NCBI GenBank assembly: GCA_045863335.1 | Contig: BTVY01000052.1 | Location: 1 to 44,045 of the forward strand | Direction: 5' to 3' | From: Candidatus Hydrogenedentota bacterium | GTDB taxonomy: Bacteria > Hydrogenedentota > Hydrogenedentia > Hydrogenedentales > SLHB01 | DNA: 44,045 nt | Shown here: piece by piece, positions 1 through 44,045 of the stretch | How the letters are laid out: every line of letters begins with the position of its first letter | Numbering within the stretch: position 1 is the first letter of the stretch | The notes under the pieces: model-generated | Database searches by the model: none | The model's input: only the letters and a program-made list of their open reading frames with translations | What the model was told of the DNA's origin: nothing | Made by a program: the position numbers and the translations under genes

Positions 1-85
1 GCTTGGGAAAGCTACCCGAGCCCGAATTGGTGCACAGATTCTTGTGAGGAGCCTCATATATAAACTGTCCACATATAAACCCACA

Positions 86-1348
86 ATGCGGCATTTCCAA
101 TTGTTCACCGTTATGAGTCTCGCGTCGCTCTTGTCGGGCTGCTATTCACTCATGTTTGCCGCGTTCATTTGGGGCGGGATTCTGCTCATGATCCCCGTCA
201 TGATTCTCGCCATACCTGTCGTCCCGATTTATTACGCGGTCGAGGGCCGGCCCGGGAACACCGGCACGCAAACCGTCGCCTTCGCCCCGGATGGCGAATC
301 TCTGGTGGTCGCGTACAAGGACCGAAAGAAAATGCACCTATACCAGGTGCCTTTGGACGGCTCCGCGAGCACGCCATTGACCGAAGGCGATCGGTTCGAC
401 TTCGACCCGGCCTTCGCGCCCGGCGGCCGGTCCATCGTCTTCGCATCGCGCGTGGACAAGAAACAGTCGAACCTGTTCACCCTGGACCTGGCAACGAAAT
501 CGATCGCGCCCCTCACCTCCGGCGCGGTCGAGGATTGGGCGCCGCGGTTCTCCCCGAGCGGCGATGCCATCGTCTTCACCCGCCGGGACAGCAATACGAT
601 GGCTCATATCTGCCTTGTGAATGTCCCGGGCGGAGAGGTCCAGACTCTCACATCCGGCAACGAGTCTTACGACGTGGGTCCGGCCTTTCTTCCCGACGGC
701 AACACGGTGCTTTTCGCGCGCCTGAACGAAAAACCGGAATGGGGTCCCGACCACGACGCGGAATGGGACCGGAGAAGCCTCTATACGATTACCCGCACCG
801 GCGCCGATCTCACGCAGATCGCCGAAGCGCGCGAGGTCCAGGAGCATTGGGCGAAACGGGTGGCTGAAGAACGGCCCGTGGCCACGAGCTACGCCGGCAA
901 CCTGTTGCTCTGCGACCCGGACGCCGTTGATGTACTGCGCACTGGCGGCGTGGGCGAGATCGCTCTCGGCGCCTGGGTGGAAGAATTGGGCGCCTACACG
1001 AGCTGCGTGTTTTCTCCGGACGGGCAACGCGTCGCCTTCGCGGCCTGCAAGCGCAACGACGAGGAAGAAACCGTGTACACCTTGCGCGCCGCGGTCACGA
1101 CGGCCGAACGCACCGAAGCCATCGCCGAAATGCCGTGTCAGATCCGCGATCCGGTTTTCTCCCCCGACGGCGCCCGTTTGGTGTTTCGCGTGTTCGAGGA
1201 GCCCTATATGGAACGGGACCACTACGCGTTGTGGACGGTTCGATTCGACGGGACGGATCTACGCCGCCTTCCCGTCAGCGAGTACGATCGGAAGCAGATC
1301 GAGAAAGAAAGGCAAAACGCGGGGAGCGCGGCCAAGGACGCGGCGTGA
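86..1348 (+). CDS. TolB-like PD40/WD40 beta-propeller protein, possible lipoprotein
   Basis: Repeated 'P.FSPDG..IVF' PD40 motifs (DPAFAPGGRSIVF, APRFSPSGDAIVF, DPVFSPDGARLVF). N-terminal LLSGC lipobox-like motif followed by a hydrophobic segment. Start moved to ATG 86 (ORF track begins at 44). Confidence 0.8.
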   Translation: MRHFQLFTVMSLASLLSGCYSLMFAAFIWGGILLMIPVMILAIPVVPIYYAVEGRPGNTGTQTVAFAPDGESLVVAYKDRKKMHLYQVPLDGSASTPLTEGDRFDFDPAFAPGGRSIVFASRVDKKQSNLFTLDLATKSIAPLTSGAVEDWAPRFSPSGDAIVFTRRDSNTMAHICLVNVPGGEVQTLTSGNESYDVGPAFLPDGNTVLFARLNEKPEWGPDHDAEWDRRSLYTITRTGADLTQIAEAREVQEHWAKRVAEERPVATSYAGNLLLCDPDAVDVLRTGGVGEIALGAWVEELGAYTSCVFSPDGQRVAFAACKRNDEEETVYTLRAAVTTAERTEAIAEMPCQIRDPVFSPDGARLVFRVFEEPYMERDHYALWTVRFDGTDLRRLPVSEYDRKQIEKERQNAGSAAKDAA

Positions 1349-1402
1349 CAAAGTCCGCCGCAGCAATGAGGAATCCCGGGGGCGGACAGTAGAATCCGTC
1401 AG

Positions 1403-3685
1403 TTACTCTCCGTCTTCCGCGTCCACGGGTGCTTCGCCCTCCTCTTCTTCGGGTTGAAGGGCTTGGCACAGCATCATGGGCGCGAGGACGACGTCGCTGC
1501 TGAATCCGACATACCACAACTGGAGCGCGCCGTCTTCGTTCGCGGATAAGGCCAGGTTTCCGTCTCCGTTAAGCGCGATGGGTGCCCGGCCGGCGAAAGT
1601 GTGCAGGCAGCGGTTTGCGGCCATCTGCCAGAGGCGCATCTTGTTCCCGCGCACAGCAGAGAGGGCGAAAGCGCCGCGTTTACCCATGGCGATGGACGTG
1701 ACTGGCTCGCTATGGGCGTTGCGCCGGCCCATCTTCTGGGCCGCAACGATGTCATAGAGTTCGATGCACCCGTCCGCGGTACCGGCCAGCAGATACCGGC
1801 GATGGTCGCTCACGTCCATCGACAGGAACGGCGCGGGATACCCGGCTTCGAGGTGCAGGCAGCGGCCGGTGCGAAGTTCCCATTGGCACAAGGTTCCGTC
1901 TTGCCCGGCCGAGAAGAACGATTGACCGGACACCCCGGGGCAGATTGCATTGACCGGACCATCGTGCCCCGCAAAGGTGGTGTGATGCTTTCCCGTGGCG
2001 AGGTTCCACAAGCCGATGGTCCCGTCGGCGCTGGCCGTCAGGAGCCCCTGTCCGTCGTCCGTGAATTGGACTGCGGTAACGGCGTTGGTGTGACCCTTGA
2101 GGGCTCTGACGCATTCGCCCGTCGCCAAGTTCCAGACCCGGGCGGTTCGATCGAGCGATCCACTGACGACATGCAAGCCGTCCGCCGCCATCGCGAGTGA
2201 GGAGACGGCGGCGGCATGGCCTTCGAAGACCTGCACGCGGTCGCCGGTTTCCACCCGCCAGACGGAAATGGGTCCGCCCTGTTTCGGCGTATCGGCCGAC
2301 AGGGCGAGTTGAGCGTCCCAGCTCAGGCATACGGCGGCAATGTCACCTTCGTGGTCTCCAAATGTCTTAAGCGAACGGCGCGTTTCGTCCAGCCTTCGCT
2401 CGGCTTCGTCCGCAGCCGTGCGCACTTCGTGGCCGTCGATACGTTTGGCGGTGAGTCTGCCGAGCAGTTCTTTTGCTGTGGCGTAGTCGCCCCGCTCCAT
2501 CTGAACCTGGGCGAGCATGTACACCGCAGTCCACGATTTGGGGTTTTTGCGCCACAGGCGCTTCACGGTCCGCACCACCGATTTGTCCGTCGTCGAACCG
2601 ATGCGCCAGGCGTGCACCATATAGTTGTAGGTCGTTTCCAAATGGCCCGGTTCGATACGCAGGGCCCGTTCCCAGGTCTGCTGGGCTTCCGCCTTCTTGC
2701 CCAGGTCGAGCAGGGAAATGGCGCGGTTGTTCAGGCGATCGGCGGAGGTCTCCTCCGCTTGCGGCGTATCGCGGAAGTACGGCTCCCGGATCTCATGGGC
2801 GTATGTCGCGAGCAACGACTCGATGACGTCGCCCATGCCAGGAGGGCGGTCGGCGGGATTCTCCTCAAAACACCAGCGCAGCAGATCGACCAGTTTTGGG
2901 GGCATTTCCGGAATGGCGTCGTGTTCGGGGCCCAGTACGAGGTATTGCTCGAGCGCCTGCCCCGCCGATTGGCCCGCCATCCAGGTCACATCGCCGACGA
3001 ACATCTCCAGCACCGAAACAGCCCAGCTCCAGGTGTCGGTCGCGAAGGTCAGTTTGCGGCGATGGGCCTGCTCTGGCGAACAATAGGCTGGGGTCCCCCG
3101 CGATCCGATGCCGCGAGGGGCGCGAACGCCACCCTCCCCTTCGCTGGATGCCAGCGTCATGGCGCGAGACAGACCAAAGTCCGTCACCTTCGCGACGCCG
3201 TCCTTCGTCATCAGCACGTTCAGCGGCTTCACGTCCTGGTGCAGCAAATTCTGCGCGTGGGCGTAGCGCAACCCCCATGCAAACTGCAAGGCCACGTCCA
3301 GCATGCGCTTCAATACCACGTCACCGCGGTACAGCAAACGCTTGTAGATCCAGGTGGTTAACGTGCCGCCGTCGACGTATTCGGCGAACACGTTGGGAAT
3401 CCCATCGATGCGGCGGACGTAATAGCAGCTCGCAATATTGGGATGGAGTCCAAGATTCACCCAGGTCTCGCATTCCTGCTCGAACAGCCTGGCGCCTTTT
3501 TCGCTGGCGATTACTTCCGGCTTTGGCCGTTTTACCGCGAGGTCGAGATCCCAACCCCGGTGATGGACCAAATAGACGTGACCCATCCCGCCCCGGGCAA
3601 TGAGGCGTCGTACCTCATATACACCCAGTAGGATCTGGCCTTCGTGCCACTCCTGTGCCGCAACGGATGCTGTCGGTTTCGCCAT
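1403..3685 (-). CDS. Hanks-type Ser/Thr protein kinase with TPR and C-terminal WD40 repeats
   Basis: GGMGHVY, LAVK, HQDVKPLN, DFG and GTPAYCSPEQ kinase motifs; TPR-like helices; GH...WD/WN repeats. ATG 3685 is preceded by GGGGAG. Confidence 0.9.
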   Translation of the reverse strand: MAKPTASVAAQEWHEGQILLGVYEVRRLIARGGMGHVYLVHHRGWDLDLAVKRPKPEVIASEKGARLFEQECETWVNLGLHPNIASCYYVRRIDGIPNVFAEYVDGGTLTTWIYKRLLYRGDVVLKRMLDVALQFAWGLRYAHAQNLLHQDVKPLNVLMTKDGVAKVTDFGLSRAMTLASSEGEGGVRAPRGIGSRGTPAYCSPEQAHRRKLTFATDTWSWAVSVLEMFVGDVTWMAGQSAGQALEQYLVLGPEHDAIPEMPPKLVDLLRWCFEENPADRPPGMGDVIESLLATYAHEIREPYFRDTPQAEETSADRLNNRAISLLDLGKKAEAQQTWERALRIEPGHLETTYNYMVHAWRIGSTTDKSVVRTVKRLWRKNPKSWTAVYMLAQVQMERGDYATAKELLGRLTAKRIDGHEVRTAADEAERRLDETRRSLKTFGDHEGDIAAVCLSWDAQLALSADTPKQGGPISVWRVETGDRVQVFEGHAAAVSSLAMAADGLHVVSGSLDRTARVWNLATGECVRALKGHTNAVTAVQFTDDGQGLLTASADGTIGLWNLATGKHHTTFAGHDGPVNAICPGVSGQSFFSAGQDGTLCQWELRTGRCLHLEAGYPAPFLSMDVSDHRRYLLAGTADGCIELYDIVAAQKMGRRNAHSEPVTSIAMGKRGAFALSAVRGNKMRLWQMAANRCLHTFAGRAPIALNGDGNLALSANEDGALQLWYVGFSSDVVLAPMMLCQALQPEEEEGEAPVDAEDGE

Positions 3686-3874
3686 GCACTCCCCAGCAGG
3701 GCATTCACCCCGATCCCCGTTTTCCAAAACGCGCCGCTCGGAGAGAACATCGTACCACAGCTTGCAAAGCAACAACATTCGAGATCCGAACTCCGGGTCT
3801 GCACGTTCGCGTCGCGGTACTCGGCTCGTCGTCTGCCTGGCCTATTGCCGGTTCGCTACGTTCCTACCCATAGC

Positions 3875-3904
3875 GCCTCCTCGAAGTGCGCACTTCGAGG
3901 AGGC
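3875..3904. repeat. Perfect 30-bp palindrome (hairpin; possible terminator or binding site)
   Basis: GCCTCCTCGAAGTGC|GCACTTCGAGGAGGC is self-complementary over all 30 bp; intergenic. Confidence 0.75.
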
Positions 3905-4179
3905 CGTCGACGATGAAAGTCACATGACTCGACCCTCGCCGCGAATCCGGTAAAATCGTTGAAGCCATCGAACGCTATGAAGCGGTAATCCTGGGAAAGC
4001 GCGGCAAGAAGACGGGATGCGGCGGAATCACGGACCTGGGTGACATCGTCATCAACTACATGGGCAAAAGCCACTGATAACCGCGATTGGTCTCTCTGGC
4101 GCGCCCGTGACGAACCTTCGCAAAGACCTTTGTGATACCACCTTGCCTTCTTCATCCATACACTTTCCCCGGCGAGTTT

Positions 4180-6039
4180 TCACCTCGGCCAAATCGTCAG
4201 CGCTTCCTCGCCTCCTCCGGGCAATTCAAACGGTCCTGGATACGGATTCTCCGCGTCACGCGGATTGCCAAAGTAGTCGGTGTCGAGCCGGATGGGAGCG
4301 CCGTCCGGCAGCTCGTAGGGCACGCCGGGGATCTTGGCGCGGCCGAGCAACTCGCTCGTCACGAGGGGGCGCACGTTCGCTGTACCCCACGCGTTGTCAA
4401 AGATGAAGTGGAGGTTCAGCGATGGTCCCGCTGACTTTAGATCGAGTTTGGGATCGAAATCTGGCAACACGATTGGAGCAACTTCCCGCTTCGACGGCGC
4501 TGCGCCCATGAGGAAGACGTTGCCGGCCATGAACGTGGGCGTGGCGACTTCGTCGTAGCCCGCGAGGCCGTCGCGGCTGACGAAGAGGTTGTTGTAGAAG
4601 CGATCGTCGCCGCCCTGAATGTTGATGAGTCCGGCGACTTCCGTGGAATGCGCGGGATGGTATGGTGTCTCGCGGCTCGATTCGGGACGCAGCACGATTC
4701 GGCCTGCGATGAGGTTGTGCGCGTAGGCGCCGCCTTCGGACATGTTCAGCAGAGCCGTGTCCGACAACATGAGATTGTGGTCCACGAGGAAGGGCCCGTG
4801 ATTGACTTCGACGAAGAGATCTTCGCCGATGTTTTCATAGAGCACGTTGCGGGTGACGCGCGAGCCCTGGTTCATCCAGTCCAGCCAGATGCCGCGGATG
4901 GTACGGTAGATGCGGTTGTCGCTGATCTCCGTGTCGATGGCGGCGTGAATCTTGATGCCCGCCATCTCCGCGCCGGTGAAGAGGCGCTGCACATGAATGT
5001 CGTGAATCGTGTTGCCGGTGATGGTGCTGAAGATCGCGCCGAGGCTGCCCACCACGCCCGCCTGTTCGCAATGAGAGATGGTGTTGTTGCGCACGACGTG
5101 GTGGCCGATATTCTCGCCGGACCAACCGTTTGTGAGGGCGCGTTCGATGGTGAGCACATAGCCTTCCGCCGTGTCGGCCGAGGTGTTGTCGAATTCGTCG
5201 CCGTACTTGCCGAGGGCAACGCCGACGCAGCGCGAATGGCTGATGACGCAGTCCTCGATGATCCATCCCTTGCTCCAGTGCGTGCCGATGAGGCCGATCT
5301 GTTCCGCGGTCGGAGGCGCCCATTGCGTGGCCGCGTGTCGCATGGTGAACCCGCGTACCGTGAGATGGTTCACGCCGGGTTGTTCCGGATAGAAGACCGC
5401 GCGGCGCACATTGACTTCAACGAGAGCCTGATTTGGATCGGCACCGGGGAACCGCGCCCAGATCGTGGTGTTGCTAGCATCCACCTCGGCAAACCATTGA
5501 GGCGCGCTGCCGGCTGGGTCTAGCACCTCGTCCCGCGTCGCGGCTTCGAGCAGCCATTCTCCATCCAAGTATACGGCGCCCGTGTGGTGCGGACGATCCT
5601 TCGGATTAAACCAGTCGCCGTGAATGGGATCCGCGAAGGGGTTGTAGTCCCCGAAGAACGTGTTGGGCAAAGTGACCGTCCACACATCGCCGTCGAGTTG
5701 CTTCCAGCCGGTCACGACTTCGGACCCTTTGATCTCGACATGCTCGCCCGCTGCGGCTTGATAGACGATGCGTTTTGCGTCCGACTCTCCGCCCCGCGGC
5801 GGCTTGATCCATTCGCGATAGACGCCCGCGTGGACGGTGATGATGTCTCCCGGCTGCGCCTTCTCCGCTGCCGCCGAGATCGTACGCAACGGCTGCGCCG
5901 CGGTACCGTCGTTGGCGTCATCGCCCTTGATGGAAACGTGATACTCCATGCCCCCACCCGCCGCAGCTTGCGCAAAGACGGCGCTTCCACATGCGGTTCC
6001 CATCACCATTGCAAGAACGAGTGCACGTATGGTTCCCAT
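4180..6039 (-). CDS. Secreted right-handed beta-helix glycoside hydrolase, GH120 beta-xylosidase-like
   Basis: Signal peptide (AVFA-Q). N-terminus EYHVS..GDD.NDGT...PLRTIS.AA..AQPGD.ITVHAGVYREW. Motifs WAPPTAEQ.G.IG.HWSKGW, GAEMAGIKIHAAID and FVEVNHGP are typical of GH120. Confidence 0.8.
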   Translation of the reverse strand: MGTIRALVLAMVMGTACGSAVFAQAAAGGGMEYHVSIKGDDANDGTAAQPLRTISAAAEKAQPGDIITVHAGVYREWIKPPRGGESDAKRIVYQAAAGEHVEIKGSEVVTGWKQLDGDVWTVTLPNTFFGDYNPFADPIHGDWFNPKDRPHHTGAVYLDGEWLLEAATRDEVLDPAGSAPQWFAEVDASNTTIWARFPGADPNQALVEVNVRRAVFYPEQPGVNHLTVRGFTMRHAATQWAPPTAEQIGLIGTHWSKGWIIEDCVISHSRCVGVALGKYGDEFDNTSADTAEGYVLTIERALTNGWSGENIGHHVVRNNTISHCEQAGVVGSLGAIFSTITGNTIHDIHVQRLFTGAEMAGIKIHAAIDTEISDNRIYRTIRGIWLDWMNQGSRVTRNVLYENIGEDLFVEVNHGPFLVDHNLMLSDTALLNMSEGGAYAHNLIAGRIVLRPESSRETPYHPAHSTEVAGLINIQGGDDRFYNNLFVSRDGLAGYDEVATPTFMAGNVFLMGAAPSKREVAPIVLPDFDPKLDLKSAGPSLNLHFIFDNAWGTANVRPLVTSELLGRAKIPGVPYELPDGAPIRLDTDYFGNPRDAENPYPGPFELPGGGEEALTIWPR

Positions 6040-6202
6040 GATGCTAACTCCCCCGTTTCGCGCCACGGCCTACGCGCGACGCAATCAGGCTACCGATTTG
6101 GCACGGTCACCGCAATGGTAAAGCGCAGGCAAGTGGGATCTCTCCAACGTCGGGCTCGCCGGAGGGCGGATTGGAAAACCCGCCCTCCTTGCGTGGCCCA
6201 TG

Positions 6203-8650
6203 CTACTCGCCGCTCTTGCGACTGCTGCGTCCATTTACCGTCAAAAGATCGCCGAGACCGGTCAGTAACTTTCCCAGCTTTTCCGCGGTCTCGCCGTCTG
6301 GAATGGGAATCCGCAGTTCCGGCGCGCCGGTCTTTTCGTTGCGCGCGATGGCAGCGGATACAGCAGTACCTGACTTTTCGCCTGAGGACGATTGCACGAC
6401 CTGGCTGAGTTTGGCCAGGAGATCGAGACCGGTCGCGATGAGATCGTTCCAGCGGTCCTGCTGCGAAGCAACGCTGGCAGCTTCTCCGCGCTCGGACTCG
6501 GCCGGGACAGTCTCGTCGTTCGCTGGATCAACGGACGCCTCCGATTGCGGAGCGACATCGGGAATCGAGTCGGTAACTTTCTCGACACGTTCCATGAACT
6601 GCTTCATCTTGGTGCCGCCAAGGAAAATTTCCCGTTCGCCGCCGTCCAGCACCCCCGCCGACAACGACGATTTGAACTTGAGCACTCCGAGCATGCCGTC
6701 TTCGATCGTGCCTCGCGATACGAAGTGATAGACCTGGACGTGCCGGTGCTGACCGAGCCGGTGCACGCGACCGATACGTTGTTCCAACACAGCGGGGTTC
6801 CACGGTTGATCCATATTGACGACGATGGAGGCCTGTTGGAGGTTCAGGCCGACTCCCCCGGAATCGGTGCAGAGCAGGATGCGGCATTTGCCGTTGCGCT
6901 TGAAGTCCTCGATGGCCTTCTTTCGCCCTTTGGAATCCAACGACCCGTGGTAATAGGCGTACGGCCACCCTGCCGCGTCGAAGCGGCGGGTCAGCAATTC
7001 GTGCGTACCGAGCCATTGACTGAAAACGACCACTTTATTTTCCGGGTCGGACAACAGGTCGTCCAAGAGCAAGGAGCATTCGTCGATCTTCGGTCCCTCG
7101 TCCGTGACCTTGTCCACGAGGTACGTGCTGTTGCACGCCATACGCATGTACTGCATGGCAACCATGAGACGGCGTTGATCCTGATCGGACAGGAACCCCC
7201 GCCGGCGCCACTTCGCGACGATCTTGGCCACGATCTCGCGGTTCTCTTCGTGTATCGCCTGCTGACTGGCCGTCATATCCACGAAGAGGTGCTTGTCGGA
7301 CCTCGGGGGAAGTTGCTGCAGGACATCTCGCTTGTGGCGGCGCAAGAGCACTGGAGCGAGGTTCTCCCCAATCCGGTCCAGGTTGCGATACCCGATTACT
7401 TTTCCCTGTTCGTCAACATGCTGATGGTCCGCGAGGAACCGGTATAGCGGTCCAAGATGATACCGGTCGACGAATTCCACGATGGAATGCAATTCCGAGA
7501 GCCGATTCTCCAGCGGGGTGCCGGTCAGCACGATGGCGTAGGGGCTGTCGATGGCTTTGACGCTCTTGGCCCGGCGCGTTTCCCAATTCTTGATGCGTTG
7601 CGCCTCGTCCAGGATCACCAGATCGGGCCGCCAACCATTGATTAAATCAAGATCGCGATGGACGGTTTCGTAATTGACGATCTTGTAAAACGAGTCTTCC
7701 GCATACAACTGGGCACGAGCCGGTCTCAAACCTTCGACGACGAGGGCGGTACGATCGGTGAACTTCTCCACCTCTTGTTTCCATTGCCACTTCAGAGCGG
7801 CCGGGCAAACCACAAGCACCTGCTGAGTCCCAGAGACGCGGGCCAAAACTTCTGCCGCCGCGATCGCCTGGACGGTCTTTCCCAATCCCATGTCATCCGC
7901 GATAAGGCAGCGTCCGGCCTTGGCCGCAAACAAGACGCCTTCCTTTTGGTATGGGTAAAGCCGCGTCTTGACGAGCTTGTTCAGGGCCGCGGAACTGCCT
8001 CTGCCCTCGAAGGTCTTCTCCACGGCGCGCCTGCGGACTGCGTCGTCGCGGCGTTGCGCGACGAATTCGAGCGCATCGTCATAGAACCGGATATCCGCTT
8101 CAGACTCCCGGGCTTTACGCACAAATTCCGGAAAACCTTCATAGGCGTCATCACGGAGGATCCCGGCCTCGTCGAAGTACCGCTTCACGAGTCTCGTCCA
8201 TTCCGCGGGCAACGAGACCCCTGGCCGGAAACGCACCCGGCGGCGCGCACCGTACTCCAGATAGATCTCGGAGTAGTCAGGCTGAAAGGTGCGCGCAAAG
8301 GCCTTGCGTGCGCCTTGCTTGCGTTTCAATTTCGCCAGTAGCCACTCGACGTGTTTGCAGGTGCCAAGGGCATTTACCGCGAAATCGGGACAGGAACAGT
8401 AATTGGCGCCCAGTTCGTCGCTCCGGATCGCGACCCGGTACGTTCGTCCACTCGCTGGATTGGTCACTGCGAAGTCGGAGTACACGGGGTCTTTACCCAA
8501 ATTCTTCGCGCGAAACGGTTGCTCTTGCCCGAATTCGCGGCGTAGGGCGATCTGCCATTCTTCGAGAGACAGGTGGTCGGGCTTGCGCGTCCGTGGCGTC
8601 TTCTTGGGCTTCACTTTGACGTTCCGTCTTGCGCGTGTAGTATTTGCCAT
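6203..8650 (-). CDS. SWIM zinc finger + SNF2-family helicase/ATPase
   Basis: CSCPDF..N.LGTCKH (SWIM); ADDMGLGKT, LDEAQRIKN, LTGTPLEN, GGVGLNLQ, PWNP..LEQRIGRVHRLGQ. Confidence 0.92.
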   Translation of the reverse strand: MANTTRARRNVKVKPKKTPRTRKPDHLSLEEWQIALRREFGQEQPFRAKNLGKDPVYSDFAVTNPASGRTYRVAIRSDELGANYCSCPDFAVNALGTCKHVEWLLAKLKRKQGARKAFARTFQPDYSEIYLEYGARRRVRFRPGVSLPAEWTRLVKRYFDEAGILRDDAYEGFPEFVRKARESEADIRFYDDALEFVAQRRDDAVRRRAVEKTFEGRGSSAALNKLVKTRLYPYQKEGVLFAAKAGRCLIADDMGLGKTVQAIAAAEVLARVSGTQQVLVVCPAALKWQWKQEVEKFTDRTALVVEGLRPARAQLYAEDSFYKIVNYETVHRDLDLINGWRPDLVILDEAQRIKNWETRRAKSVKAIDSPYAIVLTGTPLENRLSELHSIVEFVDRYHLGPLYRFLADHQHVDEQGKVIGYRNLDRIGENLAPVLLRRHKRDVLQQLPPRSDKHLFVDMTASQQAIHEENREIVAKIVAKWRRRGFLSDQDQRRLMVAMQYMRMACNSTYLVDKVTDEGPKIDECSLLLDDLLSDPENKVVVFSQWLGTHELLTRRFDAAGWPYAYYHGSLDSKGRKKAIEDFKRNGKCRILLCTDSGGVGLNLQQASIVVNMDQPWNPAVLEQRIGRVHRLGQHRHVQVYHFVSRGTIEDGMLGVLKFKSSLSAGVLDGGEREIFLGGTKMKQFMERVEKVTDSIPDVAPQSEASVDPANDETVPAESERGEAASVASQQDRWNDLIATGLDLLAKLSQVVQSSSGEKSGTAVSAAIARNEKTGAPELRIPIPDGETAEKLGKLLTGLGDLLTVNGRSSRKSGE

Positions 8651-8879
8651 GGATATGGATGATTTCCCAGAATTCTTTGCGGTTTCCTTCAACCCGCTCA
8701 TGAGAAGCAGGTAACGGGATTGTACATACTATGCCCCTTCCCCTCCAAAGCGAGAGGCCGTTCTTTACCCGGCAGAAGATTCGCCAATAAGCCGAGCATG
8801 CTTTGCCTCGCTCGGACAATCGCGTATCATGACGGCCTGCAGATTGGAATTATGATTGCGAGAAGTTAGGAGGTCTCAG

Positions 8880-10208
8880 ATGTCCTACTCGATCACGAGA
8901 CGCGATTTCATCAAGTCCGCTACGCTCGGCGTGACCGTGGCTGCGGCGGGTCCGGCGATTGCGCAGCCGGGGTCCGCGAACGAACGGCTCGACGTGGCCA
9001 TCGTCGGCGTGGGCGGTCAGGGCGCCTACAGCTACGACAACCTGCGCAAAGAGAATATCGTCGCCATCGCCGACGTGGACGCCGAACGCGCGGGAAAACC
9101 GTTTGCGGAGATTGACGCGTCGCGTCGCTTCACCGATTTCCGCGTGATGCTGGACAAAGTGCAAAACAATATCGACGCGGTGGTCGTGGCGACGCCGGAC
9201 CACACGCATTTCCATCCCTCGTACATGGCGATGGACCTGGGCAAGCACCTCTACCTCGAGAAGCCCATGGCCCACAACGTATGGGAAGTGCGCACGCTCA
9301 CCGAACTCGCTGCGCGCAAGGGGCTGGCCACGCAACTCGGCATGCAGCGCCACGTGAAGGACAACATGCATCGCGTCACGGAACTGATCCAGGCGGGTGC
9401 CATTGGCGACGTGACCGAAGTCCACAGTTGGGTCAGTAGCGAACGCGGCATGGTTCCGCGTCTGGAGGAACCACAGACGGTTCCCGGCACGCTCGACTAC
9501 GACCTCTGGCTCGGCCCGGTGGAGTACAAGCCCTACGATTCCAAGATCACGCCCTACGGTTGGCGGTTCTGGTGGGACTTCGGCACCGGCGAATCCGGGA
9601 ACTGGGGTTGCCACATCTTGGATATTCCGTTCACCGCGCTGGACCTCGACTATCCCACGCACGCGGCAGCGACCGGACCCGAGCCGCATCCCGAGATGAC
9701 GACGCAAGCCATGCACAGTTGGTTCGATTTCCCCGCGAAGGGCGACCGCAAGGCGCTCAAGCTGCACTGGTACCAGGCGAAAGGCGGCCCGTCGGTCTTC
9801 AAGGAACTCGGATTGCCCACGAAAGGCAACAACCTCTTCATCGGCACGAAGGGCATCCTGAGTTGCGGATTCGACGACCGCTATCTCTATCAGAAAGATG
9901 CGAACGGCGAATGGAAACTCGTGCTCACGCACGAAGATTCCATGGACTTCGATGTGCCGCCGCAGACCGTGCCCGATTCTCCGGGATTCCACCAGGAATG
10001 GATCAACGCCTGCAAAGGCGACCCCACGCCCCCGACCTGCAACTTTAGTTGGACCGGCCCGCTCACGGAAACCGTGCTGCTGGCCAACGCCGCCTACCGA
10101 TCGCAGCAGGAGTTCGACTGGGATTCCAAGTCCATGGAGTGCATCGGCGCCCCCGAAGCGCAGGCGCACATCCGGCCCTCGTACAAGCAGGGCTGGGAGA
10201 TCGGGTAG
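8880..10208 (+). CDS. Tat-exported Gfo/Idh/MocA family oxidoreductase
   Basis: TRRDFIK twin-arginine signal; VGVGGQG Rossmann motif; ATPDHTH, EKP and NWGCHILD motifs. AGGAGG upstream of ATG 8880. Confidence 0.92.
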   Translation: MSYSITRRDFIKSATLGVTVAAAGPAIAQPGSANERLDVAIVGVGGQGAYSYDNLRKENIVAIADVDAERAGKPFAEIDASRRFTDFRVMLDKVQNNIDAVVVATPDHTHFHPSYMAMDLGKHLYLEKPMAHNVWEVRTLTELAARKGLATQLGMQRHVKDNMHRVTELIQAGAIGDVTEVHSWVSSERGMVPRLEEPQTVPGTLDYDLWLGPVEYKPYDSKITPYGWRFWWDFGTGESGNWGCHILDIPFTALDLDYPTHAAATGPEPHPEMTTQAMHSWFDFPAKGDRKALKLHWYQAKGGPSVFKELGLPTKGNNLFIGTKGILSCGFDDRYLYQKDANGEWKLVLTHEDSMDFDVPPQTVPDSPGFHQEWINACKGDPTPPTCNFSWTGPLTETVLLANAAYRSQQEFDWDSKSMECIGAPEAQAHIRPSYKQGWEIG

Positions 10209-10219
10209 CCGAAGAGGGA

Positions 10220-10831
10220 CTATTCAGCCACCCGCACGAAATCCAGCCCACGTTCGTGGGTGCCGGGGCGGACGTTTGCGTCGGGGAATTGGCTGAGGCG
10301 GCCGTTTGAGCGGAGGACTAGCGGCAGGAACTGCGAGGAGCGGGTCAGGCTGCTGCTGGCGCCGTACGAGCTGGCCCGGGAGACGCGGGTCTTCTGCGTG
10401 AAGGCGTAGGGGAGAAAACCCTCCGTCGACGTGAGGTGGATCTCGTTGCCTTCAGACTGCCAGGTACCGTTGACGGAATGGTCCTGTGCCTCCTGCGCGC
10501 CTTGCACGGCCGGGTTATCGGGATCGCCGTAGTCGAACAATCCCGAGGTCATGTCCATCCACACGCGCATCGTGAAGGTGCCGTCGGCGCGAAGGTCCAA
10601 TTCGACGCCCTGCTCGCCGGATGCATTCTTTTCGCGCACGGATTCCTGAATGCGGGCGTTCATCTGGTCCGCGTTGGAGAGATTGTCGGGCACAAACCCT
10701 GCGGATACCGGGAGTCCGGATTTCCATTTGCCGACGAAGGCGGGGTTGTGTTCGGCGTCACGTTCGCATCCCGCGACAAGCGAAATGACCACGATCAAAG
10801 AATATAGGCGCGTCGTGATTACTCGGGTCAT
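10220..10831 (-). CDS. Hypothetical lipoprotein (lipocalin-like beta-barrel motifs)
   Basis: MTRV...hydrophobic...LVAGC lipobox; FVGKWK, L.ADGTF and GTWQ..G..I.L motifs. Confidence 0.6.
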   Translation of the reverse strand: MTRVITTRLYSLIVVISLVAGCERDAEHNPAFVGKWKSGLPVSAGFVPDNLSNADQMNARIQESVREKNASGEQGVELDLRADGTFTMRVWMDMTSGLFDYGDPDNPAVQGAQEAQDHSVNGTWQSEGNEIHLTSTEGFLPYAFTQKTRVSRASSYGASSSLTRSSQFLPLVLRSNGRLSQFPDANVRPGTHERGLDFVRVAE

Positions 10832-10999
10832 GGGAGCATTCCCATCGCAATGATTGTGGCGCAGTTTCCGCTGAGGAGTGCACCGAACCGAGATTGCCCG
10901 TGGAAGTCGATGTGGGTTTCGATCTTCCATATGAACGGGCCGGGGATCAATTTCACACCGGTTTGGGCTGAGCACGGAAACGCAGCGGACTACGCACTC

Positions 11000-12022
11000 T
11001 TAGTCGCCGTCGGTCGGCCAGTCCGGGGGTAGCGTCAGTCGCCACACGTCGTTCAACACCGGCCATGAGTTACCGGCGACCGTCCACAGGCTGTCTTTGT
11101 AAACGTACAAGGTCGGCTCGTGGCGCGCGGAGAACGTGGTTGCAGACTCGAATTGGCGCCAGTGTTCGCCGTCTTCCGTATACCAGACGTCCCCGAGATT
11201 GGCGCTGTTCACGTTGTCGTGGCCGCCCACGATCCAGAGCCGGTCCCGGTATGTTTCCGCAATGAACCATTGCCGCGGGGCCCACGGCGCCTGCTCCAAT
11301 ACGCAGGTCCACTCCACGCCGTCGGCTGAACACCAGACGTCGTTGTGCGTGGTGATGTTGTCGTAACCTTTCTCAGGCGGCTCGTTTGCCTCGGACGTGC
11401 ACCCGCCCATGAGCCACAGCTTGTCCTTGTACACGGCAACTGCCGACGCGCATCGCTCGCCGTAGTCGGCATTCTCCACCACGCAGGTCCAATGGACGCC
11501 GTCCGTCGTGCGCCACACGTCGGGGCCGCTGCCCAATTGCCAGATCTGGTTGTCGAAGACCACCACTTCGCCGTAGCTTCTGACCCCGAAGGGCGTGTGC
11601 TCCGAAACCTGCTCCCAGTTCTCGCCGTCGGCCGATCGCCACACGCTGTCTTTGATGGCCCAGAGATAACCGTCAAATACGACCAACTCGCTGTATCCAT
11701 CGTATGGTGTGGCCGAACTCACCAGCGTCCAATCCGCGCCATCGGCCGACGACCACAAGTCGCGCGTCAAGACGTTGTCGTGGTAGTAGCCGTTGCTGAG
11801 CCACATTTTGTCTTTGAACACTGCGCCCTCAGCCGTATCGCGCGGGCTGAACGCCGCTTCCGCAGTGACCTGCGCCCAAGTGCCAAACGGGGTGGCCGGC
11901 ACATCCACATCGACTTGCTGGCTCGACGCCGCAAGACTAAATACGAATGCAGTCGCTGCCACGAGAAGTCCTTTGGGCCCGATGCGGCGGGGAGCTGCTA
12001 TCGGCTCATTACTGCTTACCAT
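11000..12022 (-). CDS. Secreted Kelch-like beta-propeller protein
   Basis: Repeats of 'V(F/Y)KDKLW..GG...DVW.S.DG..W'; hydrophobic N-terminal segment; GGAG upstream of ATG 12022. Confidence 0.75.
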   Translation of the reverse strand: MVSSNEPIAAPRRIGPKGLLVAATAFVFSLAASSQQVDVDVPATPFGTWAQVTAEAAFSPRDTAEGAVFKDKMWLSNGYYHDNVLTRDLWSSADGADWTLVSSATPYDGYSELVVFDGYLWAIKDSVWRSADGENWEQVSEHTPFGVRSYGEVVVFDNQIWQLGSGPDVWRTTDGVHWTCVVENADYGERCASAVAVYKDKLWLMGGCTSEANEPPEKGYDNITTHNDVWCSADGVEWTCVLEQAPWAPRQWFIAETYRDRLWIVGGHDNVNSANLGDVWYTEDGEHWRQFESATTFSARHEPTLYVYKDSLWTVAGNSWPVLNDVWRLTLPPDWPTDGD

Positions 12023-12260
12023 CGGGTCGCCACTCCAAAACCTGGTTTCGTTGTCGTCCACGAGCCATTCCCGGAACGGGGTGTGCCTGAGCGGCGCGCT
12101 ACCGTTCTTCAACGGAGCGCCCAACTGAGGAACTAAGCATCTGATCGTAACCGAATCGAGCGTGTCGATGGGAGTTTGCGTACTCGCCACGCACGGCAGC
12201 CGCAGGGAGGTACTGAGGACACTGACACTTCCGCTTTGCGAGCTGGGATAAATCTACATC

Positions 12261-12289
12261 TTGACAATGTCCGGAATTCGCCGTAAACT
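12261..12289 (+). promoter_or_regulatory. sigma70-type promoter of furA-katG (likely leaderless transcript)
   Basis: TTGACA (12261-66), 17-bp spacer, TAAACT (12284-89); ATG follows 7 nt after the -10 with no SD sequence. Confidence 0.7.
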
Positions 12290-12296
12290 TTTCTCC

Positions 12297-12731
12297 ATGA
12301 TTGACCCAGCACAACTCCTCCGCGAACGCGGCCTTCAAGTCACGGCCCAACGCCTGGCCGTGCTGCGGGCCGTCTCCGCCAAACCACATGCCACTGCAGA
12401 CGAGATTGCTGAGGAGGTGCGCGCTATTATCGGCGCCATATCCCGGCAGGCGGTGTACGACGCCCTCGCGATCCTTGTCGATACGGGTCTGCTTCGGCGC
12501 ATTCAGCCCGCCCGGTCACCGGCCCTCTATGAGGATCGGGTCGACGACAACCATCACCACATCATTTGCCGCATCTGCGGAAAGACGACCGACGTCGATT
12601 GCGCCGTAGGCGAGAGACCTTGCCTGATCGCCGCCGACGACCAGGGATATGAGATTGACGAGGCCGAGGTGATCTTCTGGGGCAAGTGTCCGGAATGCCG
12701 TAAGGGGTCCTCTGTCTTGGAGACGAACTGA
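12297..12731 (+). CDS. furA: Fur-family peroxide-responsive regulator (FurA/PerR/CatR type)
   Basis: [27 protein letters not shown] and [10 protein letters not shown] motifs; directly upstream of katG. Confidence 0.88.
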
Positions 12732-12777
12732 ATCGGTGTGTATCAGTTCGTGTTTGAACCGCGTTTATGGATGTTGA

Positions 12778-15156
<2,379 letters not shown>

Positions 15157-15182
15157 TTCGCGGCCAGGCGCGCGCAGATACA

Positions 15183-15220
15183 CCGGGGCCGGTTCGGAAG
15201 CGTCTTCGAACCGGCCCCGG
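15183..15220. terminator. Bidirectional hairpin between convergent katG and DUF2255 genes
   Basis: CCGGGGCCGGTTCG ... CGAACCGGCCCCGG, 14-bp perfect arms; no long U-run. Confidence 0.7.
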
Positions 15221-15302
15221 CCGATATTGCGCTGTAGTTGACGTGTACGCGTCGCGCCGCGTTCGCGGCGCTAGAGCGAAGCGGCTGAGCGGTGAGGGGC
15301 AA

Positions 15303-15686
15303 TCACAACGCTCGCGGCCGTATCTCCATAGTCGCCGCGCGAGCCTTGGGGCTGATCATCGGATCCAGATACGGACTGCCGTGATACTTTGCCCGGTAGG
15401 CATCGTCGACTCGTTCATTGATTGGGCCGTCGACCGGTTCAAAGTTGACCTCCTTTGTCATGCCGGCGGCCGTAATCCGTCCCGCGTTCTGGCGTAATGC
15501 CGCCTGGTACCAACGGGAATTTTGCCCGTTGTACGGGCGCACATAGAGCGCATCGTCAACCACGACCGACCAGATCCAGGTTGGCGTGCCGTACGTAACA
15601 CCATCTTCACGAAACGGTGCAATGTGCAGATCATCGCTCTCGGCGATCTTCCGCAATTCGCCACTCGTCCAATCACTCATCGTCAA
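15303..15686 (-). CDS. DUF2255 family protein
   Basis: W...EL..I...DDL.IAPFREDG.TYGTPTWIWSV, YVR.Y.G..S.WY and VDDAYRAKY motifs. Confidence 0.8.
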   Translation of the reverse strand: MTMSDWTSGELRKIAESDDLHIAPFREDGVTYGTPTWIWSVVVDDALYVRPYNGQNSRWYQAALRQNAGRITAAGMTKEVNFEPVDGPINERVDDAYRAKYHGSPYLDPMISPKARAATMEIRPRAL

Positions 15687-15761
15687 CCCCTTTCTCTTGA
15701 TGGCGAGGAGCCGCCGGGAGCGCCCGCCGGCATTTAGAACGGCCAGCCGGGCCCGGCGCTC

Positions 15762-15989
15762 TTACATCGTGTATCCGGGTTTCTTGTAGATCTTGTGAGG
15801 CTGGCGCTGAATGTCCGGCCGGTAGACCTTCTCGGCCCAGTCCTGTGAGCGAACTTCCTCGAAGCCGACGGACACCGATTCCTCGCCGTAGTGGAGCATG
15901 TCCATCACTTCCTTGGCGATGCGGTCCGCCAGCTCCCGTTTCTGTTCTTCCGATTTCCCGGGCCACAATTTCACAATGACGTGGGGCAT
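15762..15989 (-). CDS. 4-oxalocrotonate tautomerase family protein
   Basis: Begins [17 protein letters not shown] with the catalytic N-terminal Pro; 75 aa; GAGG RBS. Confidence 0.9.
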
Positions 15990-15997
15990 GACATACC

Positions 15998-16747
15998 TCA
16001 GATCGGTTGTGCGGTGGGCCGGAACAGGATTTCATTCACATCCACGTCATCCGGCTCGTTGATGGCAAACGCCACCATGCGAGCGAAGGTTTCGGCCGGA
16101 ACCGCGATCTTGCTGACAAAGTCTTTCGTTTGCGCTTGAATCTTCTCGTCACTGATGTGCTCGAGCAATTCCGTCGCGACCGCGCCTGGGGAAATTACGG
16201 TGGTCCGGATGTTGTACGGTTTGACTTCCTGACGAAGTCCCTCCGACAGCGCCCGAACCGCGAACTTCGTCGCGCAATAGACGGTGGCGTCGGGTCCGAG
16301 CTTGTGGCCGTAAACAGACGAGACGTTGATGATATGGCCGCTCTTCTGCTGCTTCATGTGGGGCAGCGCCGCGGCAATGCCGTAGAGCACGCCTTTGACG
16401 TTTACATCGATCATTTGGTCCCACTCGTCCGTCTTGAGCTTCTCAAGCGGCGCGAGCGGCATCAGGCCGGCGTTGTTGAGCATGACATCGATTCGGCCGT
16501 AGGCCTCAACGGCTTTGTCGACGAGCGCCTTGACTTGCTGCCGGTCCGCCACATCCGTCGTAACGGCGAGGGCCTTGCCGCCCTGCTCGACAAGTTCAGC
16601 GGCCAAGGCTTCGATGCGGTCTGCCCGGCGCGCCGCCAGGACAACAGTTGCGCCCTCTGAACACAGCAGCCGCGCGGTTGCCTCACCGAGACCGCTGCTG
16701 GCCCCGGTAATGACGACGACTTTTCCTTTGATATTTGCACTTAGCAT
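15998..16747 (-). CDS. SDR family oxidoreductase
   Basis: [17 protein letters not shown] and ISPG motifs. Confidence 0.93.
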
Positions 16748-16804
16748 GGTTGGATTCCTTTCGTTGATAAGACGGTTCGCGCGATAAGTCTCTCGCGGTC
16801 TCCG

Positions 16805-17317
16805 TTACGTTCCGTATTGCTCGCTGCTGACCTGCTCCATCCAATCGACGGCCTTTCCATCGAGTTTCTCCTGAATGGCAATGTGTGTCATGGCGGTAGA
16901 GGCCGTCGCTCCGTGCCAATGTTTCTCGCCCGGCGGGAACCACACGACATCACCAGGGCGGATTTCCTCCACGGGACCGCCATCGCGCTGTACCCAACCG
17001 CAGCCGGCAGTTACGATCAGGGTCTGGCCGAGCGGGTGCGTGTGCCACGCGGTCCGCGCACCGGGTTCAAAGGTGACGCTCGCGCCGTTGACGCGGGCCG
17101 GGTCCGTGCGGTCGAACAAGGGGTCGATCCACACCCTGCCGGTAAACCAATCCGAAGGTCCCTCGATCGAGGGCTTTGATCCCACTCGTTGAATATCCAT
17201 GTGCTGTTCCTCCGTATCGTGTGCGGTTGCTGCGGTCAGAACGGGCATCGCGGCCGCAGCCGCCGAGACCGCAATCAGAAATTCGCGTCTGCTAGAGTCC
17301 GGTTTGTCGTTGAACAT
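16805..17317 (-). CDS. Cupin domain protein with Tat-like N-terminal leader (alternative start at 17200)
   Basis: [18 protein letters not shown] and PGEKHWHGA cupin motifs; SRREFL leader. Confidence 0.85.
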
Positions 17318-17571
17318 GGTGCATCGCCTCTTGTGGACGCCCGACGCTCAATGCGCCTTGCGATGTTCGTTTACGATCGGCGTCGCTCATCCAAGGGTTT
17401 TGGCGTCGCGCATGACTAAATGGTACGCGTGAATCGGCAAAAGCCGGTAGATTGATCCTCTTTGATTATTGCCTATTTATGCGAGTGATTATGTTTATGT
17501 TGCACCCCAATGGTTTGCGTGGTAACATTTGGTCATGCGGTTGCGTTGAGAAAGTCGATAAAATAGGGGAA

Positions 17572-18489
17572 ATGGCTGTGCGCACTTTGCAGGCGGCAAT
17601 TCAGGGCCTGACCACGAGTATTGCCCGATTGACTGAGCGGGGCGAGTTGACCGCAACGGCCGTTCCCGGCCTGTCGCTGTTTCGGCGGGATGAGCCGACG
17701 GAACCCGTGACGGGCATGTACGATCCGAGCATTTGCATGGTTGCGCAGGGCGCAAAGCGTGTAACCCTCGGCGACGACACGTATGTGTACGATGCGCACC
17801 GTTACTTGATCACGTCGGTGCATCTACCGACGGTGTTTCAGATTATCGACGCGAGCGAAGCGAAGCCGTATCTGGGTCTTCGGTTGATGCTCGACCAGCG
17901 CGAGATTTCCCAACTGATGCTGGACAGCAATCTGCCGGCTCCCCGCACGCAACAATCCAGCCGGGGCATGGCGACGGGCGAGGTGACGCTTCCGCTGCTC
18001 AGCGCGATTCAGCGGCTGGTCGATTTGCTCGACGACGAACGCGACATTCCGATACTGGCGCCGACCATTCAGCGAGAAATCACGTACCGTTTGCTCGTGG
18101 GCGAACAGGGCGCGCGCCTGCGTCAGATTGCGACGGCGGGGAGCCAAAGCCAGCAGATTGCGCGGGCTATTGATTGGTTAAACGGAAACTTTGCGAAGCC
18201 ATTGCGCGTAGAGGAACTTGCCAAGCAGTCGAACATGAGCACCTCGACCTTTCACCACCATTTCCGGTCGATGACCGCGCTGAGTCCGCTGCAATATCAA
18301 AAGAATCTGCGCTTGCAGGAAGCCAGACGGTTGATGCTCATGGAGCGTATGGACGCGTCGACCGCCGCGTTCGAAGTGGGCTACGAAAGTCCATCGCAAT
18401 TCAGCCGTGAGTACAGTCGTCTCTTCGGTCAACCGCCGCTACGCGACATCTCGAATTTGCGTCACGTGGCGGTCGGGGAGAGTGCGTAG
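17572..18489 (+). CDS. AraC family transcriptional regulator (AraC_N-type sensor domain)
   Basis: AQGAKRV.LG and EI.YRLL.G.QG motifs; C-terminal HTH (MS.STFHHHF, SPLQYQK.LRL, VGYESPSQFSREY.R.FG); divergent from the cupin-SDR operon. Confidence 0.92.
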   Translation: MAVRTLQAAIQGLTTSIARLTERGELTATAVPGLSLFRRDEPTEPVTGMYDPSICMVAQGAKRVTLGDDTYVYDAHRYLITSVHLPTVFQIIDASEAKPYLGLRLMLDQREISQLMLDSNLPAPRTQQSSRGMATGEVTLPLLSAIQRLVDLLDDERDIPILAPTIQREITYRLLVGEQGARLRQIATAGSQSQQIARAIDWLNGNFAKPLRVEELAKQSNMSTSTFHHHFRSMTALSPLQYQKNLRLQEARRLMLMERMDASTAAFEVGYESPSQFSREYSRLFGQPPLRDISNLRHVAVGESA

Positions 18490-18492
18490 CGC

Positions 18493-18573
18493 GCGGCGGT
18501 CGACGTTGTCGGAGAATCCGCAGTAGTAGTGGCCGGACGTGGCGCTTTGGAGGATATAGGTCCAGTAGGGCAT
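18493..18573 (-). pseudogene. Truncated third GIY-YIG copy (first ~27 codons)
   Basis: Translates MPYWTYILQSATSGHYYCGFSDNVDRR versus MPYWTYILRSATSGRYYCGFSDNVARR in the intact copies. Homology stops at the araC stop codon; in-frame stop at 18439-41. Confidence 0.88.
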
Positions 18574-18598
18574 GGGATCGCTCCTTGCCTTGGCCTGG

Positions 18599-18636
18599 AA
18601 GAAAGCGCCCCGGTCCAGTTTTCACCGGACCGGGGC
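18599..18636 (-). terminator. Intrinsic terminator, array unit 3
   Basis: Minus strand GCCCCGGTCCGGT-GAAA-ACTGGACCGGGGC followed by GCTTTCTT. Confidence 0.7.
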
Positions 18637-18684
18637 ATATATGCATAAACCCCGGCTACTTCAATGCCACCGAGGGAAGGCATA

Positions 18685-18787
18685 TGGCTCACCCCGCCGT
18701 TGGCGGGACCCTGCGGGCCGAGTCAGACTCGAACTTGCGACCCGCTGGTTAATCCCGCGTGCCGCGGGACTCTACCAACTGAGCTAT
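18685..18787 (-). pseudogene. Pseudo-tRNA-Asn copy with two hairpin insertions
   Basis: Matches tRNA-Asn nt 7-24 and 35-76. Nt 25-34 are replaced by TCCCGCGGCACGCGGGA, and a 26-nt hairpin insertion lies in the acceptor 3' strand. Confidence 0.88.
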
Positions 18788-19050
18788 TCACCGTTCCCGA
18801 GTTTCAGGTCGTCCAGATAGCGGCCGATGCCGCGCTTCTTGATCTTCTTCTCCAACGCCATGGCCTCGGCGCGCGTGGCGGACTCGTTTTGCCAGACGAG
18901 TTCCCAAGGACCCTCGAAGCGTTTCGTGGTTTTCGAGCCGTGGTAGTTGGGGTCGTTGTGTTCGGCGACTCGGCGGGCCACGTTGTCGGAGAACCCGCAG
19001 TAGTAGCGGCCGGACGTGGCGCTACGCAGAATGTAGGTCCAGTAGGGCAT
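18784..19050 (-). CDS. Small GIY-YIG nuclease family protein (UPF0213/YhbQ-like), copy 2
   Basis: YWTYIL.S...GRYYCG.S.N..RR..EHN and EA...E..IKK motifs; 88 aa; identical to 43494-43760. Confidence 0.9.
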   Translation of the reverse strand: MPYWTYILRSATSGRYYCGFSDNVARRVAEHNDPNYHGSKTTKRFEGPWELVWQNESATRAEAMALEKKIKKRGIGRYLDDLKLGNGE

Positions 19051-19069
19051 GGGGTTGCTCTTTGCCTGG

Positions 19070-19107
19070 AAAAAAGCGCCCCGATCCAGTTTTCACCGGA
19101 CCGGGGC
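19070..19107 (-). terminator. Intrinsic terminator upstream of GIY-YIG copy 2
   Basis: 13-bp stem with GAAA loop followed by GCTTTTTT. Confidence 0.75.
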
Positions 19108-19169
19108 ATATATGCATAAACCCCGGCTAAAAGTTACTGCCGCCGAGGGAAGGCATATGGCTCCGCGCG

Positions 19170-19592
19170 ATGCGAACTCAGCGAACTTTTGCTTGCGGAT
19201 GGCACGTAGCGCCGGTCCATCGCAACTCGTTAGATCGCAATGTGATATATGCGGTGACTCAAGCTGAGGAGCCGGGCGAGAACGAACCGATCAGTGCAAT
19301 AGCGCTCTCATTGTCCTTTCGAAAGATGCTGGACGAAGGTACAGTCCGCGATCCGACCCACCTTGCGCAGCAATTGGGTCTGACTCGGGCTCGAGTCACC
19401 CAAATCCTGAACCTCCTCAAACTTCCACCAGCGGTCATCACTGAGCTGGGCGACGCCAACGAACCTGCCGAGATTGCCTTCTTCACCGAGAGGCGTCTGC
19501 GTTCCATGACCACGCTTACCTCTGCCCAAGAACAGCTTGAGGCTTTCCAGGCCATGAAAAAGGAACTTGTGGCACTCTCCGTTGCTCAGTAA
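19170..19592 (+). CDS. ParB/KorB-like HTH protein of the kind found beside or at the C-terminus of large serine recombinases
   Basis: F..MLDEG.V.D...LAQQLGLTRARVTQILNLLKLPP and TERRLR motifs; starts 5 bp inside the left junction; may be an N-terminally truncated remnant. Confidence 0.6.
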   Translation: MRTQRTFACGWHVAPVHRNSLDRNVIYAVTQAEEPGENEPISAIALSLSFRKMLDEGTVRDPTHLAQQLGLTRARVTQILNLLKLPPAVITELGDANEPAEIAFFTERRLRSMTTLTSAQEQLEAFQAMKKELVALSVAQ

Positions 19593-19988
19593 CGGCCAGC
19601 TGCCTCGGGTCCGTAGCTCATCCATCCAGGAGACAGACCCATCGCCGGCGAGATAACGGTGGACCCAGGGTAAGTCTCTCGTAGGATGTGAAATTGCAAC
19701 GCGTTCTTGTCAGCTAGGGTTCAGCCTACATAGTGCTCTAGGCAACTGACACTTCCATTGAAAGCAATCAGAAGTGGTGAACCCGTATCAGCAGCGATGG
19801 TCAAACAGAGCGTCGCGGCACCCACTAGCGGCATAGCCATGAACATCGATTCAACTCCAAGGGCAAAGCTGGTGACCTGTCAAGAAATCGACAAAGTACA
19901 TCTGCAAAGATGCCCCCACGACGGCGCGTTGCTACTCGCGCATTTGCACCATGAATAGCACTCTCCGCCGACTCGTATCAGGGGCAAC

Positions 19989-20016
19989 TTGAAATCTATA
20001 CATAAATATGTATAAC
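19989..20016 (+). promoter_or_regulatory. Promoter with overlapping palindromic operator, probably the Rrf2 autoregulatory site
   Basis: TTGAAA-16 bp-TATAAC, with TATACATA-AA-TATGTATA (19997-20014) overlapping the spacer and -10. Confidence 0.65.
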
Positions 20017-20050
20017 TATGGATAGAGGATGCAATCGAGCGAGGTGGTGC

Positions 20051-20467
20051 GTGTTACCCAAGACATCAGAGTACGCTTTGCGGGCTGTGGTGTGGTTGGC
20101 CCGCGAACCGGGGCGAAAGGCTTCGGCCGACCTCCTGGCCGAGCACACGAAGGTACCACGCCGTTATTTGCACAAGGTCTTACAGGACTTGGTGGGCGGC
20201 GGCCTCGTGTGGTCCCAGCCTGGTCCCGGCGGCGGCTACGCGTTGGCGCGACAACCTGAGGATGTCACGATCCTCGACGTGGTCAATTCCGTGGCGCCCT
20301 TGGAGCGTATCCGCAGTTGCCCGCTTGGGCTTCCATCGCACACGACACTCTGCCCTCTCCACAGCGAATTGGACCGGGTCTACGCCGCGGCGGAACGTGC
20401 GCTGGGGCGCGTGACGATTGCAGAGTTGCTCCGTTCGGCAAGCCCAGTCGTTCCGTTGTGCGGGTGA
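20051..20467 (+). CDS. Rrf2 family transcriptional regulator
   Basis: EYALRA, YL.KVL..L, S..G.GGGY.LA and DVV..V motifs; Cys/His set CPLG...H..LCPLH; GTG start after GAGGTG. Confidence 0.92.
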   Translation: MLPKTSEYALRAVVWLAREPGRKASADLLAEHTKVPRRYLHKVLQDLVGGGLVWSQPGPGGGYALARQPEDVTILDVVNSVAPLERIRSCPLGLPSHTTLCPLHSELDRVYAAAERALGRVTIAELLRSASPVVPLCG

Positions 20468-20504
20468 CGTAGCTTCAACGCCAGTTGAAAAAAGGAGAAT
20501 CCCG

Positions 20505-21236
20505 ATGAGCACGATTTCCGTTCAAGACATAGTGGGAGAGATTATCGCACAGCGCCCCATGCTTGCACATGTGTTTGAAGCGGCCGGCGTGGACTACTGC
20601 TGCGGCGGCAAAAAGACGCTGGAGGTGGCATGCCGGGAAAAGGGCCTTGATCCGCAGGCGTTCGCCGACAAGCTGGTGCGGTCAGAGGCGGCGTCCGAGG
20701 GGGAGCCGCTGGCGGATGCGGCGGCTATGTCGCTCACGGAGTTGGCCGACCACATCGAACACACGCACCATGCTTACCTCCGCTCGGAGTTGCCTCGGCT
20801 TGACGCGCTCACGGAGAAAGTGGCCTCCGTGCATGGAGGGGAAGACGCTCGCCTGCACGACGTTCGCAAGACCTTGCTTTCTCTGGCCGCCGAAATGACC
20901 AGCCACATGATGAAGGAAGAACAAATCCTGTTTCCCATGATACGCCGTCTGGAAATGAGCGATGCGCTTCCGAAGTTTCACTGCGGCTCGATCGCCAATC
21001 CGATCCGGCAGATGGAGATGGAGCATAACGATGCCGGCTCGGCGCTCGAACGAATGCGCGCGCTGACTGATGAATATACTCCGCCTGACTGGGCCTGTAA
21101 TACATACCGTGTGATGCTTGACGCGTTGGCCCGCCTCGAGCTCGACATGCATCAGCACGTTCACAAAGAAGACAACGTGCTGTTCCCGAGCGCCTTCAAG
21201 CTCGAAGCCGGACTTGCCGAAAGGGCAAAGGCGTGA
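20505..21236 (+). CDS. ric: Iron-sulfur cluster repair di-iron protein (Ric/YtfE/ScdA)
   Basis: DYCCGG, HH.YL..ELP, HM.KEE.ILFP, ME.EH and H.HVHKEDNVLFP motifs; AAGGAG RBS. Confidence 0.95.
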   Translation: MSTISVQDIVGEIIAQRPMLAHVFEAAGVDYCCGGKKTLEVACREKGLDPQAFADKLVRSEAASEGEPLADAAAMSLTELADHIEHTHHAYLRSELPRLDALTEKVASVHGGEDARLHDVRKTLLSLAAEMTSHMMKEEQILFPMIRRLEMSDALPKFHCGSIANPIRQMEMEHNDAGSALERMRALTDEYTPPDWACNTYRVMLDALARLELDMHQHVHKEDNVLFPSAFKLEAGLAERAKA

Positions 21237-21865
21237 TGGCCGTGCACGTGGGCGGCAAGCCGCTGGCGGATTTCAGCGCACCCATCGAGATGATGAAAGA
21301 TTGCCACCGGCGGATCGAGCATTTTCTCGAAGTATTGCAGGCGGCCGAACGGCGATTCGGCGGAAGCAATCTTGACGAGGAAGGACGCCACGCATTGGAT
21401 GCCTCGCTGAACTACTTCGCGAACTTCGCGCCGCGCCATACAGCTGACGAGGAGCAGTCGCTATTCCCACGGATGCGAAGTTCCGGCGACTTGGACGCAC
21501 GAGCGGTCTTAGCCGATCTGGAGCGCCTGGCAAACGACCATCGCGGTTGCGAGGCGCTCCATGCGCACGTTCACGGCGTAGTGAGCAATTGGCTCGGAAC
21601 GGGTCGGCTGGACGCCACTCAACGGAGTGGGCTTCGGGCGGCGCTTGATGAACTGATAAGAATCTATGCGGCCCACATTCAGCTTGAGGAAGGCCACGTT
21701 TTTGTGGTTGCAGATCGCATACTAAGGGCCGAGCAGATTCAGGAAATCGGCGAGGAAATGAGAGAGCGGCGATCGCTCGCGGGCCTGGGGCACACAGGCG
21801 TGAGCTTGTTCGAGAAGGAGAGGCTGCAGCCCGAGAGACCCTCGCGGCATGGAGTCGGGCGATGA
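21233..21865 (+). CDS. Hemerythrin-domain protein
   Basis: CHRRIE, RHTADEE.SLFP, DH and HI.LEE motifs; GTGA overlap with ric. Confidence 0.85.
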   Translation: MMAVHVGGKPLADFSAPIEMMKDCHRRIEHFLEVLQAAERRFGGSNLDEEGRHALDASLNYFANFAPRHTADEEQSLFPRMRSSGDLDARAVLADLERLANDHRGCEALHAHVHGVVSNWLGTGRLDATQRSGLRAALDELIRIYAAHIQLEEGHVFVVADRILRAEQIQEIGEEMRERRSLAGLGHTGVSLFEKERLQPERPSRHGVGR

Positions 21866-22224
21866 GCAAGTCACTGCACCTTCGCGTGAAGCAAATCTAT
21901 GAACCTCCGTCAAATCAAGACGGACTTCGAATCCTGGTGGATAGGCTGTGGCCGCGAGGGCTCAAGAAAGAGACCTGCAGACTCGACAGCTGGCTGAAAG
22001 ACATTGCGCCCAGCAATACACTGCGCCGCTGGTTTGGGCATGACCCGGCCCGTTGGGACGAGTTTCAACAGCGCTACTTCGAGGAACTAGATGAGAGACC
22101 GGACATCTGGCAGGCCGTCATGGAGCTGGCGCGGGGGAAAACCGTCACGCTTCTCTATGCGGCTCACGATTCCCAGCACAATAATGCTGTAGCCCTGAAG
22201 AATTATCTTCAACGCGTCCGCTAA
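21862..22224 (+). CDS. DUF488 (YeaO-like) protein
   Basis: DG.RILVDRLWPRGL.KE, W.K.IAPS..LR.WFGHDP and HNNAVALK motifs. Confidence 0.9.
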   Translation: MSKSLHLRVKQIYEPPSNQDGLRILVDRLWPRGLKKETCRLDSWLKDIAPSNTLRRWFGHDPARWDEFQQRYFEELDERPDIWQAVMELARGKTVTLLYAAHDSQHNNAVALKNYLQRVR

Positions 22225-22367
22225 ACCGATGGGATTCGATGACGCCATGATCCGGCGTTCGTAAAACGATTCGACAGGAGATGACGATCCCGGAAGAAGA
22301 AGACCGACGATAGCACACTGCAATCTCCGGCCAAGTTCATTCTGATTTTGTGAAAGGAGAGACTATC

Positions 22368-22712
22368 ATGGCAATTCCGCACGCGGCTCCCGGTATTCCC
22401 GTGGATCTTCGGCCACAAGCCGAGGGGTTTTCCGAGGCGAAGGCGAACGCGCTGGTAAAGACCGAGGGCTTTGAGGCTATCCGGATGGAGATCCCAAAAG
22501 GACACGAGGTATGTCGCAATCACCAGGTGGAAGGCCCAATCACGATCCATTGTATGAAAGGCCAAATTGCATTTACTGCAAATGGCGAGATGCGAGTTGT
22601 ACCTGAGGGGCATTGGCTTTTTTTGCCGGGTGGTGTCCCTCACACTATCGTTGGGAGAGAGGACTCTTTGGTCTTGTTGACGATCATGTTTCGTTCGCGC
22701 AATGCCAACTAA
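22368..22712 (+). CDS. Small cupin domain protein
   Basis: MAIPHA.PG, H.V.GPITIHC..G and L.GG.PH motifs; AAGGAG RBS. Confidence 0.85.
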   Translation: MAIPHAAPGIPVDLRPQAEGFSEAKANALVKTEGFEAIRMEIPKGHEVCRNHQVEGPITIHCMKGQIAFTANGEMRVVPEGHWLFLPGGVPHTIVGREDSLVLLTIMFRSRNAN

Positions 22713-22733
22713 CCCACCTGAAAGGTAAAACAA

Positions 22734-23213
22734 ATGCAACCGCGACTTGATTATGCGAGCGTCGCTCCGGATGGCGTTAAGGCCATGTGGGGATTGGAGA
22801 AATACGTGCACGGCTGCGGACTGGAGCCTTCCCTGCTGGAACTCGTGAAGACCCGCGCCTCCCAGATTAATGGCTGCGCCTTCTGCATCGACATGCACAC
22901 CAAGGATGCCCGGGCCGGCGGCGAGACAGAGCAGCGACTCTACGCGCTCTCCGCCTGGCGCGAGACGCCATTCTTCAGTGACCGGGAGTGCACCGCTCTT
23001 GCGTGGACCGAAGCTGTGACCAACGTCGCACAAACGAATGTTCCCGACGAAGTCTATGAGCTCGCTCGGCAGCACTTCGACGAGAAAGAGTTGGCAGACC
23101 TGACGCTGGCGGTTGTGGCGATTAACGGCTGGAACCGGCTGGCCGTCAGTTTTCGGAAGGTGCCGGGGACGCATGAGCCTTCACAGCACAAAGGATGCCC
23201 CACGGTCGTGTGA
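22734..23213 (+). CDS. Carboxymuconolactone decarboxylase/AhpD family protein
   Basis: LLELVK.RASQINGCAFCIDMH and INGWNRL motifs. Confidence 0.92.
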   Translation: MQPRLDYASVAPDGVKAMWGLEKYVHGCGLEPSLLELVKTRASQINGCAFCIDMHTKDARAGGETEQRLYALSAWRETPFFSDRECTALAWTEAVTNVAQTNVPDEVYELARQHFDEKELADLTLAVVAINGWNRLAVSFRKVPGTHEPSQHKGCPTVV

Positions 23214-23355
23214 AGGCGGCGCCTGTGCCGTCCCGCCTGGTAGCTGAACTCGCGCCAAGAATCAATGCGTGGGCCGCCGATAATCGATCAGGAGACGACC
23301 GGAGCGGTCAACGGCAGCCGATGTTGAAGCACTTAGAATGGGAAAGGTGGCAGCA

Positions 23356-24045
23356 ATGAAGCGCATAGGCTTAATCGGAGGGCTCAGCCCCGAGTCCACT
23401 GTTCATTACTATGAAATAATCTGTCGCGAATACAATCGCCAGGCCGGCGAATTAAACTTCCCGGAAATCACAATCCAGAGTCTAAACCTGCAGAAGTTGA
23501 TCCCGCACTTCGAACATAACGACTGGGACAAGGTCGCTGCCATTCTTCTGGACGCTTTGCACTGTCTCAAGAACGCCGGCGCCGAATTCGCGGCGATTCT
23601 GGCAAACACGCCGCACAACGCCTACGACCTAATCCGCGACTCGAGTCCGCTGGAAATCCTCACGATTATGGATGCGACGTCCGAGGCGCTCGTTCACGAT
23701 GCCCGGCGGATGGTTGCGCTGCTGGGCACACGGCCCACCATGGAGTTCGGGTTTTTCCAGAAGCATTTTCAGGCGAGTCATATCGAAACGCTCGTTCCCG
23801 ACGCCCACGCGCGGCAGGAGTTGGACCGTATTGTGTGGGAGGAGCTGTCGCACGGAACCGTGCGCCCCGAATCCCGCGCATCGGCTAAGGGCATGATTGC
23901 CGATTTGACCGCTCAGGGCGCCGAGGCAGTGATTCTTGGCTGCACGGAACTCTGCCTTCTAATCCAGCCAGAGGACAGTCCAAAGCCACTCTATGACACG
24001 ACCCGCATTCACGCCGAAGCGATTCTCAAGTTTGCGATGGAGTAA
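23356..24045 (+). CDS. Aspartate/glutamate racemase family protein
   Basis: IGLIGGLSPEST..YY, ANTPH, LLGT..TM, LGCTEL and DTT.IH motifs. Confidence 0.88.
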   Translation: MKRIGLIGGLSPESTVHYYEIICREYNRQAGELNFPEITIQSLNLQKLIPHFEHNDWDKVAAILLDALHCLKNAGAEFAAILANTPHNAYDLIRDSSPLEILTIMDATSEALVHDARRMVALLGTRPTMEFGFFQKHFQASHIETLVPDAHARQELDRIVWEELSHGTVRPESRASAKGMIADLTAQGAEAVILGCTELCLLIQPEDSPKPLYDTTRIHAEAILKFAME

Positions 24046-24055
24046 CCGGAATATC

Positions 24056-25210
24056 ATGAGCGACACGCAAGAACCGGACTGGAACCCAAAAGCAGCGGAT
24101 GTATTGCGCGACCAACGCGCGGCTTACGACGCCATGCGCGGGCACTGCCCAGTCGCCTATAGCGAACTGATGCATTGGTCCGTGTTTCGGCACGAGGAAG
24201 TGATGCGCGTGCTCTCGGACCACGAGACCTTCAGCAGCACCGTTTCGGAGCACTTGTCTGTTCCAAGCGGCATGGATCCACCCGAGCATACGGCATATCG
24301 TGCAATTGTCGAACGGTATTTTTCCGGCGAGCGGATAGCGGCGTTCGAGCCTATCTGCCGCAACCTCGTTGTGGATCTGGTCCAGGATCTGCTCGAACGT
24401 GGTCAGGTGGAGCTTGTTGCTGATTTTGCGCTGCCTTTTGCGGCACGGGCCCAATGCGCCTTTCTAGGTTGGCCGTCAACGTTGCAGGAACCGATCATCC
24501 GCTGGACGCAGAAAAGCCACGTCGCCACGTTCGCCCAGGATCGCAAAGTCATGTCTGAGATTGCGCGGGAGTTCGAGGACTTGGTTGACGAGCTTATAGA
24601 GGACCGGCTTGAAGCTGGCGCCAAGGCGGATGACGACATTACGGCGTCCCTCATGCACGACACGGTTTGGGGACGACCGTTAAGCCACGAAGAAATAGCG
24701 AGTATCCTGCGAAATTGGACTGTCGGGGAGATCGGGACAATTTCCGCCGCCGTTGGGATATTGGCTCATTATCTTGCCGAACACGCCGATCTTCAATCGC
24801 AACTTCGGGCGGAGCCGTCGCTCTTGCCTGCCGCCATCGATGAGATTCTGCGGATTCACGGCCCCCTCGTTGTCAATCGGCGAGTCACAACCCGGCCTGT
24901 GGAAATCAATGGCCGGCAAATCGGCGCAGGCGAACGAGTCTCGCTCATGTGGATTTCCGCCAATCGTGATGGCCGGGCCTTTGACGAACCGGATTGCTTT
25001 CGTTTTGATCGGGATGTGGAGAAGAATCTTCTGTACGGCGCCGGCTTGCACGTTTGCCCAGGCGCACCGCTTGCGCGACTCGAGATGCGAGTCTGGCTGG
25101 AAGAATTGTTGGCCCGCACAGACAGCGTCGGGCTCGTTCCGGGAACTCCCCCAAGAAATGCGGTTTACCCCGGCAGCGGATTTGCCAAATTGCCGCTATT
25201 GATACAATAA
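24056..25210 (+). CDS. Cytochrome P450
   Basis: MDPPEH..YR, EILR (ExxR), ANRD...F..PD.F and heme motif YGAGLHVCPG..LAR.E. Confidence 0.95.
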   Translation: MSDTQEPDWNPKAADVLRDQRAAYDAMRGHCPVAYSELMHWSVFRHEEVMRVLSDHETFSSTVSEHLSVPSGMDPPEHTAYRAIVERYFSGERIAAFEPICRNLVVDLVQDLLERGQVELVADFALPFAARAQCAFLGWPSTLQEPIIRWTQKSHVATFAQDRKVMSEIAREFEDLVDELIEDRLEAGAKADDDITASLMHDTVWGRPLSHEEIASILRNWTVGEIGTISAAVGILAHYLAEHADLQSQLRAEPSLLPAAIDEILRIHGPLVVNRRVTTRPVEINGRQIGAGERVSLMWISANRDGRAFDEPDCFRFDRDVEKNLLYGAGLHVCPGAPLARLEMRVWLEELLARTDSVGLVPGTPPRNAVYPGSGFAKLPLLIQ

Positions 25211-25489
25211 CGCAGCCGAGACTTTTGTTCGATCCATCGACATGCAGTTCGCCAGGATTGACAAGCGAGGTCCGTAAGACGGTAGACCGTCTTGGAAAAT
25301 GCTGCGAATAGAACGACGGTGCAAAGTGCGTCCCAAGGGCACGATGCGCGTAAGCGCGAGTACGAACGGCGCAAGCATTCGTGGTAATGTCCCAGATTGC
25401 CTGGGGTCCATAGTTGTTCTGGTTGCCATAGAACCTGGAAAGTTGCTTGTTGAGGGTCGGGTCCAGGTCGGCTTGCAGGTGTCGAGCAT

Positions 25490-26163
25490 TTAAGGTTCAC
25501 ACAATTGATTTCGCAACCACTATAGTGACGGCGGCGGCGATGGTATTTCCTCCCATGAAATCGGTCGCATCAGCATCAAGGGCTTTTACGATAGTCCCCG
25601 CCTCGCCTTCGGCCGCGCGGGACGCCGCCCCCAACTTCCTTAGACTGGTGACACATGCCGCTCAGTTCAATCGATTCAAGGATCGTCCCGTTTTCAGGTA
25701 GCACGGACCGCTGAACTTCGCTTGCCAGACGAACCTCGGTTTCGAGCTGTTCCCGGCGTCGTGTTTCGTTCTTCAAGACTTCCAGGTGGTTCTCCAGGGA
25801 TTTAGCCATAGTGTTCACACTCATCGCGAGCCGCCGCAGCTCTTCCGGACCGGTTATGTGCGCGCGCACTTGGAGATCGCCGCTGCCGATTCTCGCGACG
25901 CTTTCCGACAGCATCGCGAGTGGAGTGGAGATTTTGTGACTCAGGAAGGCAGCGATTACCAGCGCACACGCGACCATAAGGGGCGCGAAGGCAGAAACAA
26001 ACACGATCCGTCTATATATCATTGAGGAAGGCGCTCCACCTACGGGCCACAGGACAATACCGATGACTCGCCCTGGGTTGGGTCCAACCGTCCCAGCAAG
26101 GACCAATTCTCCTCCGTTCAGCTTTTCAACGCAGACGCCGTTGCGCCCGCTGATCTTTATCAT
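25490..26163 (-). pseudogene. Degraded HAMP + SpoIIE/PP2C phosphatase gene
   Basis: TM helix, HAMP (PL..L......IG.GDL...EL..LA..VN.M), E..LA.EVQ.S.LP, then ..KEVGG. The sequence then jumps, in another frame, to a PP2C-like C-terminus (IVKAL..DA.DFMGG......VTIVV); the catalytic core is missing. Confidence 0.65.
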
Positions 26164-26345
26164 GCGACGCCAAGTGTCAATATCTTCCGGGGCAAGAGTG
26201 GCCGTACCTGACCAGTTTCCTCGATAGCTTCCGCCTCACGTCTTGCGGCCTTTGTTACAACCAGCACGGTTTCGTGCTCGTGTTCAAGTATGTCCGCTGC
26301 TCTCATAACGTAGTCTCCTGGATCTCGTGGACCTCAAGCCACCGT

Positions 26346-27008
26346 CTAGTGCTGGTGGACTTTGATGGCTTTCGCTGCCGGGGCCTCTGCGTGTTCATTG
26401 GCTTCGGACTCATGCCCGTGCGCAGCCGCTCCGGACATCACCTCGTGAAGATGCTCAACATAGTGGATGTACTCCACGTAGGCCTCGACATACTCCCGGC
26501 CCGCCGCCACGCTCTCATCCTTGTGTTTCTTGGCTTCGACCGTCCGTTCAAAACGCTCGCGCACGCTCGATTCGAGCTCCGCCTGCAACGCCCCGACAAG
26601 TGAGGTGTCCGATTCCGCCTCGAGCGCTTTCTCCGCTGCCTCGATTCCGGGTTCGATCGGTGTATCCGCGGGCTTCAATCCCGTGTACGGAGCGCCTTCG
26701 CCCGCACGGTGTACGCGAACAAGTGTCTCAAAGAAATGCATGTCCACAAGCTCCTGCACGTCATTGCCTTTCTGACGTGCCTGAACAGTCTTGTCAAATA
26801 GGGAGCGGATCTCCTCTTCGTCGTCAGGCCTGATCCATTTTAGGACAGGGTCCAGGTCCTGGGTTTCAATGGCCTTCTGAGCGTCCGTGACTACAGGGCC
26901 GGACAGTGTGTCACAGTGCGCCCACGCCCCCGAAGGGAAAACGATCCCCAAGCCTGCGAGCATCAGGCCAATCGCTGTCAACCCACTAACCGTTGTCTTT
27001 ATGTTCAT
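26346..27008 (-). CDS. Secreted DUF6448-like protein (mature N-terminus HCDT..GPVV)
   Basis: Signal peptide ending AWA; HCDTLSGPVV, FFETLVRVHRAGEGAPYTGLKP and GREYVEAYVEYIHYVE motifs; AGGAG RBS. Confidence 0.75.
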   Translation of the reverse strand: MNIKTTVSGLTAIGLMLAGLGIVFPSGAWAHCDTLSGPVVTDAQKAIETQDLDPVLKWIRPDDEEEIRSLFDKTVQARQKGNDVQELVDMHFFETLVRVHRAGEGAPYTGLKPADTPIEPGIEAAEKALEAESDTSLVGALQAELESSVRERFERTVEAKKHKDESVAAGREYVEAYVEYIHYVEHLHEVMSGAAAHGHESEANEHAEAPAAKAIKVHQH

Positions 27009-27116
27009 GCCAGTTCTCCTTTGTTGCAGGTGCCGGCTTTTCGGCCTCGGGCGCCTTTCCGTTGCCGTTTCCAATCGCTTCGCTGAAGAGCCCCCAGGCC
27101 TTTTCGGCCTGACGGG

Positions 27117-27145
27117 TTGACAAAGGGTAGATATTGGGGTAAAAT
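27117..27145 (+). promoter_or_regulatory. sigma70-type promoter of the tetR-rnk gene
   Basis: TTGACA (27117-22), 17-bp spacer, TAAAAT (27140-45). Confidence 0.8.
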
Positions 27146-27178
27146 GAACGTATATTCAATAATGAATGGCAGTTCATT
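27143..27178. promoter_or_regulatory. Two adjacent palindromic operators (AATGAA-N6-TTCA(A/T)T), likely TetR sites
   Basis: AATGAA-CGTATA-TTCAAT (27143-60) and AATGAA-TGGCAG-TTCATT (27161-78) overlap the -10 and transcription start region. Confidence 0.7.
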
Positions 27179-27199
27179 TTCGTGGAGGTATGAAAAATA

Positions 27200-28264
27200 A
27201 TGTCCGGTCAAGAGGTCAAGGCGGAGGCCAAGAAACGACGACAGCCCGCGGACGGTGCGATTCTTGATGCTGCCGAACATGTGTTCGGATGGAAGGGATA
27301 TCAGCAGACGACTATGGAAGCTATAGCTCGCGAGGCGGGAATTTCGGTAGGAACGCTGTACAACCTCTTCAAGAGCAAGGAAGACATTTACGGGCAAGTC
27401 TGTCAACGAGTCGGCGAGTCTGTTGTCCGCCGTATTGAGCCTTTAGCTCGTGCCAGTGATCCTGAGGCGGCGGTTCTAGACGTTATTCGGCTTCGTTTGT
27501 GCAACTACGTGAATGACCGTCTGTTCTTTCAGCCGTTCTGTATTCCAGCCTACTTGGGTGTGCAGCCGGAGCCCGCGCGTCTTGGACCCGAGGTCAACCG
27601 GCTCTATCAGCAGTACGTGGATCTTGTCGAACAGATCTTCGGACGATGTCTCGTAAAGGCTGGGCAGACGGAGACTCCTGGAATAAAGATGGCGGTCTGT
27701 CTCGAAGGCATGCTGACTGCCTTTATGGGTTATTGGTCAGAACCGTTACAGTCGGACAATCTCGCCAAGGTCGCGCGGCACATGAAGACCGTGCTGCTTC
27801 GCGGGATAGCGCCTGCGGTCGACCAACCTGAGAGCGATACGGTAGCGGAGTCTCGTGCTATTTACATCAGCCGCTACGACCTGGAACGCCTGAGGGAGCT
27901 AATCGAGGTAGTGCGTGCCTTCGGCAAAGAGGAGAATCATAAATACGCCGACATCTTGGACGATGAGCTGAAACATGCCCGCGTCACGAGTCCGCGAGAG
28001 GTGCCGCCGGATGTAGTAACCATGAACTCCAAAGTGCGAATCGCAAACCCCAATACGGGCACCGACCGAGTCCATACCCTAGTATTTCCGCGGAACGCCG
28101 ATTCAGCGCCCGAGAACATCTCCATCCTAAGTCCACTTGGAACCGCGGTTTTCGGCCGCCGATTGGGTGATGTCTTTACAGTGGGCGCGGGGGAGAATGC
28201 CCCGATGTATGAGATAACCCAGATGCTTTATCAGCCGGAGGCATCTGGTGATTACCATTTGTAA
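27200..28264 (+). CDS. TetR-family regulator fused to a C-terminal Rnk (GreA/GreB-family) domain
   Basis: ILDAAE.VF..KGY..TTM..IA.EAGIS.GTLY..FKSKE (TetR HTH); IYIS..D..RL, VPPDVVTMNS, LVFP, ISILSPLGTA..G and YQPEASG (Rnk); GGAGG RBS. Confidence 0.88.
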   Translation: MSGQEVKAEAKKRRQPADGAILDAAEHVFGWKGYQQTTMEAIAREAGISVGTLYNLFKSKEDIYGQVCQRVGESVVRRIEPLARASDPEAAVLDVIRLRLCNYVNDRLFFQPFCIPAYLGVQPEPARLGPEVNRLYQQYVDLVEQIFGRCLVKAGQTETPGIKMAVCLEGMLTAFMGYWSEPLQSDNLAKVARHMKTVLLRGIAPAVDQPESDTVAESRAIYISRYDLERLRELIEVVRAFGKEENHKYADILDDELKHARVTSPREVPPDVVTMNSKVRIANPNTGTDRVHTLVFPRNADSAPENISILSPLGTAVFGRRLGDVFTVGAGENAPMYEITQMLYQPEASGDYHL

Positions 28265-28307
28265 ATGTCGGCAAATCATTCTGCGAAGAGGTCAAAGGAT
28301 CAGTCCC

Positions 28308-28727
28308 ATGGAAAAGCATATCTTCATTACGGCACTGGATAGACATCGTATCTTGGACTGTCTATCAATTCTTTCGGAGTTTCCCGACAAACGAGACCTG
28401 CCCTATATTCAATACCTTGAAAAAGAGGTCAAGCGCGCCCAAGTCGTTCTTGACCCAGTTGAAATGCCCGCCGACGTCATCACGATGCGTTCCAGCGCCA
28501 GGCTGAGAGACATGACGAGCGGAGCGCTATTGGATTGCACTTTGGTGTACCCCTCGGAACGTGACCCGGAAAAAGGTCTTATTTCGATACTCGCTCCCCT
28601 AGGCGCGGCGATGATCGGGTATAAAGCCGGGGATTCCTTCGAGGCGGATTTGCCCAAAGGGCGGACGCAATTTCTGATCGAGGCAATAACGTATCAGCCG
28701 GAATCGGCAGGCGAAACGTACCTCTAA
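28308..28727 (+). CDS. rnk: Rnk-like GreA/GreB family factor
   Basis: IFIT.LD..R, P.DVITM.S, TLVYP, ISILAPLG.AMIG and YQPE.AG motifs. Confidence 0.85.
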   Translation: MEKHIFITALDRHRILDCLSILSEFPDKRDLPYIQYLEKEVKRAQVVLDPVEMPADVITMRSSARLRDMTSGALLDCTLVYPSERDPEKGLISILAPLGAAMIGYKAGDSFEADLPKGRTQFLIEAITYQPESAGETYL

Positions 28728-29015
28728 ATGCATGCTCATGCGAGCACCTATTCCCGCTGCGAAACAAACGTTCACCACGCTCGAAGAAGCCGTTCGACGT
28801 TGGGAGAAACTAAGCCCGGCTGCTTACGACGTTGATGTATCTGTTTGTGGCGGTTCGCGGCGCAGTTGGCAAGACTCGATGACTACCCGCAAATGTCTAC
28901 GAGGCGGCGCGGAGGGTTTCTTGAGGAGACGCACGGGTTGCGGTGCGCATCAATTAGGAAGTTTACGAACAAGGTTCACGATGTCGGTACTGGTGGTGCA
29001 AAGAGGAGCTACGAC

Positions 29016-30107
29016 ATGACTACGATCGGAAATGCCAACATAACCCGCAGGCGATCCTGGGGAATTGACGCTCCCAGCGAAACAGCGTCCCGATGGGCAA
29101 TCGTCTTGGCCGGGGGAAATGGGAGCCGGATGCGCCCGTTTATCGAGAACTGGCTTGGCGAACCCCGCCCAAAACAATACTGTACATTCGTGGGGACCCG
29201 CTCGATGCTGAAACACACCGTGGACCGTGCGGCCGAACTAGTACCACCTAAGCAAATCATCACGATCATAGGTAAAGGACACCGTTCCTTTCTTGAGACC
29301 GAGCACACTCCTCTGCCGGGGAAGGTCATTGAACAACCCAAGGATTGTGGGACGGCGGTAGGGATCTTCGTCCCACTCAGTTACATCATGGCAGAAGACC
29401 CGGAAGCTACAGTCTTGGTGCTGCCCTCAGACCACTTCGTCTTTCCGGAAGGAGCATTCCTCAGCCACGCCTTGGGCGGGTGCATGCTGGCTCGGGCTCA
29501 CGAGGATAGCCTAATTTTGTTCGGAGCGCTTGCAACCCGTCCAGAGACAGATTACGGATGGATTCTACCTTCGAGTTCAAAGAGAACGATCGTCACCGGT
29601 GGTGCACTGTGGACGACGCGCACCGTGAAGCGTTTCCACGAGAAACCCGGGCATGACGAAGCCACTGAATTACTTGCCAAGGGCTATTTGTGGAACACAA
29701 TGATTGTCGCCGGCACAGCGAAAACATTCTGGAGACTCGGCTGGCAACTGCTCCCCCAGATGATGGAGCGTATTCACAACCTGCGGCAGGTGCTTCGAGG
29801 CGTCGGCTCCGGGGGTGTGACTTCCCGGCAGGAAGCCGCTGCACTTCATGACGTGTTTGTTGGAATGCGATCGTATGACTTTTCGCGAGACCTACTGCAG
29901 CGGGCGGCCGGGTGGACCAAGTCAGTCACCATGGATGGAGTCGAGTGGTGCGATTGGGGCCGTCCGGAACGCGTCGCGGCTACACTGAAGCAACTCGAAT
30001 TACGTCCGGCATTCCCGCCTCAAATGGCGAACTCAATCGGGCAAGATCCGGAAGAATTCAGGATTCCACAGTGGACTTCGCACAACAGTCTTGCGCAGAG
30101 GACATAG
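29016..30107 (+). CDS. Mannose-1-phosphate guanylyltransferase-like sugar-phosphate nucleotidyltransferase
   Basis: LAGG.GSR, RPKQ, PSDH, YGWI, F.EKP, WNT and W.DWG motifs; no isomerase cupin domain; GAGGAG RBS. Confidence 0.85.
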   Translation: MTTIGNANITRRRSWGIDAPSETASRWAIVLAGGNGSRMRPFIENWLGEPRPKQYCTFVGTRSMLKHTVDRAAELVPPKQIITIIGKGHRSFLETEHTPLPGKVIEQPKDCGTAVGIFVPLSYIMAEDPEATVLVLPSDHFVFPEGAFLSHALGGCMLARAHEDSLILFGALATRPETDYGWILPSSSKRTIVTGGALWTTRTVKRFHEKPGHDEATELLAKGYLWNTMIVAGTAKTFWRLGWQLLPQMMERIHNLRQVLRGVGSGGVTSRQEAAALHDVFVGMRSYDFSRDLLQRAAGWTKSVTMDGVEWCDWGRPERVAATLKQLELRPAFPPQMANSIGQDPEEFRIPQWTSHNSLAQRT

Positions 30108-30341
30108 CCGTATGGCAACGGCAACCATTACCGTTATGCAGGCTAGACTGCGTGCATCGATCCGCCTTTCCGAGCTCTTTTCGATTTCCCAGAATCCAGT
30201 GTGGAAGGAGCGAAGGATGAGCCGAGAGTCTGGAATCCCTTGCTAACTATCTGATTTCGGCCACCTATTGTGCCGGACTATTCGGTAGTTATGGGCGTCT
30301 CTCGTAGCCAATCGGGTCGTCCAACCGAGAGGAGTTCTCGT

Positions 30342-30761
30342 ATGAGCGAAAAAGAGGCCGTTATAAGTGAATTCGATCGGGCGCGGCTGCAAGTGGTGAT
30401 CGATACGATTAGGGCGCAAAGCGGCACACGTCAGTGGTCGAGGGGGGACAAACTTCAGGAGAAACTGACCACTTCGACGACACTGGCCCCATCGGAAATC
30501 CCTGCAGATGTGATCACAATGAACTCGATCGCGCGCGTTCGCGACCTCGAGTCACAGAAAGAGGGGGTCTACAACCTTGTTTTTCCCTCGGACAGCAAGC
30601 CTCTGGAGGGACGAGCGTCCGTGCTTTCCCTTCTTGGTATTGCGCTATTCGGTTCTCGCATTGGCGACGTGATCGAATGGAACACCACGAAGGCGCGCAG
30701 GTCGTTGGAAGTTGTGGAAATCATCTATCAGCCGGAAGCGGCAAGACATTGGACTCTGTGA
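30342..30761 (+). CDS. rnk: Rnk-like GreA/GreB family factor (third paralogue)
   Basis: IS..D..RL, IP.DVITMNS, LVFP, SVLS.LG.AL.G..IGD.IEW and YQPEA motifs; GAGGAG RBS. Confidence 0.82.
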   Translation: MSEKEAVISEFDRARLQVVIDTIRAQSGTRQWSRGDKLQEKLTTSTTLAPSEIPADVITMNSIARVRDLESQKEGVYNLVFPSDSKPLEGRASVLSLLGIALFGSRIGDVIEWNTTKARRSLEVVEIIYQPEAARHWTL

Positions 30762-31015
30762 ACGGAAATCCGAGATAACACGGCCAACGTCTATAGAACG
30801 TTCGAACGGAAAACAACCAGTCTCCATGAGACACTACAGGACGTCCCCGTCCGCGACCCACACAGCGCGCCTTCGCGGGAGAGGTAAATGGTTTCAAGTG
30901 GCTGCATATTCGATACAGGATGGCATAACACTAGTTATATGTATATAGAATATCTCCTTTCGGGGCAATGTAGATTCTATGGCGCCCCCGTCTATTCAAA
31001 GCATGGAAGGTCGTG

Positions 31016-31651
31016 ATGGAAACCAGCATTTTGCTAACGGGCGTTTTAGTGTTCTTTGCGCGAATTCTCGACGTCGCCCTGGGGACGCTTCGAACCATGA
31101 TGACCATTCAAGGCCGTACATTAATTTCATTCTCTTTGGGCTTCGTGGAGGTCATCATCTGGATTCTCGTAGTCAGTGCTGTCGTGAGTCAAATCAAAGA
31201 GTCACCGGCATTGATTCTGTTCTACGCGTTTGGTTTCGCCAGCGGGAATGTAGCCGGGATCTTGATCGAGGCAAAGCTAGCACTCGGAAACGTCGCACTG
31301 AAAGTGATCTCCATGAAGGAAGAAAACACCTTGGCCGACAAGCTACGAACGGCCGGTCAGCCGGTGACCGTCTTCGCGGGTATGGGAATGCATGGGCCCG
31401 TCCATCAGCTCTTTATGGTCTGCCGGCGGCGGGACGTAAACCGCCTGCTTGCGGTCGTCAAGACCGTCGATGCGAACGCTTTCGTTATCACGGAAATGGT
31501 CAAGGATGTCAATAAGCTTCTGAACCCGATCCGTAATCCTTTCGATTTCTTGCGATCGGATTCGAAAACAGACAGCGCAACCACGCTAATGACCGATCAG
31601 GTCCTGCCCGCTGGAATCCACGCGAGCGGAGATGACTGCGCGGACGAATGA
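31016..31651 (+). CDS. UPF0316 (DUF5698 + DUF2179) membrane protein
   Basis: FFARI.DV.LGTLR, GFVEV.IW, YAFGFA.GN..G, G.G..G and D.NAF motifs. Confidence 0.85.
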   Translation: METSILLTGVLVFFARILDVALGTLRTMMTIQGRTLISFSLGFVEVIIWILVVSAVVSQIKESPALILFYAFGFASGNVAGILIEAKLALGNVALKVISMKEENTLADKLRTAGQPVTVFAGMGMHGPVHQLFMVCRRRDVNRLLAVVKTVDANAFVITEMVKDVNKLLNPIRNPFDFLRSDSKTDSATTLMTDQVLPAGIHASGDDCADE

Positions 31652-31909
31652 CACTACGATTGGCCGCGCCACCGGCGCCGCTGCATGTACTCCCCCTAAA
31701 AGGGTATGGAAGTCACGAGACGCCACGTAGAGCTGTGTTGGTTCAGCGGGAAGTGGAGTGAGGCTACTCTTCGTTGATGAGTAATGCCGCTTTTTGTCAA
31801 GGTCTGATTCAGTCAGGCCTTGTAAGCTCTCTGAATCGTCACCCGCAGCGATCTACTCAGGCACGTCGAGAACGCGTCATCGGGTTCAAATACGGCAGGT
31901 GAAGTCGGA

Positions 31910-32227
31910 ATGGGTAATCTCATTGTCGCCTACCCGGACGGGTCGCTGCAGGACGCCGTTATCCGGATGCTGGAAAACGACGTGGGCCGGTTGCTCGTGG
32001 TTGACAAATCAAATCCTGGCCGACTTGCCGGCGACTTGGGGCGCGCCGAGGCGCTCAATGCTCGAAAATTGAGAATTCGCGACGAATCCCATCGAGAACA
32101 AGGATGGCTTCACGCATTTCGACTGGTAGCGCCGCGAACACAACATCTTGAATGTGTAAATTCTTCGGATTCCTCCTCTTACAGTCTATCACCGTCGCTC
32201 GAGGGTGATACAGACAAGCATGACTAA
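31910..32227 (+). pseudogene. CBS-domain C-terminal gene fragment
   Basis: LIVAYPD.SL.DA..RML.NDVGRL.VVD...P.RL.G resembles a single CBS repeat; no RBS and no upstream partner domain. Confidence 0.55.
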
Positions 32228-32367
32228 TCCAGCCATGCTGAGGCCCTGGTCAGGATTCGTCCTCTTTGTCGTTGCTGACGGGACGCACCCGAAGGGCGAT
32301 TTGTACATCGGCCCTTTTTCGGGAAACAAGGGAATGGTTGCAGGCAATCAGTGCATTGTTACGACTT

Positions 32368-34032
32368 CTAGATATTGGGAAGTAGATCGAAGTACTCATC
32401 ATCCTCATTCTTTCCTCCTTGCCCTTTGCCAAGCGACTTTTCACTTTCAACAAACTCAATTGACTCGATCCATTTTACCATCTTGAAACCGAGCTGATTC
32501 TCCACCCGCAGCCTCAAAGGAGCGCCGTAAATTTCGGTCAATGGCTCGTAGTTCATCTCGTATGCCAGAAGACATTCCGACTTCAAGACGTTGCTCAAGG
32601 TCTGCGTATCGTAATACCGACCTCCGTAGAGTCCTTCGCCAAACGAATTAAAGGACACGACCTTGGCTTCCGGCCTAGGTTTCACGAGTTCGACAATCTT
32701 CGACATCGGCACACCCGCCCAATGGGCAATGCCTGACCAGCCCTGGATGCAGTGGTGCAGACTGATTTGCTCCTGGCGCTCGAGATTTCGGAGGTCTTCA
32801 AGGGACAGGCTTACGGGTTCTTCCACAAGACCACCCACTTTCAATCGGAATCCTTTGAATCCATCTTCCGCTTGTCGTTTCCACTCGTCACTCTCGGGTA
32901 GCTTTCCGTTCGGCCAAAAAAAGGGAGAGATGTCGGCCTTGGTGTACCGCTCTTTTGGATGAAACTGATTGAGTACACCCAGAAAGGGTACGGCGAGAAA
33001 CCGGTGCAGGTGCTGCACTTTTCGAGGAAAGGTCCACGCAATGAAATGGGCAAATGCCCAGGACGCCACCACGCCTCCAATTGCAATCACACCGATGAAC
33101 ATGCCGGTTAGACTCTGATTGTCTGTCCCAAGGACGATGTGGTTCATATTCCGAGCGAAACCCGTGACAACAACGAGGCTGACGTGTACGACGAGAAAAT
33201 TGATGTATCCTACCAGCAGGAGAAAATGTAGAGAGCGGGCTGCCTGGCGTCCGCCAAACAGTTTCGGAAACCACGTGAAACGGTTATCAAGCGCGGGCGA
33301 CATCGCCATGCCGGTCAGCATCGATAGCGGAACCATGACAAAGATGACGCTAAAGTAGGCAAGCTGTTGAAGCGGGTTGTAATAATAGAAACCGTTCGGC
33401 TCAACCGGCATATGAAAGGTGACGTAATGAACGAACGTATTCCATGCGTTCGGAAAGAATTCCCATGATGTCGGTACAAGTCGCAGCCACTGATCCGTCA
33501 AGAACAACATCGCCACAAAGATGAACCCATTGATCAGGAATCCGTAGAGGCTGAGAAAGTGCCAAGACCTTGCCATTCCGATGGTGTGACGGTACCCTGG
33601 CAACGCCAGCAACGGGGAAACAAAGCGCGCATCATCCTTGGCGGTCCAGAGACGATCTTTGGGAACTGCGATCGGCGTAAAACGTATCCACTCACTGCCG
33701 GGCGTGCAATGGTGATTCCAATAAAGTCGCGGATGATCCGCCAGGATGGACAGTCCGCTACGGGCAAGCATCATGAGAAAAAAGAAATTGAAGAGGTGCG
33801 TGAGACGGAGCCACGCCGGGAATCCGTGCGGACTAGGAGGCAGGCTGGGATCGATAGAATAGTCTAACGGAACCGGCGCTAGCCCGAAAAGTAAGTATTG
33901 CAGCCAAGCCAGAAGAATTGGAATGGCAATGATAGCGCAGAGCGATACTATGGTCGAGCGGCTTATCCAGATATGAAAAGCGCGATCCTCGGGGAAATGT
34001 ATCGCACGGTGCGCGTGATTGAATTTTGGCAT
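32368..34032 (-). CDS. Cytochrome b/b6 domain fused to a sulfite-oxidase-family molybdopterin domain
   Basis: TM helices with heme-type His (RLTH, RSWHF, RSLHF, VVHV); L.VGGLVE.P, HHCIQGWS..A.W.G and GAPLRLR.E.QLGFK.VKW motifs. Confidence 0.88.
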   Translation of the reverse strand: MPKFNHAHRAIHFPEDRAFHIWISRSTIVSLCAIIAIPILLAWLQYLLFGLAPVPLDYSIDPSLPPSPHGFPAWLRLTHLFNFFFLMMLARSGLSILADHPRLYWNHHCTPGSEWIRFTPIAVPKDRLWTAKDDARFVSPLLALPGYRHTIGMARSWHFLSLYGFLINGFIFVAMLFLTDQWLRLVPTSWEFFPNAWNTFVHYVTFHMPVEPNGFYYYNPLQQLAYFSVIFVMVPLSMLTGMAMSPALDNRFTWFPKLFGGRQAARSLHFLLLVGYINFLVVHVSLVVVTGFARNMNHIVLGTDNQSLTGMFIGVIAIGGVVASWAFAHFIAWTFPRKVQHLHRFLAVPFLGVLNQFHPKERYTKADISPFFWPNGKLPESDEWKRQAEDGFKGFRLKVGGLVEEPVSLSLEDLRNLERQEQISLHHCIQGWSGIAHWAGVPMSKIVELVKPRPEAKVVSFNSFGEGLYGGRYYDTQTLSNVLKSECLLAYEMNYEPLTEIYGAPLRLRVENQLGFKMVKWIESIEFVESEKSLGKGQGGKNEDDEYFDLLPNI

Positions 34033-34068
34033 AGTATACTCCGAATGCGTGTAGTGGTTCGCCCACAG

Positions 34069-34437
34069 CTATTTCACTTTTGCGGGTTTCTTCAGGTGAA
34101 CGTCCAGGTAGGCCTTCAAGGCAACCACGTTGTTGTGCTCGGTGTCGTGAGAACTAAACAGCAACGTCACGTCGTTCTTTTTAGCCGTTTCGATAATCGG
34201 TTGCCACGCTTCGACATGTTCGTCGAGTTCGGCTTGGTAGCGTTGCTGAAACTTCTCCCACTTGGACCCATCATGATTGAACCATTTCCGCAACTCGGTG
34301 CTGGGTGCGACATCTCTAATCCATCCGTCGATCTTGAGATTCTCCTTCTTTATGCCGCGCGGCCATAACCGTTCGACGAGAAAGCGAACGCCATCTGCCT
34401 TCGCCGGCGGATCGTAAACCCGTTTGATGTGGATCAT
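34069..34437 (-). CDS. DUF488 (YeaO-like) protein, second paralogue
   Basis: IKRVYDP....DG.R.LVERLWPRGI.KE, APS.ELRKWF.HD and HNNVVALK motifs; AAGGAG RBS. Confidence 0.9.
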   Translation of the reverse strand: MIHIKRVYDPPAKADGVRFLVERLWPRGIKKENLKIDGWIRDVAPSTELRKWFNHDGSKWEKFQQRYQAELDEHVEAWQPIIETAKKNDVTLLFSSHDTEHNNVVALKAYLDVHLKKPAKVK

Positions 34438-34465
34438 AATGTTCTCCTTCGATACACAGACCAAA

Positions 34466-37324
34466 TCAGCTTTGTACCTGCCTCTCAACGGGACATCCGG
34501 TGTCCTGCCCCTGGGCGAGTAGCTGTTCGAGCACATAGGGCAGGATTCCACCGGCGGAGAAGTAAGCGACTTCGATCGGCGTATCTATCCGCAGTAGCAG
34601 TGGCACTGACTCGCGCCAGCCGTCCTGGCGTTCTATGTGTAATTCCGCCTTCTGACGCGGGCGAAGAGATTCACCGATCGCAACATCGAATTGTTCGCTG
34701 CCGTCAAGTGCGAGGGTTTGTGCGCTCACGCCTTCCGGAAGCTGACAGGGAAGGACGCCCATCCCAATCAGATTCGACCGGTGAATTCGCTCAAATCCGC
34801 GCGCTATCACCGCGCGCACGCCGAGCAGCCGGGTACCCTTGGCTGCCCAGTCGCGTGAGCTGCCCGCTCCGTAGTCCTGCCCGGCAATCACGATCAAGGG
34901 CACACCCTCGGCGCGGTACCGCTCTGCGGCGTCGTACATGCCCATGCGCTCGCCGTCCGGCTGATGCAGGGTGACGCCGCCCTCAACGCCTGGTGCCATG
35001 AGGTTCCGAATGCGAACGTTGGCAAAGGTCCCGCGAACCATGATCTCGTGGTTGCCTCGACGCGCTCCGTAGCTATTGAAGTCCTGCGTCGAAATACCCC
35101 GATCGTGCAGGTAGTCGCCGGCTGAAGAGGTGGCGCCGATCGCGCCCGCCGGGCTGATGTGGTCCGTTGTGATCGAATCGCCGAAAATAGCCAGTGTCCG
35201 CGCTCCGGAGAATCCAGCGGCGGGGGCCGCCGCCATCGAACGATTGAAATACGGCGGCTCGCGGATATAGAGCGACTCAGGATCCCATTCGTAGAGGCGC
35301 CCCGTCCCTGCCGGAATTTCATTCCACAAAGGGTTCTGGCCGGCGAAACCGGCATATACGCGCCGGTAATCGCCAGGATCATACGCGGCTTCAAGGAGTG
35401 CATCGATTTCCTGCGCGGCCGGCCATATATCGCGCAGATACACTTCGCGTCCGTCGATGCTCACGAGCGGTTCGCGTGTGAGATCAATGTCAACTCGGCC
35501 GGCGATCGCGAACGCCACGACCAGCGGCGGGCTCATCAGGAAGTTCGCTTTTACACTCTGGTGAATGCGCGCTTCGAAATTGCGGTTTCCCGACAGCACG
35601 CTAGCGGCAATGATGTCGTTCTTCGTGACCGTTTCCTCGATTCGGTGATCGAGCGGTCCGGAGTTTCCGATGCACGTGGTGCAGCCGAATCCAACGACAT
35701 TGAACCCGAGCCGGTCGAGGAATGGCTGCAAGCCGGTTTTCGTAAGGTACTCGCTCACGGCGCGCGAACCGGGCGCGAGCGAGGTCTTCACCCACGGCTT
35801 GACGGTGAGTCCCTGCTCGACCGCTTTTTTCGCCAACAGCCCCGCGGCCAGCATCACCGCTGGATTTGAAGTGTTGGTACAGGAGGTGATGGCCGCGATC
35901 ACCACGTCGCCGTGCGTCAGGTTGGCCGCCGGGGGCCGCTCCGAAAGCCAGCCCGGCCGGTCGACACGGTTCGGCGTGGGCCGGTTATCCATCATCTCTA
36001 TCTCGGTCAGAGTATTGGTGTCTGTGACGCGTCCGTCCGGGACCGCGTCATCCGGCTGTTGGCCGCCACTGGGCCGTGGTTCCATTTCGTTCGCAAGTCG
36101 AACCTCCGTGCGGCGGGCGGCGTCCGGCTTGTCAAAGCCATCTTGGCTGGTCAGTAGCGCGAGGAATCGTTCCTTGAGTTGGCCGAGTAGGATCCGGTCC
36201 TGTGGGCGTTTGGGACCGGCTACCGATGGTTCGACCGAGGCGAGATCCACGTCGAGCACCGTCGAGTAGTCACAATCGCCTTGCGCGGGCATACCAAACA
36301 GCCCCTGTGCCTGGTAATAACGGCGTACCGTCTCTACGTGCTCGTCGCTGCGGCCAGTTGCCAGGAGATAGCGGCAAGTCTGTTCGTCTACCGGAAAGAA
36401 ACCGACCGTCGCGCCGTATTCGGGAGCCATGTTCCCGATAGTGGCGCGATCCGGCACCGAGAGGCTTGCGGCCCCTTCGCCGTAGTATTCGACAAATTTG
36501 CCGACCACGCGTGTCTGCCGTAAACGCTCCGTGACATACAGCACCAGGTCCGTGGCGGTCACCCCCTCACAAAGCCGGCCGTGGAGATGGACGCCCACGA
36601 CGTCCGGCAGGAGAAAATAGACGGGCTGGCCAAGCATTGCCGCCTCGGCCTCTATCCCGCCGACGCCCCAACCGAGGACCCCAAGGCCGTTGACCATGGG
36701 CGTGTGCGAGTCCGTGCCGACCAGAGTGTCGGGATACAATACGCCGTCCTTTTCGAGAACGCCGCGCGCGAGGAACTCGAGGTTCACCTGGTGGCAGATG
36801 CCAAATCCCGGCGGGACAATCCGCAATCCGTCAAAGGCCTGCGTTCCCCATTTGAGGAACCGGTACCGCTCGTTGTTTCGGTGAAACTCCATCTCCATGT
36901 TGAGGGCCAGGGCCTCGTTGCGACCGAAGTAGTCGACCTGCACGGAGTGATCGATGACGAGATCGACGGGAACCAAGGGCAGCACCCGTTCGACGTCAAG
37001 GCCCCGGCGCGCCACCTCCGCGCGCATCGCGGCGAGATCCACAAGAAGCGGGACTCCCGTGAAGTCCTGCAACAGCACGCGACCGACAACGAAGGGTACC
37101 TCGGCCGTCCGGGCGGCGCCGGGCTGCCACCGGACGAGCGCTTCGACGTCCCCATCAGAAATGCGTTGCCCGTCCCATCCGCGCAGTACGGATTCGAGGA
37201 GGATCCGGAGGCTTACCGGCAACCGCGAGATGTCCCCAACCCCGTTCTTCTCCAACTGGGGAAGCGAGTAGTATGTGGCGGAGGCTCCGGAGGGGAGTGA
37301 TAATCGTTGGCGCACATCGATCAT
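34466..37324 (-). CDS. acnA: Aconitate hydratase A
   Basis: [58 protein letters not shown] and [10 protein letters not shown] motifs; AAGGAAGG RBS. Confidence 0.96.
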
Positions 37325-37480
37325 GATTTCCTTCCTTTGCGGGACTACATTAAACAACCACAGCCCCGCTATCGGCTCCGTGACGCGGAACGTCCGGTTG
37401 GCGGATCTTGTGCGGCCTCTCGGCACGCACAGTCGACTGACACGGCTCGCAGCCGTCTCCAATCAAGTCGATGTTCGAGT

Positions 37481-38221
37481 TTAGTACCCGCTAAAGTCTT
37501 CCGCTCGGACGTTGCCAGGGTTCACGCCCCGTTCGGCGAGGAGCGCCCGCATGCTGTCAACAAATCGAGGCGGACCAACAACATAATAAACCGGTGAAAT
37601 CGCATCGGCTACGTGCTTTGCGAACAGTTCCCAACTGAGGTGTTCGGTGCAACCGGTCCACTCTTGCCGGGACTCTTTCAAGCGGGTCATGCTTGCTACC
37701 AGTTGGTAGTGAGGATTAACGCTCTGTAAATCAGTCAATTCGTCGAGAAACAGCGCGTCTTCAGGTTTATGGTTCGAGTAAAAAAGAACTGTCCGCAGCG
37801 GCAGCTCTTTCCACGCTGCGGAAACAAGAATGCTCCGGACCGGCGTAATACCGATGCCGCCGACTACAAACACGGCTGTTTGCGCCGTGCCAATATCCAT
37901 CGCGAAACTGCCGCCGGGACCATCAATTCTCACTTCCGAATTCAGTTCCAATTGCGAAAGCCGCTGTTTGAATACAGTGTTGCGCAATCGGGTCGCCACC
38001 ATGAGAAAGTTCTCGTGAGGTGCGCTTGCAATCGACAAGGTACGGCTTTCTCCCGGCGCGTTAGCGTCGAGAGGATCCGGCAAGGTCAGCGTGAGATATT
38101 GCCCGGGGCGAAATGTGAAACTCGCGGGCTTCTCGAATTTCAGCGCGAGGGTCTGCGACGCGGCGATGGATCGTTCTGTCAGTTTGAGCCGGTAAACGGT
38201 TGTGCCAGTTTGTGAGGCCAT
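37481..38221 (-). CDS. FNR-like FAD/NAD(P)-binding oxidoreductase
   Basis: F.F.PGQY, R.LSIAS.P, GP.G.F, GGIGITP, GPP and E.F.GY motifs. Confidence 0.9.
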   Translation of the reverse strand: MASQTGTTVYRLKLTERSIAASQTLALKFEKPASFTFRPGQYLTLTLPDPLDANAPGESRTLSIASAPHENFLMVATRLRNTVFKQRLSQLELNSEVRIDGPGGSFAMDIGTAQTAVFVVGGIGITPVRSILVSAAWKELPLRTVLFYSNHKPEDALFLDELTDLQSVNPHYQLVASMTRLKESRQEWTGCTEHLSWELFAKHVADAISPVYYVVGPPRFVDSMRALLAERGVNPGNVRAEDFSGY

Positions 38222-38358
38222 TGAAACTATCCCTTTCTATCTGTGGCGGGCTGTGTAAAGACTACACCGCAATTTCGGCCTGACGGTATCGCGATCCGCC
38301 ACTTCTGGACCTGAAGTATGTCAATTTGTGGTTCCCGCGCCTGGGCGCGCGTTTTCTC

Positions 38359-38730
38359 TCACAGTGTCTGCGTGGCGGAAAGGATTGTTATCTCCATGGC
38401 CGCCCTCACCCAAGGAAATTTCTCCTTGACGAAATCAAACGACTTACCCGATTTTATGAAAGCCGCCGTGCCCTTGATCAGGAACCCAGCGCCGGGGCCG
38501 TGGTGTCCCCGCACCTCGCGGCTCCCAAGAGTCATAAGAATATTGTTGTCTTTCTCTATATTGGCTTCCGTACGCAACATGCCGCCAACCGGCAACAAGA
38601 GATGTCCCTCTCGGGTGACATGGATATAGCTGTTCCAAGTGTTTACCAAGTGCGGGCCTTCGACGCCCATTGTGGAGATCGCAACCACCCCTTCGTATTC
38701 TAGAATCTGAGTCATCTTGTCGGGGATCAT
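38359..38730 (-). CDS. FMN-binding split-barrel protein (Desulfovibrio FMN-bp/PNPOx-like)
   Basis: EGVVAI.T.G..GPHLVNTWNSY, PVGGM..TEAN, MTLGSR.V.G..GPG.GFLI.G and terminal QTL match the FMN-bp pattern. Confidence 0.88.
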   Translation of the reverse strand: MIPDKMTQILEYEGVVAISTMGVEGPHLVNTWNSYIHVTREGHLLLPVGGMLRTEANIEKDNNILMTLGSREVRGHHGPGAGFLIKGTAAFIKSGKSFDFVKEKFPWVRAAMEITILSATQTL

Positions 38731-38742
38731 ATGCGAGCCTCC

Positions 38743-39213
38743 TTATGTTTTGCGCGCCGTGGGTTGATAGGTTCCCGGAACGGTGCGGAACGCAATTGCC
38801 AGCCGGTTCCACCCATTTATTGCGACAATCGCCAAGGTGAGATCTACGAGTTCCGCCTCCGTAAACTGCTGGCTGGCCACTTCGAAGACCGTCTCCGGCA
38901 CGTGTCCAGCGCTTACCAGTGTTACTGCTTCCGTCCAAGCCAAGGCGGCGCGTTCGCGCGCTGAGAAGAAAGGAGTTTCCGCCCAGGCCGAAAGCGCGTA
39001 CAGCCGCTGCTCGGTTTCGCCGCCAACGCGGGCATCCTTGGTGTGCATGTCGATGCAATAGGCGCATCCATTGAGCTGCGATGCTCGAGTCTTGACCAGT
39101 TCGAGTAGCGATTGCTCCAACCCGCACTGATGGACGTAGTTTTCGAGCCCCCACATCGCTTTGATGGCGTTCGGGCTCGTCTCTTTGTAATCGATGCGTG
39201 ATTTCAAGAGCAT
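38743..39213 (-). CDS. Carboxymuconolactone decarboxylase/AhpD family protein, second paralogue
   Basis: RASQLNGCAYCIDMH and INGWNRL motifs; closely similar to 22734-23213; exact start uncertain. Confidence 0.92.
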   Translation of the reverse strand: MLLKSRIDYKETSPNAIKAMWGLENYVHQCGLEQSLLELVKTRASQLNGCAYCIDMHTKDARVGGETEQRLYALSAWAETPFFSARERAALAWTEAVTLVSAGHVPETVFEVASQQFTEAELVDLTLAIVAINGWNRLAIAFRTVPGTYQPTARKT

Positions 39214-39240
39214 TCTCCTCGTCATAACGCGCGGCTTGCG

Positions 39241-40992
39241 TTAGTTCGCCTTTGTTTTCGCCTCATAAAGGCACTTCTTTATCTGCTCGACGGTGTCCAG
39301 TTGCAGCACAAATCGAGCCCATTCTTCGGCGTGCTGCACGTTTGTCGAACGTATTGCGTTCTTGATCTCCAAAATCTCGGCTGGGCTAACACTGAGTTTC
39401 CTGAACCCTAATCCGAGCAACAGGGCGGTATAAGCGGGGTTGCCGGCCATCTCCCCGCAGATAGAGATGCTCTTGCCGGCGGCCACAGCCGCCGACGCCA
39501 GTAACGAGAGGACTTCCAGTACCGCGGGATGGAGTGGCTCATAATATGGAGACATTGCGCTGCTCATCCGGTCCGTAGTTAATAGGTACTGCACCAGGTC
39601 ATTGGTGCCAATACTAAGAAAATCAACTTCCGAGACAAGCCGGTTAATCATGATGGCTGCGGCCGGTGTCTCAATCATCGCACCAATCAGAATGTCTGGG
39701 TTAAACGACTGACTCTCCGCCGACAGGCTCTCCTTCGCGTTCGCGACGGCTGTCTTGGCGGCACGCATATCTTCTATGTCCCCGACCATGGGAAAAAGAA
39801 TAGAAACCGGATGAGTGGCGCTCAGACGTAGAATCGCGCGCAGTTGCGATCGCAGAATCTCGGGATGCGCCAATAGCAACCGGGTACCACGACGCCCCAA
39901 CGGCGGATTCGATTCATGAGGCAAGGGAAAGTATGGGAGTACCTTATCGCTTCCGATGTCCAAGACCCGAATTACGACTTCGCGCGGCTCCAATCGGGCT
40001 GCCGCTCCGCGGTACATTTGGTACTGCTCTTCTTCGGAGGGGAAATGATCCTGCACGAGAAAGACAAACTCGGTGCGGTAAAGCCCGACACCATCGGCAT
40101 TCAACTTGGCTGCCGTAACGCTATCCGCCGACTTGCCAATATTTGCGCAGAGTTGGATTGGAATTCCATCGAGCGTTACCGCCGGAACGTGAATTAGACT
40201 TTCCAGAGCGGTTTGGTGAGCACGAAGATCTTTCCCGAGTTGGTCGTACTCCCGCGCAACTTCGGGGGAAGGATTGACAAACACTCGACCTGCCAATCCG
40301 TCTACGATGAGTTCGTCACCCTGTCGTATCCTCGATGTGGCGTCGGGAACGTTGAGCAGGAACGGAATACCGTGGGCGCGGGCGAGTATTGTAGCGTGGG
40401 CTGTTTGGCCGCCTGTCTCGGCCACCAATCCACGAATTTTTCGAGTACTCAATTGCGCCATTACGGAGGGTAACAATTCGGTAGTAACGATGATGCTTTC
40501 ATCGGGAATAGTAGGGACGTTCGTAAAATGGCTCGTTACCAAAGCATCTAGTATCCGCTTACCAAGGTCCCTAAGGTCAGCCGCTCGCTCATGGAAATAG
40601 GGATCTTCGATGCGGACGAACGAAGATACTAATTTCGCTACGGCCTCATCAACGGCGGCCTCCACGTTGACTCTTTCGATGAGGCAACGTGTTCTAATTT
40701 CCTCGCGCAACGAAGGGTCGTGTAACAGAGCGATCTGGACGTCAAGAATGCGAGATTCTTGCTTGCCGATCTCCCGCAGAACCACCTGTTGCAACTTTAA
40801 TAAATCCCGTTCAACGATGGGAACAGCGGCATCGAAGCGATCTATTTCCTTCTGAGGATCATGACCATCTATTACCTGTCGCGGCACGGAATTGTGTCCG
40901 ACGCATCCGCACACGAACGCCTGGCCACGGGCCACGCCAGGAGAGGCCACCTCGCAAACGATCATTATTGATGTTTTCTCGCTATCCGTCAT
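39241..40992 (-). CDS. ptsI: Phosphoenolpyruvate-protein phosphotransferase (PTS enzyme I)
   Basis: ERAADLRD, GG.TAHATILAR (phospho-His), GVGLYRTEF, R.LDIG.DK, MIETP, SIGTNDL.QY and ICGEMAG motifs; no GAF domain. Confidence 0.92.
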   Translation of the reverse strand: MTDSEKTSIMIVCEVASPGVARGQAFVCGCVGHNSVPRQVIDGHDPQKEIDRFDAAVPIVERDLLKLQQVVLREIGKQESRILDVQIALLHDPSLREEIRTRCLIERVNVEAAVDEAVAKLVSSFVRIEDPYFHERAADLRDLGKRILDALVTSHFTNVPTIPDESIIVTTELLPSVMAQLSTRKIRGLVAETGGQTAHATILARAHGIPFLLNVPDATSRIRQGDELIVDGLAGRVFVNPSPEVAREYDQLGKDLRAHQTALESLIHVPAVTLDGIPIQLCANIGKSADSVTAAKLNADGVGLYRTEFVFLVQDHFPSEEEQYQMYRGAAARLEPREVVIRVLDIGSDKVLPYFPLPHESNPPLGRRGTRLLLAHPEILRSQLRAILRLSATHPVSILFPMVGDIEDMRAAKTAVANAKESLSAESQSFNPDILIGAMIETPAAAIMINRLVSEVDFLSIGTNDLVQYLLTTDRMSSAMSPYYEPLHPAVLEVLSLLASAAVAAGKSISICGEMAGNPAYTALLLGLGFRKLSVSPAEILEIKNAIRSTNVQHAEEWARFVLQLDTVEQIKKCLYEAKTKAN

Positions 40993-41187
40993 GCGCTCAC
41001 GCTATTCCAATACTCGGTGCGGGACTTTGTGCCCTGGTTCCCCGTCACGTCCAGCTGTTATGGCGGCATCTACTCCGGTTGATTTTATGCGCGTCATCAA
41101 AATTGCACGCCTATCTCCGGCGCGTTCCCCAAAAAACAGGTCCAGTTGGAGTGAGAGGAACCGACCAACTGGCGCTACGCGTGAGTT

Positions 41188-42456
41188 TCATTGGGGAATC
41201 CTCGTAATAAGGCGTGCGGTCTTGTTCCACGTTAGGTAACTCCATCCCCATTGCACAAACACAAGAAGACGGGCCTCGAATAGCACCAACTTCATGAGAT
41301 GGACAAACAGCCAGAATACCCACGCCAGGTGCCCGGGCAAACACACGCCGCCAATCCTCGCCACCGCGAGCCGCCGCCCAACAGTGGCCATCATGCCATA
41401 GTCGCGATAATGAAATGGGGGCATCAACTGCCCAGAGAGGCGGCGCTTTATAGAGATTCCGACATAGCGGCCTGCCTGGGCGGCAACGGGAGCAATGGCC
41501 GGCAGAACTGTGCCGTCACTTATTCCGACACTGGCGAGGTCACCAATAATGAAGATCTCTGGATGCTTCGATAGGGCCAGATCCGGCCCAACAGCAATGC
41601 GGCCAATTCTATCCTGTTCAGCGCCTGAATCTCGGGCAAGCTGATCGGCCAAGCGAGATGCCTTAATACCCGCTGCCCACAGGACGGTTCGTGCTTGGAT
41701 ACGCTCATTCCTGTCTGGGGTCTGAAGCGTAACTCCGTCATTGTCGATATCGAGAATAGTCGCACCCGTTTGCAGCTCGACATTGAGGTCCCGCAGGTAT
41801 CCCGCAGCCTTCCGCGATAGTTCTGCCGGGTAGGGAGGCAGCACACGATCGTTTTGTTCAACTAAAACGATGCGTGCATCGCTGGGTTCAATACTTCTGA
41901 ATTCGTTCGTGAGCGTATAGCGCGCAATCTCGGCGAGTGCACCGGCCAACTCGACGCCCGTCGGGCCGCCCCCTACGATGACGAATGTAAGTAATGCCTG
42001 GCGTGCGTCAGGATCTGGCTCGAATTCGGCGCGTTCAAACGCGGACAGGATCTGCGCGCGCATCTCCGTCGCATCTTCGACGCTCTTCAGGCCTTGCGCG
42101 CGTAATGCCCACGTGTCTTTCCCAAAGTAACTCGTCTCCGAACCCACCGCCATGATCAACGTGTTATACGTAATTGCGTCGTCCAATAGCTTGACACGAC
42201 GCCCCTCTACATCGATTCCCTTCACTTCCCCTAGCCGGACATTAACGTTGGGTTGGCGCCTGAATACATGTCGTAGCGGAGCGGCAATGTTGGCGGGCGA
42301 CAATCCTCCTGTCGCTACTTGATAAAGTAGTGGCTGGAACAGGTGGTAGTTGTTCTTGTCAACGAGAGTAATATCTACCGGCGCCCGACGCAGCGCTCGC
42401 GCCGCGGCTAATCCGGCAAATCCGCCTCCTGCAATAACTACCTTGTGTTTGCTCAT
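41188..42456 (-). CDS. ndh: Type II NADH dehydrogenase-like NAD(P)/FAD oxidoreductase
   Basis: GGGFAGL, HLFQPLLYQVATG, VGGGPTGVELAG, WAAG, GD and F.Y.D.G.MATVGR motifs. Confidence 0.9.
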   Translation of the reverse strand: MSKHKVVIAGGGFAGLAAARALRRAPVDITLVDKNNYHLFQPLLYQVATGGLSPANIAAPLRHVFRRQPNVNVRLGEVKGIDVEGRRVKLLDDAITYNTLIMAVGSETSYFGKDTWALRAQGLKSVEDATEMRAQILSAFERAEFEPDPDARQALLTFVIVGGGPTGVELAGALAEIARYTLTNEFRSIEPSDARIVLVEQNDRVLPPYPAELSRKAAGYLRDLNVELQTGATILDIDNDGVTLQTPDRNERIQARTVLWAAGIKASRLADQLARDSGAEQDRIGRIAVGPDLALSKHPEIFIIGDLASVGISDGTVLPAIAPVAAQAGRYVGISIKRRLSGQLMPPFHYRDYGMMATVGRRLAVARIGGVCLPGHLAWVFWLFVHLMKLVLFEARLLVFVQWGWSYLTWNKTARLITRIPQ

Positions 42457-42479
42457 TGCCACTCGGCTATACCCTCGGT

Positions 42480-42914
42480 TCATTTCCTGGTTGATATGAC
42501 AGCCACGCGCCCACCCATTGACAGGCCCATGGCGGGCACGCAAACACGCCGCCAATACGGCACGTTTGCGTGCAAATCTTCATTGGCAGCCACAAAGATG
42601 ATGGTAACCAGTAAGACGCAGTCGGTCCTCGCTTCAATAGTGTGCACTTTCCCGCCCTCGATGTGGAGCCAATTCCCGGCGCGCAATGCCCGCGGCTCCG
42701 ATTTCACAAAGAAAACCGCGTCCCCTCGAAGACAGTGCACGGCGATCGGGCCATTTACCTTGTGGGGCGGCACGGTGCTCCCCGCACGGATGAATAGCCG
42801 GACGGTTTCAAAGTGCTTTGCCTTCATGAGCGCAATAGTATGCGTATCCGTTTTTTCCCCGCCGTACGTCTTCAAGTCGATGACTTCACCGGGTTCCGCA
42901 TGTTTTATAGCCAT
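42480..42914 (-). CDS. Small cupin domain protein, paralogue of 22368-22712
   Basis: MAIKHAEPGEVIDL, HKV.GPI.VHCL.G and GG.VH motifs; C-terminal ~35 aa look like read-through. Confidence 0.8.
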   Translation of the reverse strand: MAIKHAEPGEVIDLKTYGGEKTDTHTIALMKAKHFETVRLFIRAGSTVPPHKVNGPIAVHCLRGDAVFFVKSEPRALRAGNWLHIEGGKVHTIEARTDCVLLVTIIFVAANEDLHANVPYWRRVCVPAMGLSMGGRVAVISTRK

Positions 42915-43106
42915 TACTTTGTCTCTTCCGCATCTGTGTTCGCCCTGATCAAGTACTGCAGGCCGATTACGATTGGGAAACCATTTCCTTGTTAACGCGA
43001 TTGTTCGATAGCGCGCACGCCGGGCGCCGCTTCCAACGGCTTTTTTGCGATGCCACGACGCCGCCAACACCGCGCTATAGGGTCAACAGAAACAAGGTGG
43101 CATTCT

Positions 43107-43273
43107 ATTCGGGCCGGCCGGGCATGCGCGGGAGAATCTTGGCCTTACCTGCCCTCCGGCCCTCGCGAGACCGGTCCCGGTAAAGCCTTGCTACGGCGCT
43201 ACTTCCACGAGAAGCGGCAATGTGCTGAACCCGCTTGCAGGGTACGCGGCCCGCTTCGCCGGCCGGGCCGAGT
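43107..43273 (-). ncRNA. Candidate structured RNA or ssDNA element (unassigned)
   Basis: Nested complementary segments paired by eye: terminal stem, UACC(C)UGC/GCAGGUA, AAGCGG/CCGCUU, and a CCGGUC..GCGA..GGCCGG hairpin. Confidence 0.35.
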
Positions 43274-43424
43274 TTAATTTGATTCGAGTAGTGCTCCGAA
43301 GGAGCTCCTCCAGGGTTACCCATAATTCCACCCTAGCCAGCGGAGTATCAAGAACAGGCAAACTTTCTGGGAGATCTTGACATCATGTTAACCAATCGCC
43401 GTTTAGTCAGTTTTCTCATTTTGA

Positions 43425-43497
43425 TCCCCGAGCAAGACTCGAACTTGCGACCCGCTGGTTAATCCCGCGTGCCGCGGGACTCTACCAACTGAGCTAT
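43425..43497 (-). pseudogene. Pseudo-tRNA-Asn copy whose 3' end is split by the island
   Basis: tRNA nt 7-24, a 17-nt hairpin (43463-79), then nt 35-72; the remaining GCCA is at 19158-19161. Confidence 0.9.
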
Positions 43498-43760
43498 TCA
43501 CCGTTCCCGAGTTTCAGGTCGTCCAGATAGCGGCCGATGCCGCGCTTCTTGATCTTCTTCTCCAACGCCATGGCCTCGGCGCGCGTGGCGGACTCGTTTT
43601 GCCAGACGAGTTCCCAAGGACCCTCGAAGCGTTTCGTGGTTTTCGAGCCGTGGTAGTTGGGGTCGTTGTGTTCGGCGACTCGGCGGGCCACGTTGTCGGA
43701 GAACCCGCAGTAGTAGCGGCCGGACGTGGCGCTACGCAGAATGTAGGTCCAGTAGGGCAT
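43494..43760 (-). CDS. Small GIY-YIG nuclease family protein, copy 1
   Basis: Same 88-aa sequence as 18784-19050; its TAG stop is nt 8-10 of the following pseudo-tRNA. Confidence 0.9.
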   Translation of the reverse strand: MPYWTYILRSATSGRYYCGFSDNVARRVAEHNDPNYHGSKTTKRFEGPWELVWQNESATRAEAMALEKKIKKRGIGRYLDDLKLGNGE

Positions 43761-43779
43761 GGGGTTGCTCTTTGCCTGG

Positions 43780-43817
43780 AAAAAAGCGCCCCGATCCAGT
43801 TTTCACCGGACCGGGGC
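43780..43817 (-). terminator. Intrinsic terminator between tRNA-Asn and GIY-YIG copy 1
   Basis: GCCCCGGTCCGGT-GAAA-ACTGGATCGGGGC followed by GCTTTTTT. Confidence 0.78.
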
Positions 43818-43867
43818 ATATATGCATAAACCCCGGCTAAAAGTTACTGCCGCCGAGGGAAGGCATA

Positions 43868-43943
43868 TGGCTCCCCGAGCAAGACTCGAACTTGCGACCC
43901 GCTGGTTAACAGCCAGCTGCTCTACCAACTGAGCTATCGGGGA
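43868..43943 (-). tRNA. tRNA-Asn (GTT)
   Basis: TCCCCGATAGCTCAGTTGGTAGAGCAGCTGGCTGTTAACCAGCGGGTCGCAAGTTCGAGTCTTGCTCGGGGAGCCA; 76 nt, complete cloverleaf, encoded CCA. Confidence 0.98.
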
Positions 43944-44045
43944 TTAAACTTGGTTCCGACGCTGCTGGTTAATCCCGCTTGAAGGCGGGACTCTACCAAC
44001 TGAGCTATCGGGGATTAAACTTGGTTCCGACGCTGCTGGTTAATC
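43920..44045 (-). repeat. 71-bp tandem repeat of tRNA leader + tRNA 5' half + hairpin, running off the window end
   Basis: Unit = 20-nt leader AGCGTCGGAACCAAGTTTAA + tRNA nt 1-24 + TCCCGCCTTCAAGCGGGA + nt 35-43; period 71 (43943 vs 44014). Confidence 0.9.

Follow-up and report, generated by a model that had tools for sequence, protein, structure and literature searches.

The closest described counterpart of the locus analysed here is the Ssn nuclease of Neisseria. SsnA (NMV_0044) of Neisseria meningitidis is a 94-aa single-domain GIY-YIG nuclease which binds the NTS/SRM repeat as single-stranded DNA, for which both the sequence and the structure of the repeat are needed, and which cleaves upstream of it (Chenal et al., Nat Commun 2025, PMC11893778). 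As described there, the cut site lies a few nucleotides 5' of the hairpin in the one characterised family, the enzyme acts on neither RNA nor double-stranded DNA, and it is inactivated by the substitutions Y6A, Y17A, and E64A. The gene order in Neisseria is NTS-ssnA-NTS, and SsnA lowers transformation by NTS-flanked DNA (PMC11893778). The palindromic core of the Neisseria repeat is TCCCGC-N3-6-GCGGGA, and the published NTS, CGTCATTCCCGCGMAVGCGGGAATCYRG, fits the pattern TCCCGCN{3,6}GCGGGA.

The window, i.e., the whole 44,045-nt stretch of DNA analysed here, carries on its minus strand, in this order, 71-bp half-tRNA repeats, a tRNA-Asn(GTT) gene, which is the sole tRNA called by ARAGORN in the window, a terminator-like hairpin, a GIY-YIG gene, and a pseudo-tRNA, followed by a 24.26-kb insert, a second unit, and a diverged, truncated third unit (Table 1). 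We consider it probable that the locus combines a nuclease gene of the Ssn type with the hairpins which that nuclease recognises. The order of repeats, tRNA-Asn, nuclease genes, and pseudo-tRNAs had been laid out in a first-pass annotation made from the letters alone and was recovered by ARAGORN, Rfam, Pfam, and repeat analysis. The same annotation had described two near-identical units with a diverged third, and intact genes that each end on the TAG at nt 8-10 of the adjoining pseudo-tRNA. Both points stood: units 1 and 2 are free of mismatches for about 439 bp (43873..43435 against 19163..18725; spacing 24,710), only a stub of the third nuclease gene is left, and both full ORFs end on the TAG of ..gaaTAGctcagttggtagag, that is tRNA nt 8-10. 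The third copy stops where a converging AraC-family gene (17452..18489) ends. The complete short unit begins with tRNA-Asn nt 1-24, after which come hairpin H (43990..43973), tRNA nt 35-43, and some 20 nt similar to a truncated T-arm; TTAACCAGC follows the hairpin in every 71-bp unit, ahead of the last 20 or so nt. The outermost short unit is represented by its last 31 nt, being clipped by the window end, and a close relative (L001) has exactly two of these ORF-less units. Tandem Repeats Finder reported nothing in the window, as the insert separates the copies and the window end truncates the 71-bp array.

Table 1. Positions of the features of the nuclease-hairpin locus in the window.
Feature	Position	Strand	Basis or remark
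ORF-less short unit, 3' part (hairpin end, TTAACCAGC, ~20 nt)	44015..44045	-	direct repeat, period 71
Complete 71-bp short unit	43944..44014	-	direct repeat; nhmmer match to tRNA positions 1-24
Intact tRNA-Asn (anticodon GTT)	43868..43943	-	ARAGORN; Rfam RF00005, 70.8 bits
Terminator-like hairpin (14 pairs) and T-run, between tRNA and nuclease gene	43777..43818	-	
Nuclease gene copy 1, 88 aa, single-domain GIY-YIG, Ssn-like	43494..43760	-	Pfam PF01541, AlphaFold, Foldseek
Pseudo-tRNA-Asn 1 (nt 8-72)	43425..43497	-	Rfam 23.1 bits; nhmmer positions 7-72
Hairpin H, TCCCGCG-GCA-CGCGGGA (NTS-core type), beside anticodon-loop TTAA	43463..43479	.	
Inserted segment, ~24,263 bp, junction ambiguous by 3 bp	19162..43424	.	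repeat spacing 24,710; junctions
Insert-end gene, 140 aa, ParB-type HTH	19170..19592	+	PF17762, 23.8 bits (cut-off 22.6)
Unit 2 spacer, same terminator-like hairpin (19108..19077)	19051..19161	-	no mismatch to unit 1 spacer
Nuclease gene copy 2, protein identical to copy 1	18784..19050	-	
Pseudo-tRNA-Asn 2, hairpin H at 18769..18753	18701..18787	-	
Unit 3 spacer (diverged)	18574..18700	-	
Truncated third nuclease copy, 27 codons, 24 identical to full copies	18494..18573	-	

The identical 88-aa proteins of the two full ORFs match the Pfam GIY-YIG family (PF01541, E 3.2e-16) and are predicted by AlphaFold to form one domain (pLDDT 87.2). Relatives measure 81-108 aa, and Y6, Y17, R27, H31, and E67 are invariant among 30 that were aligned. 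As in Ssn, the protein has one GIY-YIG domain, is about 90 aa long, and carries tyrosines at residues 6 and 17, and hairpin repeats flank its gene on both sides; unlike in Ssn, the ORF is fused to a tRNA fragment and the nuclease-plus-hairpin units stand in tandem arrays. The closest solved folds found by Foldseek are UPF0213 BH0048 (1zg2) and Slx1 nuclease domains (TMq 0.57-0.69), and UPF0213 proteins, EF2693 (1ywl) among that lineage, are also the best sequence matches among solved structures, although identity in the fold alignments is merely 23-30%. Slx1 is structure-selective for branched DNA, and we know of no tRNA or hairpin context for proteins of the UPF0213/Slx1 lineage. A protein tree had two of its 75 inner branches well supported, and it is so poorly resolved that vertical descent and transfer are not separable. 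A classical homing endonuclease cutting duplex tRNA genes was also considered as an identity for the protein and found no support: the protein has no DNA-binding domain, and the NCBIfam model for group I intron endonucleases (TIGR01453) scored 12.2 bits, below its cut-off of 56.

The pseudo-tRNAs lack the 5' acceptor strand and have nt 25-34 exchanged for TCCCGCGGCACGCGGGA. They draw no ARAGORN call, score 23.1 bits with the Rfam tRNA model against a cut-off of 29, and are not functional as tRNAs. The second one has in addition a 27-nt insertion in the 3' acceptor strand which holds a second, degenerate hairpin and which recurs in the related locus L003. The first-pass annotation had treated the hairpin as a mere substitution and had proposed an undescribed system; this part did not hold, since the hairpin has the NTS/SRM core, the single-stranded DNA target of SsnA (PMC11893778). 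The pattern TCCCGCN{3,6}GCGGGA occurs three times in the window against 0.08 expected (at least three matches in 0 of 100 shuffles) and was found in 68 of 79 related loci, its exact form being missing from the other 11. As single-stranded DNA, hairpin H is predicted to form a stem of 7-9 bp with a 3-nt loop on either strand. The related loci and the window together hold 177 instances (141 distinct), a set in which the search pattern itself imposes the CCCGC/GCGGG stem; the next inner pair covaries, with 99 of 119 Watson-Crick or GU (C-G 58, T-A 26, G-C 13). The stem resembles that of NTS, being conserved in sequence beyond structure alone.

The hairpin replaces nt 25-34 in 79 of the 141 distinct instances and so usually abuts the anticodon-loop TTAA, while its placements across loci include all three tRNA loops. 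An oriented form, AA-core-C, lies on the antisense strand in 98/141 distinct instances and on the sense strand in 4/141. The composite site on the antisense strand reads GGTTAA-hairpin-CTCTAC, with flanks (GGTTAA../..CTCTAC) that resemble the CGTCAT../..ATCYRG of Neisseria NTS. The published degenerate SRM pattern had five matches in 665 kb (loci and window), two of them holding CCCG, and does not match at the hairpins because their 5' flank is GTTAA and not GTCWY. Unlike NTS, of which there are hundreds of dispersed intergenic copies, the hairpins hardly occur outside copies of the tRNA-Asn gene; among nine sources inspected one variant copy lay outside tRNA-Asn-derived sequence (in L002). 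A small nuclease gene flanked by cognate single-stranded DNA hairpins, each beside a short fixed flank (here AA/TT, often GTTAA), also recalls REP/RAYT and IS200/IS605, a parallel which the Ssn authors themselves discuss (PMC11893778). Those elements differ in using HUH/Y1 transposases with covalent intermediates, whereas GIY-YIG enzymes hydrolyse. To our knowledge, no transposition has been shown for Ssn. Likened by domain, residues, and hairpin, the nuclease is probably of the Ssn type and the hairpins its cognate sites. In that case, nuclease and hairpin together belong to a known kind of system.

The epidemiology of the association was addressed in the 79 related loci, from several phyla, by searching for tRNAs on the same strand within 300 bp upstream of the nuclease gene. 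The first-pass annotation had welded ORF and tRNA fragment into one module on the strength of this one locus, and the relatives bear it out. An intact tRNA-Asn(GTT) ended within this distance in 53 loci and a tRNA-Asn 3' fragment took its place in 11; the upstream region was interrupted by a contig end in five, and 10 had no tRNA-Asn sequence within the 300 bp. Asparagine was the only type, with no adjacent tRNA of any other type among the 79 loci: the six other tRNA genes called were all at least 1.3 kb away, and four odd ARAGORN calls (Ser, Gly, Phe, Asn-att) fell on or beside hairpin-bearing tRNA-Asn-derived sequence. As many as 72 of 94 full-length ORFs stop within a tRNA-Asn-derived segment, 40 on the anticodon-loop TAA or TGA. 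In L005, L031, L046, and L055 an intact tRNA lies downstream of the nuclease gene, so that there is no single array polarity.

Such strict tRNA-Asn specificity across phyla would also be expected of a homing-type element, an account close to the proposal in the first-pass annotation: the nuclease would cleave the tRNA-Asn gene as duplex DNA in the anticodon arm, repair from an element-bearing copy would add a unit, and the pseudo-tRNA copies would escape cutting because of the hairpin substitution. The frequent substitution of nt 25-34 and the truncated or decayed distal units (in the window, L003, L004, L009, and L029) fit this account. It has a parallel in SegB of phage T4, a GIY-YIG homing endonuclease that is free-standing and encoded in a cluster of tRNA genes, which shares with our locus a GIY-YIG gene among tRNA genes and a logic of selfish inheritance. 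Seg and I-TevI, however, are duplex cutters with a C-terminal DNA-binding domain, whereas the protein here is the catalytic domain alone: a length of 81-108 aa leaves no room for such a domain, in keeping with the low NCBIfam score. Moreover, a live tRNA-Asn with the supposed target still in it stands beside each array, and a recognition site explains the invariant hairpin better than a scar does. Since the characterised relatives do not cut double-stranded DNA either (PMC11893778), we regard homing as unlikely.

Upstream of the gene, the gap between tRNA and ATG holds a hairpin followed by a T-run in 39 of 54 loci (median distance to the start codon, 11 nt). Within 1 kb upstream, a copy of the hairpin or of the 5' half is present in 36 of the 60 loci whose tRNA is intact (nine copies with a 75-bp period in L002). 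Repeats, terminator-like hairpin, and nuclease gene thus follow one another in the window in the order of ToxIN type III loci, and expression by read-through would be a further likeness. With one hairpin also following each ORF, either a hairpin leader RNA or a tRNA-like mRNA 3' tail could be imagined to neutralise a toxic nuclease, an analogy drawn in the first-pass annotation. It is, however, highly improbable. GIY-YIG enzymes are DNases, whereas ToxN-type toxins are endoribonucleases whose repeats act as RNA; 24 of the 60 loci have no leader copy; PADLOC, which includes type III toxin-antitoxin models, gave no match on the locus; and the stem sequence is invariant and not freely covarying, as in a DNA site that is read by sequence. 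Nor does the analogy find support in the characterised relative SsnA, which did not act on RNA or double-stranded DNA (PMC11893778).

At least two full nuclease copies were present in 11 of the 79 loci, with up to five in L058 (identical ORFs, period 351-353) and four in L045 (period 332). For the window contig taken alone the array may be an assembly artefact, but the same architecture is seen again in many independent assemblies. Among 27 ungapped 3' parts of pseudo-tRNAs, 26 best match the tRNA of their own locus and 21 are identical to it, while 61 intact tRNAs comprise 43 distinct 3' parts; this suggests either local origin or concerted evolution. Long direct repeats by themselves can yield tandem arrays, and such homogenisation with the local tRNA would suit a passive by-product, in which a bystander gene was duplicated when neighbouring tRNA-Asn copies underwent unequal crossing-over, the surplus tRNAs decayed, and the hairpin is functionless. 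Random decay would not, however, repeat hairpin and junction in loci labelled as several different phyla, nor would it bring the hairpin into each of the three tRNA loops or produce one that matches what a characterised relative targets (PMC11893778), and we hold this account to be very unlikely.

For an Ssn-type nuclease with its own hairpins the following scenario can be proposed. Read-through of the tRNA-Asn terminator would give low-level expression, and the protein would nick the antisense strand beside the hairpins while the locus is single-stranded, e.g., during replication or DNA uptake. With or without nicks, the long tRNA-derived direct repeats would drive unequal recombination or template switching, which would build and homogenise the arrays, with units of nuclease and pseudo-tRNA to one side of the live tRNA and 71-bp units lacking an ORF in the leader of that tRNA. 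Amplification by repair, as put forward in the first-pass annotation, is a plausible part of this scenario. Foreign DNA, such as the 24-kb insert, may then land at the repeated 3' ends of the tRNA. The word tRNA is absent from the main text of the Ssn report and occurs in its spreadsheets in Neisseria gene annotations only (PMC11893778). Three features appear unreported so far: hairpins embedded in tRNA-Asn gene copies beside the anticodon-loop TTAA, ORFs with their stop inside a tRNA fragment, and tandem arrays with cargo DNA between units. The arrangement is common to many bacterial phyla and appears not to have been reported before for this enzyme family, itself of recent description.

The insert has nt 72 of pseudo-tRNA 1 on one side and the GCCA-spacer of unit 2 on the other; it sits at the 3' end of a decoy tRNA, leaves the live tRNA untouched, and is absent from the syntenic locus L002. 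Its Pfam-annotated genes have stress and metabolic functions (Rrf2, hemerythrin/ScdA, aconitase, a PEP-utilising enzyme, and oxidoreductases). In agreement with the first-pass annotation, which saw no recombinase behind the duplication, Pfam identified no integrase or transposase in the window ORFs scanned, the insert having no recognisable recombinase. The module may be selfish, in the manner of an IS, or may have been domesticated as a control on recombination at the tRNA-Asn hot spot. As an explanation of its own, a domesticated guard whose decoy tRNA ends and single-stranded DNA nuclease limit or steer the recombination of incoming DNA is decidedly unlikely. The position of the insert and the lowered transformation by NTS-flanked DNA in Neisseria, where a comparable role has been proposed for NTS-flanked genes (PMC11893778), speak for it, but cargo was integrated nonetheless; the idea overlaps with the preferred Ssn-type reading and does not exclude it. 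In L060 a homologue of the 140-aa insert-end gene and a similar end sequence adjoin the nuclease gene, and an insert end related to the one here is found at the 3' end of a tRNA-Asn; in L042 a RhuM/Fic gene and a TPR gene lie between two units.

The locus in the window and its 79 relatives, drawn from the best 80 of 397 confirmed profile matches, form a clade in which a small GIY-YIG nuclease gene and a hairpin are built into copies of tRNA-Asn. The first-pass annotation had read the array as repeated modules of spacer, nuclease ORF and pseudo-tRNA; ARAGORN, Rfam, Pfam and repeat comparison showed this description to be correct, and the coordinates are collected in the table. The short units upstream of the tRNA are composed of tRNA nucleotides 1-24, an 18-nt hairpin, nucleotides 35-43 and about 20 nt resembling a truncated T-arm. 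In pseudo-tRNA 1, nucleotides 25-34 (CAGCTGGCTG) are swapped for TCCCGCGGCACGCGGGA, the acceptor stem is unpaired since its 5' strand is absent, and the score against the Rfam tRNA model is 23.1 bits with a cut-off of 29; the hairpin-bearing copies in the window received no ARAGORN tRNA call and do not qualify as functional tRNAs. Beyond the insert, a second spacer-ORF-pseudo-tRNA unit has zero mismatches to the first over about 439 bp, and a third unit, with a diverged spacer and an ORF that keeps 27 codons (24 identical to the full copies), terminates where a converging AraC-family gene has its stop. Tandem Repeats Finder reported nothing on the window, and Rfam, at the gathering threshold and at E up to 10, returned tRNA only and no described RNA family over the hairpin units. 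In the last pseudo-tRNA of the array the 3' acceptor strand is lengthened by an additional insertion of about 25 nt (18701-18727, minus strand); a like insertion is present in the last pseudo-tRNA of the related loci L003 (5340-5370) and L002 (5336-5358), and the window and L003 insertions contain a degenerate hairpin (CCCGCCAACGGCGGGG).

Coordinates of the features of the tRNA-Asn/nuclease array and its insert in the window
Feature	Position	Strand	Remarks
Second short unit, last 31 nt only	upstream of 44014..43944	-	cut by the window end
Complete 71-bp short unit	44014..43944	-	upstream of tRNA-Asn
Hairpin on the 5' side of nuclease copy 1	43990..43973		pattern search
tRNA-Asn(GTT)	43943..43868	-	sole ARAGORN tRNA in the window; Rfam 70.8 bits
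14-pair hairpin with T-run	downstream of tRNA-Asn, before the nuclease gene	-	
Nuclease ORF, copy 1	43760..43494	-	88 aa; Pfam GIY-YIG (PF01541), E 3.2e-16
Pseudo-tRNA 1	43497..43425	-	without 5' acceptor strand; TAG of the ORF is its nt 8-10
Hairpin on the 3' side of nuclease copy 1	43479..43463		pattern search
Insert, about 24,263 bp of other DNA	starts after nt 72 of pseudo-tRNA 1		
Insert end gene	19170-19592	+	ParB-type HTH (PF17762)

The protein matches PF01541 over residues 3-72 with 59.8 bits (cut-off 22.6), and residues Y6, Y17, R27, H31 and E67 are invariant in 30 aligned relatives. AlphaFold predicts a single confident domain (pLDDT 87.2), for which Foldseek returned UPF0213, Slx1, the UvrC N-terminal domain and I-TevI; the nearest solved structures, by sequence and by fold, are UPF0213 BH0048 (1zg2) and Slx1 nuclease domains. 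By its profile, its catalytic Tyr-Tyr-Arg-His-Glu set and its alpha/beta fold the protein belongs to the GIY-YIG superfamily; NCBIfam returned nothing over cut-off, and the ESM Atlas only generic GIY-YIG clusters. A duplex-cutting homing element is a rival explanation against which the protein itself argues: TIGR01453 scores 12.2 bits with a cut-off of 56.05, and the 88-aa single domain leaves no C-terminal DNA-binding domain of the kind that defines GIY-YIG homing endonucleases such as I-TevI and Seg. An RNA antitoxin-like module, in turn, is disfavored by PADLOC, which found 0 families at E up to 1, and the locus does not qualify as a type III toxin-antitoxin or any catalogued defence system.

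A closer counterpart is SsnA of Neisseria meningitidis. As given in the main text of its description (PMC11893778; Chenal et al., Nat Commun 2025), SsnA is a 94-aa single-domain GIY-YIG protein which binds only one of the two strands of the NTS hairpin repeat CGTCATTCCCGCGMAVGCGGGAATCYRG, and that as ssDNA only, makes its cut a few nucleotides upstream of NTS, requires the sequence of the NTS stem as well as its structure, and is inactive on dsDNA and RNA; the mutants Y6A, Y17A and E64A are inactive, and ssnA genes typically have NTS-like repeats on their flanks. The same text declares the biological role of this family, described in 2025, unknown outside Neisseria. Ssn proteins are single domains of less than 150 aa, to be compared with 88 aa in the window and 81-108 aa for the complete ORFs of the 79 loci (best 80 of 397 matches), and in the window hairpin inverted repeats lie on both the 5' and 3' sides of the gene. 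Since NTS as printed in PMC11893778 fits the pattern TCCCGCN{3,6}GCGGGA, and so has the same core as the locus hairpin, we infer from size, architecture and hairpin that the protein is a member of the cd10448/Ssn clade. The system had been put forward as a candidate undescribed one, which does not hold for the nuclease-hairpin pair as such, already known from that paper; the tRNA-Asn-embedded, ORF-fused and tandem form is new as far as checked. Literature searches turned up no paper that connects GIY-YIG or Ssn genes to tRNA-Asn: the work on GIY-YIG and tRNA was on organelle genomes or unrelated, none was found on UPF0213 with GIY-YIG, and on SsnA with GIY-YIG there were the Ssn paper and an unrelated review. 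The word tRNA is absent from the main text of PMC11893778 and occurs in its spreadsheets only in Neisseria gene annotations; its PDF supplements might bear on this point.

The resemblance extends to the sequence around the hairpin. The antisense strand in the window, GGTTAA-TCCCGCG-TGC-CGCGGGA-CTCTAC, parallels CGTCAT-TCCCGCG-MAV-GCGGGA-ATCYRG of Neisseria as printed in PMC11893778. Of 141 distinct instances, 98 have the core flanked by AA on its left and C on its right on the antisense strand, against 4 with this form on the sense strand. The palindromic GTTAAC of the tRNA-Asn anticodon loop thus supplies the flank that governs cleavage in Neisseria, and similarity of the flanks predicts cutting on the antisense strand and the cut site. 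The degenerate repeat pattern of the same paper, SRM (HGTCWYN(0-2)YYVSBRHN(0-5)WNVSBRGN(0-2)RNCYNB), had 5 matches, 2 of them with CCCG, in the 665,050 bases of loci plus window and does not fit the locus hairpins, whose flank is GTTAA and not GTCWY; we therefore term the element an NTS-core hairpin with different flanks. As SRM was found near 71% of homologues (PMC11893778), the pattern is a search aid and no strict requirement.

The distribution of this arrangement was addressed in two steps. A protein search gave 134 relatives, all with PF01541; a profile from an alignment of 30 relatives, scanned against one genome per species, then gave 397 confirmed matches, and the best 80 of these yielded the 79 loci. 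Their titles name Hydrogenedentota, Thermodesulfobacteriota, Nitrospirota, Acidobacteriota, Zixiibacteriota, Verrucomicrobiota, Pseudomonadota and others, at least six phyla, although title-based counts are soft because the contigs of L001 and L019 are probably mis-binned. L001, titled Nitrospiraceae, has a tRNA-Asn identical to those of the window and L003, and L019, titled Bathyarchaeia, has one identical to those of L002 and L009, all four being Hydrogenedentota loci. Adjacency to tRNA was scored for the first full-length copy per locus, over 300 bp upstream on the same strand. In the 79 loci from the best 80 of 397 matches an intact tRNA-Asn(GTT) was found in 53, a tRNA-Asn 3' fragment in 11 and no tRNA-Asn sequence in 10, with the interval cut by a contig end in 5; seven of the 10 negative loci have tRNA-Asn-derived sequence directly downstream of the nuclease gene. 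Without exception the adjacent tRNA is Asn, and at least 1.3 kb separates the nuclease gene from each of the six other tRNA genes that were called. The frequency of tRNAs near homologues and the variation in tRNA type had been proposed earlier as a test of the association, and the outcome is strongly positive, with Asn as the only type.

The protein tree was built from 79 rows and 82 columns after removal of the C-terminal tails, L077 entering with a fallback start. Of its 75 inner branches 2 are well supported, a resolution too poor to separate descent from transfer. Phylum labels change 21 times on this tree against a shuffle mean of 27.9, i.e., they are more clustered than in shuffles, with several MAG labels looking wrong. 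Neither the phage collection nor a DNA search of plasmids with the unit gave a match. With the protein as query, tblastn returned two weak plasmid matches from Vibrionaceae (34-35% identity), annotated as a GIY-YIG gene beside a YceH-family gene; judged by this annotation, they were set aside as uninformative.

The exact pattern TCCCGCN{3,6}GCGGGA occurs in 68 of the 79 loci (best 80 of 397) and three times in the window, where 0.08 matches are expected. Loci and window together hold 177 instances, 141 of them distinct, with a loop-side inner part of mostly 5 nt. The CCCGC/GCGGG stem of the 177 was imposed by the search pattern; the next inner base pair covaries, being Watson-Crick or GU in 99 of 119 (C-G 58, T-A 26, G-C 13). 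Either strand of the hairpin, folded as ssDNA, forms a stem of 7-9 bp with a 3-nt loop. The motif GAG-TCCCGC-N-GCGGGA-TTAA recurs across the phyla of the loci, after the ORF and in ORF-less short repeats upstream of the live tRNA, as in L002 with its nine copies at a period of 75 bp. In nine inspected sources the hairpin lies almost exclusively inside tRNA-Asn-derived sequence, one variant copy in L002 being the exception. Its right flank in the 141 distinct instances is TTAA(C/T/G) of the anticodon loop in 83, TTCGA of the T loop in 16 and TTGGT of the D loop in 10, and the hairpin stands 5' of TT in all three tRNA loops, before TTGG (D), TTAA (anticodon) and TTCGA (T). A conserved candidate for the natural substrate is defined in this way, namely the antisense-strand GTTAA-hairpin site of the tRNA gene. 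Leader repeats of L021 (4300-4870, period about 97 bp) have two hairpins per unit, one in place of the D-loop CTCAG and the other in place of nucleotides 25-34; the downstream pseudo-tRNA of this locus has an insertion of about 40 nt with GCGGGA at its end, directly before the T-loop TTCGA.

The nuclease ORF is itself fused to the tRNA copies. Among 94 full-length ORFs (the window's two included; loci from the best 80 of 397), 72 have their stop within a tRNA-Asn-derived segment: 40 on the anticodon-loop TAA (nt 36-38) or its TGA variant, 10 on the TAG of the D-arm GGTAGAG, 7 within the hairpin, 5 on the TAG that the window copies also use (nt 8-10), and 10 elsewhere in the tRNA fragment; the other 22 stop outside any detected fragment, some in degenerate hairpins. 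The frequent C-terminal tails ..ESRxxRRD and ..GGC are in-frame translations of the hairpin or of the intact anticodon arm. In 27 pseudo-tRNA copies with an ungapped 3' part, this part best matches the tRNA of its own locus 26 times and is identical to it in 21, in a set where 61 intact tRNAs have 43 different 3' parts; the copies are thus either made locally or kept alike through gene conversion. A group I intron in the anticodon loop was rejected, as the unit is almost entirely ORF and the upstream tRNA is already intact. A classical integrase att-site scar was likewise rejected for the units, given the conserved hairpin and the lack of a recombinase.

At least two full nuclease copies are present in 11 of the 79 loci (best 80 of 397), among them L045 with four (period 332 bp) and L058, on a 5-Mb contig, with five whose ORFs are identical (period 351-353 bp); distal copies are truncated or decayed in the window, L003, L004, L009 and L029. 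In 36 of 60 loci from the same set, the 1 kb upstream of the live tRNA contains leader copies, consisting of a hairpin or of the 5' half of a tRNA. The gap between tRNA and start codon, 47 nt at the median, contains a hairpin with T-run in 39 of 54 loci, which leaves a median of 11 nt before the start; the simplest reading is that the gene would be expressed by read-through of this terminator. In L001 and L003 a promoter-like TTGCAA-N18-TACACT, seen by eye, directly precedes the first short unit; a consensus scan did not call it, and transcription of the leader repeats is accordingly presumed. We propose that an Ssn-type ssDNA nuclease recognises tRNA-embedded hairpins on the antisense strand, that tRNA-derived direct repeats, perhaps aided by nicks, may build and homogenise the arrays, and that decoy tRNA ends may take in foreign DNA. 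Passive duplication and a hot-spot guard are further rival explanations.

The 24.26-kb insert is missing from the syntenic L002, where homologues of the window genes at 8.9-11.0 kb come after the array, within about 2 kb. It carries Rrf2, hemerythrin/ScdA, aconitase, PEP-utilising and redox genes, and was rejected as an integrase-borne genomic island because no recombinase domain was found by Pfam in the ORFs scanned and GGA is the sole sequence shared by its junctions. A homologue of the insert end gene (56% identity, tblastx) adjoins the nuclease gene in L060 (4348-4968, minus strand), and a sequence similar to the insert end (TTCGCTGAGTTCGCA .. GGAGCCA) lies beside the nuclease gene in the same locus, which together suggest a family of inserts that would settle at the very 3' end of tRNA-Asn copies and lack a recognisable integrase. 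L042 (5365-7312) is a small-scale parallel, in that two units with slightly different proteins surround 2.2 kb of cargo with a RhuM/Fic-domain gene and a TPR gene. In L049 the unusual gap of 1.4 kb between tRNA-Asn and nuclease gene is due to an ISL3-family transposase gene (3635-4903, minus strand). The insert of the window also contains three paralogous genes with a GreA/GreB C-terminal (Rnk-like) domain (27200-30761, plus strand), one being a fusion with a TetR N-terminal HTH, as well as a 28-nt repeat at 28682 and 30716.

A further reading, which we regard as unlikely, is that the unit is a recombinase-free mobile module targeting the single-stranded tRNA-Asn gene. The gene would fold as a cloverleaf in ssDNA, the near-universally conserved arms of tRNA-Asn would act as portable homology for spread between phyla, and arrays of decoy tRNA ends would be a platform for the capture of cargo such as the 24-kb insert or the RhuM/Fic cargo of L042. 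Were the mobile module real, the Ssn family would gain a natural biology as an ssDNA-based, tRNA-gene-specific selfish element. The loci suggest how hairpin-nuclease pairs may originate, spread and amplify, and, if the enzyme cuts as predicted, they would add a new specificity to a family under development as ssDNA tools.

The loci mark pseudo-gene arrays of tRNA-Asn as places where, in uncultured lineages, assemblies break, tRNAs are mis-called and islands insert. Contigs of less than 800 bp hold 25 of the 120 relatives listed (of 134), as an assembly-breaking repeat would give, yet short contigs are common anyway. Four odd ARAGORN calls of 82-96 nt (Ser-gct, Gly-gcc, Phe-aaa, Asn-att), in L051 (545-626), L055 (4869-4957), L074 (5587-5682) and L079 (2916-3002), are on or beside tRNA-Asn-derived, mostly hairpin-bearing sequence adjoining the nuclease gene; they look false and could contaminate tRNA annotations. 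L059 and L061, two contigs of one MAG, each have tRNA-Asn followed by a nuclease gene with identical proteins; either this genome has two such loci or its assembly contains a duplication.

Follow-up and report, generated by a model that had tools for sequence, protein, structure and literature searches.

tRNA genes are the classic targets of tyrosine integrases. Large serine recombinases (LSRs) move the staphylococcal cassette chromosome (SCC) elements, which insert at the 3' end of rlmH and build head-to-tail composite islands. The CIMEs of Streptococcus are flanked by att sites and have no recombination or transfer genes, lie in tandem with an ICE and can leave with it. Reportedly, in work credited to Bibb and Hatfull in 2002 and 2005, the LSR element phiRv1 of Mycobacterium tuberculosis inserts into copies of the repeat REP13E12. 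Relatives of SCC with att pairs and without ccr genes are mentioned in one report (PMC13739063), and another places the LSR-encoding Paracoccus phage vB_PamS_Pami6 in a tRNA-Met gene (PMC6536676).

A 24-kb block inside a pseudo-tRNA

The window, that is the whole stretch of 44,045 nucleotides analysed here (contig C52 of genome G000), contains an island of 24,260 bp (24,263 bp including one TCC) which interrupts the tRNA-Asn-derived pseudo-tRNA psi1 between TGGC-TCC and CCGAGC (Table 1). At the left junction GGCATATGGC and TCC are followed by GCGCGATGCGAACTC, and at the right junction TCTCATTTTGA is followed by TCC and CCGAGCAAGACTCGAAC. TCC alone is common to the two junctions, and the same was found for the copy of the island in genome G002. 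When the outer flanks were rejoined via a single TCC they gave GGCATATGGCTCCCCGAGCAAGACTCGAAC, a sequence identical at every position to the real tRNA-Asn at its 3' end and to the spacer downstream of it (43860-43890 of the window). The right end of the island reads TTTTGA-TCC where the tRNA would need TGGC-TCC, and the overlap is 3 bp, not a long identity block restoring the 3' part of the tRNA. Moreover, an uninterrupted TGGCTCCCCGAG join is present in the pseudo-tRNAs of two genomes of the same genus, G004 and G005. A first-pass annotation of the window had described an insertion into the pseudo-tRNA with an overlap of TCC only, by an element which does not rebuild the tRNA 3' end, and had proposed the empty site in relatives as a check; the junctions, the rejoined flanks, the right end of the island and the empty sites all agree with that description.

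psi1 retains the D arm, the 3' side of the anticodon stem, the T arm and the 3' strand of the acceptor; it has lost the 5' strand of the acceptor, and a 17-nt hairpin takes the place of positions 25-34. Since ARAGORN and Rfam (at the gathering threshold) call just one tRNA in the window, at 43868-43943 on the minus strand, psi1 does not qualify as a tRNA gene. The tRNA that is called, tRNA-Asn(GTT), is the sole tRNA-Asn among the 45 tRNAs which ARAGORN finds in the assembly. A second pseudo-tRNA, psi2, carries a hairpin-forming insert of 27 nt (18691-18717) directly after TGGCTC, the position of the island in psi1, and this variant is also present in G003. The pseudo-tRNAs of G004 and G005 have a hairpin insert of 25 nt in the T stem. 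Another contig of the assembly, C55, begins with the same tandem 71-bp units that run off the end of the window.

The 440-bp perfect repeats on either side of the island belong to a unit made of spacer, GIY-YIG ORF and pseudo-tRNA, and the left repeat terminates in TGGCTCC, which in plus-strand reading corresponds to the final 7 nt of the tRNA. The unit recurs in a third copy, which stops at the end of the AraC gene. This bears out the earlier view that the repeats are part of the array and not a target duplication. Homologous recombination between the repeats allows loss of the island, and the locus of same-genus G003 looks as would be expected after the exchange that had been suggested.

Because the 440-bp repeats match perfectly, the assembly graph is also consistent with a chromosome bearing one unit together with a 24.7-kb circle (the island and one unit); a bin of mixed strains is another option. 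G003 does show a one-unit locus, and in four public metagenome runs (Logan contigs) no contig bridges the left junction with at least 31 letters on each side. However, unique DNA is no more than 10 bp away from either junction sequence, and in the run that best represents the sequence the flank (19.6) and the island (18-40) have similar summed contig depths, a measure that is not copy number. A wrong contig path is judged very unlikely. In the circle form too, the island would interrupt a pseudo-tRNA unit at TCC; the integration event therefore stands either way, and the chromosomal and circular forms interconvert by homologous recombination.

No recombinase family was detected by a Pfam scan of the 33 ORFs of the region, and the ORFs adjoining the right end of the island encode a cupin and an NDH-2-type oxidoreductase, with no integrase (Pfam). 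The cargo has themes of nitrosative and oxidative stress repair, redox, aconitase, NDH-2 and copper efflux.

Table 1. Features of the window, with positions, strand and the basis of each assignment
Feature	Position	Strand	Basis
AraC-family regulator; chromosomal flank left of the array	17452..18489	+	Pfam AraC_N 3.5e-57, HTH_18 6e-19
Third unit copy, diverged and truncated: GIY-YIG N-terminal part and spacer	18494..18684	-	77-88% identity to the other two
Pseudo-tRNA psi2	18685..18786	-	Alignment and sequence
440-bp perfect direct repeat, left copy	18725..19164		Exact identity to 43435-43874
GIY-YIG nuclease-family ORF, 88 aa, left copy	18784..19050	-	Pfam PF01541 3.2e-16
TCC, left copy of the 3-bp overlap (crossover region)	19162..19164		Sequence; cut point at P' junctions
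Island proper	19165..43424	+	Copies in G002, G015 and G021 sharing both ends
P' arm, conserved left end, GCGCGATGCGAACTCAGCGAACTTTTGC...	19165..19265	+	Kept at 12 junctions in 7 genomes
Small ParB-HTH protein gene, family hallmark; true start perhaps GTG 19242	19170..19592	+	Pfam HTH_ParB 5e-5
Rrf2 regulator, ScdA/RIC hemerythrin, second hemerythrin protein, DUF488	20018..22224	+	Pfam
Asp/Glu racemase, cytochrome P450	23338..25210	+	Pfam
HAMP-domain protein, DUF6448	25576..27074	-	Pfam
TetR-Rnk/GreA fusion, two more GreA/Rnk-like proteins, nucleotidyl transferase, DUF5698/DUF2179 membrane protein	27200..31651	+	Pfam
Cytochrome b561 fused to molybdopterin oxidoreductase	32368..34032	-	Pfam
Aconitase (998 aa), FAD/NAD-binding reductase	34466..38221	-	Pfam Aconitase 1e-159
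CMD-family protein, PEP-utilising enzyme, NDH-2-type pyridine nucleotide-disulphide oxidoreductase, cupin	38743..43070	-	Pfam
P arm, right end, ...CCGTTTAGTCAGTTTTCTCATTTTGA; without tRNA-rebuilding TGGC	43345..43424	+	Copies in relatives
TCC, right copy of the overlap	43425..43427		Sequence
Pseudo-tRNA psi1, B' side	43428..43496	-	Alignment to the real tRNA; no ARAGORN or Rfam call
GIY-YIG ORF, 88 aa, right copy	43494..43760	-	Pfam PF01541 3.2e-16
Real tRNA-Asn(GTT), unoccupied	43868..43943	-	ARAGORN; Rfam 70.8 bits
71-bp units in tandem, each with the 5' half of tRNA-Asn and a hairpin; extend off the contig end	43944..44045	-

Copies and relatives of the island

In G002, which is another species, the island DNA was found to be 99-100% identical and to lie at another tRNA-like fragment, whereas the backbone is only 69-78% identical between the two genomes over 17.4 kb to the left of the array. 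By this contrast in identity, the block is mobile and recently transferred. The flanks of the G002 copy are unlike those in the window, the left one ending in TACTGGTGGCTCC and the right one starting with CCGCGTCGGACTCGAACC, another tRNA-like 3' fragment. Copies with about 91% identity occur in two other genera, represented by G015 and G021. The P arm is 93-96% identical in these two genomes, and its last 122 bp are 100% identical in G002.

The copies in G015 and G021 stand within head-to-tail arrays (accretion spans of 28.3-78.5 kb in G015:C20 and 6.2-35.0 kb in G021:C17), while the island of the window is solitary. In G015:C20 the successive left arms are preceded by TTTTATGGCTCC at P'(a), GTGTTCTCC at P'(b), ATCATGGCTCC at P'(c) and CATTTTGATCC at P'(d), and the array in G021:C17 has the same b-c-x order. 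A circle-type junction, TTTTGATCC followed by GCG.GATGCGAAC, for which a search had been recommended, is present as a natural head-to-tail junction in both genera. Neighbouring array elements are separated by one TCC, as expected for a shared core and not for target duplications. The cut at P' junctions is TC/C in 12 of 12 cases from 7 genomes, and GGCTC stands before it in nine. A 21-mer of P' was found in 8 of the 135 genomes of the phylum, against one control match.

These junctions also bear on a DDE transposon, for which the TCC on each side of the block would be a 3-bp target-site duplication. An invariant insertion point and a single TCC between neighbours in the arrays speak against it, as do the lack of terminal inverted repeats and, by Pfam, of a transposase, and a transposon of this kind is scarcely credible.

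Further comparison showed that related elements in G015, G021 and G115 encode an LSR whose domains are Resolvase, Recombinase and Zn_ribbon_recom. Orthologues of this LSR (64-100% identity) are found in G015, G115, G021, G119 and G046, and in all five the 3' end of the LSR meets the 3' end of the real tRNA-Asn (..CTGGCTCC/(C/G)CGAG..). All five LSR-bearing ends at real tRNAs supply TGGC; in G018 and G019 the sequence directly after the tRNA supplies it as well. In G116 a decayed LSR copy ends in ..GGTATCTGGCTCC/GCGCGATGCGAACTCAGCGAAC and is joined via TCC to an island-type left arm, after which the ParB-HTH gene follows. The LSRs at the TGGCTCC of the real tRNA-Asn in five genomes, together with the G116 fusion, back the earlier guess that a large serine recombinase was the mover. 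The direct link between the LSR and the canonical P' arm comes from one small contig (G116:C75) and from reading 78.5-193.9 kb of G015 as one element.

Homologues of the ParB-HTH gene were found in 24 of the 133 genomes of the order. An LSR-clade gene lies within about 1.1 kb of it at 8 loci in 6 genomes, and the clade is represented in 10 of these 24 genomes, against 14 of the 109 that lack the ParB-HTH gene; since kin are not independent, these counts do not amount to a statistical test. In the distant members G017, G023 and G061 the LSR gene simply adjoins the ParB-HTH gene, and TGGCTCC is absent from the interval.

Recombinase candidates and the proposed route of entry

Searches for a recombinase were extended to the host. 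A six-frame search of the whole genome gave no match to PF00239 or PF00589 on contig C52, and with the related LSR as tblastn query the best hit in the window had E = 2.3. The first-pass annotation had noted the absence of an integrase from the element, which these searches uphold, and had proposed looking for a serine recombinase acting in trans in the same genome. The latter did not materialise: at E <= 1e-40 neither G002 nor G000, the latter 99.4% complete, gave a match to the tRNA-Asn LSR clade, and the best tblastn match in G000 had 27% identity. G000 does contain two unrelated LSRs, both on C4.

The sequences of the att arms were then compared. The heptamer CGAACTT is found both in P' (positions 18-24) and in B' (positions 13-19). 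In a published account, the motif of the LSR zinc-ribbon domain lies 5 bp further inward in attB than in attP (PMC3783163). The shift between P' and B', spotted post hoc, is likewise 5 bp inward and, on this one side, resembles that pattern. A shared 7-mer arose by shuffling in 65 of 50,000 trials at the offset of CGAACTT and in 1,380 of 50,000 at any offset. On the P/B side nothing comparable to the P'/B' shift was seen. There was also no significant likeness between the P arm of the island and that of the LSR elements, and no dyad symmetry between P and P' of the island (its score was attained in 1,937 of 2,000 shuffles). In G116, the LSR-type attP shows weak dyad symmetry, at 15 of 30 positions, a level reached by 209 of 5,000 shuffles.

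A different enzyme, either a tyrosine recombinase or an undescribed one, could have acted in trans with a mismatch-tolerant overlap, the LSR then being a separate element that shares the hotspot. G000 has tyrosine recombinases outside the window (6 PF00589 matches, 5 of them above cut-off; ORFs of 475 aa and 606 aa are among them), whereas neither of its LSRs belongs to the tRNA-Asn clade. Moreover, tRNA genes are the established targets of such integrases, and G019 has no PF00239 match at all although elements of the family are present there. However, no tyrosine recombinase gene was found at the element ends examined in G015, G021 and G019, and in each of two independent events, one in G000 and one in G002, the partner sites share just 3 bp of identity. 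The fusion through TCC in G116 and the 5-bp shift between P' and B' also point away from this enzyme, and its involvement is considered unlikely.

The island is probably a non-autonomous member of an LSR-moved family which targets the 3' end of tRNA-Asn, its recombinase being lost or supplied in trans. Such a family would be defined by the conserved left arm P' followed by the small ParB-HTH gene, with the LSR as mover and a putative role for the ParB-HTH protein. The island is flanked by the P' and P ends of the family, as in G002, G015 and G021, and has no recombinase of its own. Entry would have been a conservative site-specific recombination between an attP (..TTTTGA-TCC-GCGCGATG..) and the TGGC-TCC-CCGAG of the pseudo-tRNA, and the crossover would fall within TCC. 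Strand exchange by LSRs takes place at a central dinucleotide, which would here be TC or CC. From the arrangement in the relatives, we infer that the LSR clade catalysed this step, either in trans or from a helper which was later lost. The near-identical copies in G000 and G002, at different sites and in genomes that both gave no match to the clade, would be indirect evidence for supply in trans.

Complete elements would carry the LSR gene at the right end and a right arm ending in CTGGCTCC, so that insertion in the real tRNA-Asn would rebuild its last 7 nucleotides. The right arm of the island ends in TTTTGATCC instead, which would restrict its survival to places that do not require a functional tRNA, namely a pseudo-tRNA or a tandem array. 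In both genomes with a solitary copy (G000 and G002) the real tRNA-Asn is unoccupied. As the LSR clade is not found in this genome, the island would be stranded, with loss or amplification only through homologous recombination between the 440-bp repeats. On the strength of these sequence comparisons, it is read as a putative stranded satellite of the LSR element family.

Pseudo-tRNA copies had also been proposed to act as spare landing pads or decoys. The landing-pad idea fits the data in the sense of a permissive site, as both of the two solitary islands lie in a pseudo-site. An evolved, adaptive decoy function would be a further, hypothetical step. A related possibility is that the units downstream of tRNA-Asn are retained as safe-harbour attachment sites, which would offer the LSR target of T arm, acceptor 3' strand, CCA and spacer and would not be a needed gene; the hairpin inserts of psi2 (27 nt) and of G004 and G005 (25 nt), which lie at the crossover or close to it, would then be re-closed sites. 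This is doubtful; if true, the host would capture recombinase-less cargo islands, and insertions would be drawn away from its sole tRNA-Asn.

Significance and comparison with known systems

If the LSR reading is correct, a family of serine-recombinase islands targets a tRNA 3' end, the textbook territory of tyrosine integrases. A residence rule would follow, in which elements with a TGGC-mimicking right arm enter the sole tRNA-Asn gene and others are confined to dead tRNA copies or arrays. The locus makes testable the use of tRNA-derived fragments as secondary landing sites, as well as the movement of cargo at near-100% identity across species and genera in an uncultured, sludge-dwelling phylum. 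Moreover, an LSR with a short, defined att pair at a tRNA end is a candidate tool enzyme.

Among known systems, SCC and pseudo-SCC elements would be alike in being LSR-moved, in inserting at the 3' end of a single conserved gene with a link to RNA, in their composite piling and in having recombinase-less members. The present family instead targets tRNA-Asn at its acceptor/CCA end, together with its dead copies, in an uncultured phylum, and only complete elements rebuild the tRNA end. A single LSR gene takes the place of the CcrAB pair. As in CIMEs, an att-flanked island without a recombinase accompanies an autonomous element, but CIMEs depend on a tyrosine integrase and long identical att cores, in contrast to a 3-bp core and an LSR. 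The tRNA islands of tyrosine integrases share the tRNA target, the tRNA-derived direct repeats and the tandem arrays; in the present case there is no adjoining integrase or long identity block, the tRNA end is unrestored and the 440-bp repeats pre-exist in the array. The phage vB_PamS_Pami6 illustrates that serine recombinases can target tRNA genes, although it has its own recombinase, and the accessible part of its description mentions no satellites, pseudo-tRNA use or end-rebuilding arm. Finally, phiRv1 resembles this family in that an LSR uses several repeat copies as alternative attB sites, but its repeat is not tRNA-derived and it carries its own LSR and RDF.

The island and its tRNA-Asn locus

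The two junctions of the 24-kb block (left arm P', right arm P) were found to have TCC as their sole shared sequence. Read on the plus strand, the junctions are GGCATATGGC-TCC/GCGCGATGCGAAC at the left end, where the slash marks the join, and TCTCATTTTGA-TCC/CCGAGCAAGACTCGAAC at the right end. The inserted DNA amounts to 24,263 bp, one TCC included. Rejoining the outer flanks gives the exact sequence at the 3' end of the real tRNA in the same window, and also that of the uninterrupted pseudo-tRNAs of G004 and G005, two genomes of the same genus. Together with the junction sequences, this confirms the first-pass annotation in its claims that the island is an insertion in a pseudo-tRNA with a TCC-only overlap and that the empty site is a simple TCC rejoin. 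The flanking repeats, 440 bp of perfect identity, were also rightly attributed to the array: they belong to the array unit and are not a target duplication.

The reported absence of an integrase was likewise upheld. A Pfam scan found no recombinase or transposase domain in any of the 33 ORFs, and six-frame searches of the whole genome (G000) for PF00239 and PF00589 gave matches on other contigs and none on that of the window. Further copies of the island ends were sought in G000 with blastn and blastn-short, which returned nothing but chance 12-16-mers. The G+C content of the block is 0.51-0.62, compared with 0.58-0.64 to its left. A decayed large serine recombinase (LSR) within the island was considered from a by-eye likeness between its right end and the LSR 3' end, which neither tblastn nor blastn supported. 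Terminal inverted repeats and dyad symmetry were looked for in the island attP and none was found. The long inverted repeat within the island (254 nt, 74% complementarity) is due to two diverged CMD-family (AhpD-like) paralogues in opposite orientation. The island also carries three GreA/Rnk-like genes within 3.6 kb, the first of which encodes an unusual fusion with a TetR DNA-binding domain.

G000 is assembled to 6.75 Mb in 105 contigs and is 99.4% complete; its contig C52 (44,045 bp) makes up the entire window. The window's single tRNA, called by ARAGORN and Rfam, is the sole tRNA-Asn among the 45 tRNAs of G000. The parts of its locus are numbered in the table along the tRNA direction (minus strand).

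Features of the tRNA-Asn locus of the window, of the island and of related loci
Feature	Location	Remarks
1. Tandem 71-bp units, tRNA 5' half plus hairpin	43944-44045	reach contig end; G000:C55 begins with the same units (1-110)
2. Real tRNA-Asn(GTT)	43868-43943, minus
3. Spacer S		terminator-like hairpin inside
4. GIY-YIG ORF, 88 aa	43494-43760, minus	Pfam 3e-16
5. Pseudo-tRNA psi1		lacks 5' acceptor strand; 17-nt hairpin in place of positions 25-34
TCC of right junction	43425-43427
6. 24-kb block	19165-43424	P' from 19165
7. tRNA last 7 nt (GGAGCCA), S, second GIY-YIG ORF	18784-19050, minus (ORF)
8. Pseudo-tRNA psi2	18691-18717 (insert)	27-nt hairpin-forming insert in 3' end, right after TGGCTC; also in G003
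9. Diverged S and truncated GIY-YIG copy		adjoin end of AraC-family gene
Inverted repeat in island	22767-23020 / 38921-39174
GreA/Rnk-like genes in island	27200-30761
5'-half units, G004	L022 ~14500-15300
Insert in pseudo-tRNA T stem, G004	L022 ~13960-13985	25 nt, hairpin-forming
Insert in pseudo-tRNA T stem, G005	L024 ~8776-8800	25 nt, hairpin-forming
Degenerate unit end, G005	L024 7330-7420 (G005:C49)
Element in real tRNA-Asn, G018	G018:C108:61420-64480 (L090)	~3 kb
LSR gene, G015	G015:C20:192286-193884	532 aa
LSR genes, G000	G000:C4:10891-11328 and 41885-42319	ORFs of 515 and 524 aa; same strand, 31 kb apart

The 5'-half units upstream of the real tRNA measure 71-75 bp and consist of tRNA-Asn positions 1-24, an 18-nt hairpin, TTAACCAGC and about 20 nt. 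At least four were counted in G000 over two contig ends, about ten in G004, two in G005 and one in G003. Their hairpin always adjoins the anticodon-loop TTAA, lying 5' of it in this genus and 3' of it in G019. The 88-aa GIY-YIG ORF has its stop codon within the D arm of the next pseudo-tRNA. It recurs in at least three genera (G003, G004, G005, G019, and G021), located either on the downstream side of tRNA-Asn or where an island array has its distal end, and the unit of spacer, GIY-YIG ORF and pseudo-tRNA might be a selfish or duplicating module in its own right. The short hairpin inserts at or near the crossover would disrupt the presumed half-site of attB, and could be scars or else small palindromic elements.

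Copies of the island and the junction rule

Comparison with other genomes identified the block as a mobile island. In G002, another species of the genus, its first 6.4 kb, positions 8.8-14.9 kb and last 122 bp are shared at 99-100%, and identity over 17.4 kb of backbone on the left side of the array is only 69-78%. The middle of the G002 copy differs from the window's island and the G002 contigs break there; a contig of metagenome run X4 carries a variant similar to this middle and runs on into the aconitase gene. The G002 site lies outside the tRNA-Asn array, with flanks ..TACTGGTGGCTCC/ on the left and /CCGCGTCGGACTCGAACCGTGAACC on the right, the latter being a degenerate tRNA-like 3' fragment uncalled by ARAGORN. 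The real tRNA-Asn of G002 is intact, with its spacer directly after it, and a search of G000 for the empty site of this event gave no match to the G002 flanks. In G015 and G021, which represent two other genera of the family, the left 6.5 kb of the island was found at ~91-92%, against a backbone identity of 66-76%; the cargo is rearranged and both ends are the same. Across the phylum, a 21-mer of P' (up to two mismatches) occurs in 8 of 135 genomes, with one match for the reversed control. Public metagenome contigs gave no match to a 21-mer of P' or to the head-to-tail junction pattern, and a scan of the genome collection gave one locus with the same junction type, L120 (a Candidatus Hydrogenedentota MAG according to its record).

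Four elements lie head to tail on contig C20 of G015: element a encodes a TOTE-type primase-helicase, b carries copper efflux genes, c is the window's island and d follows it. The left arms of the four are preceded as follows: TTTTATGGCTCC/P'(a), GTGTTCTCC/P'(b), ATCATGGCTCC/P'(c), CATTTTGATCC/P'(d). At the junction before d, the right end of the island meets the left arm of the element after it, so the circle-type junction predicted in the first-pass annotation is present as a natural join. The order b-c-x in G021:C17 is as in G015, and that array ends with /GGAGCCA, S, GIY-YIG and a pseudo-tRNA. The fetched loci contain 12 genuine P' junctions (in G000, G002, G012, G015, G019, G021, and G116), all with TC/C and nine with GGCTC preceding it. 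Transposition is disfavoured by the single TCC between neighbours, together with the lack of terminal inverted repeats and of a transposase. Three extra pattern matches (one in L092, the others in G081 and G118) lie in unrelated sequence context and were discarded as false. Also rejected were GGATCCGCGCGATCGATTC at 190.96 kb in G015 as a junction, as it lies within a block homologous between G015 and G021, and two candidates for a new recombinase: the 418-aa end ORF of element a, which belongs to no Pfam or NCBIfam family, and a 420-aa ORF adjoining the tRNA in G019, whose composition is like that of a non-coding frame.

The window sequence was found in sludge, bioreactor, wastewater, and soil metagenomes; part of a 601-bp query occurs in 20 runs from 14 studies, and at least half of its words in three runs. 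The left junction was checked in assembled metagenome contigs (Logan), at least 31 letters being required on each side. Under this rule no contig listed bridges 19164/19165, record 10 of run X2 having 28 letters on the left side, and no loose end at this junction was seen among 24 of 45 listed. No circle, empty-site form or other alternative join was seen among the metagenome contigs listed. Since the repeats are identical, a one-unit chromosome accompanied by a circle of island plus unit is equally compatible with the assembly graph. On either contig path the island is inserted in a pseudo-tRNA unit.

A pseudo-tRNA as the insertion site

The right arm of the island ends in TTTTGA-TCC. Judging from this sequence, insertion into the real tRNA-Asn, a single gene in G000, would cost that gene its discriminator base and its encoded CCA. 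The solitary copies (G000 and G002) sit in tRNA-like fragments with the real tRNA-Asn site free in both, and in G015 and G021 the island is internal to arrays. Wherever an element end lies against a real tRNA-Asn, it supplies TGGC; the cases are five LSR ends and the post-tRNA sequences of G018 and G019. A P'/GGGGAGCCA junction lies downstream of the tRNA in these two genomes, at 3 kb and 29 kb respectively, and we infer that their post-tRNA sequence is an element arm. Pseudo-tRNAs thus fit the role of permissive landing sites. The first-pass annotation had called them landing pads or decoys; the first part of this accords with the data, but upkeep for that purpose is not thereby established.

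The presumed element in the real tRNA-Asn of G018 has an arm that restores GCCA, a gene for ParB-HTH (the small gene after P' that is a hallmark of the family), and P'/GGGGAGCCA at its far end. It has no LSR gene, the PF00239 matches of G018 lying on C88 and C49, and it may be the smallest family member.

Among the congeners, G004 has no island and shows the order gene, S, pseudo-tRNA, GIY-YIG, S, tRNA, and about ten 75-bp 5'-half units. In G003 the order is truncated unit, psi2 variant, GIY-YIG, S, tRNA, as it would be if recombination between the 440-bp repeats had taken place. In G005 a degenerate unit end, TGGTTTCC/GGTGTTGCGAACCCAGC, precedes a 1.2-kb stretch of other DNA. We read GGTGTTGCGAACCCAGC as a probable decayed P' arm, left behind by an earlier insertion of this family at the corresponding position. 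The 1.2-kb stretch codes for a membrane protein (minus strand), and no ParB-HTH gene was found in G005.

The proposed recombinase and comparison with known systems

The LSR of G015 has Resolvase, Recombinase and Zn_ribbon_recom domains, and its gene ends in codons that continue directly into the real tRNA-Asn at the latter's 3' end (..GGTAACTGGCTCC/GCGAG..). Orthologues occupy the same position in G115 (98% identity), G021 (93%), G119 (69%, partial, with one in-frame TGA), and G046 (64%, partial). In G119 the tRNA acceptor stem matches that of the window (..TATCTGGCTCC/CCGAGCAAGACTCGAAC). A decayed copy in G116 (55% identity, six stops) ends in ..GGTATCTGGCTCC/GCGCGATGCGAACTCAGCGAAC and is joined via TCC to a canonical island-type left arm followed by the ParB-HTH gene. 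The ends at the real tRNA-Asn and this join indicate that complete elements have the LSR gene at their right end, with a right arm that supplies TGGC.

The canonical P' motif was found in G015 at 36.8, 48.1, and 78.5 kb only, with a diverged one at 28.3 kb. These positions leave ~115 kb between 78.5 kb and the LSR at 193.9 kb, which may form a single large element with its own LSR gene, and more diverged P' arms would escape the motif search. This region (L048, L049, L094, L115-L118, and L089) is dense in defence-type and plasmid-type genes, encoding ParA, Replic_Relax, HerA-like and Cdc6-like ATPases, BREX parts (BrxL and BrxB), a 5-hmdU DNA kinase with thymidylate synthase, NB-ARC/WD40, ThiF/multiubiquitin, and SNF2-HEPN. 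A left end of the LSR module was sought by comparing G015 with G021 and not found: the homology between them ends ~5.8 kb from the tRNA, and no P' motif lies at that point. The more remote LSRs of the clade (30-34% identity) directly adjoin ParB-HTH at two loci each in G017 and G023 and in G061, with no TGGCTCC between the genes. Among 133 genomes of the order, ParB-HTH occurs in 24, the LSR clade in 24 (E <= 1e-40) and both in 10, a co-occurrence that is only suggestive because the genomes are kin.

No match to the LSR clade was found in G000, despite its completeness, or in G002. The best G000 match to the clade LSR is 27% identical, and the two LSRs on its contig C4 are unrelated to the tRNA-Asn clade; that pair may represent another mobile element, or two. 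In G019, which has two elements of the family, the genome gave no Resolvase match. The enzyme would therefore have acted in trans, or from an adjacent helper later excised. A helper that integrated beside the island and then excised would leave exactly the present P/B' junction, B' being the tRNA side, and by either route the helper would since have been lost. The earlier suggestion of a large serine recombinase is supported by the clade LSR at tRNA-Asn in relatives; action in trans would be an event of the past, G000 itself having no clade match. The right arm of the island is unlike that of the LSR elements.

CGAACTT, a heptamer belonging to the tRNA T loop, occurs 13-19 bp from TCC in B' and 18-24 bp from it in P'. 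A zinc-ribbon-domain motif is described as lying 5 bp further inward in attB than in attP (Rutherford et al., 2013; PMC3783163). The matching offset, seen on one side only and noticed post hoc, is a hint in sequence of such a pair. The G116 attP shows weak dyad symmetry, with 15 of 30 positions, a value attained by 209 of 5,000 shuffles.

Overall, the observation is real and its first reading is largely borne out. The literature drawn on for comparison comprised passages of PMC13739063, PMC3783163, PMC10654092, PMC6536676, PMC3091744, and PMC10083194. A phage that encodes an LSR and is integrated in tRNA-Met has been described (PMC6536676); the Mycobacterium serine-integrase elements described in PMC10654092 do not use tRNA genes, and the word tRNA is absent from the main text of Durrant et al. 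(2022; PMC10083194). Word matching in open-access texts brought up neither an LSR family at tRNA-Asn, nor an end-rebuilding arm, nor satellites in pseudo-tRNAs. The find is set in an uncultured phylum and is of a known kind, that of recombinase-less att-flanked islands riding on the recombinase of their family. Its closest counterparts are ccr-less SCC-like elements and SCC composite islands, which are LSR-based like the system proposed here, and CIMEs, which are tyrosine-based.

Follow-up and report, generated by a model that had tools for sequence, protein, structure and literature searches.

A gene in the window, by which we mean the whole stretch of 44,045 nucleotides analyzed here (contig BTVY01000052.1 of a Candidatus Hydrogenedentota bacterium), joins a TetR repressor to Rnk, and it raises the question of whether a sequence-specific regulator can carry a module for RNA polymerase's secondary channel to chosen promoters. 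According to excerpts of a review (PMC4598747), work from 2008 showed that E. coli Rnk binds RNA polymerase and is a competitor of Gre and DksA; excerpts of reviews from 2015 and 2021 (PMC4598747, PMC8632087) still call its function unknown. All of the secondary-channel factors that the excerpts of the former (PMC4598747) describe are free proteins, which come to the polymerase out of solution. One tethered to DNA, as an earlier note on this locus suggested, would amount to a new way of controlling transcription.

Domain architecture of the TetR-Rnk fusion

The fusion is one polypeptide in which a complete TetR-family regulator is followed by a disordered linker and a complete Rnk module. The earlier note had read the same order from the 354-aa open reading frame, and Pfam and NCBIfam bear it out with a full-length TetR part and a complete Rnk module. 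The gene and its parts are listed below.

27184 to 27188, + strand: Shine-Dalgarno-like GGAGG, 11 nt 5' of the fusion ATG, read from the sequence
27200 to 28264, + strand: TetR-Rnk fusion gene, ATG start, 354 aa plus stop
27230 to 27802, + strand: TetR part, residues ~11 to 201, nine helices (Pfam, NCBIfam, AlphaFold2 model, fold matches)
27260 to 27394, + strand: helix-turn-helix (HTH; TetR_N), residues 21 to 65 (Pfam)
27806 to 27850, + strand: linker of ~15 residues (203 to 217), predicted disordered, pLDDT <50
27854 to 28261, + strand: Rnk module, residues 219 to 354, with Rnk_N at 219 to 262 and a GreA/GreB-type C-terminal domain at 269 to 341

Pfam matched TetR_N (PF00440) to residues 21 to 65 at 59.9 bits (cutoff, 24; E value, 2.1e-16), Rnk_N (PF14760) to residues 219 to 262 at 31.7 bits (cutoff, 23.7), and the GreA_GreB C-terminal domain (PF01272) to residues 269 to 341 at 57.1 bits (cutoff, 26.9). 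The FadR-type TetR model of NCBIfam aligned to residues 20 to 203 over model positions 7 to 188 of 190; thus, the TetR part is full length. Similarly, the NCBIfam Rnk model PRK05753 aligned to residues 218 to 353 over model positions 4 to 136 of 137. The score of this match (100.9 bits) lies below the 109-bit equivalog cutoff, as do those of the two stand-alone Rnk neighbors (97.7 and 89.1 bits), and we therefore speak of an Rnk-type module rather than of an equivalog of E. coli Rnk.

The AlphaFold2 model (mean pLDDT, 84.5) places nine helices in the TetR part, from residues 11 to 32 through residues 185 to 201, and a short coiled-coil hairpin in the Rnk module, with helices at 225 to 241 and 244 to 258 (17 and 15 residues). 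In fold searches, the top match was E. coli Rnk (3bmb_A; TMt, 0.83; 40% identity), followed by the TetR regulators DarR, PfmR, and FadR (TMt, 0.66 to 0.76). The features that define the TetR family, a TetR_N HTH and an all-helical nine-helix fold of ~200 aa, are present and are shared with FadR (YsiA)-, DarR-, and AcrR-type repressors, as are palindromic operators at the regulator's own promoter. Identity to solved TetR proteins, including FadR and DarR, is nonetheless weak (19 to 24%), and in contrast to these repressors the fusion has a 150-residue extension from an RNA polymerase-binding family. The ligand domain of the fusions is complete, with conserved core motifs (e.g., D106-F113 and W179), which suggests a conventional small-molecule signal. 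On the Rnk side, the Rnk_N coiled coil and the GreA/GreB-type C-terminal domain can be aligned along the full length of E. coli Rnk. The long GreA_GreB_N coiled coil with an acidic tip, typical of GreA and GreB, was not found by Pfam in the fusion (no match to PF03449).

Conservation and origin of the fusion

The earlier note had asked whether homologues might always be two separate genes, joined here by a lost stop codon. This proved not to be so. Single-frame, full-length copies without internal stops numbered 35, in 33/135 genomes and 6/15 family codes of the phylum (Hydrogenedentota, as the records name it), and five more full-length copies came from genomes that are assigned by their record titles to other phyla or to none (G135 to G139); such locus counts overstate independence because the genomes are partly related and some are possibly duplicates. 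The proposed search for proteins with both domains retrieved ~88 protein clusters at the 90% identity level containing both TetR and Rnk domains (34 to 92% identity). At the 50% identity level, ~28 full-length fusion clusters were found among 1.84 billion representatives. A search of the Protein Atlas returned plain TetR clusters only, with scores of <0.9.

In the Rnk tree, all 73 fused Rnk domains grouped with two stand-alone ones in one clade (SH-aLRT, 99), and on this support value, which is the basis of the single-clade claim, the fusion arose once. In distant copies, the Rnk half is more conserved than the TetR half (e.g., 48% versus 33% in L057). Among stand-alone TetR homologues, the three closest ones that the search of the phylum gave (G115, G114, and G081; 33 to 34% identity) were considered as split-gene ancestors and rejected, as their neighbors are genes of the VWA, SIMPL, or enolase type rather than Rnk genes. 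That a lost stop codon, a frameshift, or an assembly chimera joined two neighboring genes at this locus only is practically out of the question, given the widespread single-frame copies, the many clusters with both domains, the absence of Rnk genes beside the stand-alone TetR homologues examined, and two contigs that cross the TetR-Rnk junction, one of gap-free DNA (run X1) and one from an RNA library (run X5).

The architecture had not been recognized as characterized in the earlier note; in agreement, a literature search that covered few subscription journals retrieved no publication describing TetR joined to Rnk or to GreA/GreB. A TetR-Rnk fusion conserved in many uncultured bacteria gives a new handle on Rnk function. 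Its promoter and operator are defined and Rnk paralogues lie beside it, so that the fusion opens the questions of whether Rnk acts at promoters, whether it acts in pairs, and which signal is sensed.

Promoter and putative operators

The region 5' of the fusion gene contains the following elements.

27117 to 27145, + strand: sigma-70-type promoter, with -35 TTGACA at 27117 to 27122, a 17-nt spacer, and -10 TAAAAT at 27140 to 27145
27145 to 27158, no strand: putative operator O1, TGAACGTATATTCA, a TGAA-N6-TTCA palindrome
27161 to 27178, no strand: putative operator O2, AATGAATGGCAGTTCATT, with the TGAA-N6-TTCA core TGAATGGCAGTTCA at 27163 to 27176

The promoter agrees with the consensus at 11/12 positions, so that its description as near consensus holds, and it is the best among four promoter-like sites in 26300 to 31600 (shuffled sequences gave a mean of 2.5). 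Two palindromes had also been said to overlap it. This is correct for O1, the first base of which is common with the -10 hexamer and which covers the expected start site. O2, in contrast, touches neither hexamer; it lies downstream of the -10, at approximately +11 to +24 if transcription starts ~7 nt past the -10 hexamer. The arms of O2 reach AATGAA/TTCATT, and the centers of the two sites are 18 bp apart. This operator layout over the -10 and the start site is that of an ordinary steric autorepressor.

Comparison of homologues showed that the TTGACN-17-TAnnAT layout recurs in homologous upstream regions. Each of the 42 regions (31/31 and 11/11) contains one or more TGA-N8-TCA sites no farther than ~135 nt from the HTH, and in every one of them the motif stands at the place equivalent to O1. 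A second strict site, 18 to 19 bp from the first, is present in 26/42 regions (21/31 and 5/11), and six more have AGAA-N6-TTCA in its place. At a paralogous fusion locus on another contig of this genome (C16), the same promoter and operator are kept (AATGAA-N6-TTCATT), while other bases differ. The palindromes of the earlier note are thus conserved as sites, with a footprint across 42 homologous upstream regions. A palindromic operator at the regulator's own promoter, as is usual for TetR proteins, is therefore indicated by the conservation of TGA-N8-TCA, and we infer binding from it. The recognition helix of the fusions is nearly invariant as well (S49, V50, G51, Y54, N55, F57, and K60). The two palindromes would then be operators bound by the TetR part of the fusion, and their adjacent placement recalls binding as a dimer of dimers, which appears in the title of entry 8svd.

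Across the 6.75-Mb genome, TGAA-N6-TTCA occurs 85 times, and a relaxed double-site pattern has 19 matches on both strands. Double sites in which each unit has TGA and TCA occur in this genome only at the window locus and at the paralogous C16 locus, and the regulon search of this genome found the strict double site at no promoter besides these two. Single TGAA-N6-TTCA sites with promoter context precede a 63-codon open reading frame (C14:49292), a DinB-like gene (C8:41226), another TetR gene (C40:10931), and LexA (C94:370). They were not accepted as targets.

Downstream Rnk genes and transcripts

Three genes follow the fusion on the same strand.

28308 to 28727, + strand: stand-alone Rnk paralogue A, 139 aa, 44 nt past the fusion stop (Pfam, NCBIfam)
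28845 to 30107, + strand: nucleotidyl-transferase gene with a mannose-1-phosphate guanylyltransferase-like N-terminal domain, start codon uncertain (Pfam, NCBIfam)
30342 to 30761, + strand: stand-alone Rnk paralogue B, 139 aa (Pfam, NCBIfam)

The nucleotidyl-transferase gene, which sits between Rnk A and Rnk B, occupies the same place in genome G095 (L049:6507-7562) and is absent from the paralogous fusion locus on C16. A same-strand, stand-alone Rnk gene lies directly 3' of the fusion in 31/42 loci, including 5/5 of genomes G135 to G139. The remaining 11/42 fusion loci have no adjacent Rnk gene, so an "Rnk operon" is not universal. Rnk B is one of 12 adjacent paralogues that form a clade apart (SH-aLRT, 100), and the Rnk neighbors of fusions fall in different clades by lineage, some of the A type, some of the B type, and others.

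The DNA contig of run X1 covers 27117 to 30797 without gaps, and the RNA-library contig of run X5 (27558 to 28852) bridges the fusion and Rnk A. Because all runs consist of contigs, the start and level of transcription cannot be read from them, and uncovered stretches in the RNA libraries (e.g., 27107 to 27134 in X5) carry no information. This genome has six Rnk modules, together with a canonical GreA, encoded separately on contig C31 (the single PF03449 match of the genome), and a DksA/TraR-type protein.

The Rnk module and RNA polymerase

The best sequence match of the fusion in the PDB was E. coli Rnk (3bmb; E value, 1.9e-21; residues 7 to 135 of 136). Both E. coli Rnk and the homologue from Nitrosomonas europaea (2pn0) have, like the fusion, a two-helix coiled coil and a GreA/GreB-type C-terminal domain. 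Compared to E. coli Rnk, the module found here occupies a TetR regulator's C-terminal third, has a coiled-coil tip with its own conserved F241 and G242, and lies in one operon with another Rnk paralogue or two. Positions conserved in at least 70% of 96 nonfused Rnk modules were taken as family wide, and the same residue was present in at least 85% of 75 fused-clade modules at all of them (26/26). From its 40% identity to E. coli Rnk, together with this retention, the fused module probably binds RNA polymerase. Four residues of the coiled-coil tip (E233, V237, F241, and G242) are conserved in the fused clade only; since the tip is unlike that of other Rnk proteins, the fused module may have changed its partner. 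A complex prediction for residues 215 to 354 with a 229-residue beta-prime fragment of this genome, from the rim helices to the bridge helix, gave a score of 0.00 (mark, 0.32), which weighs neither for nor against a contact.

GreA, GreB, and Gfh1 have a C-terminal domain of the same Pfam family as the fusion (PF01272), and a weak sequence match to Gfh1 was detected (E value, 1e-4). Whereas those proteins have a long coiled coil, the fusion is without GreA_GreB_N, and its hairpin helices of 17 and 15 residues are approximately half the Gre length. The tip could therefore not reach the active site.

Models of function

We consider it moderately probable that the fusion is a ligand-responsive, autorepressing TetR regulator that controls an Rnk operon and has an RNA polymerase-binding Rnk module of its own. 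TetR dimers would bind the two TGAA-N6-TTCA operators, the first covering the -10 and the start site, the second at approximately +11 to +24, and operator occupancy would shut off the fusion's own strong sigma-70-type promoter, which would drive an operon also encoding the stand-alone Rnk paralogues. Binding of a small ligand to the TetR pocket would free the DNA of the repressor, and the level of all three Rnk modules would rise. Like E. coli Rnk, the fused Rnk module would attach to RNA polymerase at the secondary-channel rim, and its coiled coil would presumably end short of the active site. The reason for keeping the halves joined may lie in the coupling of a DNA- and ligand-sensing module to an RNA polymerase-binding module in one autoregulated circuit. 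If the coupling amounts to coregulation only, the family would still be a clean case in which a regulator and its own cargo are fused.

A bolder reading, which we consider unlikely, is that the fusion reads the polymerase itself, with the Rnk module docking on free secondary channels and thereby changing the operator occupancy of the TetR part. Two outcomes are conceivable, in that the repressor could be titrated off the DNA or the polymerase could be trapped by a plug tethered at approximately +11 to +24. Such a regulator would be the first sequence-specific DNA-binding factor to act via the secondary channel, and it would provide the first physiological role for Rnk, as a homeostat of secondary-channel occupancy.

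The promoter-tethered secondary-channel factor of the opening question likewise seems improbable to us. An operator-bound TetR part would set Rnk beside the polymerase at specific promoters as a ligand-controlled plug, which would either hold the polymerase poised or exclude GreA and DksA locally. The flexible 15-residue linker would give the necessary reach, and O2 is probably close to where a polymerase bound at the promoter has its downstream edge. The halves have been kept joined throughout one clade, constraint is stronger on the Rnk half than on the TetR half, and GreA and the DksA/TraR-type protein are available in the genome as competitors. However, because O1 covers the -10 and the start site, its occupancy should exclude the polymerase rather than hold it. 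The lack of a strict double operator at any other promoter of this genome also argues against specific promoters as targets, and the single sites elsewhere (LexA, TetR, the DinB-like gene, and the 63-codon open reading frame) were not accepted as such.

Titration of the fusion by polymerase is quite unlikely as a feedback sensor. According to this explanation, the fusion protein in its free form would repress the operon, and polymerases with empty secondary channels would bind the Rnk module and draw the repressor off its operators, so that the supply of Rnk would be matched to them. The explanation accounts for a regulator that carries its own Rnk module and is consistent with autoregulation conserved along with the fusion, with the stand-alone Rnk gene cotranscribed in 31/42 loci, and with the expansion of Rnk modules to six in this genome. 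It is purely inferential, however, and the complete TetR ligand domain (D106-F113 and W179) speaks for a conventional small-molecule signal instead. With a flexible linker, moreover, polymerase binding need not block DNA binding.

We regard it as very unlikely that the fused Rnk module serves as an interface for the stand-alone Rnk paralogues, which would act as corepressor or antirepressor, rather than as a polymerase binder. A stand-alone Rnk gene next to the fusion in 31/42 loci would fit such an interface, as would the coiled-coil tip particular to the fused clade and the existence of tandem Rnk-Rnk proteins (P0149, P0183, and P0089, with two GreA_GreB stretches each). Against it, 11/42 loci are without a neighboring Rnk gene, the neighbors come from different clades in different lineages, and the retention of all family-wide residues argues for the common function of the family.

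Comparison to other two-module proteins

CarD-type factors share with the fusion the concept of an RNA polymerase-interacting module and a DNA-binding module in one polypeptide. Their fold is unrelated to that of the fusion; they contact the lobe of the beta subunit, not the secondary channel, and they bind DNA without sequence specificity. Other Rnk fusions were also found, comprising GNAT-Rnk, Zn-ribbon-Rnk, Rnk with a predicted C-terminal membrane anchor, an unknown 215-aa N-terminal domain joined to Rnk, and the tandem Rnk-Rnk proteins. These are unrelated to TetR-Rnk outside the Rnk part (the profile matched positions 205 to 360 only) and, unlike TetR-Rnk, have no recognized sequence-specific DNA-binding domain. 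Like TetR-Rnk, they combine Rnk with another module, one with a possible sensing or localizing role.

Domain composition and predicted fold of the fusion

The TetR-Rnk fusion, in which a sequence-specific DNA binder and a secondary-channel-type factor form one polypeptide, is conserved and uncharacterized as an architecture. The elements of the locus and its surroundings are as follows.

21862-22221 and 34072-34551: DUF488 genes
26346-27074, minus strand: DUF6448 gene, divergent upstream neighbor, with an N-terminal hydrophobic segment
27117-27122 and 27140-27145, plus strand: promoter, TTGACA and TAAAAT with a 17-nt spacer (11 of 12 consensus positions)
27145-27158: palindrome 1, TGAACGTATATTCA, with one base in common with the -10 hexamer
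27163-27176: palindrome 2, TGAATGGCAGTTCA, 18 bp from palindrome 1 center to center, with arms extending to AATGAA/TTCATT
27184-27188, plus strand: GGAGG ahead of the fusion ORF
27200-28264, plus strand: fusion ORF, ATG start, 354 aa
28308-28727, plus strand: Rnk A, stand-alone
28845-30107, plus strand: nucleotidyl-transferase gene, between Rnk A and Rnk B
30342-30761, plus strand: Rnk B, stand-alone
34469-37462: aconitase gene

The presence of a full TetR part and a complete Rnk domain in one ORF, as described in an earlier note, was confirmed by domain models. The Pfam matches, each above its gathering score, are TetR_N (residues 21-65), Rnk_N (219-262), and the C-terminal domain of GreA/GreB (269-341). 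Both halves are complete as judged by NCBIfam, where a FadR-type TetR model covers residues 20-203 and PRK05753, the model for Rnk, covers residues 218-353 (model positions 4-136 of 137; 100.9 bits, below the curated cutoff of 109 bits). In an AlphaFold2 model built with 66 homologs as input (mean pLDDT, 84.5), nine helices (residues 11-201) are followed by a disordered segment (203-217), a short two-helix hairpin (225-241 and 244-258), and a beta-rich domain. Against the PDB, this model matched Rnk of Escherichia coli best (3bmb_A; TMt, 0.83; 40% identity) and a Nitrosomonas homolog (2pn0) next; DarR-, PfmR-, and FadR-like TetR regulators came after these. By sequence, the Rnk part matched residues 7-135 of the 136 in 3bmb (E value, 1.9e-21). 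Family tests assigned the protein to the TetR family and its C-terminal part to the Rnk-type modules; it is not a Gre factor, because it has no long N-terminal coiled coil.

In public records, members are named either "TetR family transcriptional regulator" or "GreA/GreB family elongation factor." A full-text literature search found no published description of a TetR-Rnk fusion. The earlier note had not recognized the architecture as characterized. Other Rnk architectures occur in public data (among P0095-P0098, P0207, P0215, P0247, P0093, P0094, P0149, P0183, and P0089): GNAT acetyltransferase-Rnk, Zn-ribbon-Rnk, Rnk behind an unknown N-domain of 215 aa that carries a DDGCCFW motif, Rnk with a hydrophobic stretch at its C terminus (predicted as a possible membrane anchor), and tandem Rnk-Rnk. 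Unlike the TetR-Rnk fusion, these have no recognized sequence-specific DNA-binding domain.

Distribution and origin of the fusion

From 5.8 billion clustered proteins, ∼88 clusters of 333 to 383 aa with both TetR_N and GreA_GreB were retrieved, of which 65 were aligned (34 to 92% identity to the query); the named sources were Candidatus Hydrogenedentes. About 28 full-length clusters (50% identity level) came from an exhaustive HMMER search covering 1.84 billion representatives. Among 135 genomes of the phylum, a six-frame search found 35 full-length fusions in 33 genomes (6 of 15 family codes), each as one open frame uninterrupted by stops; one more genome carried a fusion gene interrupted by contig ends. 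Homologs are thus not always two separate genes. These clusters and single-frame copies, together with a gap-free DNA contig of run X1 spanning 27117-30797 and a 1,295-base RNA-library contig (run X5; 27558-28852) that crosses the TetR/Rnk junction and reaches the next gene, rule out an assembly accident as the source of the fusion.

A profile-guided scan of species genomes retrieved further full-length copies at 35 to 41% identity, from records titled "bacterium," Planctomycetaceae, Planctomycetota, Lentisphaeria, Lentisphaerae, and Omnitrophota. Five of these, from genomes outside the 135 (G135-G139), each consist of one frame of 362 to 374 aa. Titles of this kind are unreliable for metagenome-assembled genomes, so spread beyond the phylum is no more than probable.

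Fusion copies 69 to 80% identical to the query (L010, L012, and L013/L055) are titled "uncultured Nitrospiraceae bacterium" or "Candidatus Bathyarchaeia archaeon." By its coordinates, the 69%-identical Bathyarchaeia copy appears to be contig C80 of G115, a genome of the window's family code, and the titles of these records are probably wrong.

A tree built from 171 Rnk modules united all 66 fused domains from the homolog alignment and 7 from records titled with other phyla in one set with two stand-alone proteins, P0143 and P0152 (SH-aLRT, 99), and placed neighboring stand-alone Rnk paralogs elsewhere. This grouping supports one origin of the fused Rnk domains. The fused Rnk half is under strong purifying selection: in distant copies it is the better conserved of the two halves (e.g., 48% versus 33% for the TetR half in L057), and all 26 positions conserved over 96 nonfused Rnk modules are kept. 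Conserved in the fused clade only are E233, V237, F241, and G242, which lie where the first helix ends and at the tip of the hairpin.

Two full-length members of 354 aa (P0142 and P0145) align to the profile in their N-terminal part, yet no TetR_N was found in them by Pfam at an E-value threshold of 0.001; their helix-turn-helix (HTH), to judge from this, may be degenerate.

Predicted operators and mode of action

The earlier note had reported a near-consensus promoter overlapped by two palindromes. Promoter and palindromes stand; as to the overlap, palindrome 1 alone touches a promoter hexamer, and palindrome 2 lies downstream of the expected start. In the regions upstream of the HTH of 31 fusion genes, at least one TGA-N8-TCA site was found within about 135 nt in every case, and 21 had two sites 18 to 19 bp apart; in six more, the second site has AGAA for TGAA. 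In most of the 31, TTGACN-17-TAnnAT precedes the sites, the first of which begins on the last -10 base. Another 11 fusion loci, among them the ones from records titled with other phyla, each had at least one site (two in 5). The 42 regions are not 42 independent observations, as the genomes behind some of them are the same or nearly identical. From base composition (60% G+C), the estimated chance expectation is ∼0.02 sites per 135 nt. The recognition helix is nearly invariant over the fusion family, which fits the conserved half-site. The palindromes are evolutionarily footprinted, predicted operators of the TetR half.

The TetR half has every repressor feature of sequence and fold. The simplest reading, from operator layout and family knowledge, is that it would repress its own promoter, the predicted operators lying over the -10 element, start site, and early transcribed region, and that a ligand would relieve this autorepression. 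Remarks on E. coli Rnk in one review state that it binds RNA polymerase, that it competes with Gre and DksA, that its coiled coil is too short for the active center, and that its function is unknown (PMC4598747). The mention of Rnk in a 2021 review gives it as upregulated in anoxic growth arrest of Pseudomonas aeruginosa and otherwise uncharacterized (PMC8632087). From what such reviews say of Rnk, we infer with moderate confidence that the fused module binds RNA polymerase.

Several readings of why the two halves stay joined were considered. The circuit may merely coregulate Rnk modules, the polymerase may titrate the repressor, or the fused module may pair with neighboring Rnk proteins. The earlier note had proposed that the operator-bound fusion reaches polymerase at promoters; action at its own promoter is compatible with the operator evidence. 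A broad promoter-delivery role is disfavored by operator position and by the window's own genome, where a relaxed double-site pattern has 19 matches on both strands and the strict form, in which both units have TGA and TCA, is confined to the fusion locus and its paralog on contig C16.

Elsewhere in this genome, at C14:49250-49530, a near-consensus promoter (TTGACA-17-TAAAAT) is directly followed by TGAATAGATATTCA and a 63-codon ORF; the fusion, or another TetR, might act on this promoter as well.

Gene neighborhood

A same-strand stand-alone Rnk gene lies directly downstream of the fusion in 31 of 42 evaluable loci, including all five of G135-G139, and is missing in 11. No adjoining Rnk genes were found at the three nearest stand-alone TetR homologs inspected. 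The window's genome encodes seven GreA/GreB C-domains (canonical GreA on contig C31, three in the window, and three at C16) and one DksA/TraR-type zinc-finger protein; GreA is its only GreA_GreB_N match. At C16 (L008:4240-6539), a 357-aa fusion (81% identical) is followed by Rnk A and Rnk B without the nucleotidyl-transferase gene, which occupies the same interval in G095, another genome. Promoter and operator at C16 are the same as those of the fusion locus, with differences at other bases upstream. Because a long same-strand gene, not a DUF6448 gene, precedes the C16 fusion, the DUF6448 gene seems to lie outside the module.

In the X1 contig, ∼758 extra letters split 26900-27117 from the stretch starting at 27117. 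This break coincides exactly with the upstream border of the -35 element, which gives the promoter-operator-operon unit another left neighbor in that contig.

At positions 67-3032 of L027 (contig C2, genome G083), tandem fusion genes (57% and 71% identity with the query) precede one Rnk A-type gene; the TGA-N8-TCA sites of the first copy are spaced differently.

Stress-type genes, among which the DUF488 and aconitase genes listed above are counted, lie nearby, chiefly at 12261-15153 and 20018-22221 of the window; a Fur-family regulator adjoins a two-domain, catalase-peroxidase-like peroxidase, and an Rrf2 regulator is followed by ScdA/hemerythrin and hemerythrin genes.

What the first reader, a model, noticed from the sequence alone, without database searches (positions are those of the whole stretch)
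43463..43990. Anticodon arm replaced by a TCCCGC-N-GCGGGA hairpin at identical breakpoints in all derived tRNA copies
Seen: tRNA nt 25-34 (CAGCTGGCTG, ending at wobble G34) are replaced by TCCCGCGGCACGCGGGA (43463-79 and 18753-69) or TCCCGCCTTCAAGCGGGA (43973-90); another copy appears to begin at 44044. Breakpoints and 6-bp arms are constant while the loop differs. Inference: a REP-like palindrome is written into a specific site. It may be a scar that destroys the nuclease target and immunises the copy, a recognition hairpin for the GIY-YIG protein (as REPs are for RAYT transposases), or a way to make anticodon-less tRNA mimics.
Basis: partly seen in the sequence, partly recalled or inferred. 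Interest (0 to 1): 0.85.

Follow-up and report, generated by a model that had tools for sequence, protein, structure and literature searches.

The report
Nuclease hairpin embedded in pseudo-tRNA copies
Broken copies of the asparagine tRNA gene that flank a small nuclease gene carry a conserved DNA hairpin in place of the anticodon arm, and the same arrangement recurs in many bacterial phyla, which points to an undescribed selfish DNA cassette that lives in tRNA genes.

Summary
tRNA-Asn nt 25-34 are replaced by TCCCGC-loop-GCGGGA at 43463-79, 18753-69 and 43973-90. A further copy starts at the contig end and continues on contig C55. The copies reduce to two old lineages: a 447-bp duplicate (99.6% identical) and a 71-nt tandem array, both orthologous in sister genomes. 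So fresh "writing" in this window is not shown.

The hairpin is not local. The same stem, at the same 24|35 breakpoints, flanks homologous 80-100 aa GIY-YIG genes next to tRNA-Asn in at least six phylum labels. In Bacteroidota it replaces the whole anticodon arm of tRNA-Pro copies. Exact hairpins number 65 in 72 kb near these genes against 2 in 155 kb elsewhere. Among 30 tRNA-Asn loci of relatives, partial copies occur in 7/7 genomes with the gene and 0/23 without.

The stem equals the core of the Neisseria NTS hairpin, the ssDNA recognition site of the GIY-YIG nuclease SsnA (Chenal 2025). That paper never mentions tRNA.

Best reading: this is the cognate hairpin of a tRNA-linked, Ssn-like nuclease cassette that carries an intact tRNA. 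Binding and cleavage are inferred. I file it as a new variant of a known kind.

The parts
43868..43943 (-). Intact tRNA-Asn(GTT), the only one in the genome
   Evidence: ARAGORN; Rfam tRNA 70.8 bits
43944..44014 (-). Upstream pseudo unit of 71 nt: tRNA nt 1-24 (43991-44014), hairpin TCCCGCCTTCAAGCGGGA (43973-43990), tRNA nt 35-43 (43964-43972), 20-nt spacer (43944-43963)
   Evidence: folds as an extended hairpin in ssDNA, z -4.0
44015..44045 (-). 3' part of the next tandem unit, cut by the contig end; its hairpin starts at 44044 and continues on contig C55
43777..43818 (-). Intrinsic-terminator-like hairpin (14 pairs) plus T run, downstream of the tRNA and upstream of the nuclease gene
43494..43760 (-). 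GIY-YIG nuclease gene, 88 aa plus stop; its TAG stop is nt 8-10 of the pseudo-tRNA
   Evidence: Pfam PF01541 E 3.2e-16; AF2 model pLDDT 86.7; invariant Y6, Y17, E67 in 30 homologs; sequence
43425..43497 (-). Downstream pseudo-tRNA-Asn: nt 7-24 (43480-43497), hairpin TCCCGCGGCACGCGGGA (43463-43479), nt 35-72 (43425-43462)
   Evidence: Rfam tRNA only 23.1 bits, below the gathering score of 29; hairpin forms on both strands
18784..19050 (-). Second, identical copy of the GIY-YIG gene
   Evidence: tblastn 100% over 88 aa
18718..18787 (-). Pseudo-tRNA of the second locus: nt 7-24, hairpin at 18753-18769, then nt 35 to about 65
18692..18708 (-). Second hairpin of the same type (TCCCGCCAACGGCGGGG, one mismatch), between the T-loop remnant and the ...GAGCCA end
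18472..18573 (-). Truncated, decayed third GIY-YIG copy (first 27 aa 89% identical), behind a second copy of the spacer and terminator

Best explanation
The TCCCGC-loop-GCGGGA hairpin is the conserved cis element of a tRNA-gene-linked family of single-domain GIY-YIG nucleases. These are relatives of the Ssn family of site-specific single-stranded-DNA nucleases.

The cassette reads, on the minus strand: promoter (on C55), at least 3 partial tRNA-Asn units that carry the hairpin, the intact tRNA-Asn, a terminator, the 88-aa nuclease gene, and a partial tRNA-Asn that carries the hairpin.

By analogy with SsnA, the nuclease should bind the hairpin only when the DNA is single stranded and cut a few nucleotides away, inside the tRNA-derived flank. 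SsnA binds a hairpin with the same core as ssDNA and cuts a few nucleotides upstream. The intact tRNA gene has no hairpin and so would not be a substrate.

Breaks beside hairpin-tagged copies expose ends with tRNA homology. Such ends could drive tandem amplification, duplication to the second locus, and copying into tRNA-Asn genes of other genomes. The intact tRNA carried inside the cassette keeps the host viable.

Shown: the anatomy, conservation across phyla, co-occurrence with the gene, covariation of protein clade with tRNA target and stem, and homology to an SRM-flanked Ssn-like gene. Inferred: binding, cleavage, strand choice and the recombination route.
For: (1) The stem is the same as the core of NTS, CGTCATTCCCGCGMAVGCGGGAATCYRG, the experimentally defined ssDNA site of SsnA (paper PMC11893778, sections read).

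(2) The 88-aa protein is a single GIY-YIG domain. Tyr6, Tyr17 and Glu67 are invariant in 30 homologs. These match the positions mutated in SsnA (Y6, Y17, E64).

(3) It is homologous to the genome's own SRM-flanked Ssn-like gene: hhalign 97.9%, E 4e-13; BLASTP 28% identity.

(4) Enrichment: 65 exact hairpins in 72.0 kb around the GIY genes of 51 loci, against 2 in 154.8 kb of the rest. 31 of 51 loci have one, and 22 of 24 of the tRNA-Asn type.

(5) Co-occurrence in relatives.
- The pattern with TTAACC is in 8 of 41 genomes. All 8 have strong GIY hits. None of the 26 genomes without a GIY hit has it, and the reversed-pattern control gives 0.
- Of 30 tRNA-Asn loci, partial tRNA copies are in 7/7 GIY-strong genomes and hairpins in 6/7. 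Neither is in any of the other 23.

(6) Breakpoints 24|35 recur in 13 of 21 tRNA-Asn reference loci, from Hydrogenedentota, Thermodesulfobacteriota, Acidobacteriota and Zixibacteria.

(7) Compensatory stem variants go with other protein clades: TCACGC/GCGTGA, TTCCGC/GCGGAA, TGGCGC/GCGCCA, CCGAC/GTCGG. On the protein tree the target-plus-stem labels need 7 changes against 26.5 when shuffled, and 0 of 200 shuffles were as low.

(8) 40 of 51 loci have a same-strand tRNA called within 1.2 kb of the gene.

(9) Nearest solved folds are UPF0213 proteins and the structure-specific nuclease Slx1.
Against: No binding or cleavage was tested.

The protein is not in the same clade as the SRM-flanked Ssn-like type. 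A 100/100 branch separates them, at 28-29% identity.

The oriented CGTCAT tag, which SsnA needs for cutting, is absent. No flanking base is conserved across all hairpin contexts.

The hairpin is not dispersed. The genome holds only 5 copies, all at the two GIY loci, unlike the hundreds of NTS copies.

GIY-YIG enzymes hydrolyse and do not ligate, so any insertion step needs host functions.

Related genomes are not independent samples. The label clustering on the tree partly reflects shared descent.

No excision or circle joints were seen in 4 public runs, but these were contigs only.
Confidence: 0.55

Rival explanations
1. Homing-endonuclease scar. The nuclease cuts the double-stranded tRNA-Asn gene around the anticodon arm, and the hairpin is a replacement that makes the duplicated copy uncuttable.
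For: The gene sits between copies of one tRNA. Its distribution is patchy (15 of 41 relatives). Decayed copies exist: a truncated one at 18472-18573 and in-frame stops in L032 and L033. All this is typical of homing-gene cycles. Hairpins abut the palindromic loop cores TTAA and TTCGA.
Against: An intact tRNA-Asn, 100% identical to that of cassette-free relatives G024 and G018, stays beside the gene. The supposed target is therefore still present and essential. A scar need not keep one stem sequence across phyla or show compensatory changes. The 88-aa protein has no DNA-binding domain. Its characterised relative does not act on dsDNA.
Confidence: 0.15
2. RNA-level function. The hairpin copies are transcribed as anticodon-less tRNA-like RNAs, acting as processing or stability signals for the nuclease mRNA, or as tRNA mimics.
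For: The units lie between the promoter and the tRNA, and the downstream copy follows the ORF. In Bacteroidota the 17-nt anticodon arm is swapped for a hairpin of 16-17 nt with the acceptor, D and T arms kept. In a Zixibacteria locus (L021), mini tRNA-like genes have intact acceptor stems and their own T runs. An RNA-library run has contigs over 43435-43818 but none over 43100-43419, where 3 DNA runs continue. That is a weak hint from a single study.
Against: In this window the downstream copy lacks the 5' acceptor strand, and the upstream units lack the T arm and the 3' acceptor strand. Rfam scores it below threshold. Among hairpins with one mismatch, G-T pairs fall about as often on the antisense strand (4) as on the sense strand (3). 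That count was done by hand. SsnA does not bind RNA.
Confidence: 0.12
3. Passive palindrome. The hairpins are ordinary REP-type repeats, for example sites of the genome's other Ssn-like gene, that settle in dispensable pseudo-tRNAs. Alternatively they are kept only because they break the homology between direct repeats that would otherwise delete the gene.
For: The genome has 40 related repeats with CCCCGC or TCCCGC cores, and an Ssn-like gene on contig C3 flanked by them. Interrupting the 76-nt repeat would lower the rate of loop-out recombination (inference).
Against: The tRNA-context hairpins lack the CGTCAT and CCATCTT flanks of that family. They travel with the tRNA-linked GIY clade into AT-rich genomes of other phyla. 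Hairpins are absent from the 23 tRNA-Asn loci of genomes without a strong GIY hit.
Confidence: 0.1

Closest known systems
Ssn family (cd10448) of site-specific ssDNA nucleases with NTS/SRM hairpin repeats (Chenal et al. 2025, Nat Commun 16:2388, PMC11893778; outline, Results sections 5 part 1, 8 and 10, and the Discussion read)
   Same: A single-domain GIY-YIG protein of about 90 aa. The gene is flanked on both sides by hairpin repeats. The hairpin core TCCCGC...GCGGGA is identical. The catalytic Tyr/Tyr/Glu are conserved. The authors themselves liken hairpin-gene-hairpin to an insertion sequence.
   Different: A separate protein clade at 28-29% identity. There is no CGTCAT tag. The hairpins are not dispersed but embedded in partial copies of one tRNA gene at fixed tRNA positions. 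An intact tRNA gene lies inside the unit. The word tRNA occurs 0 times in that paper. Its supplementary tables could not be seen and might list members of this clade.
REP/REPIN elements with RAYT transposases, and IS200/IS605 (recalled; also cited in the Discussion of PMC11893778)
   Same: A short palindrome acts as the cis site of a small nuclease encoded beside it, and is recognised as folded single-stranded DNA.
   Different: Those enzymes are HUH tyrosine transposases that form covalent intermediates. Those palindromes carry a GTAG tag and are dispersed in many copies. Here the enzyme is a hydrolytic GIY-YIG and the copies are few and confined to tRNA copies.
Free-standing GIY-YIG homing endonuclease genes in phage tRNA regions, e.g. 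T4 SegB (recalled; no call)
   Same: A GIY-YIG gene placed among tRNA genes, with patchy inheritance and decay.
   Different: Seg proteins have DNA-binding domains and cut dsDNA of the gene-less allele. No hairpin-substituted pseudo-tRNAs are known to me. No homolog was found in 50,697 phage records.
Integrative elements that insert into tRNA genes and restore the displaced part (recalled)
   Same: An intact tRNA is kept and a displaced partial copy marks the other border.
   Different: Those use tyrosine or serine integrases and att sites, of which there are none here. The displaced copy there is a plain 3' fragment without a conserved hairpin.

Membership tests
Ssn / SRM system (cd10448) | Single-domain GIY-YIG protein of about 90-100 aa | tested here: met
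   88 aa; Pfam GIY-YIG covers residues 3-72; one compact beta-beta-alpha-alpha-beta-alpha-alpha domain in the model
Ssn / SRM system (cd10448) | Catalytic tyrosines and glutamate conserved (SsnA Y6, Y17, E64) | tested here: met
   Y6, Y17 and E67 are invariant in 30 homologs; the positions named in the paper were read
Ssn / SRM system (cd10448) | Gene flanked by hairpin repeats on the 5' and 3' sides | tested here: met
   Hairpins at 43973-90 (upstream) and 43463-79 (downstream) of the ORF; the same in relatives
Ssn / SRM system (cd10448) | Repeat matches the oriented SRM motif, including the upstream CGTCAT tag | tested here: not met
   Only the palindromic core matches. The flanks are tRNA sequence (GTAGAG and TTAACC). 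The genome's other repeat family does carry CGTCAT.
Ssn / SRM system (cd10448) | Protein falls inside the cd10448 clade | tested here: inconclusive
   No CDD library is at hand. It is homologous to the SRM-flanked type (hhalign 97.9%) but split from 4 such proteins by a 100/100 branch.
Ssn / SRM system (cd10448) | Binds the hairpin as ssDNA only and cuts a few nt upstream | not testable with these tools
   This is a biochemical property. The hairpin is predicted to form on both strands as ssDNA.
Ssn / SRM system (cd10448) | Repeat dispersed in many copies through the genome | tested here: not met
   Of 32 genome-wide matches, 4 are in tRNA context (plus one 1-mismatch copy), all at C52/C55
Free-standing GIY-YIG homing endonuclease | Separate DNA-binding domain besides the catalytic domain | tested here: not met
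   88 aa, one domain
Free-standing GIY-YIG homing endonuclease | Carrier genome lacks a cuttable target | tested here: not met
   The intact tRNA-Asn is 100% identical to that of the cassette-free G024 and G018
REP/RAYT | HUH tyrosine transposase next to GTAG-tagged palindromes | tested here: not met
   The adjacent gene is GIY-YIG, and the hairpins have no GTAG tag in the anticodon-arm position
Functional tRNA (for the derived copies) | Cloverleaf with an anticodon arm, scored as tRNA | tested here: not met
   ARAGORN finds only the real tRNA in the window. Rfam scores the downstream copy 23.1 bits against a gathering score of 29.

The most novel reading that the evidence does not exclude
The tRNA-linked clade may be the first GIY-YIG-based transposable or homing cassette of bacteria that works through single-stranded hairpin ends. 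Under this reading the nuclease recognises its hairpin and nicks beside it. The cassette, bounded by hairpins and carrying its own replacement tRNA, is then copied into the loops of a tRNA gene's cloverleaf (TTAA of the Asn anticodon loop, TTCGA of the T loop, the D loop). Whole arms are swapped for the cognate hairpin. Each protein clade would have its own stem and its own tRNA target, and would spread tRNA alleles between phyla as it moves.
Probability: 0.2. Interest if true: 0.9.

Novelty: new variant of a known kind. Interest (0 to 1): 0.7.

Why it matters
It links the recently defined Ssn-type ssDNA nucleases to a concrete genomic lifestyle: residence in tRNA genes, with target-derived flanks. 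The 2025 paper left the biological role outside Neisseria open.

It offers natural pairs of small nucleases and hairpins whose stems differ by compensatory changes. These pairs could be used to test how an 88-aa protein reads a hairpin.

It explains odd features of assemblies and annotation. Contigs break at tRNA-Asn. Tandem pseudo-tRNA arrays appear. Hairpin copies are called as tRNAs with odd anticodons: ARAGORN called such copies tRNA-Gly(gcc) of 89 nt in L025, tRNA-Asn(att) in L029 and tRNA-Asp(atc) in L050.

If the cassette carries its own tRNA, it would also be a route by which tRNA alleles move horizontally.

Tried and rejected
Rfam found nothing beyond tRNA: over 43000-44045 only tRNA and one chance match, and over 17500-20500 no match at all.

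NCBIfam and PHROGs gave no family for the protein.

Phage records gave no homolog. Plasmid records gave 2 weak hits at 34-35% identity. No vehicle for transfer was therefore identified.

Public runs were available only as contigs. They cannot give array length, RNA ends or expression level. No excision joint was seen. The one joint in X4 is simply the tandem form of the 18.7-kb locus.

I considered the hairpin as a cryptic anticodon arm (5 bp plus a 7-nt loop would read GCA or TCA). I rejected this because position 33 is not T and loop lengths vary from 3 to 6.

I considered integron-like G|TT crossover sites. I rejected this because the tRNA-Pro junctions do not fit.

I considered P-nucleotide or fold-back repair as the origin. 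I rejected this because the stem sequence is constant rather than derived from the flanks.

Two long or odd ARAGORN calls (C16 His of 94 nt, and C26) were checked as possible further hairpin tRNAs. They lie in what looks like ordinary non-tRNA sequence.

The earlier-findings tool was not open. The profile comparison tool failed, and hhalign was run in the script box instead.

Literature searches for GIY-YIG together with tRNA gene, tRNA-like, pseudo-tRNA, 'adjacent to tRNA' or Bacteroidetes found nothing relevant.

Full report
**Observation.**
The window is the whole contig C52 of a 6.75-Mb, 105-contig assembly. Record titles of near-identical loci name the lineage Candidatus Hydrogenedentota. 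The pattern TCCCGC-N3-9-GCGGGA occurs 3 times in the window, at 18753-69, 43463-79 and 43973-90. The expected number is 0.09, and 0 of 100 shuffles reached 3.

The real tRNA-Asn(GTT) is at 43868-43943 on the minus strand. It is the only tRNA-Asn in the genome. Mapping the tRNA onto its surroundings shows two kinds of derived copy.
- The downstream copy has nt 7-24, the 17-nt hairpin, then nt 35-72.
- The upstream unit has nt 1-24, the 18-nt hairpin, nt 35-43, then a 20-nt spacer.

The unit that starts at the contig end continues on contig C55. C55 holds two more units and then a promoter-like TTGCAA-17-TACACT, read from the sequence. The assembly therefore broke inside a 71-nt tandem array of at least 3 units.

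**Independence of the copies.**
The 18753 and 43463 copies lie in a 447-bp duplicate with 2 mismatches. The upstream copies are tandem repeats. The window thus shows two hairpin lineages. Both are old.
- In sister genomes of the genus, the downstream loop GGCAC is the same in G000, G003, G004 and G005.
- Upstream units with other loops precede the tRNA in every genome where that region is assembled: 1 unit in G002 and G003, 2 in G005, and 1 degenerate plus 9 units in G004.

Fresh, repeated writing in this window is therefore not shown.

**Surroundings.**
The order on the minus strand is as follows.
- The array of partial tRNA units.
- The intact tRNA.
- A 14-pair terminator with a T run.
- An 88-aa GIY-YIG ORF at 43494-43760 (Pfam E 3.2e-16). 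Its TAG stop is nt 8-10 of the pseudo-tRNA.
- The hairpin pseudo-tRNA.

A second locus at 18.47-19.17 kb repeats the spacer, terminator, gene and pseudo-tRNA. It then holds a second hairpin of the same type (18692-18708) and a truncated gene copy.

**Beyond this genome.**
Homologs of the protein occur in 15 of 41 relatives, including all 6 genomes of the genus. In 51 loci from the species-level genome collection, 40 have a same-strand tRNA called within 1.2 kb. The tRNA is Asn in 17 loci, from Hydrogenedentota, Thermodesulfobacteriota, Zixibacteria, Acidobacteriota and Ignavibacteria. In Bacteroidota it is mostly Pro, with Ser, Asp, Met, His, Val and Leu as well.

The same hairpin sits in partial tRNA copies in these loci, even in genomes of 39-50% G+C.
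- 65 exact hairpins lie in the 72.0 kb around the genes, against 2 in the other 154.8 kb.
- 31 of 51 loci have one, and 22 of 24 of the Asn type.
- The 24|35 breakpoints recur in 13 of 21 loci that have a tRNA-Asn reference.

In tRNA-Pro loci the whole anticodon arm is swapped (agcgca|hairpin|gggtcg).

Hairpins also replace other parts of the tRNA copies.
- D-loop nt 11-15 (L022, L034, L061).
- The T arm or the bases after TTCGA (L026-L028, L030).
- nt 39-46 after GTTAA (L033, G019).

There can be up to three hairpins per copy. They abut the palindromic loop cores TTAA or TTCGA, on either side.

The same overall order appears with tRNA-Pro in L049 and L050: truncated hairpin unit, intact tRNA, terminator, gene, hairpin copy.

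**Co-occurrence.**
The hairpin followed by TTAACC is in 8 of 41 relatives. All 8 have strong GIY hits. None of the 26 genomes without a hit has it, and the reversed control gives 0.

Of 30 tRNA-Asn loci of relatives, partial tRNA copies are present in 7 of 7 GIY-strong genomes and hairpins in 6 of 7. The seventh, G007, has the variant TCCGCC. Neither feature is present in any of the other 23 loci. Two cassette-free genomes of other genera (G024, G018) have a tRNA-Asn 100% identical to this one, with a plain promoter-tRNA-terminator locus. Relatives are not independent samples, so these counts overstate the statistical weight.

**Covariation.**
More distant protein clades have other stems that differ by paired changes.
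- TCACGC/GCGTGA.
- TTCCGC/GCGGAA.
- TGGCGC/GCGCCA.
- TCCCGA/TCGGGA.
- A clade with (A)TGCCGAC...GTCGGCAT placed directly 5' of TTCGAATCC in the T loop.

These were read.

The protein tree has 48 rows. Eight of the 51 loci were dropped as fragments or because of stops. The window protein and 4 SRM-flanked Ssn-like proteins were added. On this tree the tRNA-Asn-linked proteins form one clade (99/95, 20 rows, at least six phylum labels). The combined target-and-stem labels need 7 changes, against 26.5 when shuffled, and 0 of 200 shuffles were as low. With 83 columns many forks are unresolved, and near-copies inflate the clustering.

**What is known.**
A full-text search found Chenal et al. 2025 (PMC11893778). 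I read the outline, Results sections 5 (part 1), 8 and 10, and the Discussion.
- SsnA of Neisseria meningitidis is a 94-aa single-domain GIY-YIG protein (cd10448).
- It binds the repeat NTS, CGTCATTCCCGCGMAVGCGGGAATCYRG, only as ssDNA and only on one strand.
- It cuts a few nucleotides upstream.
- It acts on neither dsDNA nor RNA.
- Both stem sequence and stem structure matter.
- 71% of homologs have such a motif nearby.
- The authors compare NTS-ssnA-NTS to an insertion sequence.

The NTS core is the hairpin stem found here. The word tRNA does not occur in that paper. Its supplements could not be opened.

This genome also has a classic example on contig C3. It is a 97-aa GIY-YIG gene flanked by CGTCAT-tagged repeats, with 40 such repeats genome-wide. 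That gene's family has at least 7997 members among the 8000 candidates scored.

The window's protein is homologous to it but distinct: 28% identity, hhalign 97.9% with E 4e-13 over 68 columns, and separation by a 100/100 branch. Its own clade gave 134 hits, named only 'GIY-YIG nuclease family protein' or 'putative endonuclease'. The nearest solved structures are UPF0213 proteins and Slx1.

**Mechanism.**
The best-supported reading is that the hairpin is the cognate recognition element of the adjacent nuclease. The nuclease would then act on the hairpin-tagged partial copies when they are single stranded, and not on the intact tRNA gene. This removes the paradox that a tRNA-cutting homing enzyme would face with a single essential target.

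In every class the hairpin marks the border between cassette DNA and a displaced part of the tRNA. The other border is a plain copy of tRNA sequence. The cassette can therefore be described as an insertion that replaces nt 25-34 of a tRNA-Asn gene and brings its own intact copy. Repeated events, or unequal recombination at nicked copies, would give the tandem arrays, with the intact gene always last among the upstream units or first among tandem genes. These steps are inference.

**Points against.**
- The clade is separate from the characterised Ssn type.
- The CGTCAT tag is missing.
- No flanking base is conserved across contexts.
- The copy number is low.
- GIY-YIG enzymes have no ligation chemistry.
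- No excision products were seen.
- No phage or plasmid carrier was found.

**Rivals.**
The immunising-scar idea is weakened by the unchanged intact tRNA, and by conservation of the stem with compensatory changes.

An RNA role is not excluded. Bacteroidota copies keep a full cloverleaf with a hairpin of 16-17 nt in place of the 17-nt arm. A Zixibacteria locus has mini tRNA-like genes with their own T runs. One RNA-library run covers the gene and the pseudo-tRNA but not the DNA beyond. But the copies in this window lack a pairing acceptor stem or a T arm. One-mismatch hairpins show no strand bias in G-T pairs (3 sense, 4 antisense, counted by hand).

A passive REP explanation fails on the flanks and on the cross-phylum linkage.

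**Verdict.**
The feature is a new, tRNA-embedded variant of the Ssn-type hairpin-nuclease association. None of the 7 literature searches run here found it described.

Noticed in passing
G000 contig C3:220518-220812 (locus L094:519-812, minus), outside the window: This is a second small GIY-YIG gene (97 aa) of the classic Ssn-like type. It is flanked upstream by three repeats and downstream by two repeats of the form CGTCAT-CCYCGC-N4-GCGGGGA-YCCATCTT. 40 repeats of this family lie across the genome, often in inverted pairs 60-150 nt apart.
   Followed up: partly
window 19160-19240 (minus strand); also L007 and L008: The second GIY locus begins right after a string that ends in ...GTTCGCTGAGTTCGCA..GCG.GGAGCCA. 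It looks like a decayed tRNA 3' end. It is conserved at the equivalent place in two other genera (G019, G021). Neither ARAGORN nor Rfam finds anything there.
   Followed up: partly
window 43494-43496: The TAG stop codon of the nuclease gene is the universal U8-A9-G10 of the tRNA-derived sequence. In G004 the ORF stops earlier, so this overlap is not conserved.
   Followed up: no
tRNA-Asn genes of relatives (loci L064-L093): tRNA-Asn alleles do not follow taxonomy. G004 (same genus) is only 93% identical and shares its anticodon-stem type with G013, G007 and G026. G024 and G018 (other genera, no cassette) are 100% identical to this genome. This might reflect tRNA alleles travelling with the cassette.
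   Followed up: no
L021:2400-3160 (Zixibacteria chromosome): There are several mini tRNA-like genes here. Each has an intact acceptor stem and D arm, then the hairpin joined directly to the T arm, and each is followed by a T run. They sit beside the real tRNA-Asn and the GIY gene.
   Followed up: no
L025:2369-2457, L029:2737-2823, L050:2742-2816: ARAGORN calls hairpin-bearing pseudo-tRNAs as tRNA-Gly(gcc) of 89 nt, tRNA-Asn(att) of 87 nt and tRNA-Asp(atc). Annotation pipelines may report such copies as tRNAs with unusual anticodons.
   Followed up: no
window 44045 / contig C55:1: The assembly broke inside the tandem array, so the number of units in this genome is unknown (at least 3). Many homologs in the protein database sit on contigs under 3 kb, which fits repeat-induced breaks.
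   Followed up: partly
window 43435-43818 in run X3: Contigs of an RNA-seq library cover the nuclease gene and the hairpin pseudo-tRNA but not 43100-43419, where three DNA runs continue. This is one study and contigs only, so it is no more than a hint that the gene is transcribed and the transcript ends at the pseudo-tRNA.
   Followed up: partly
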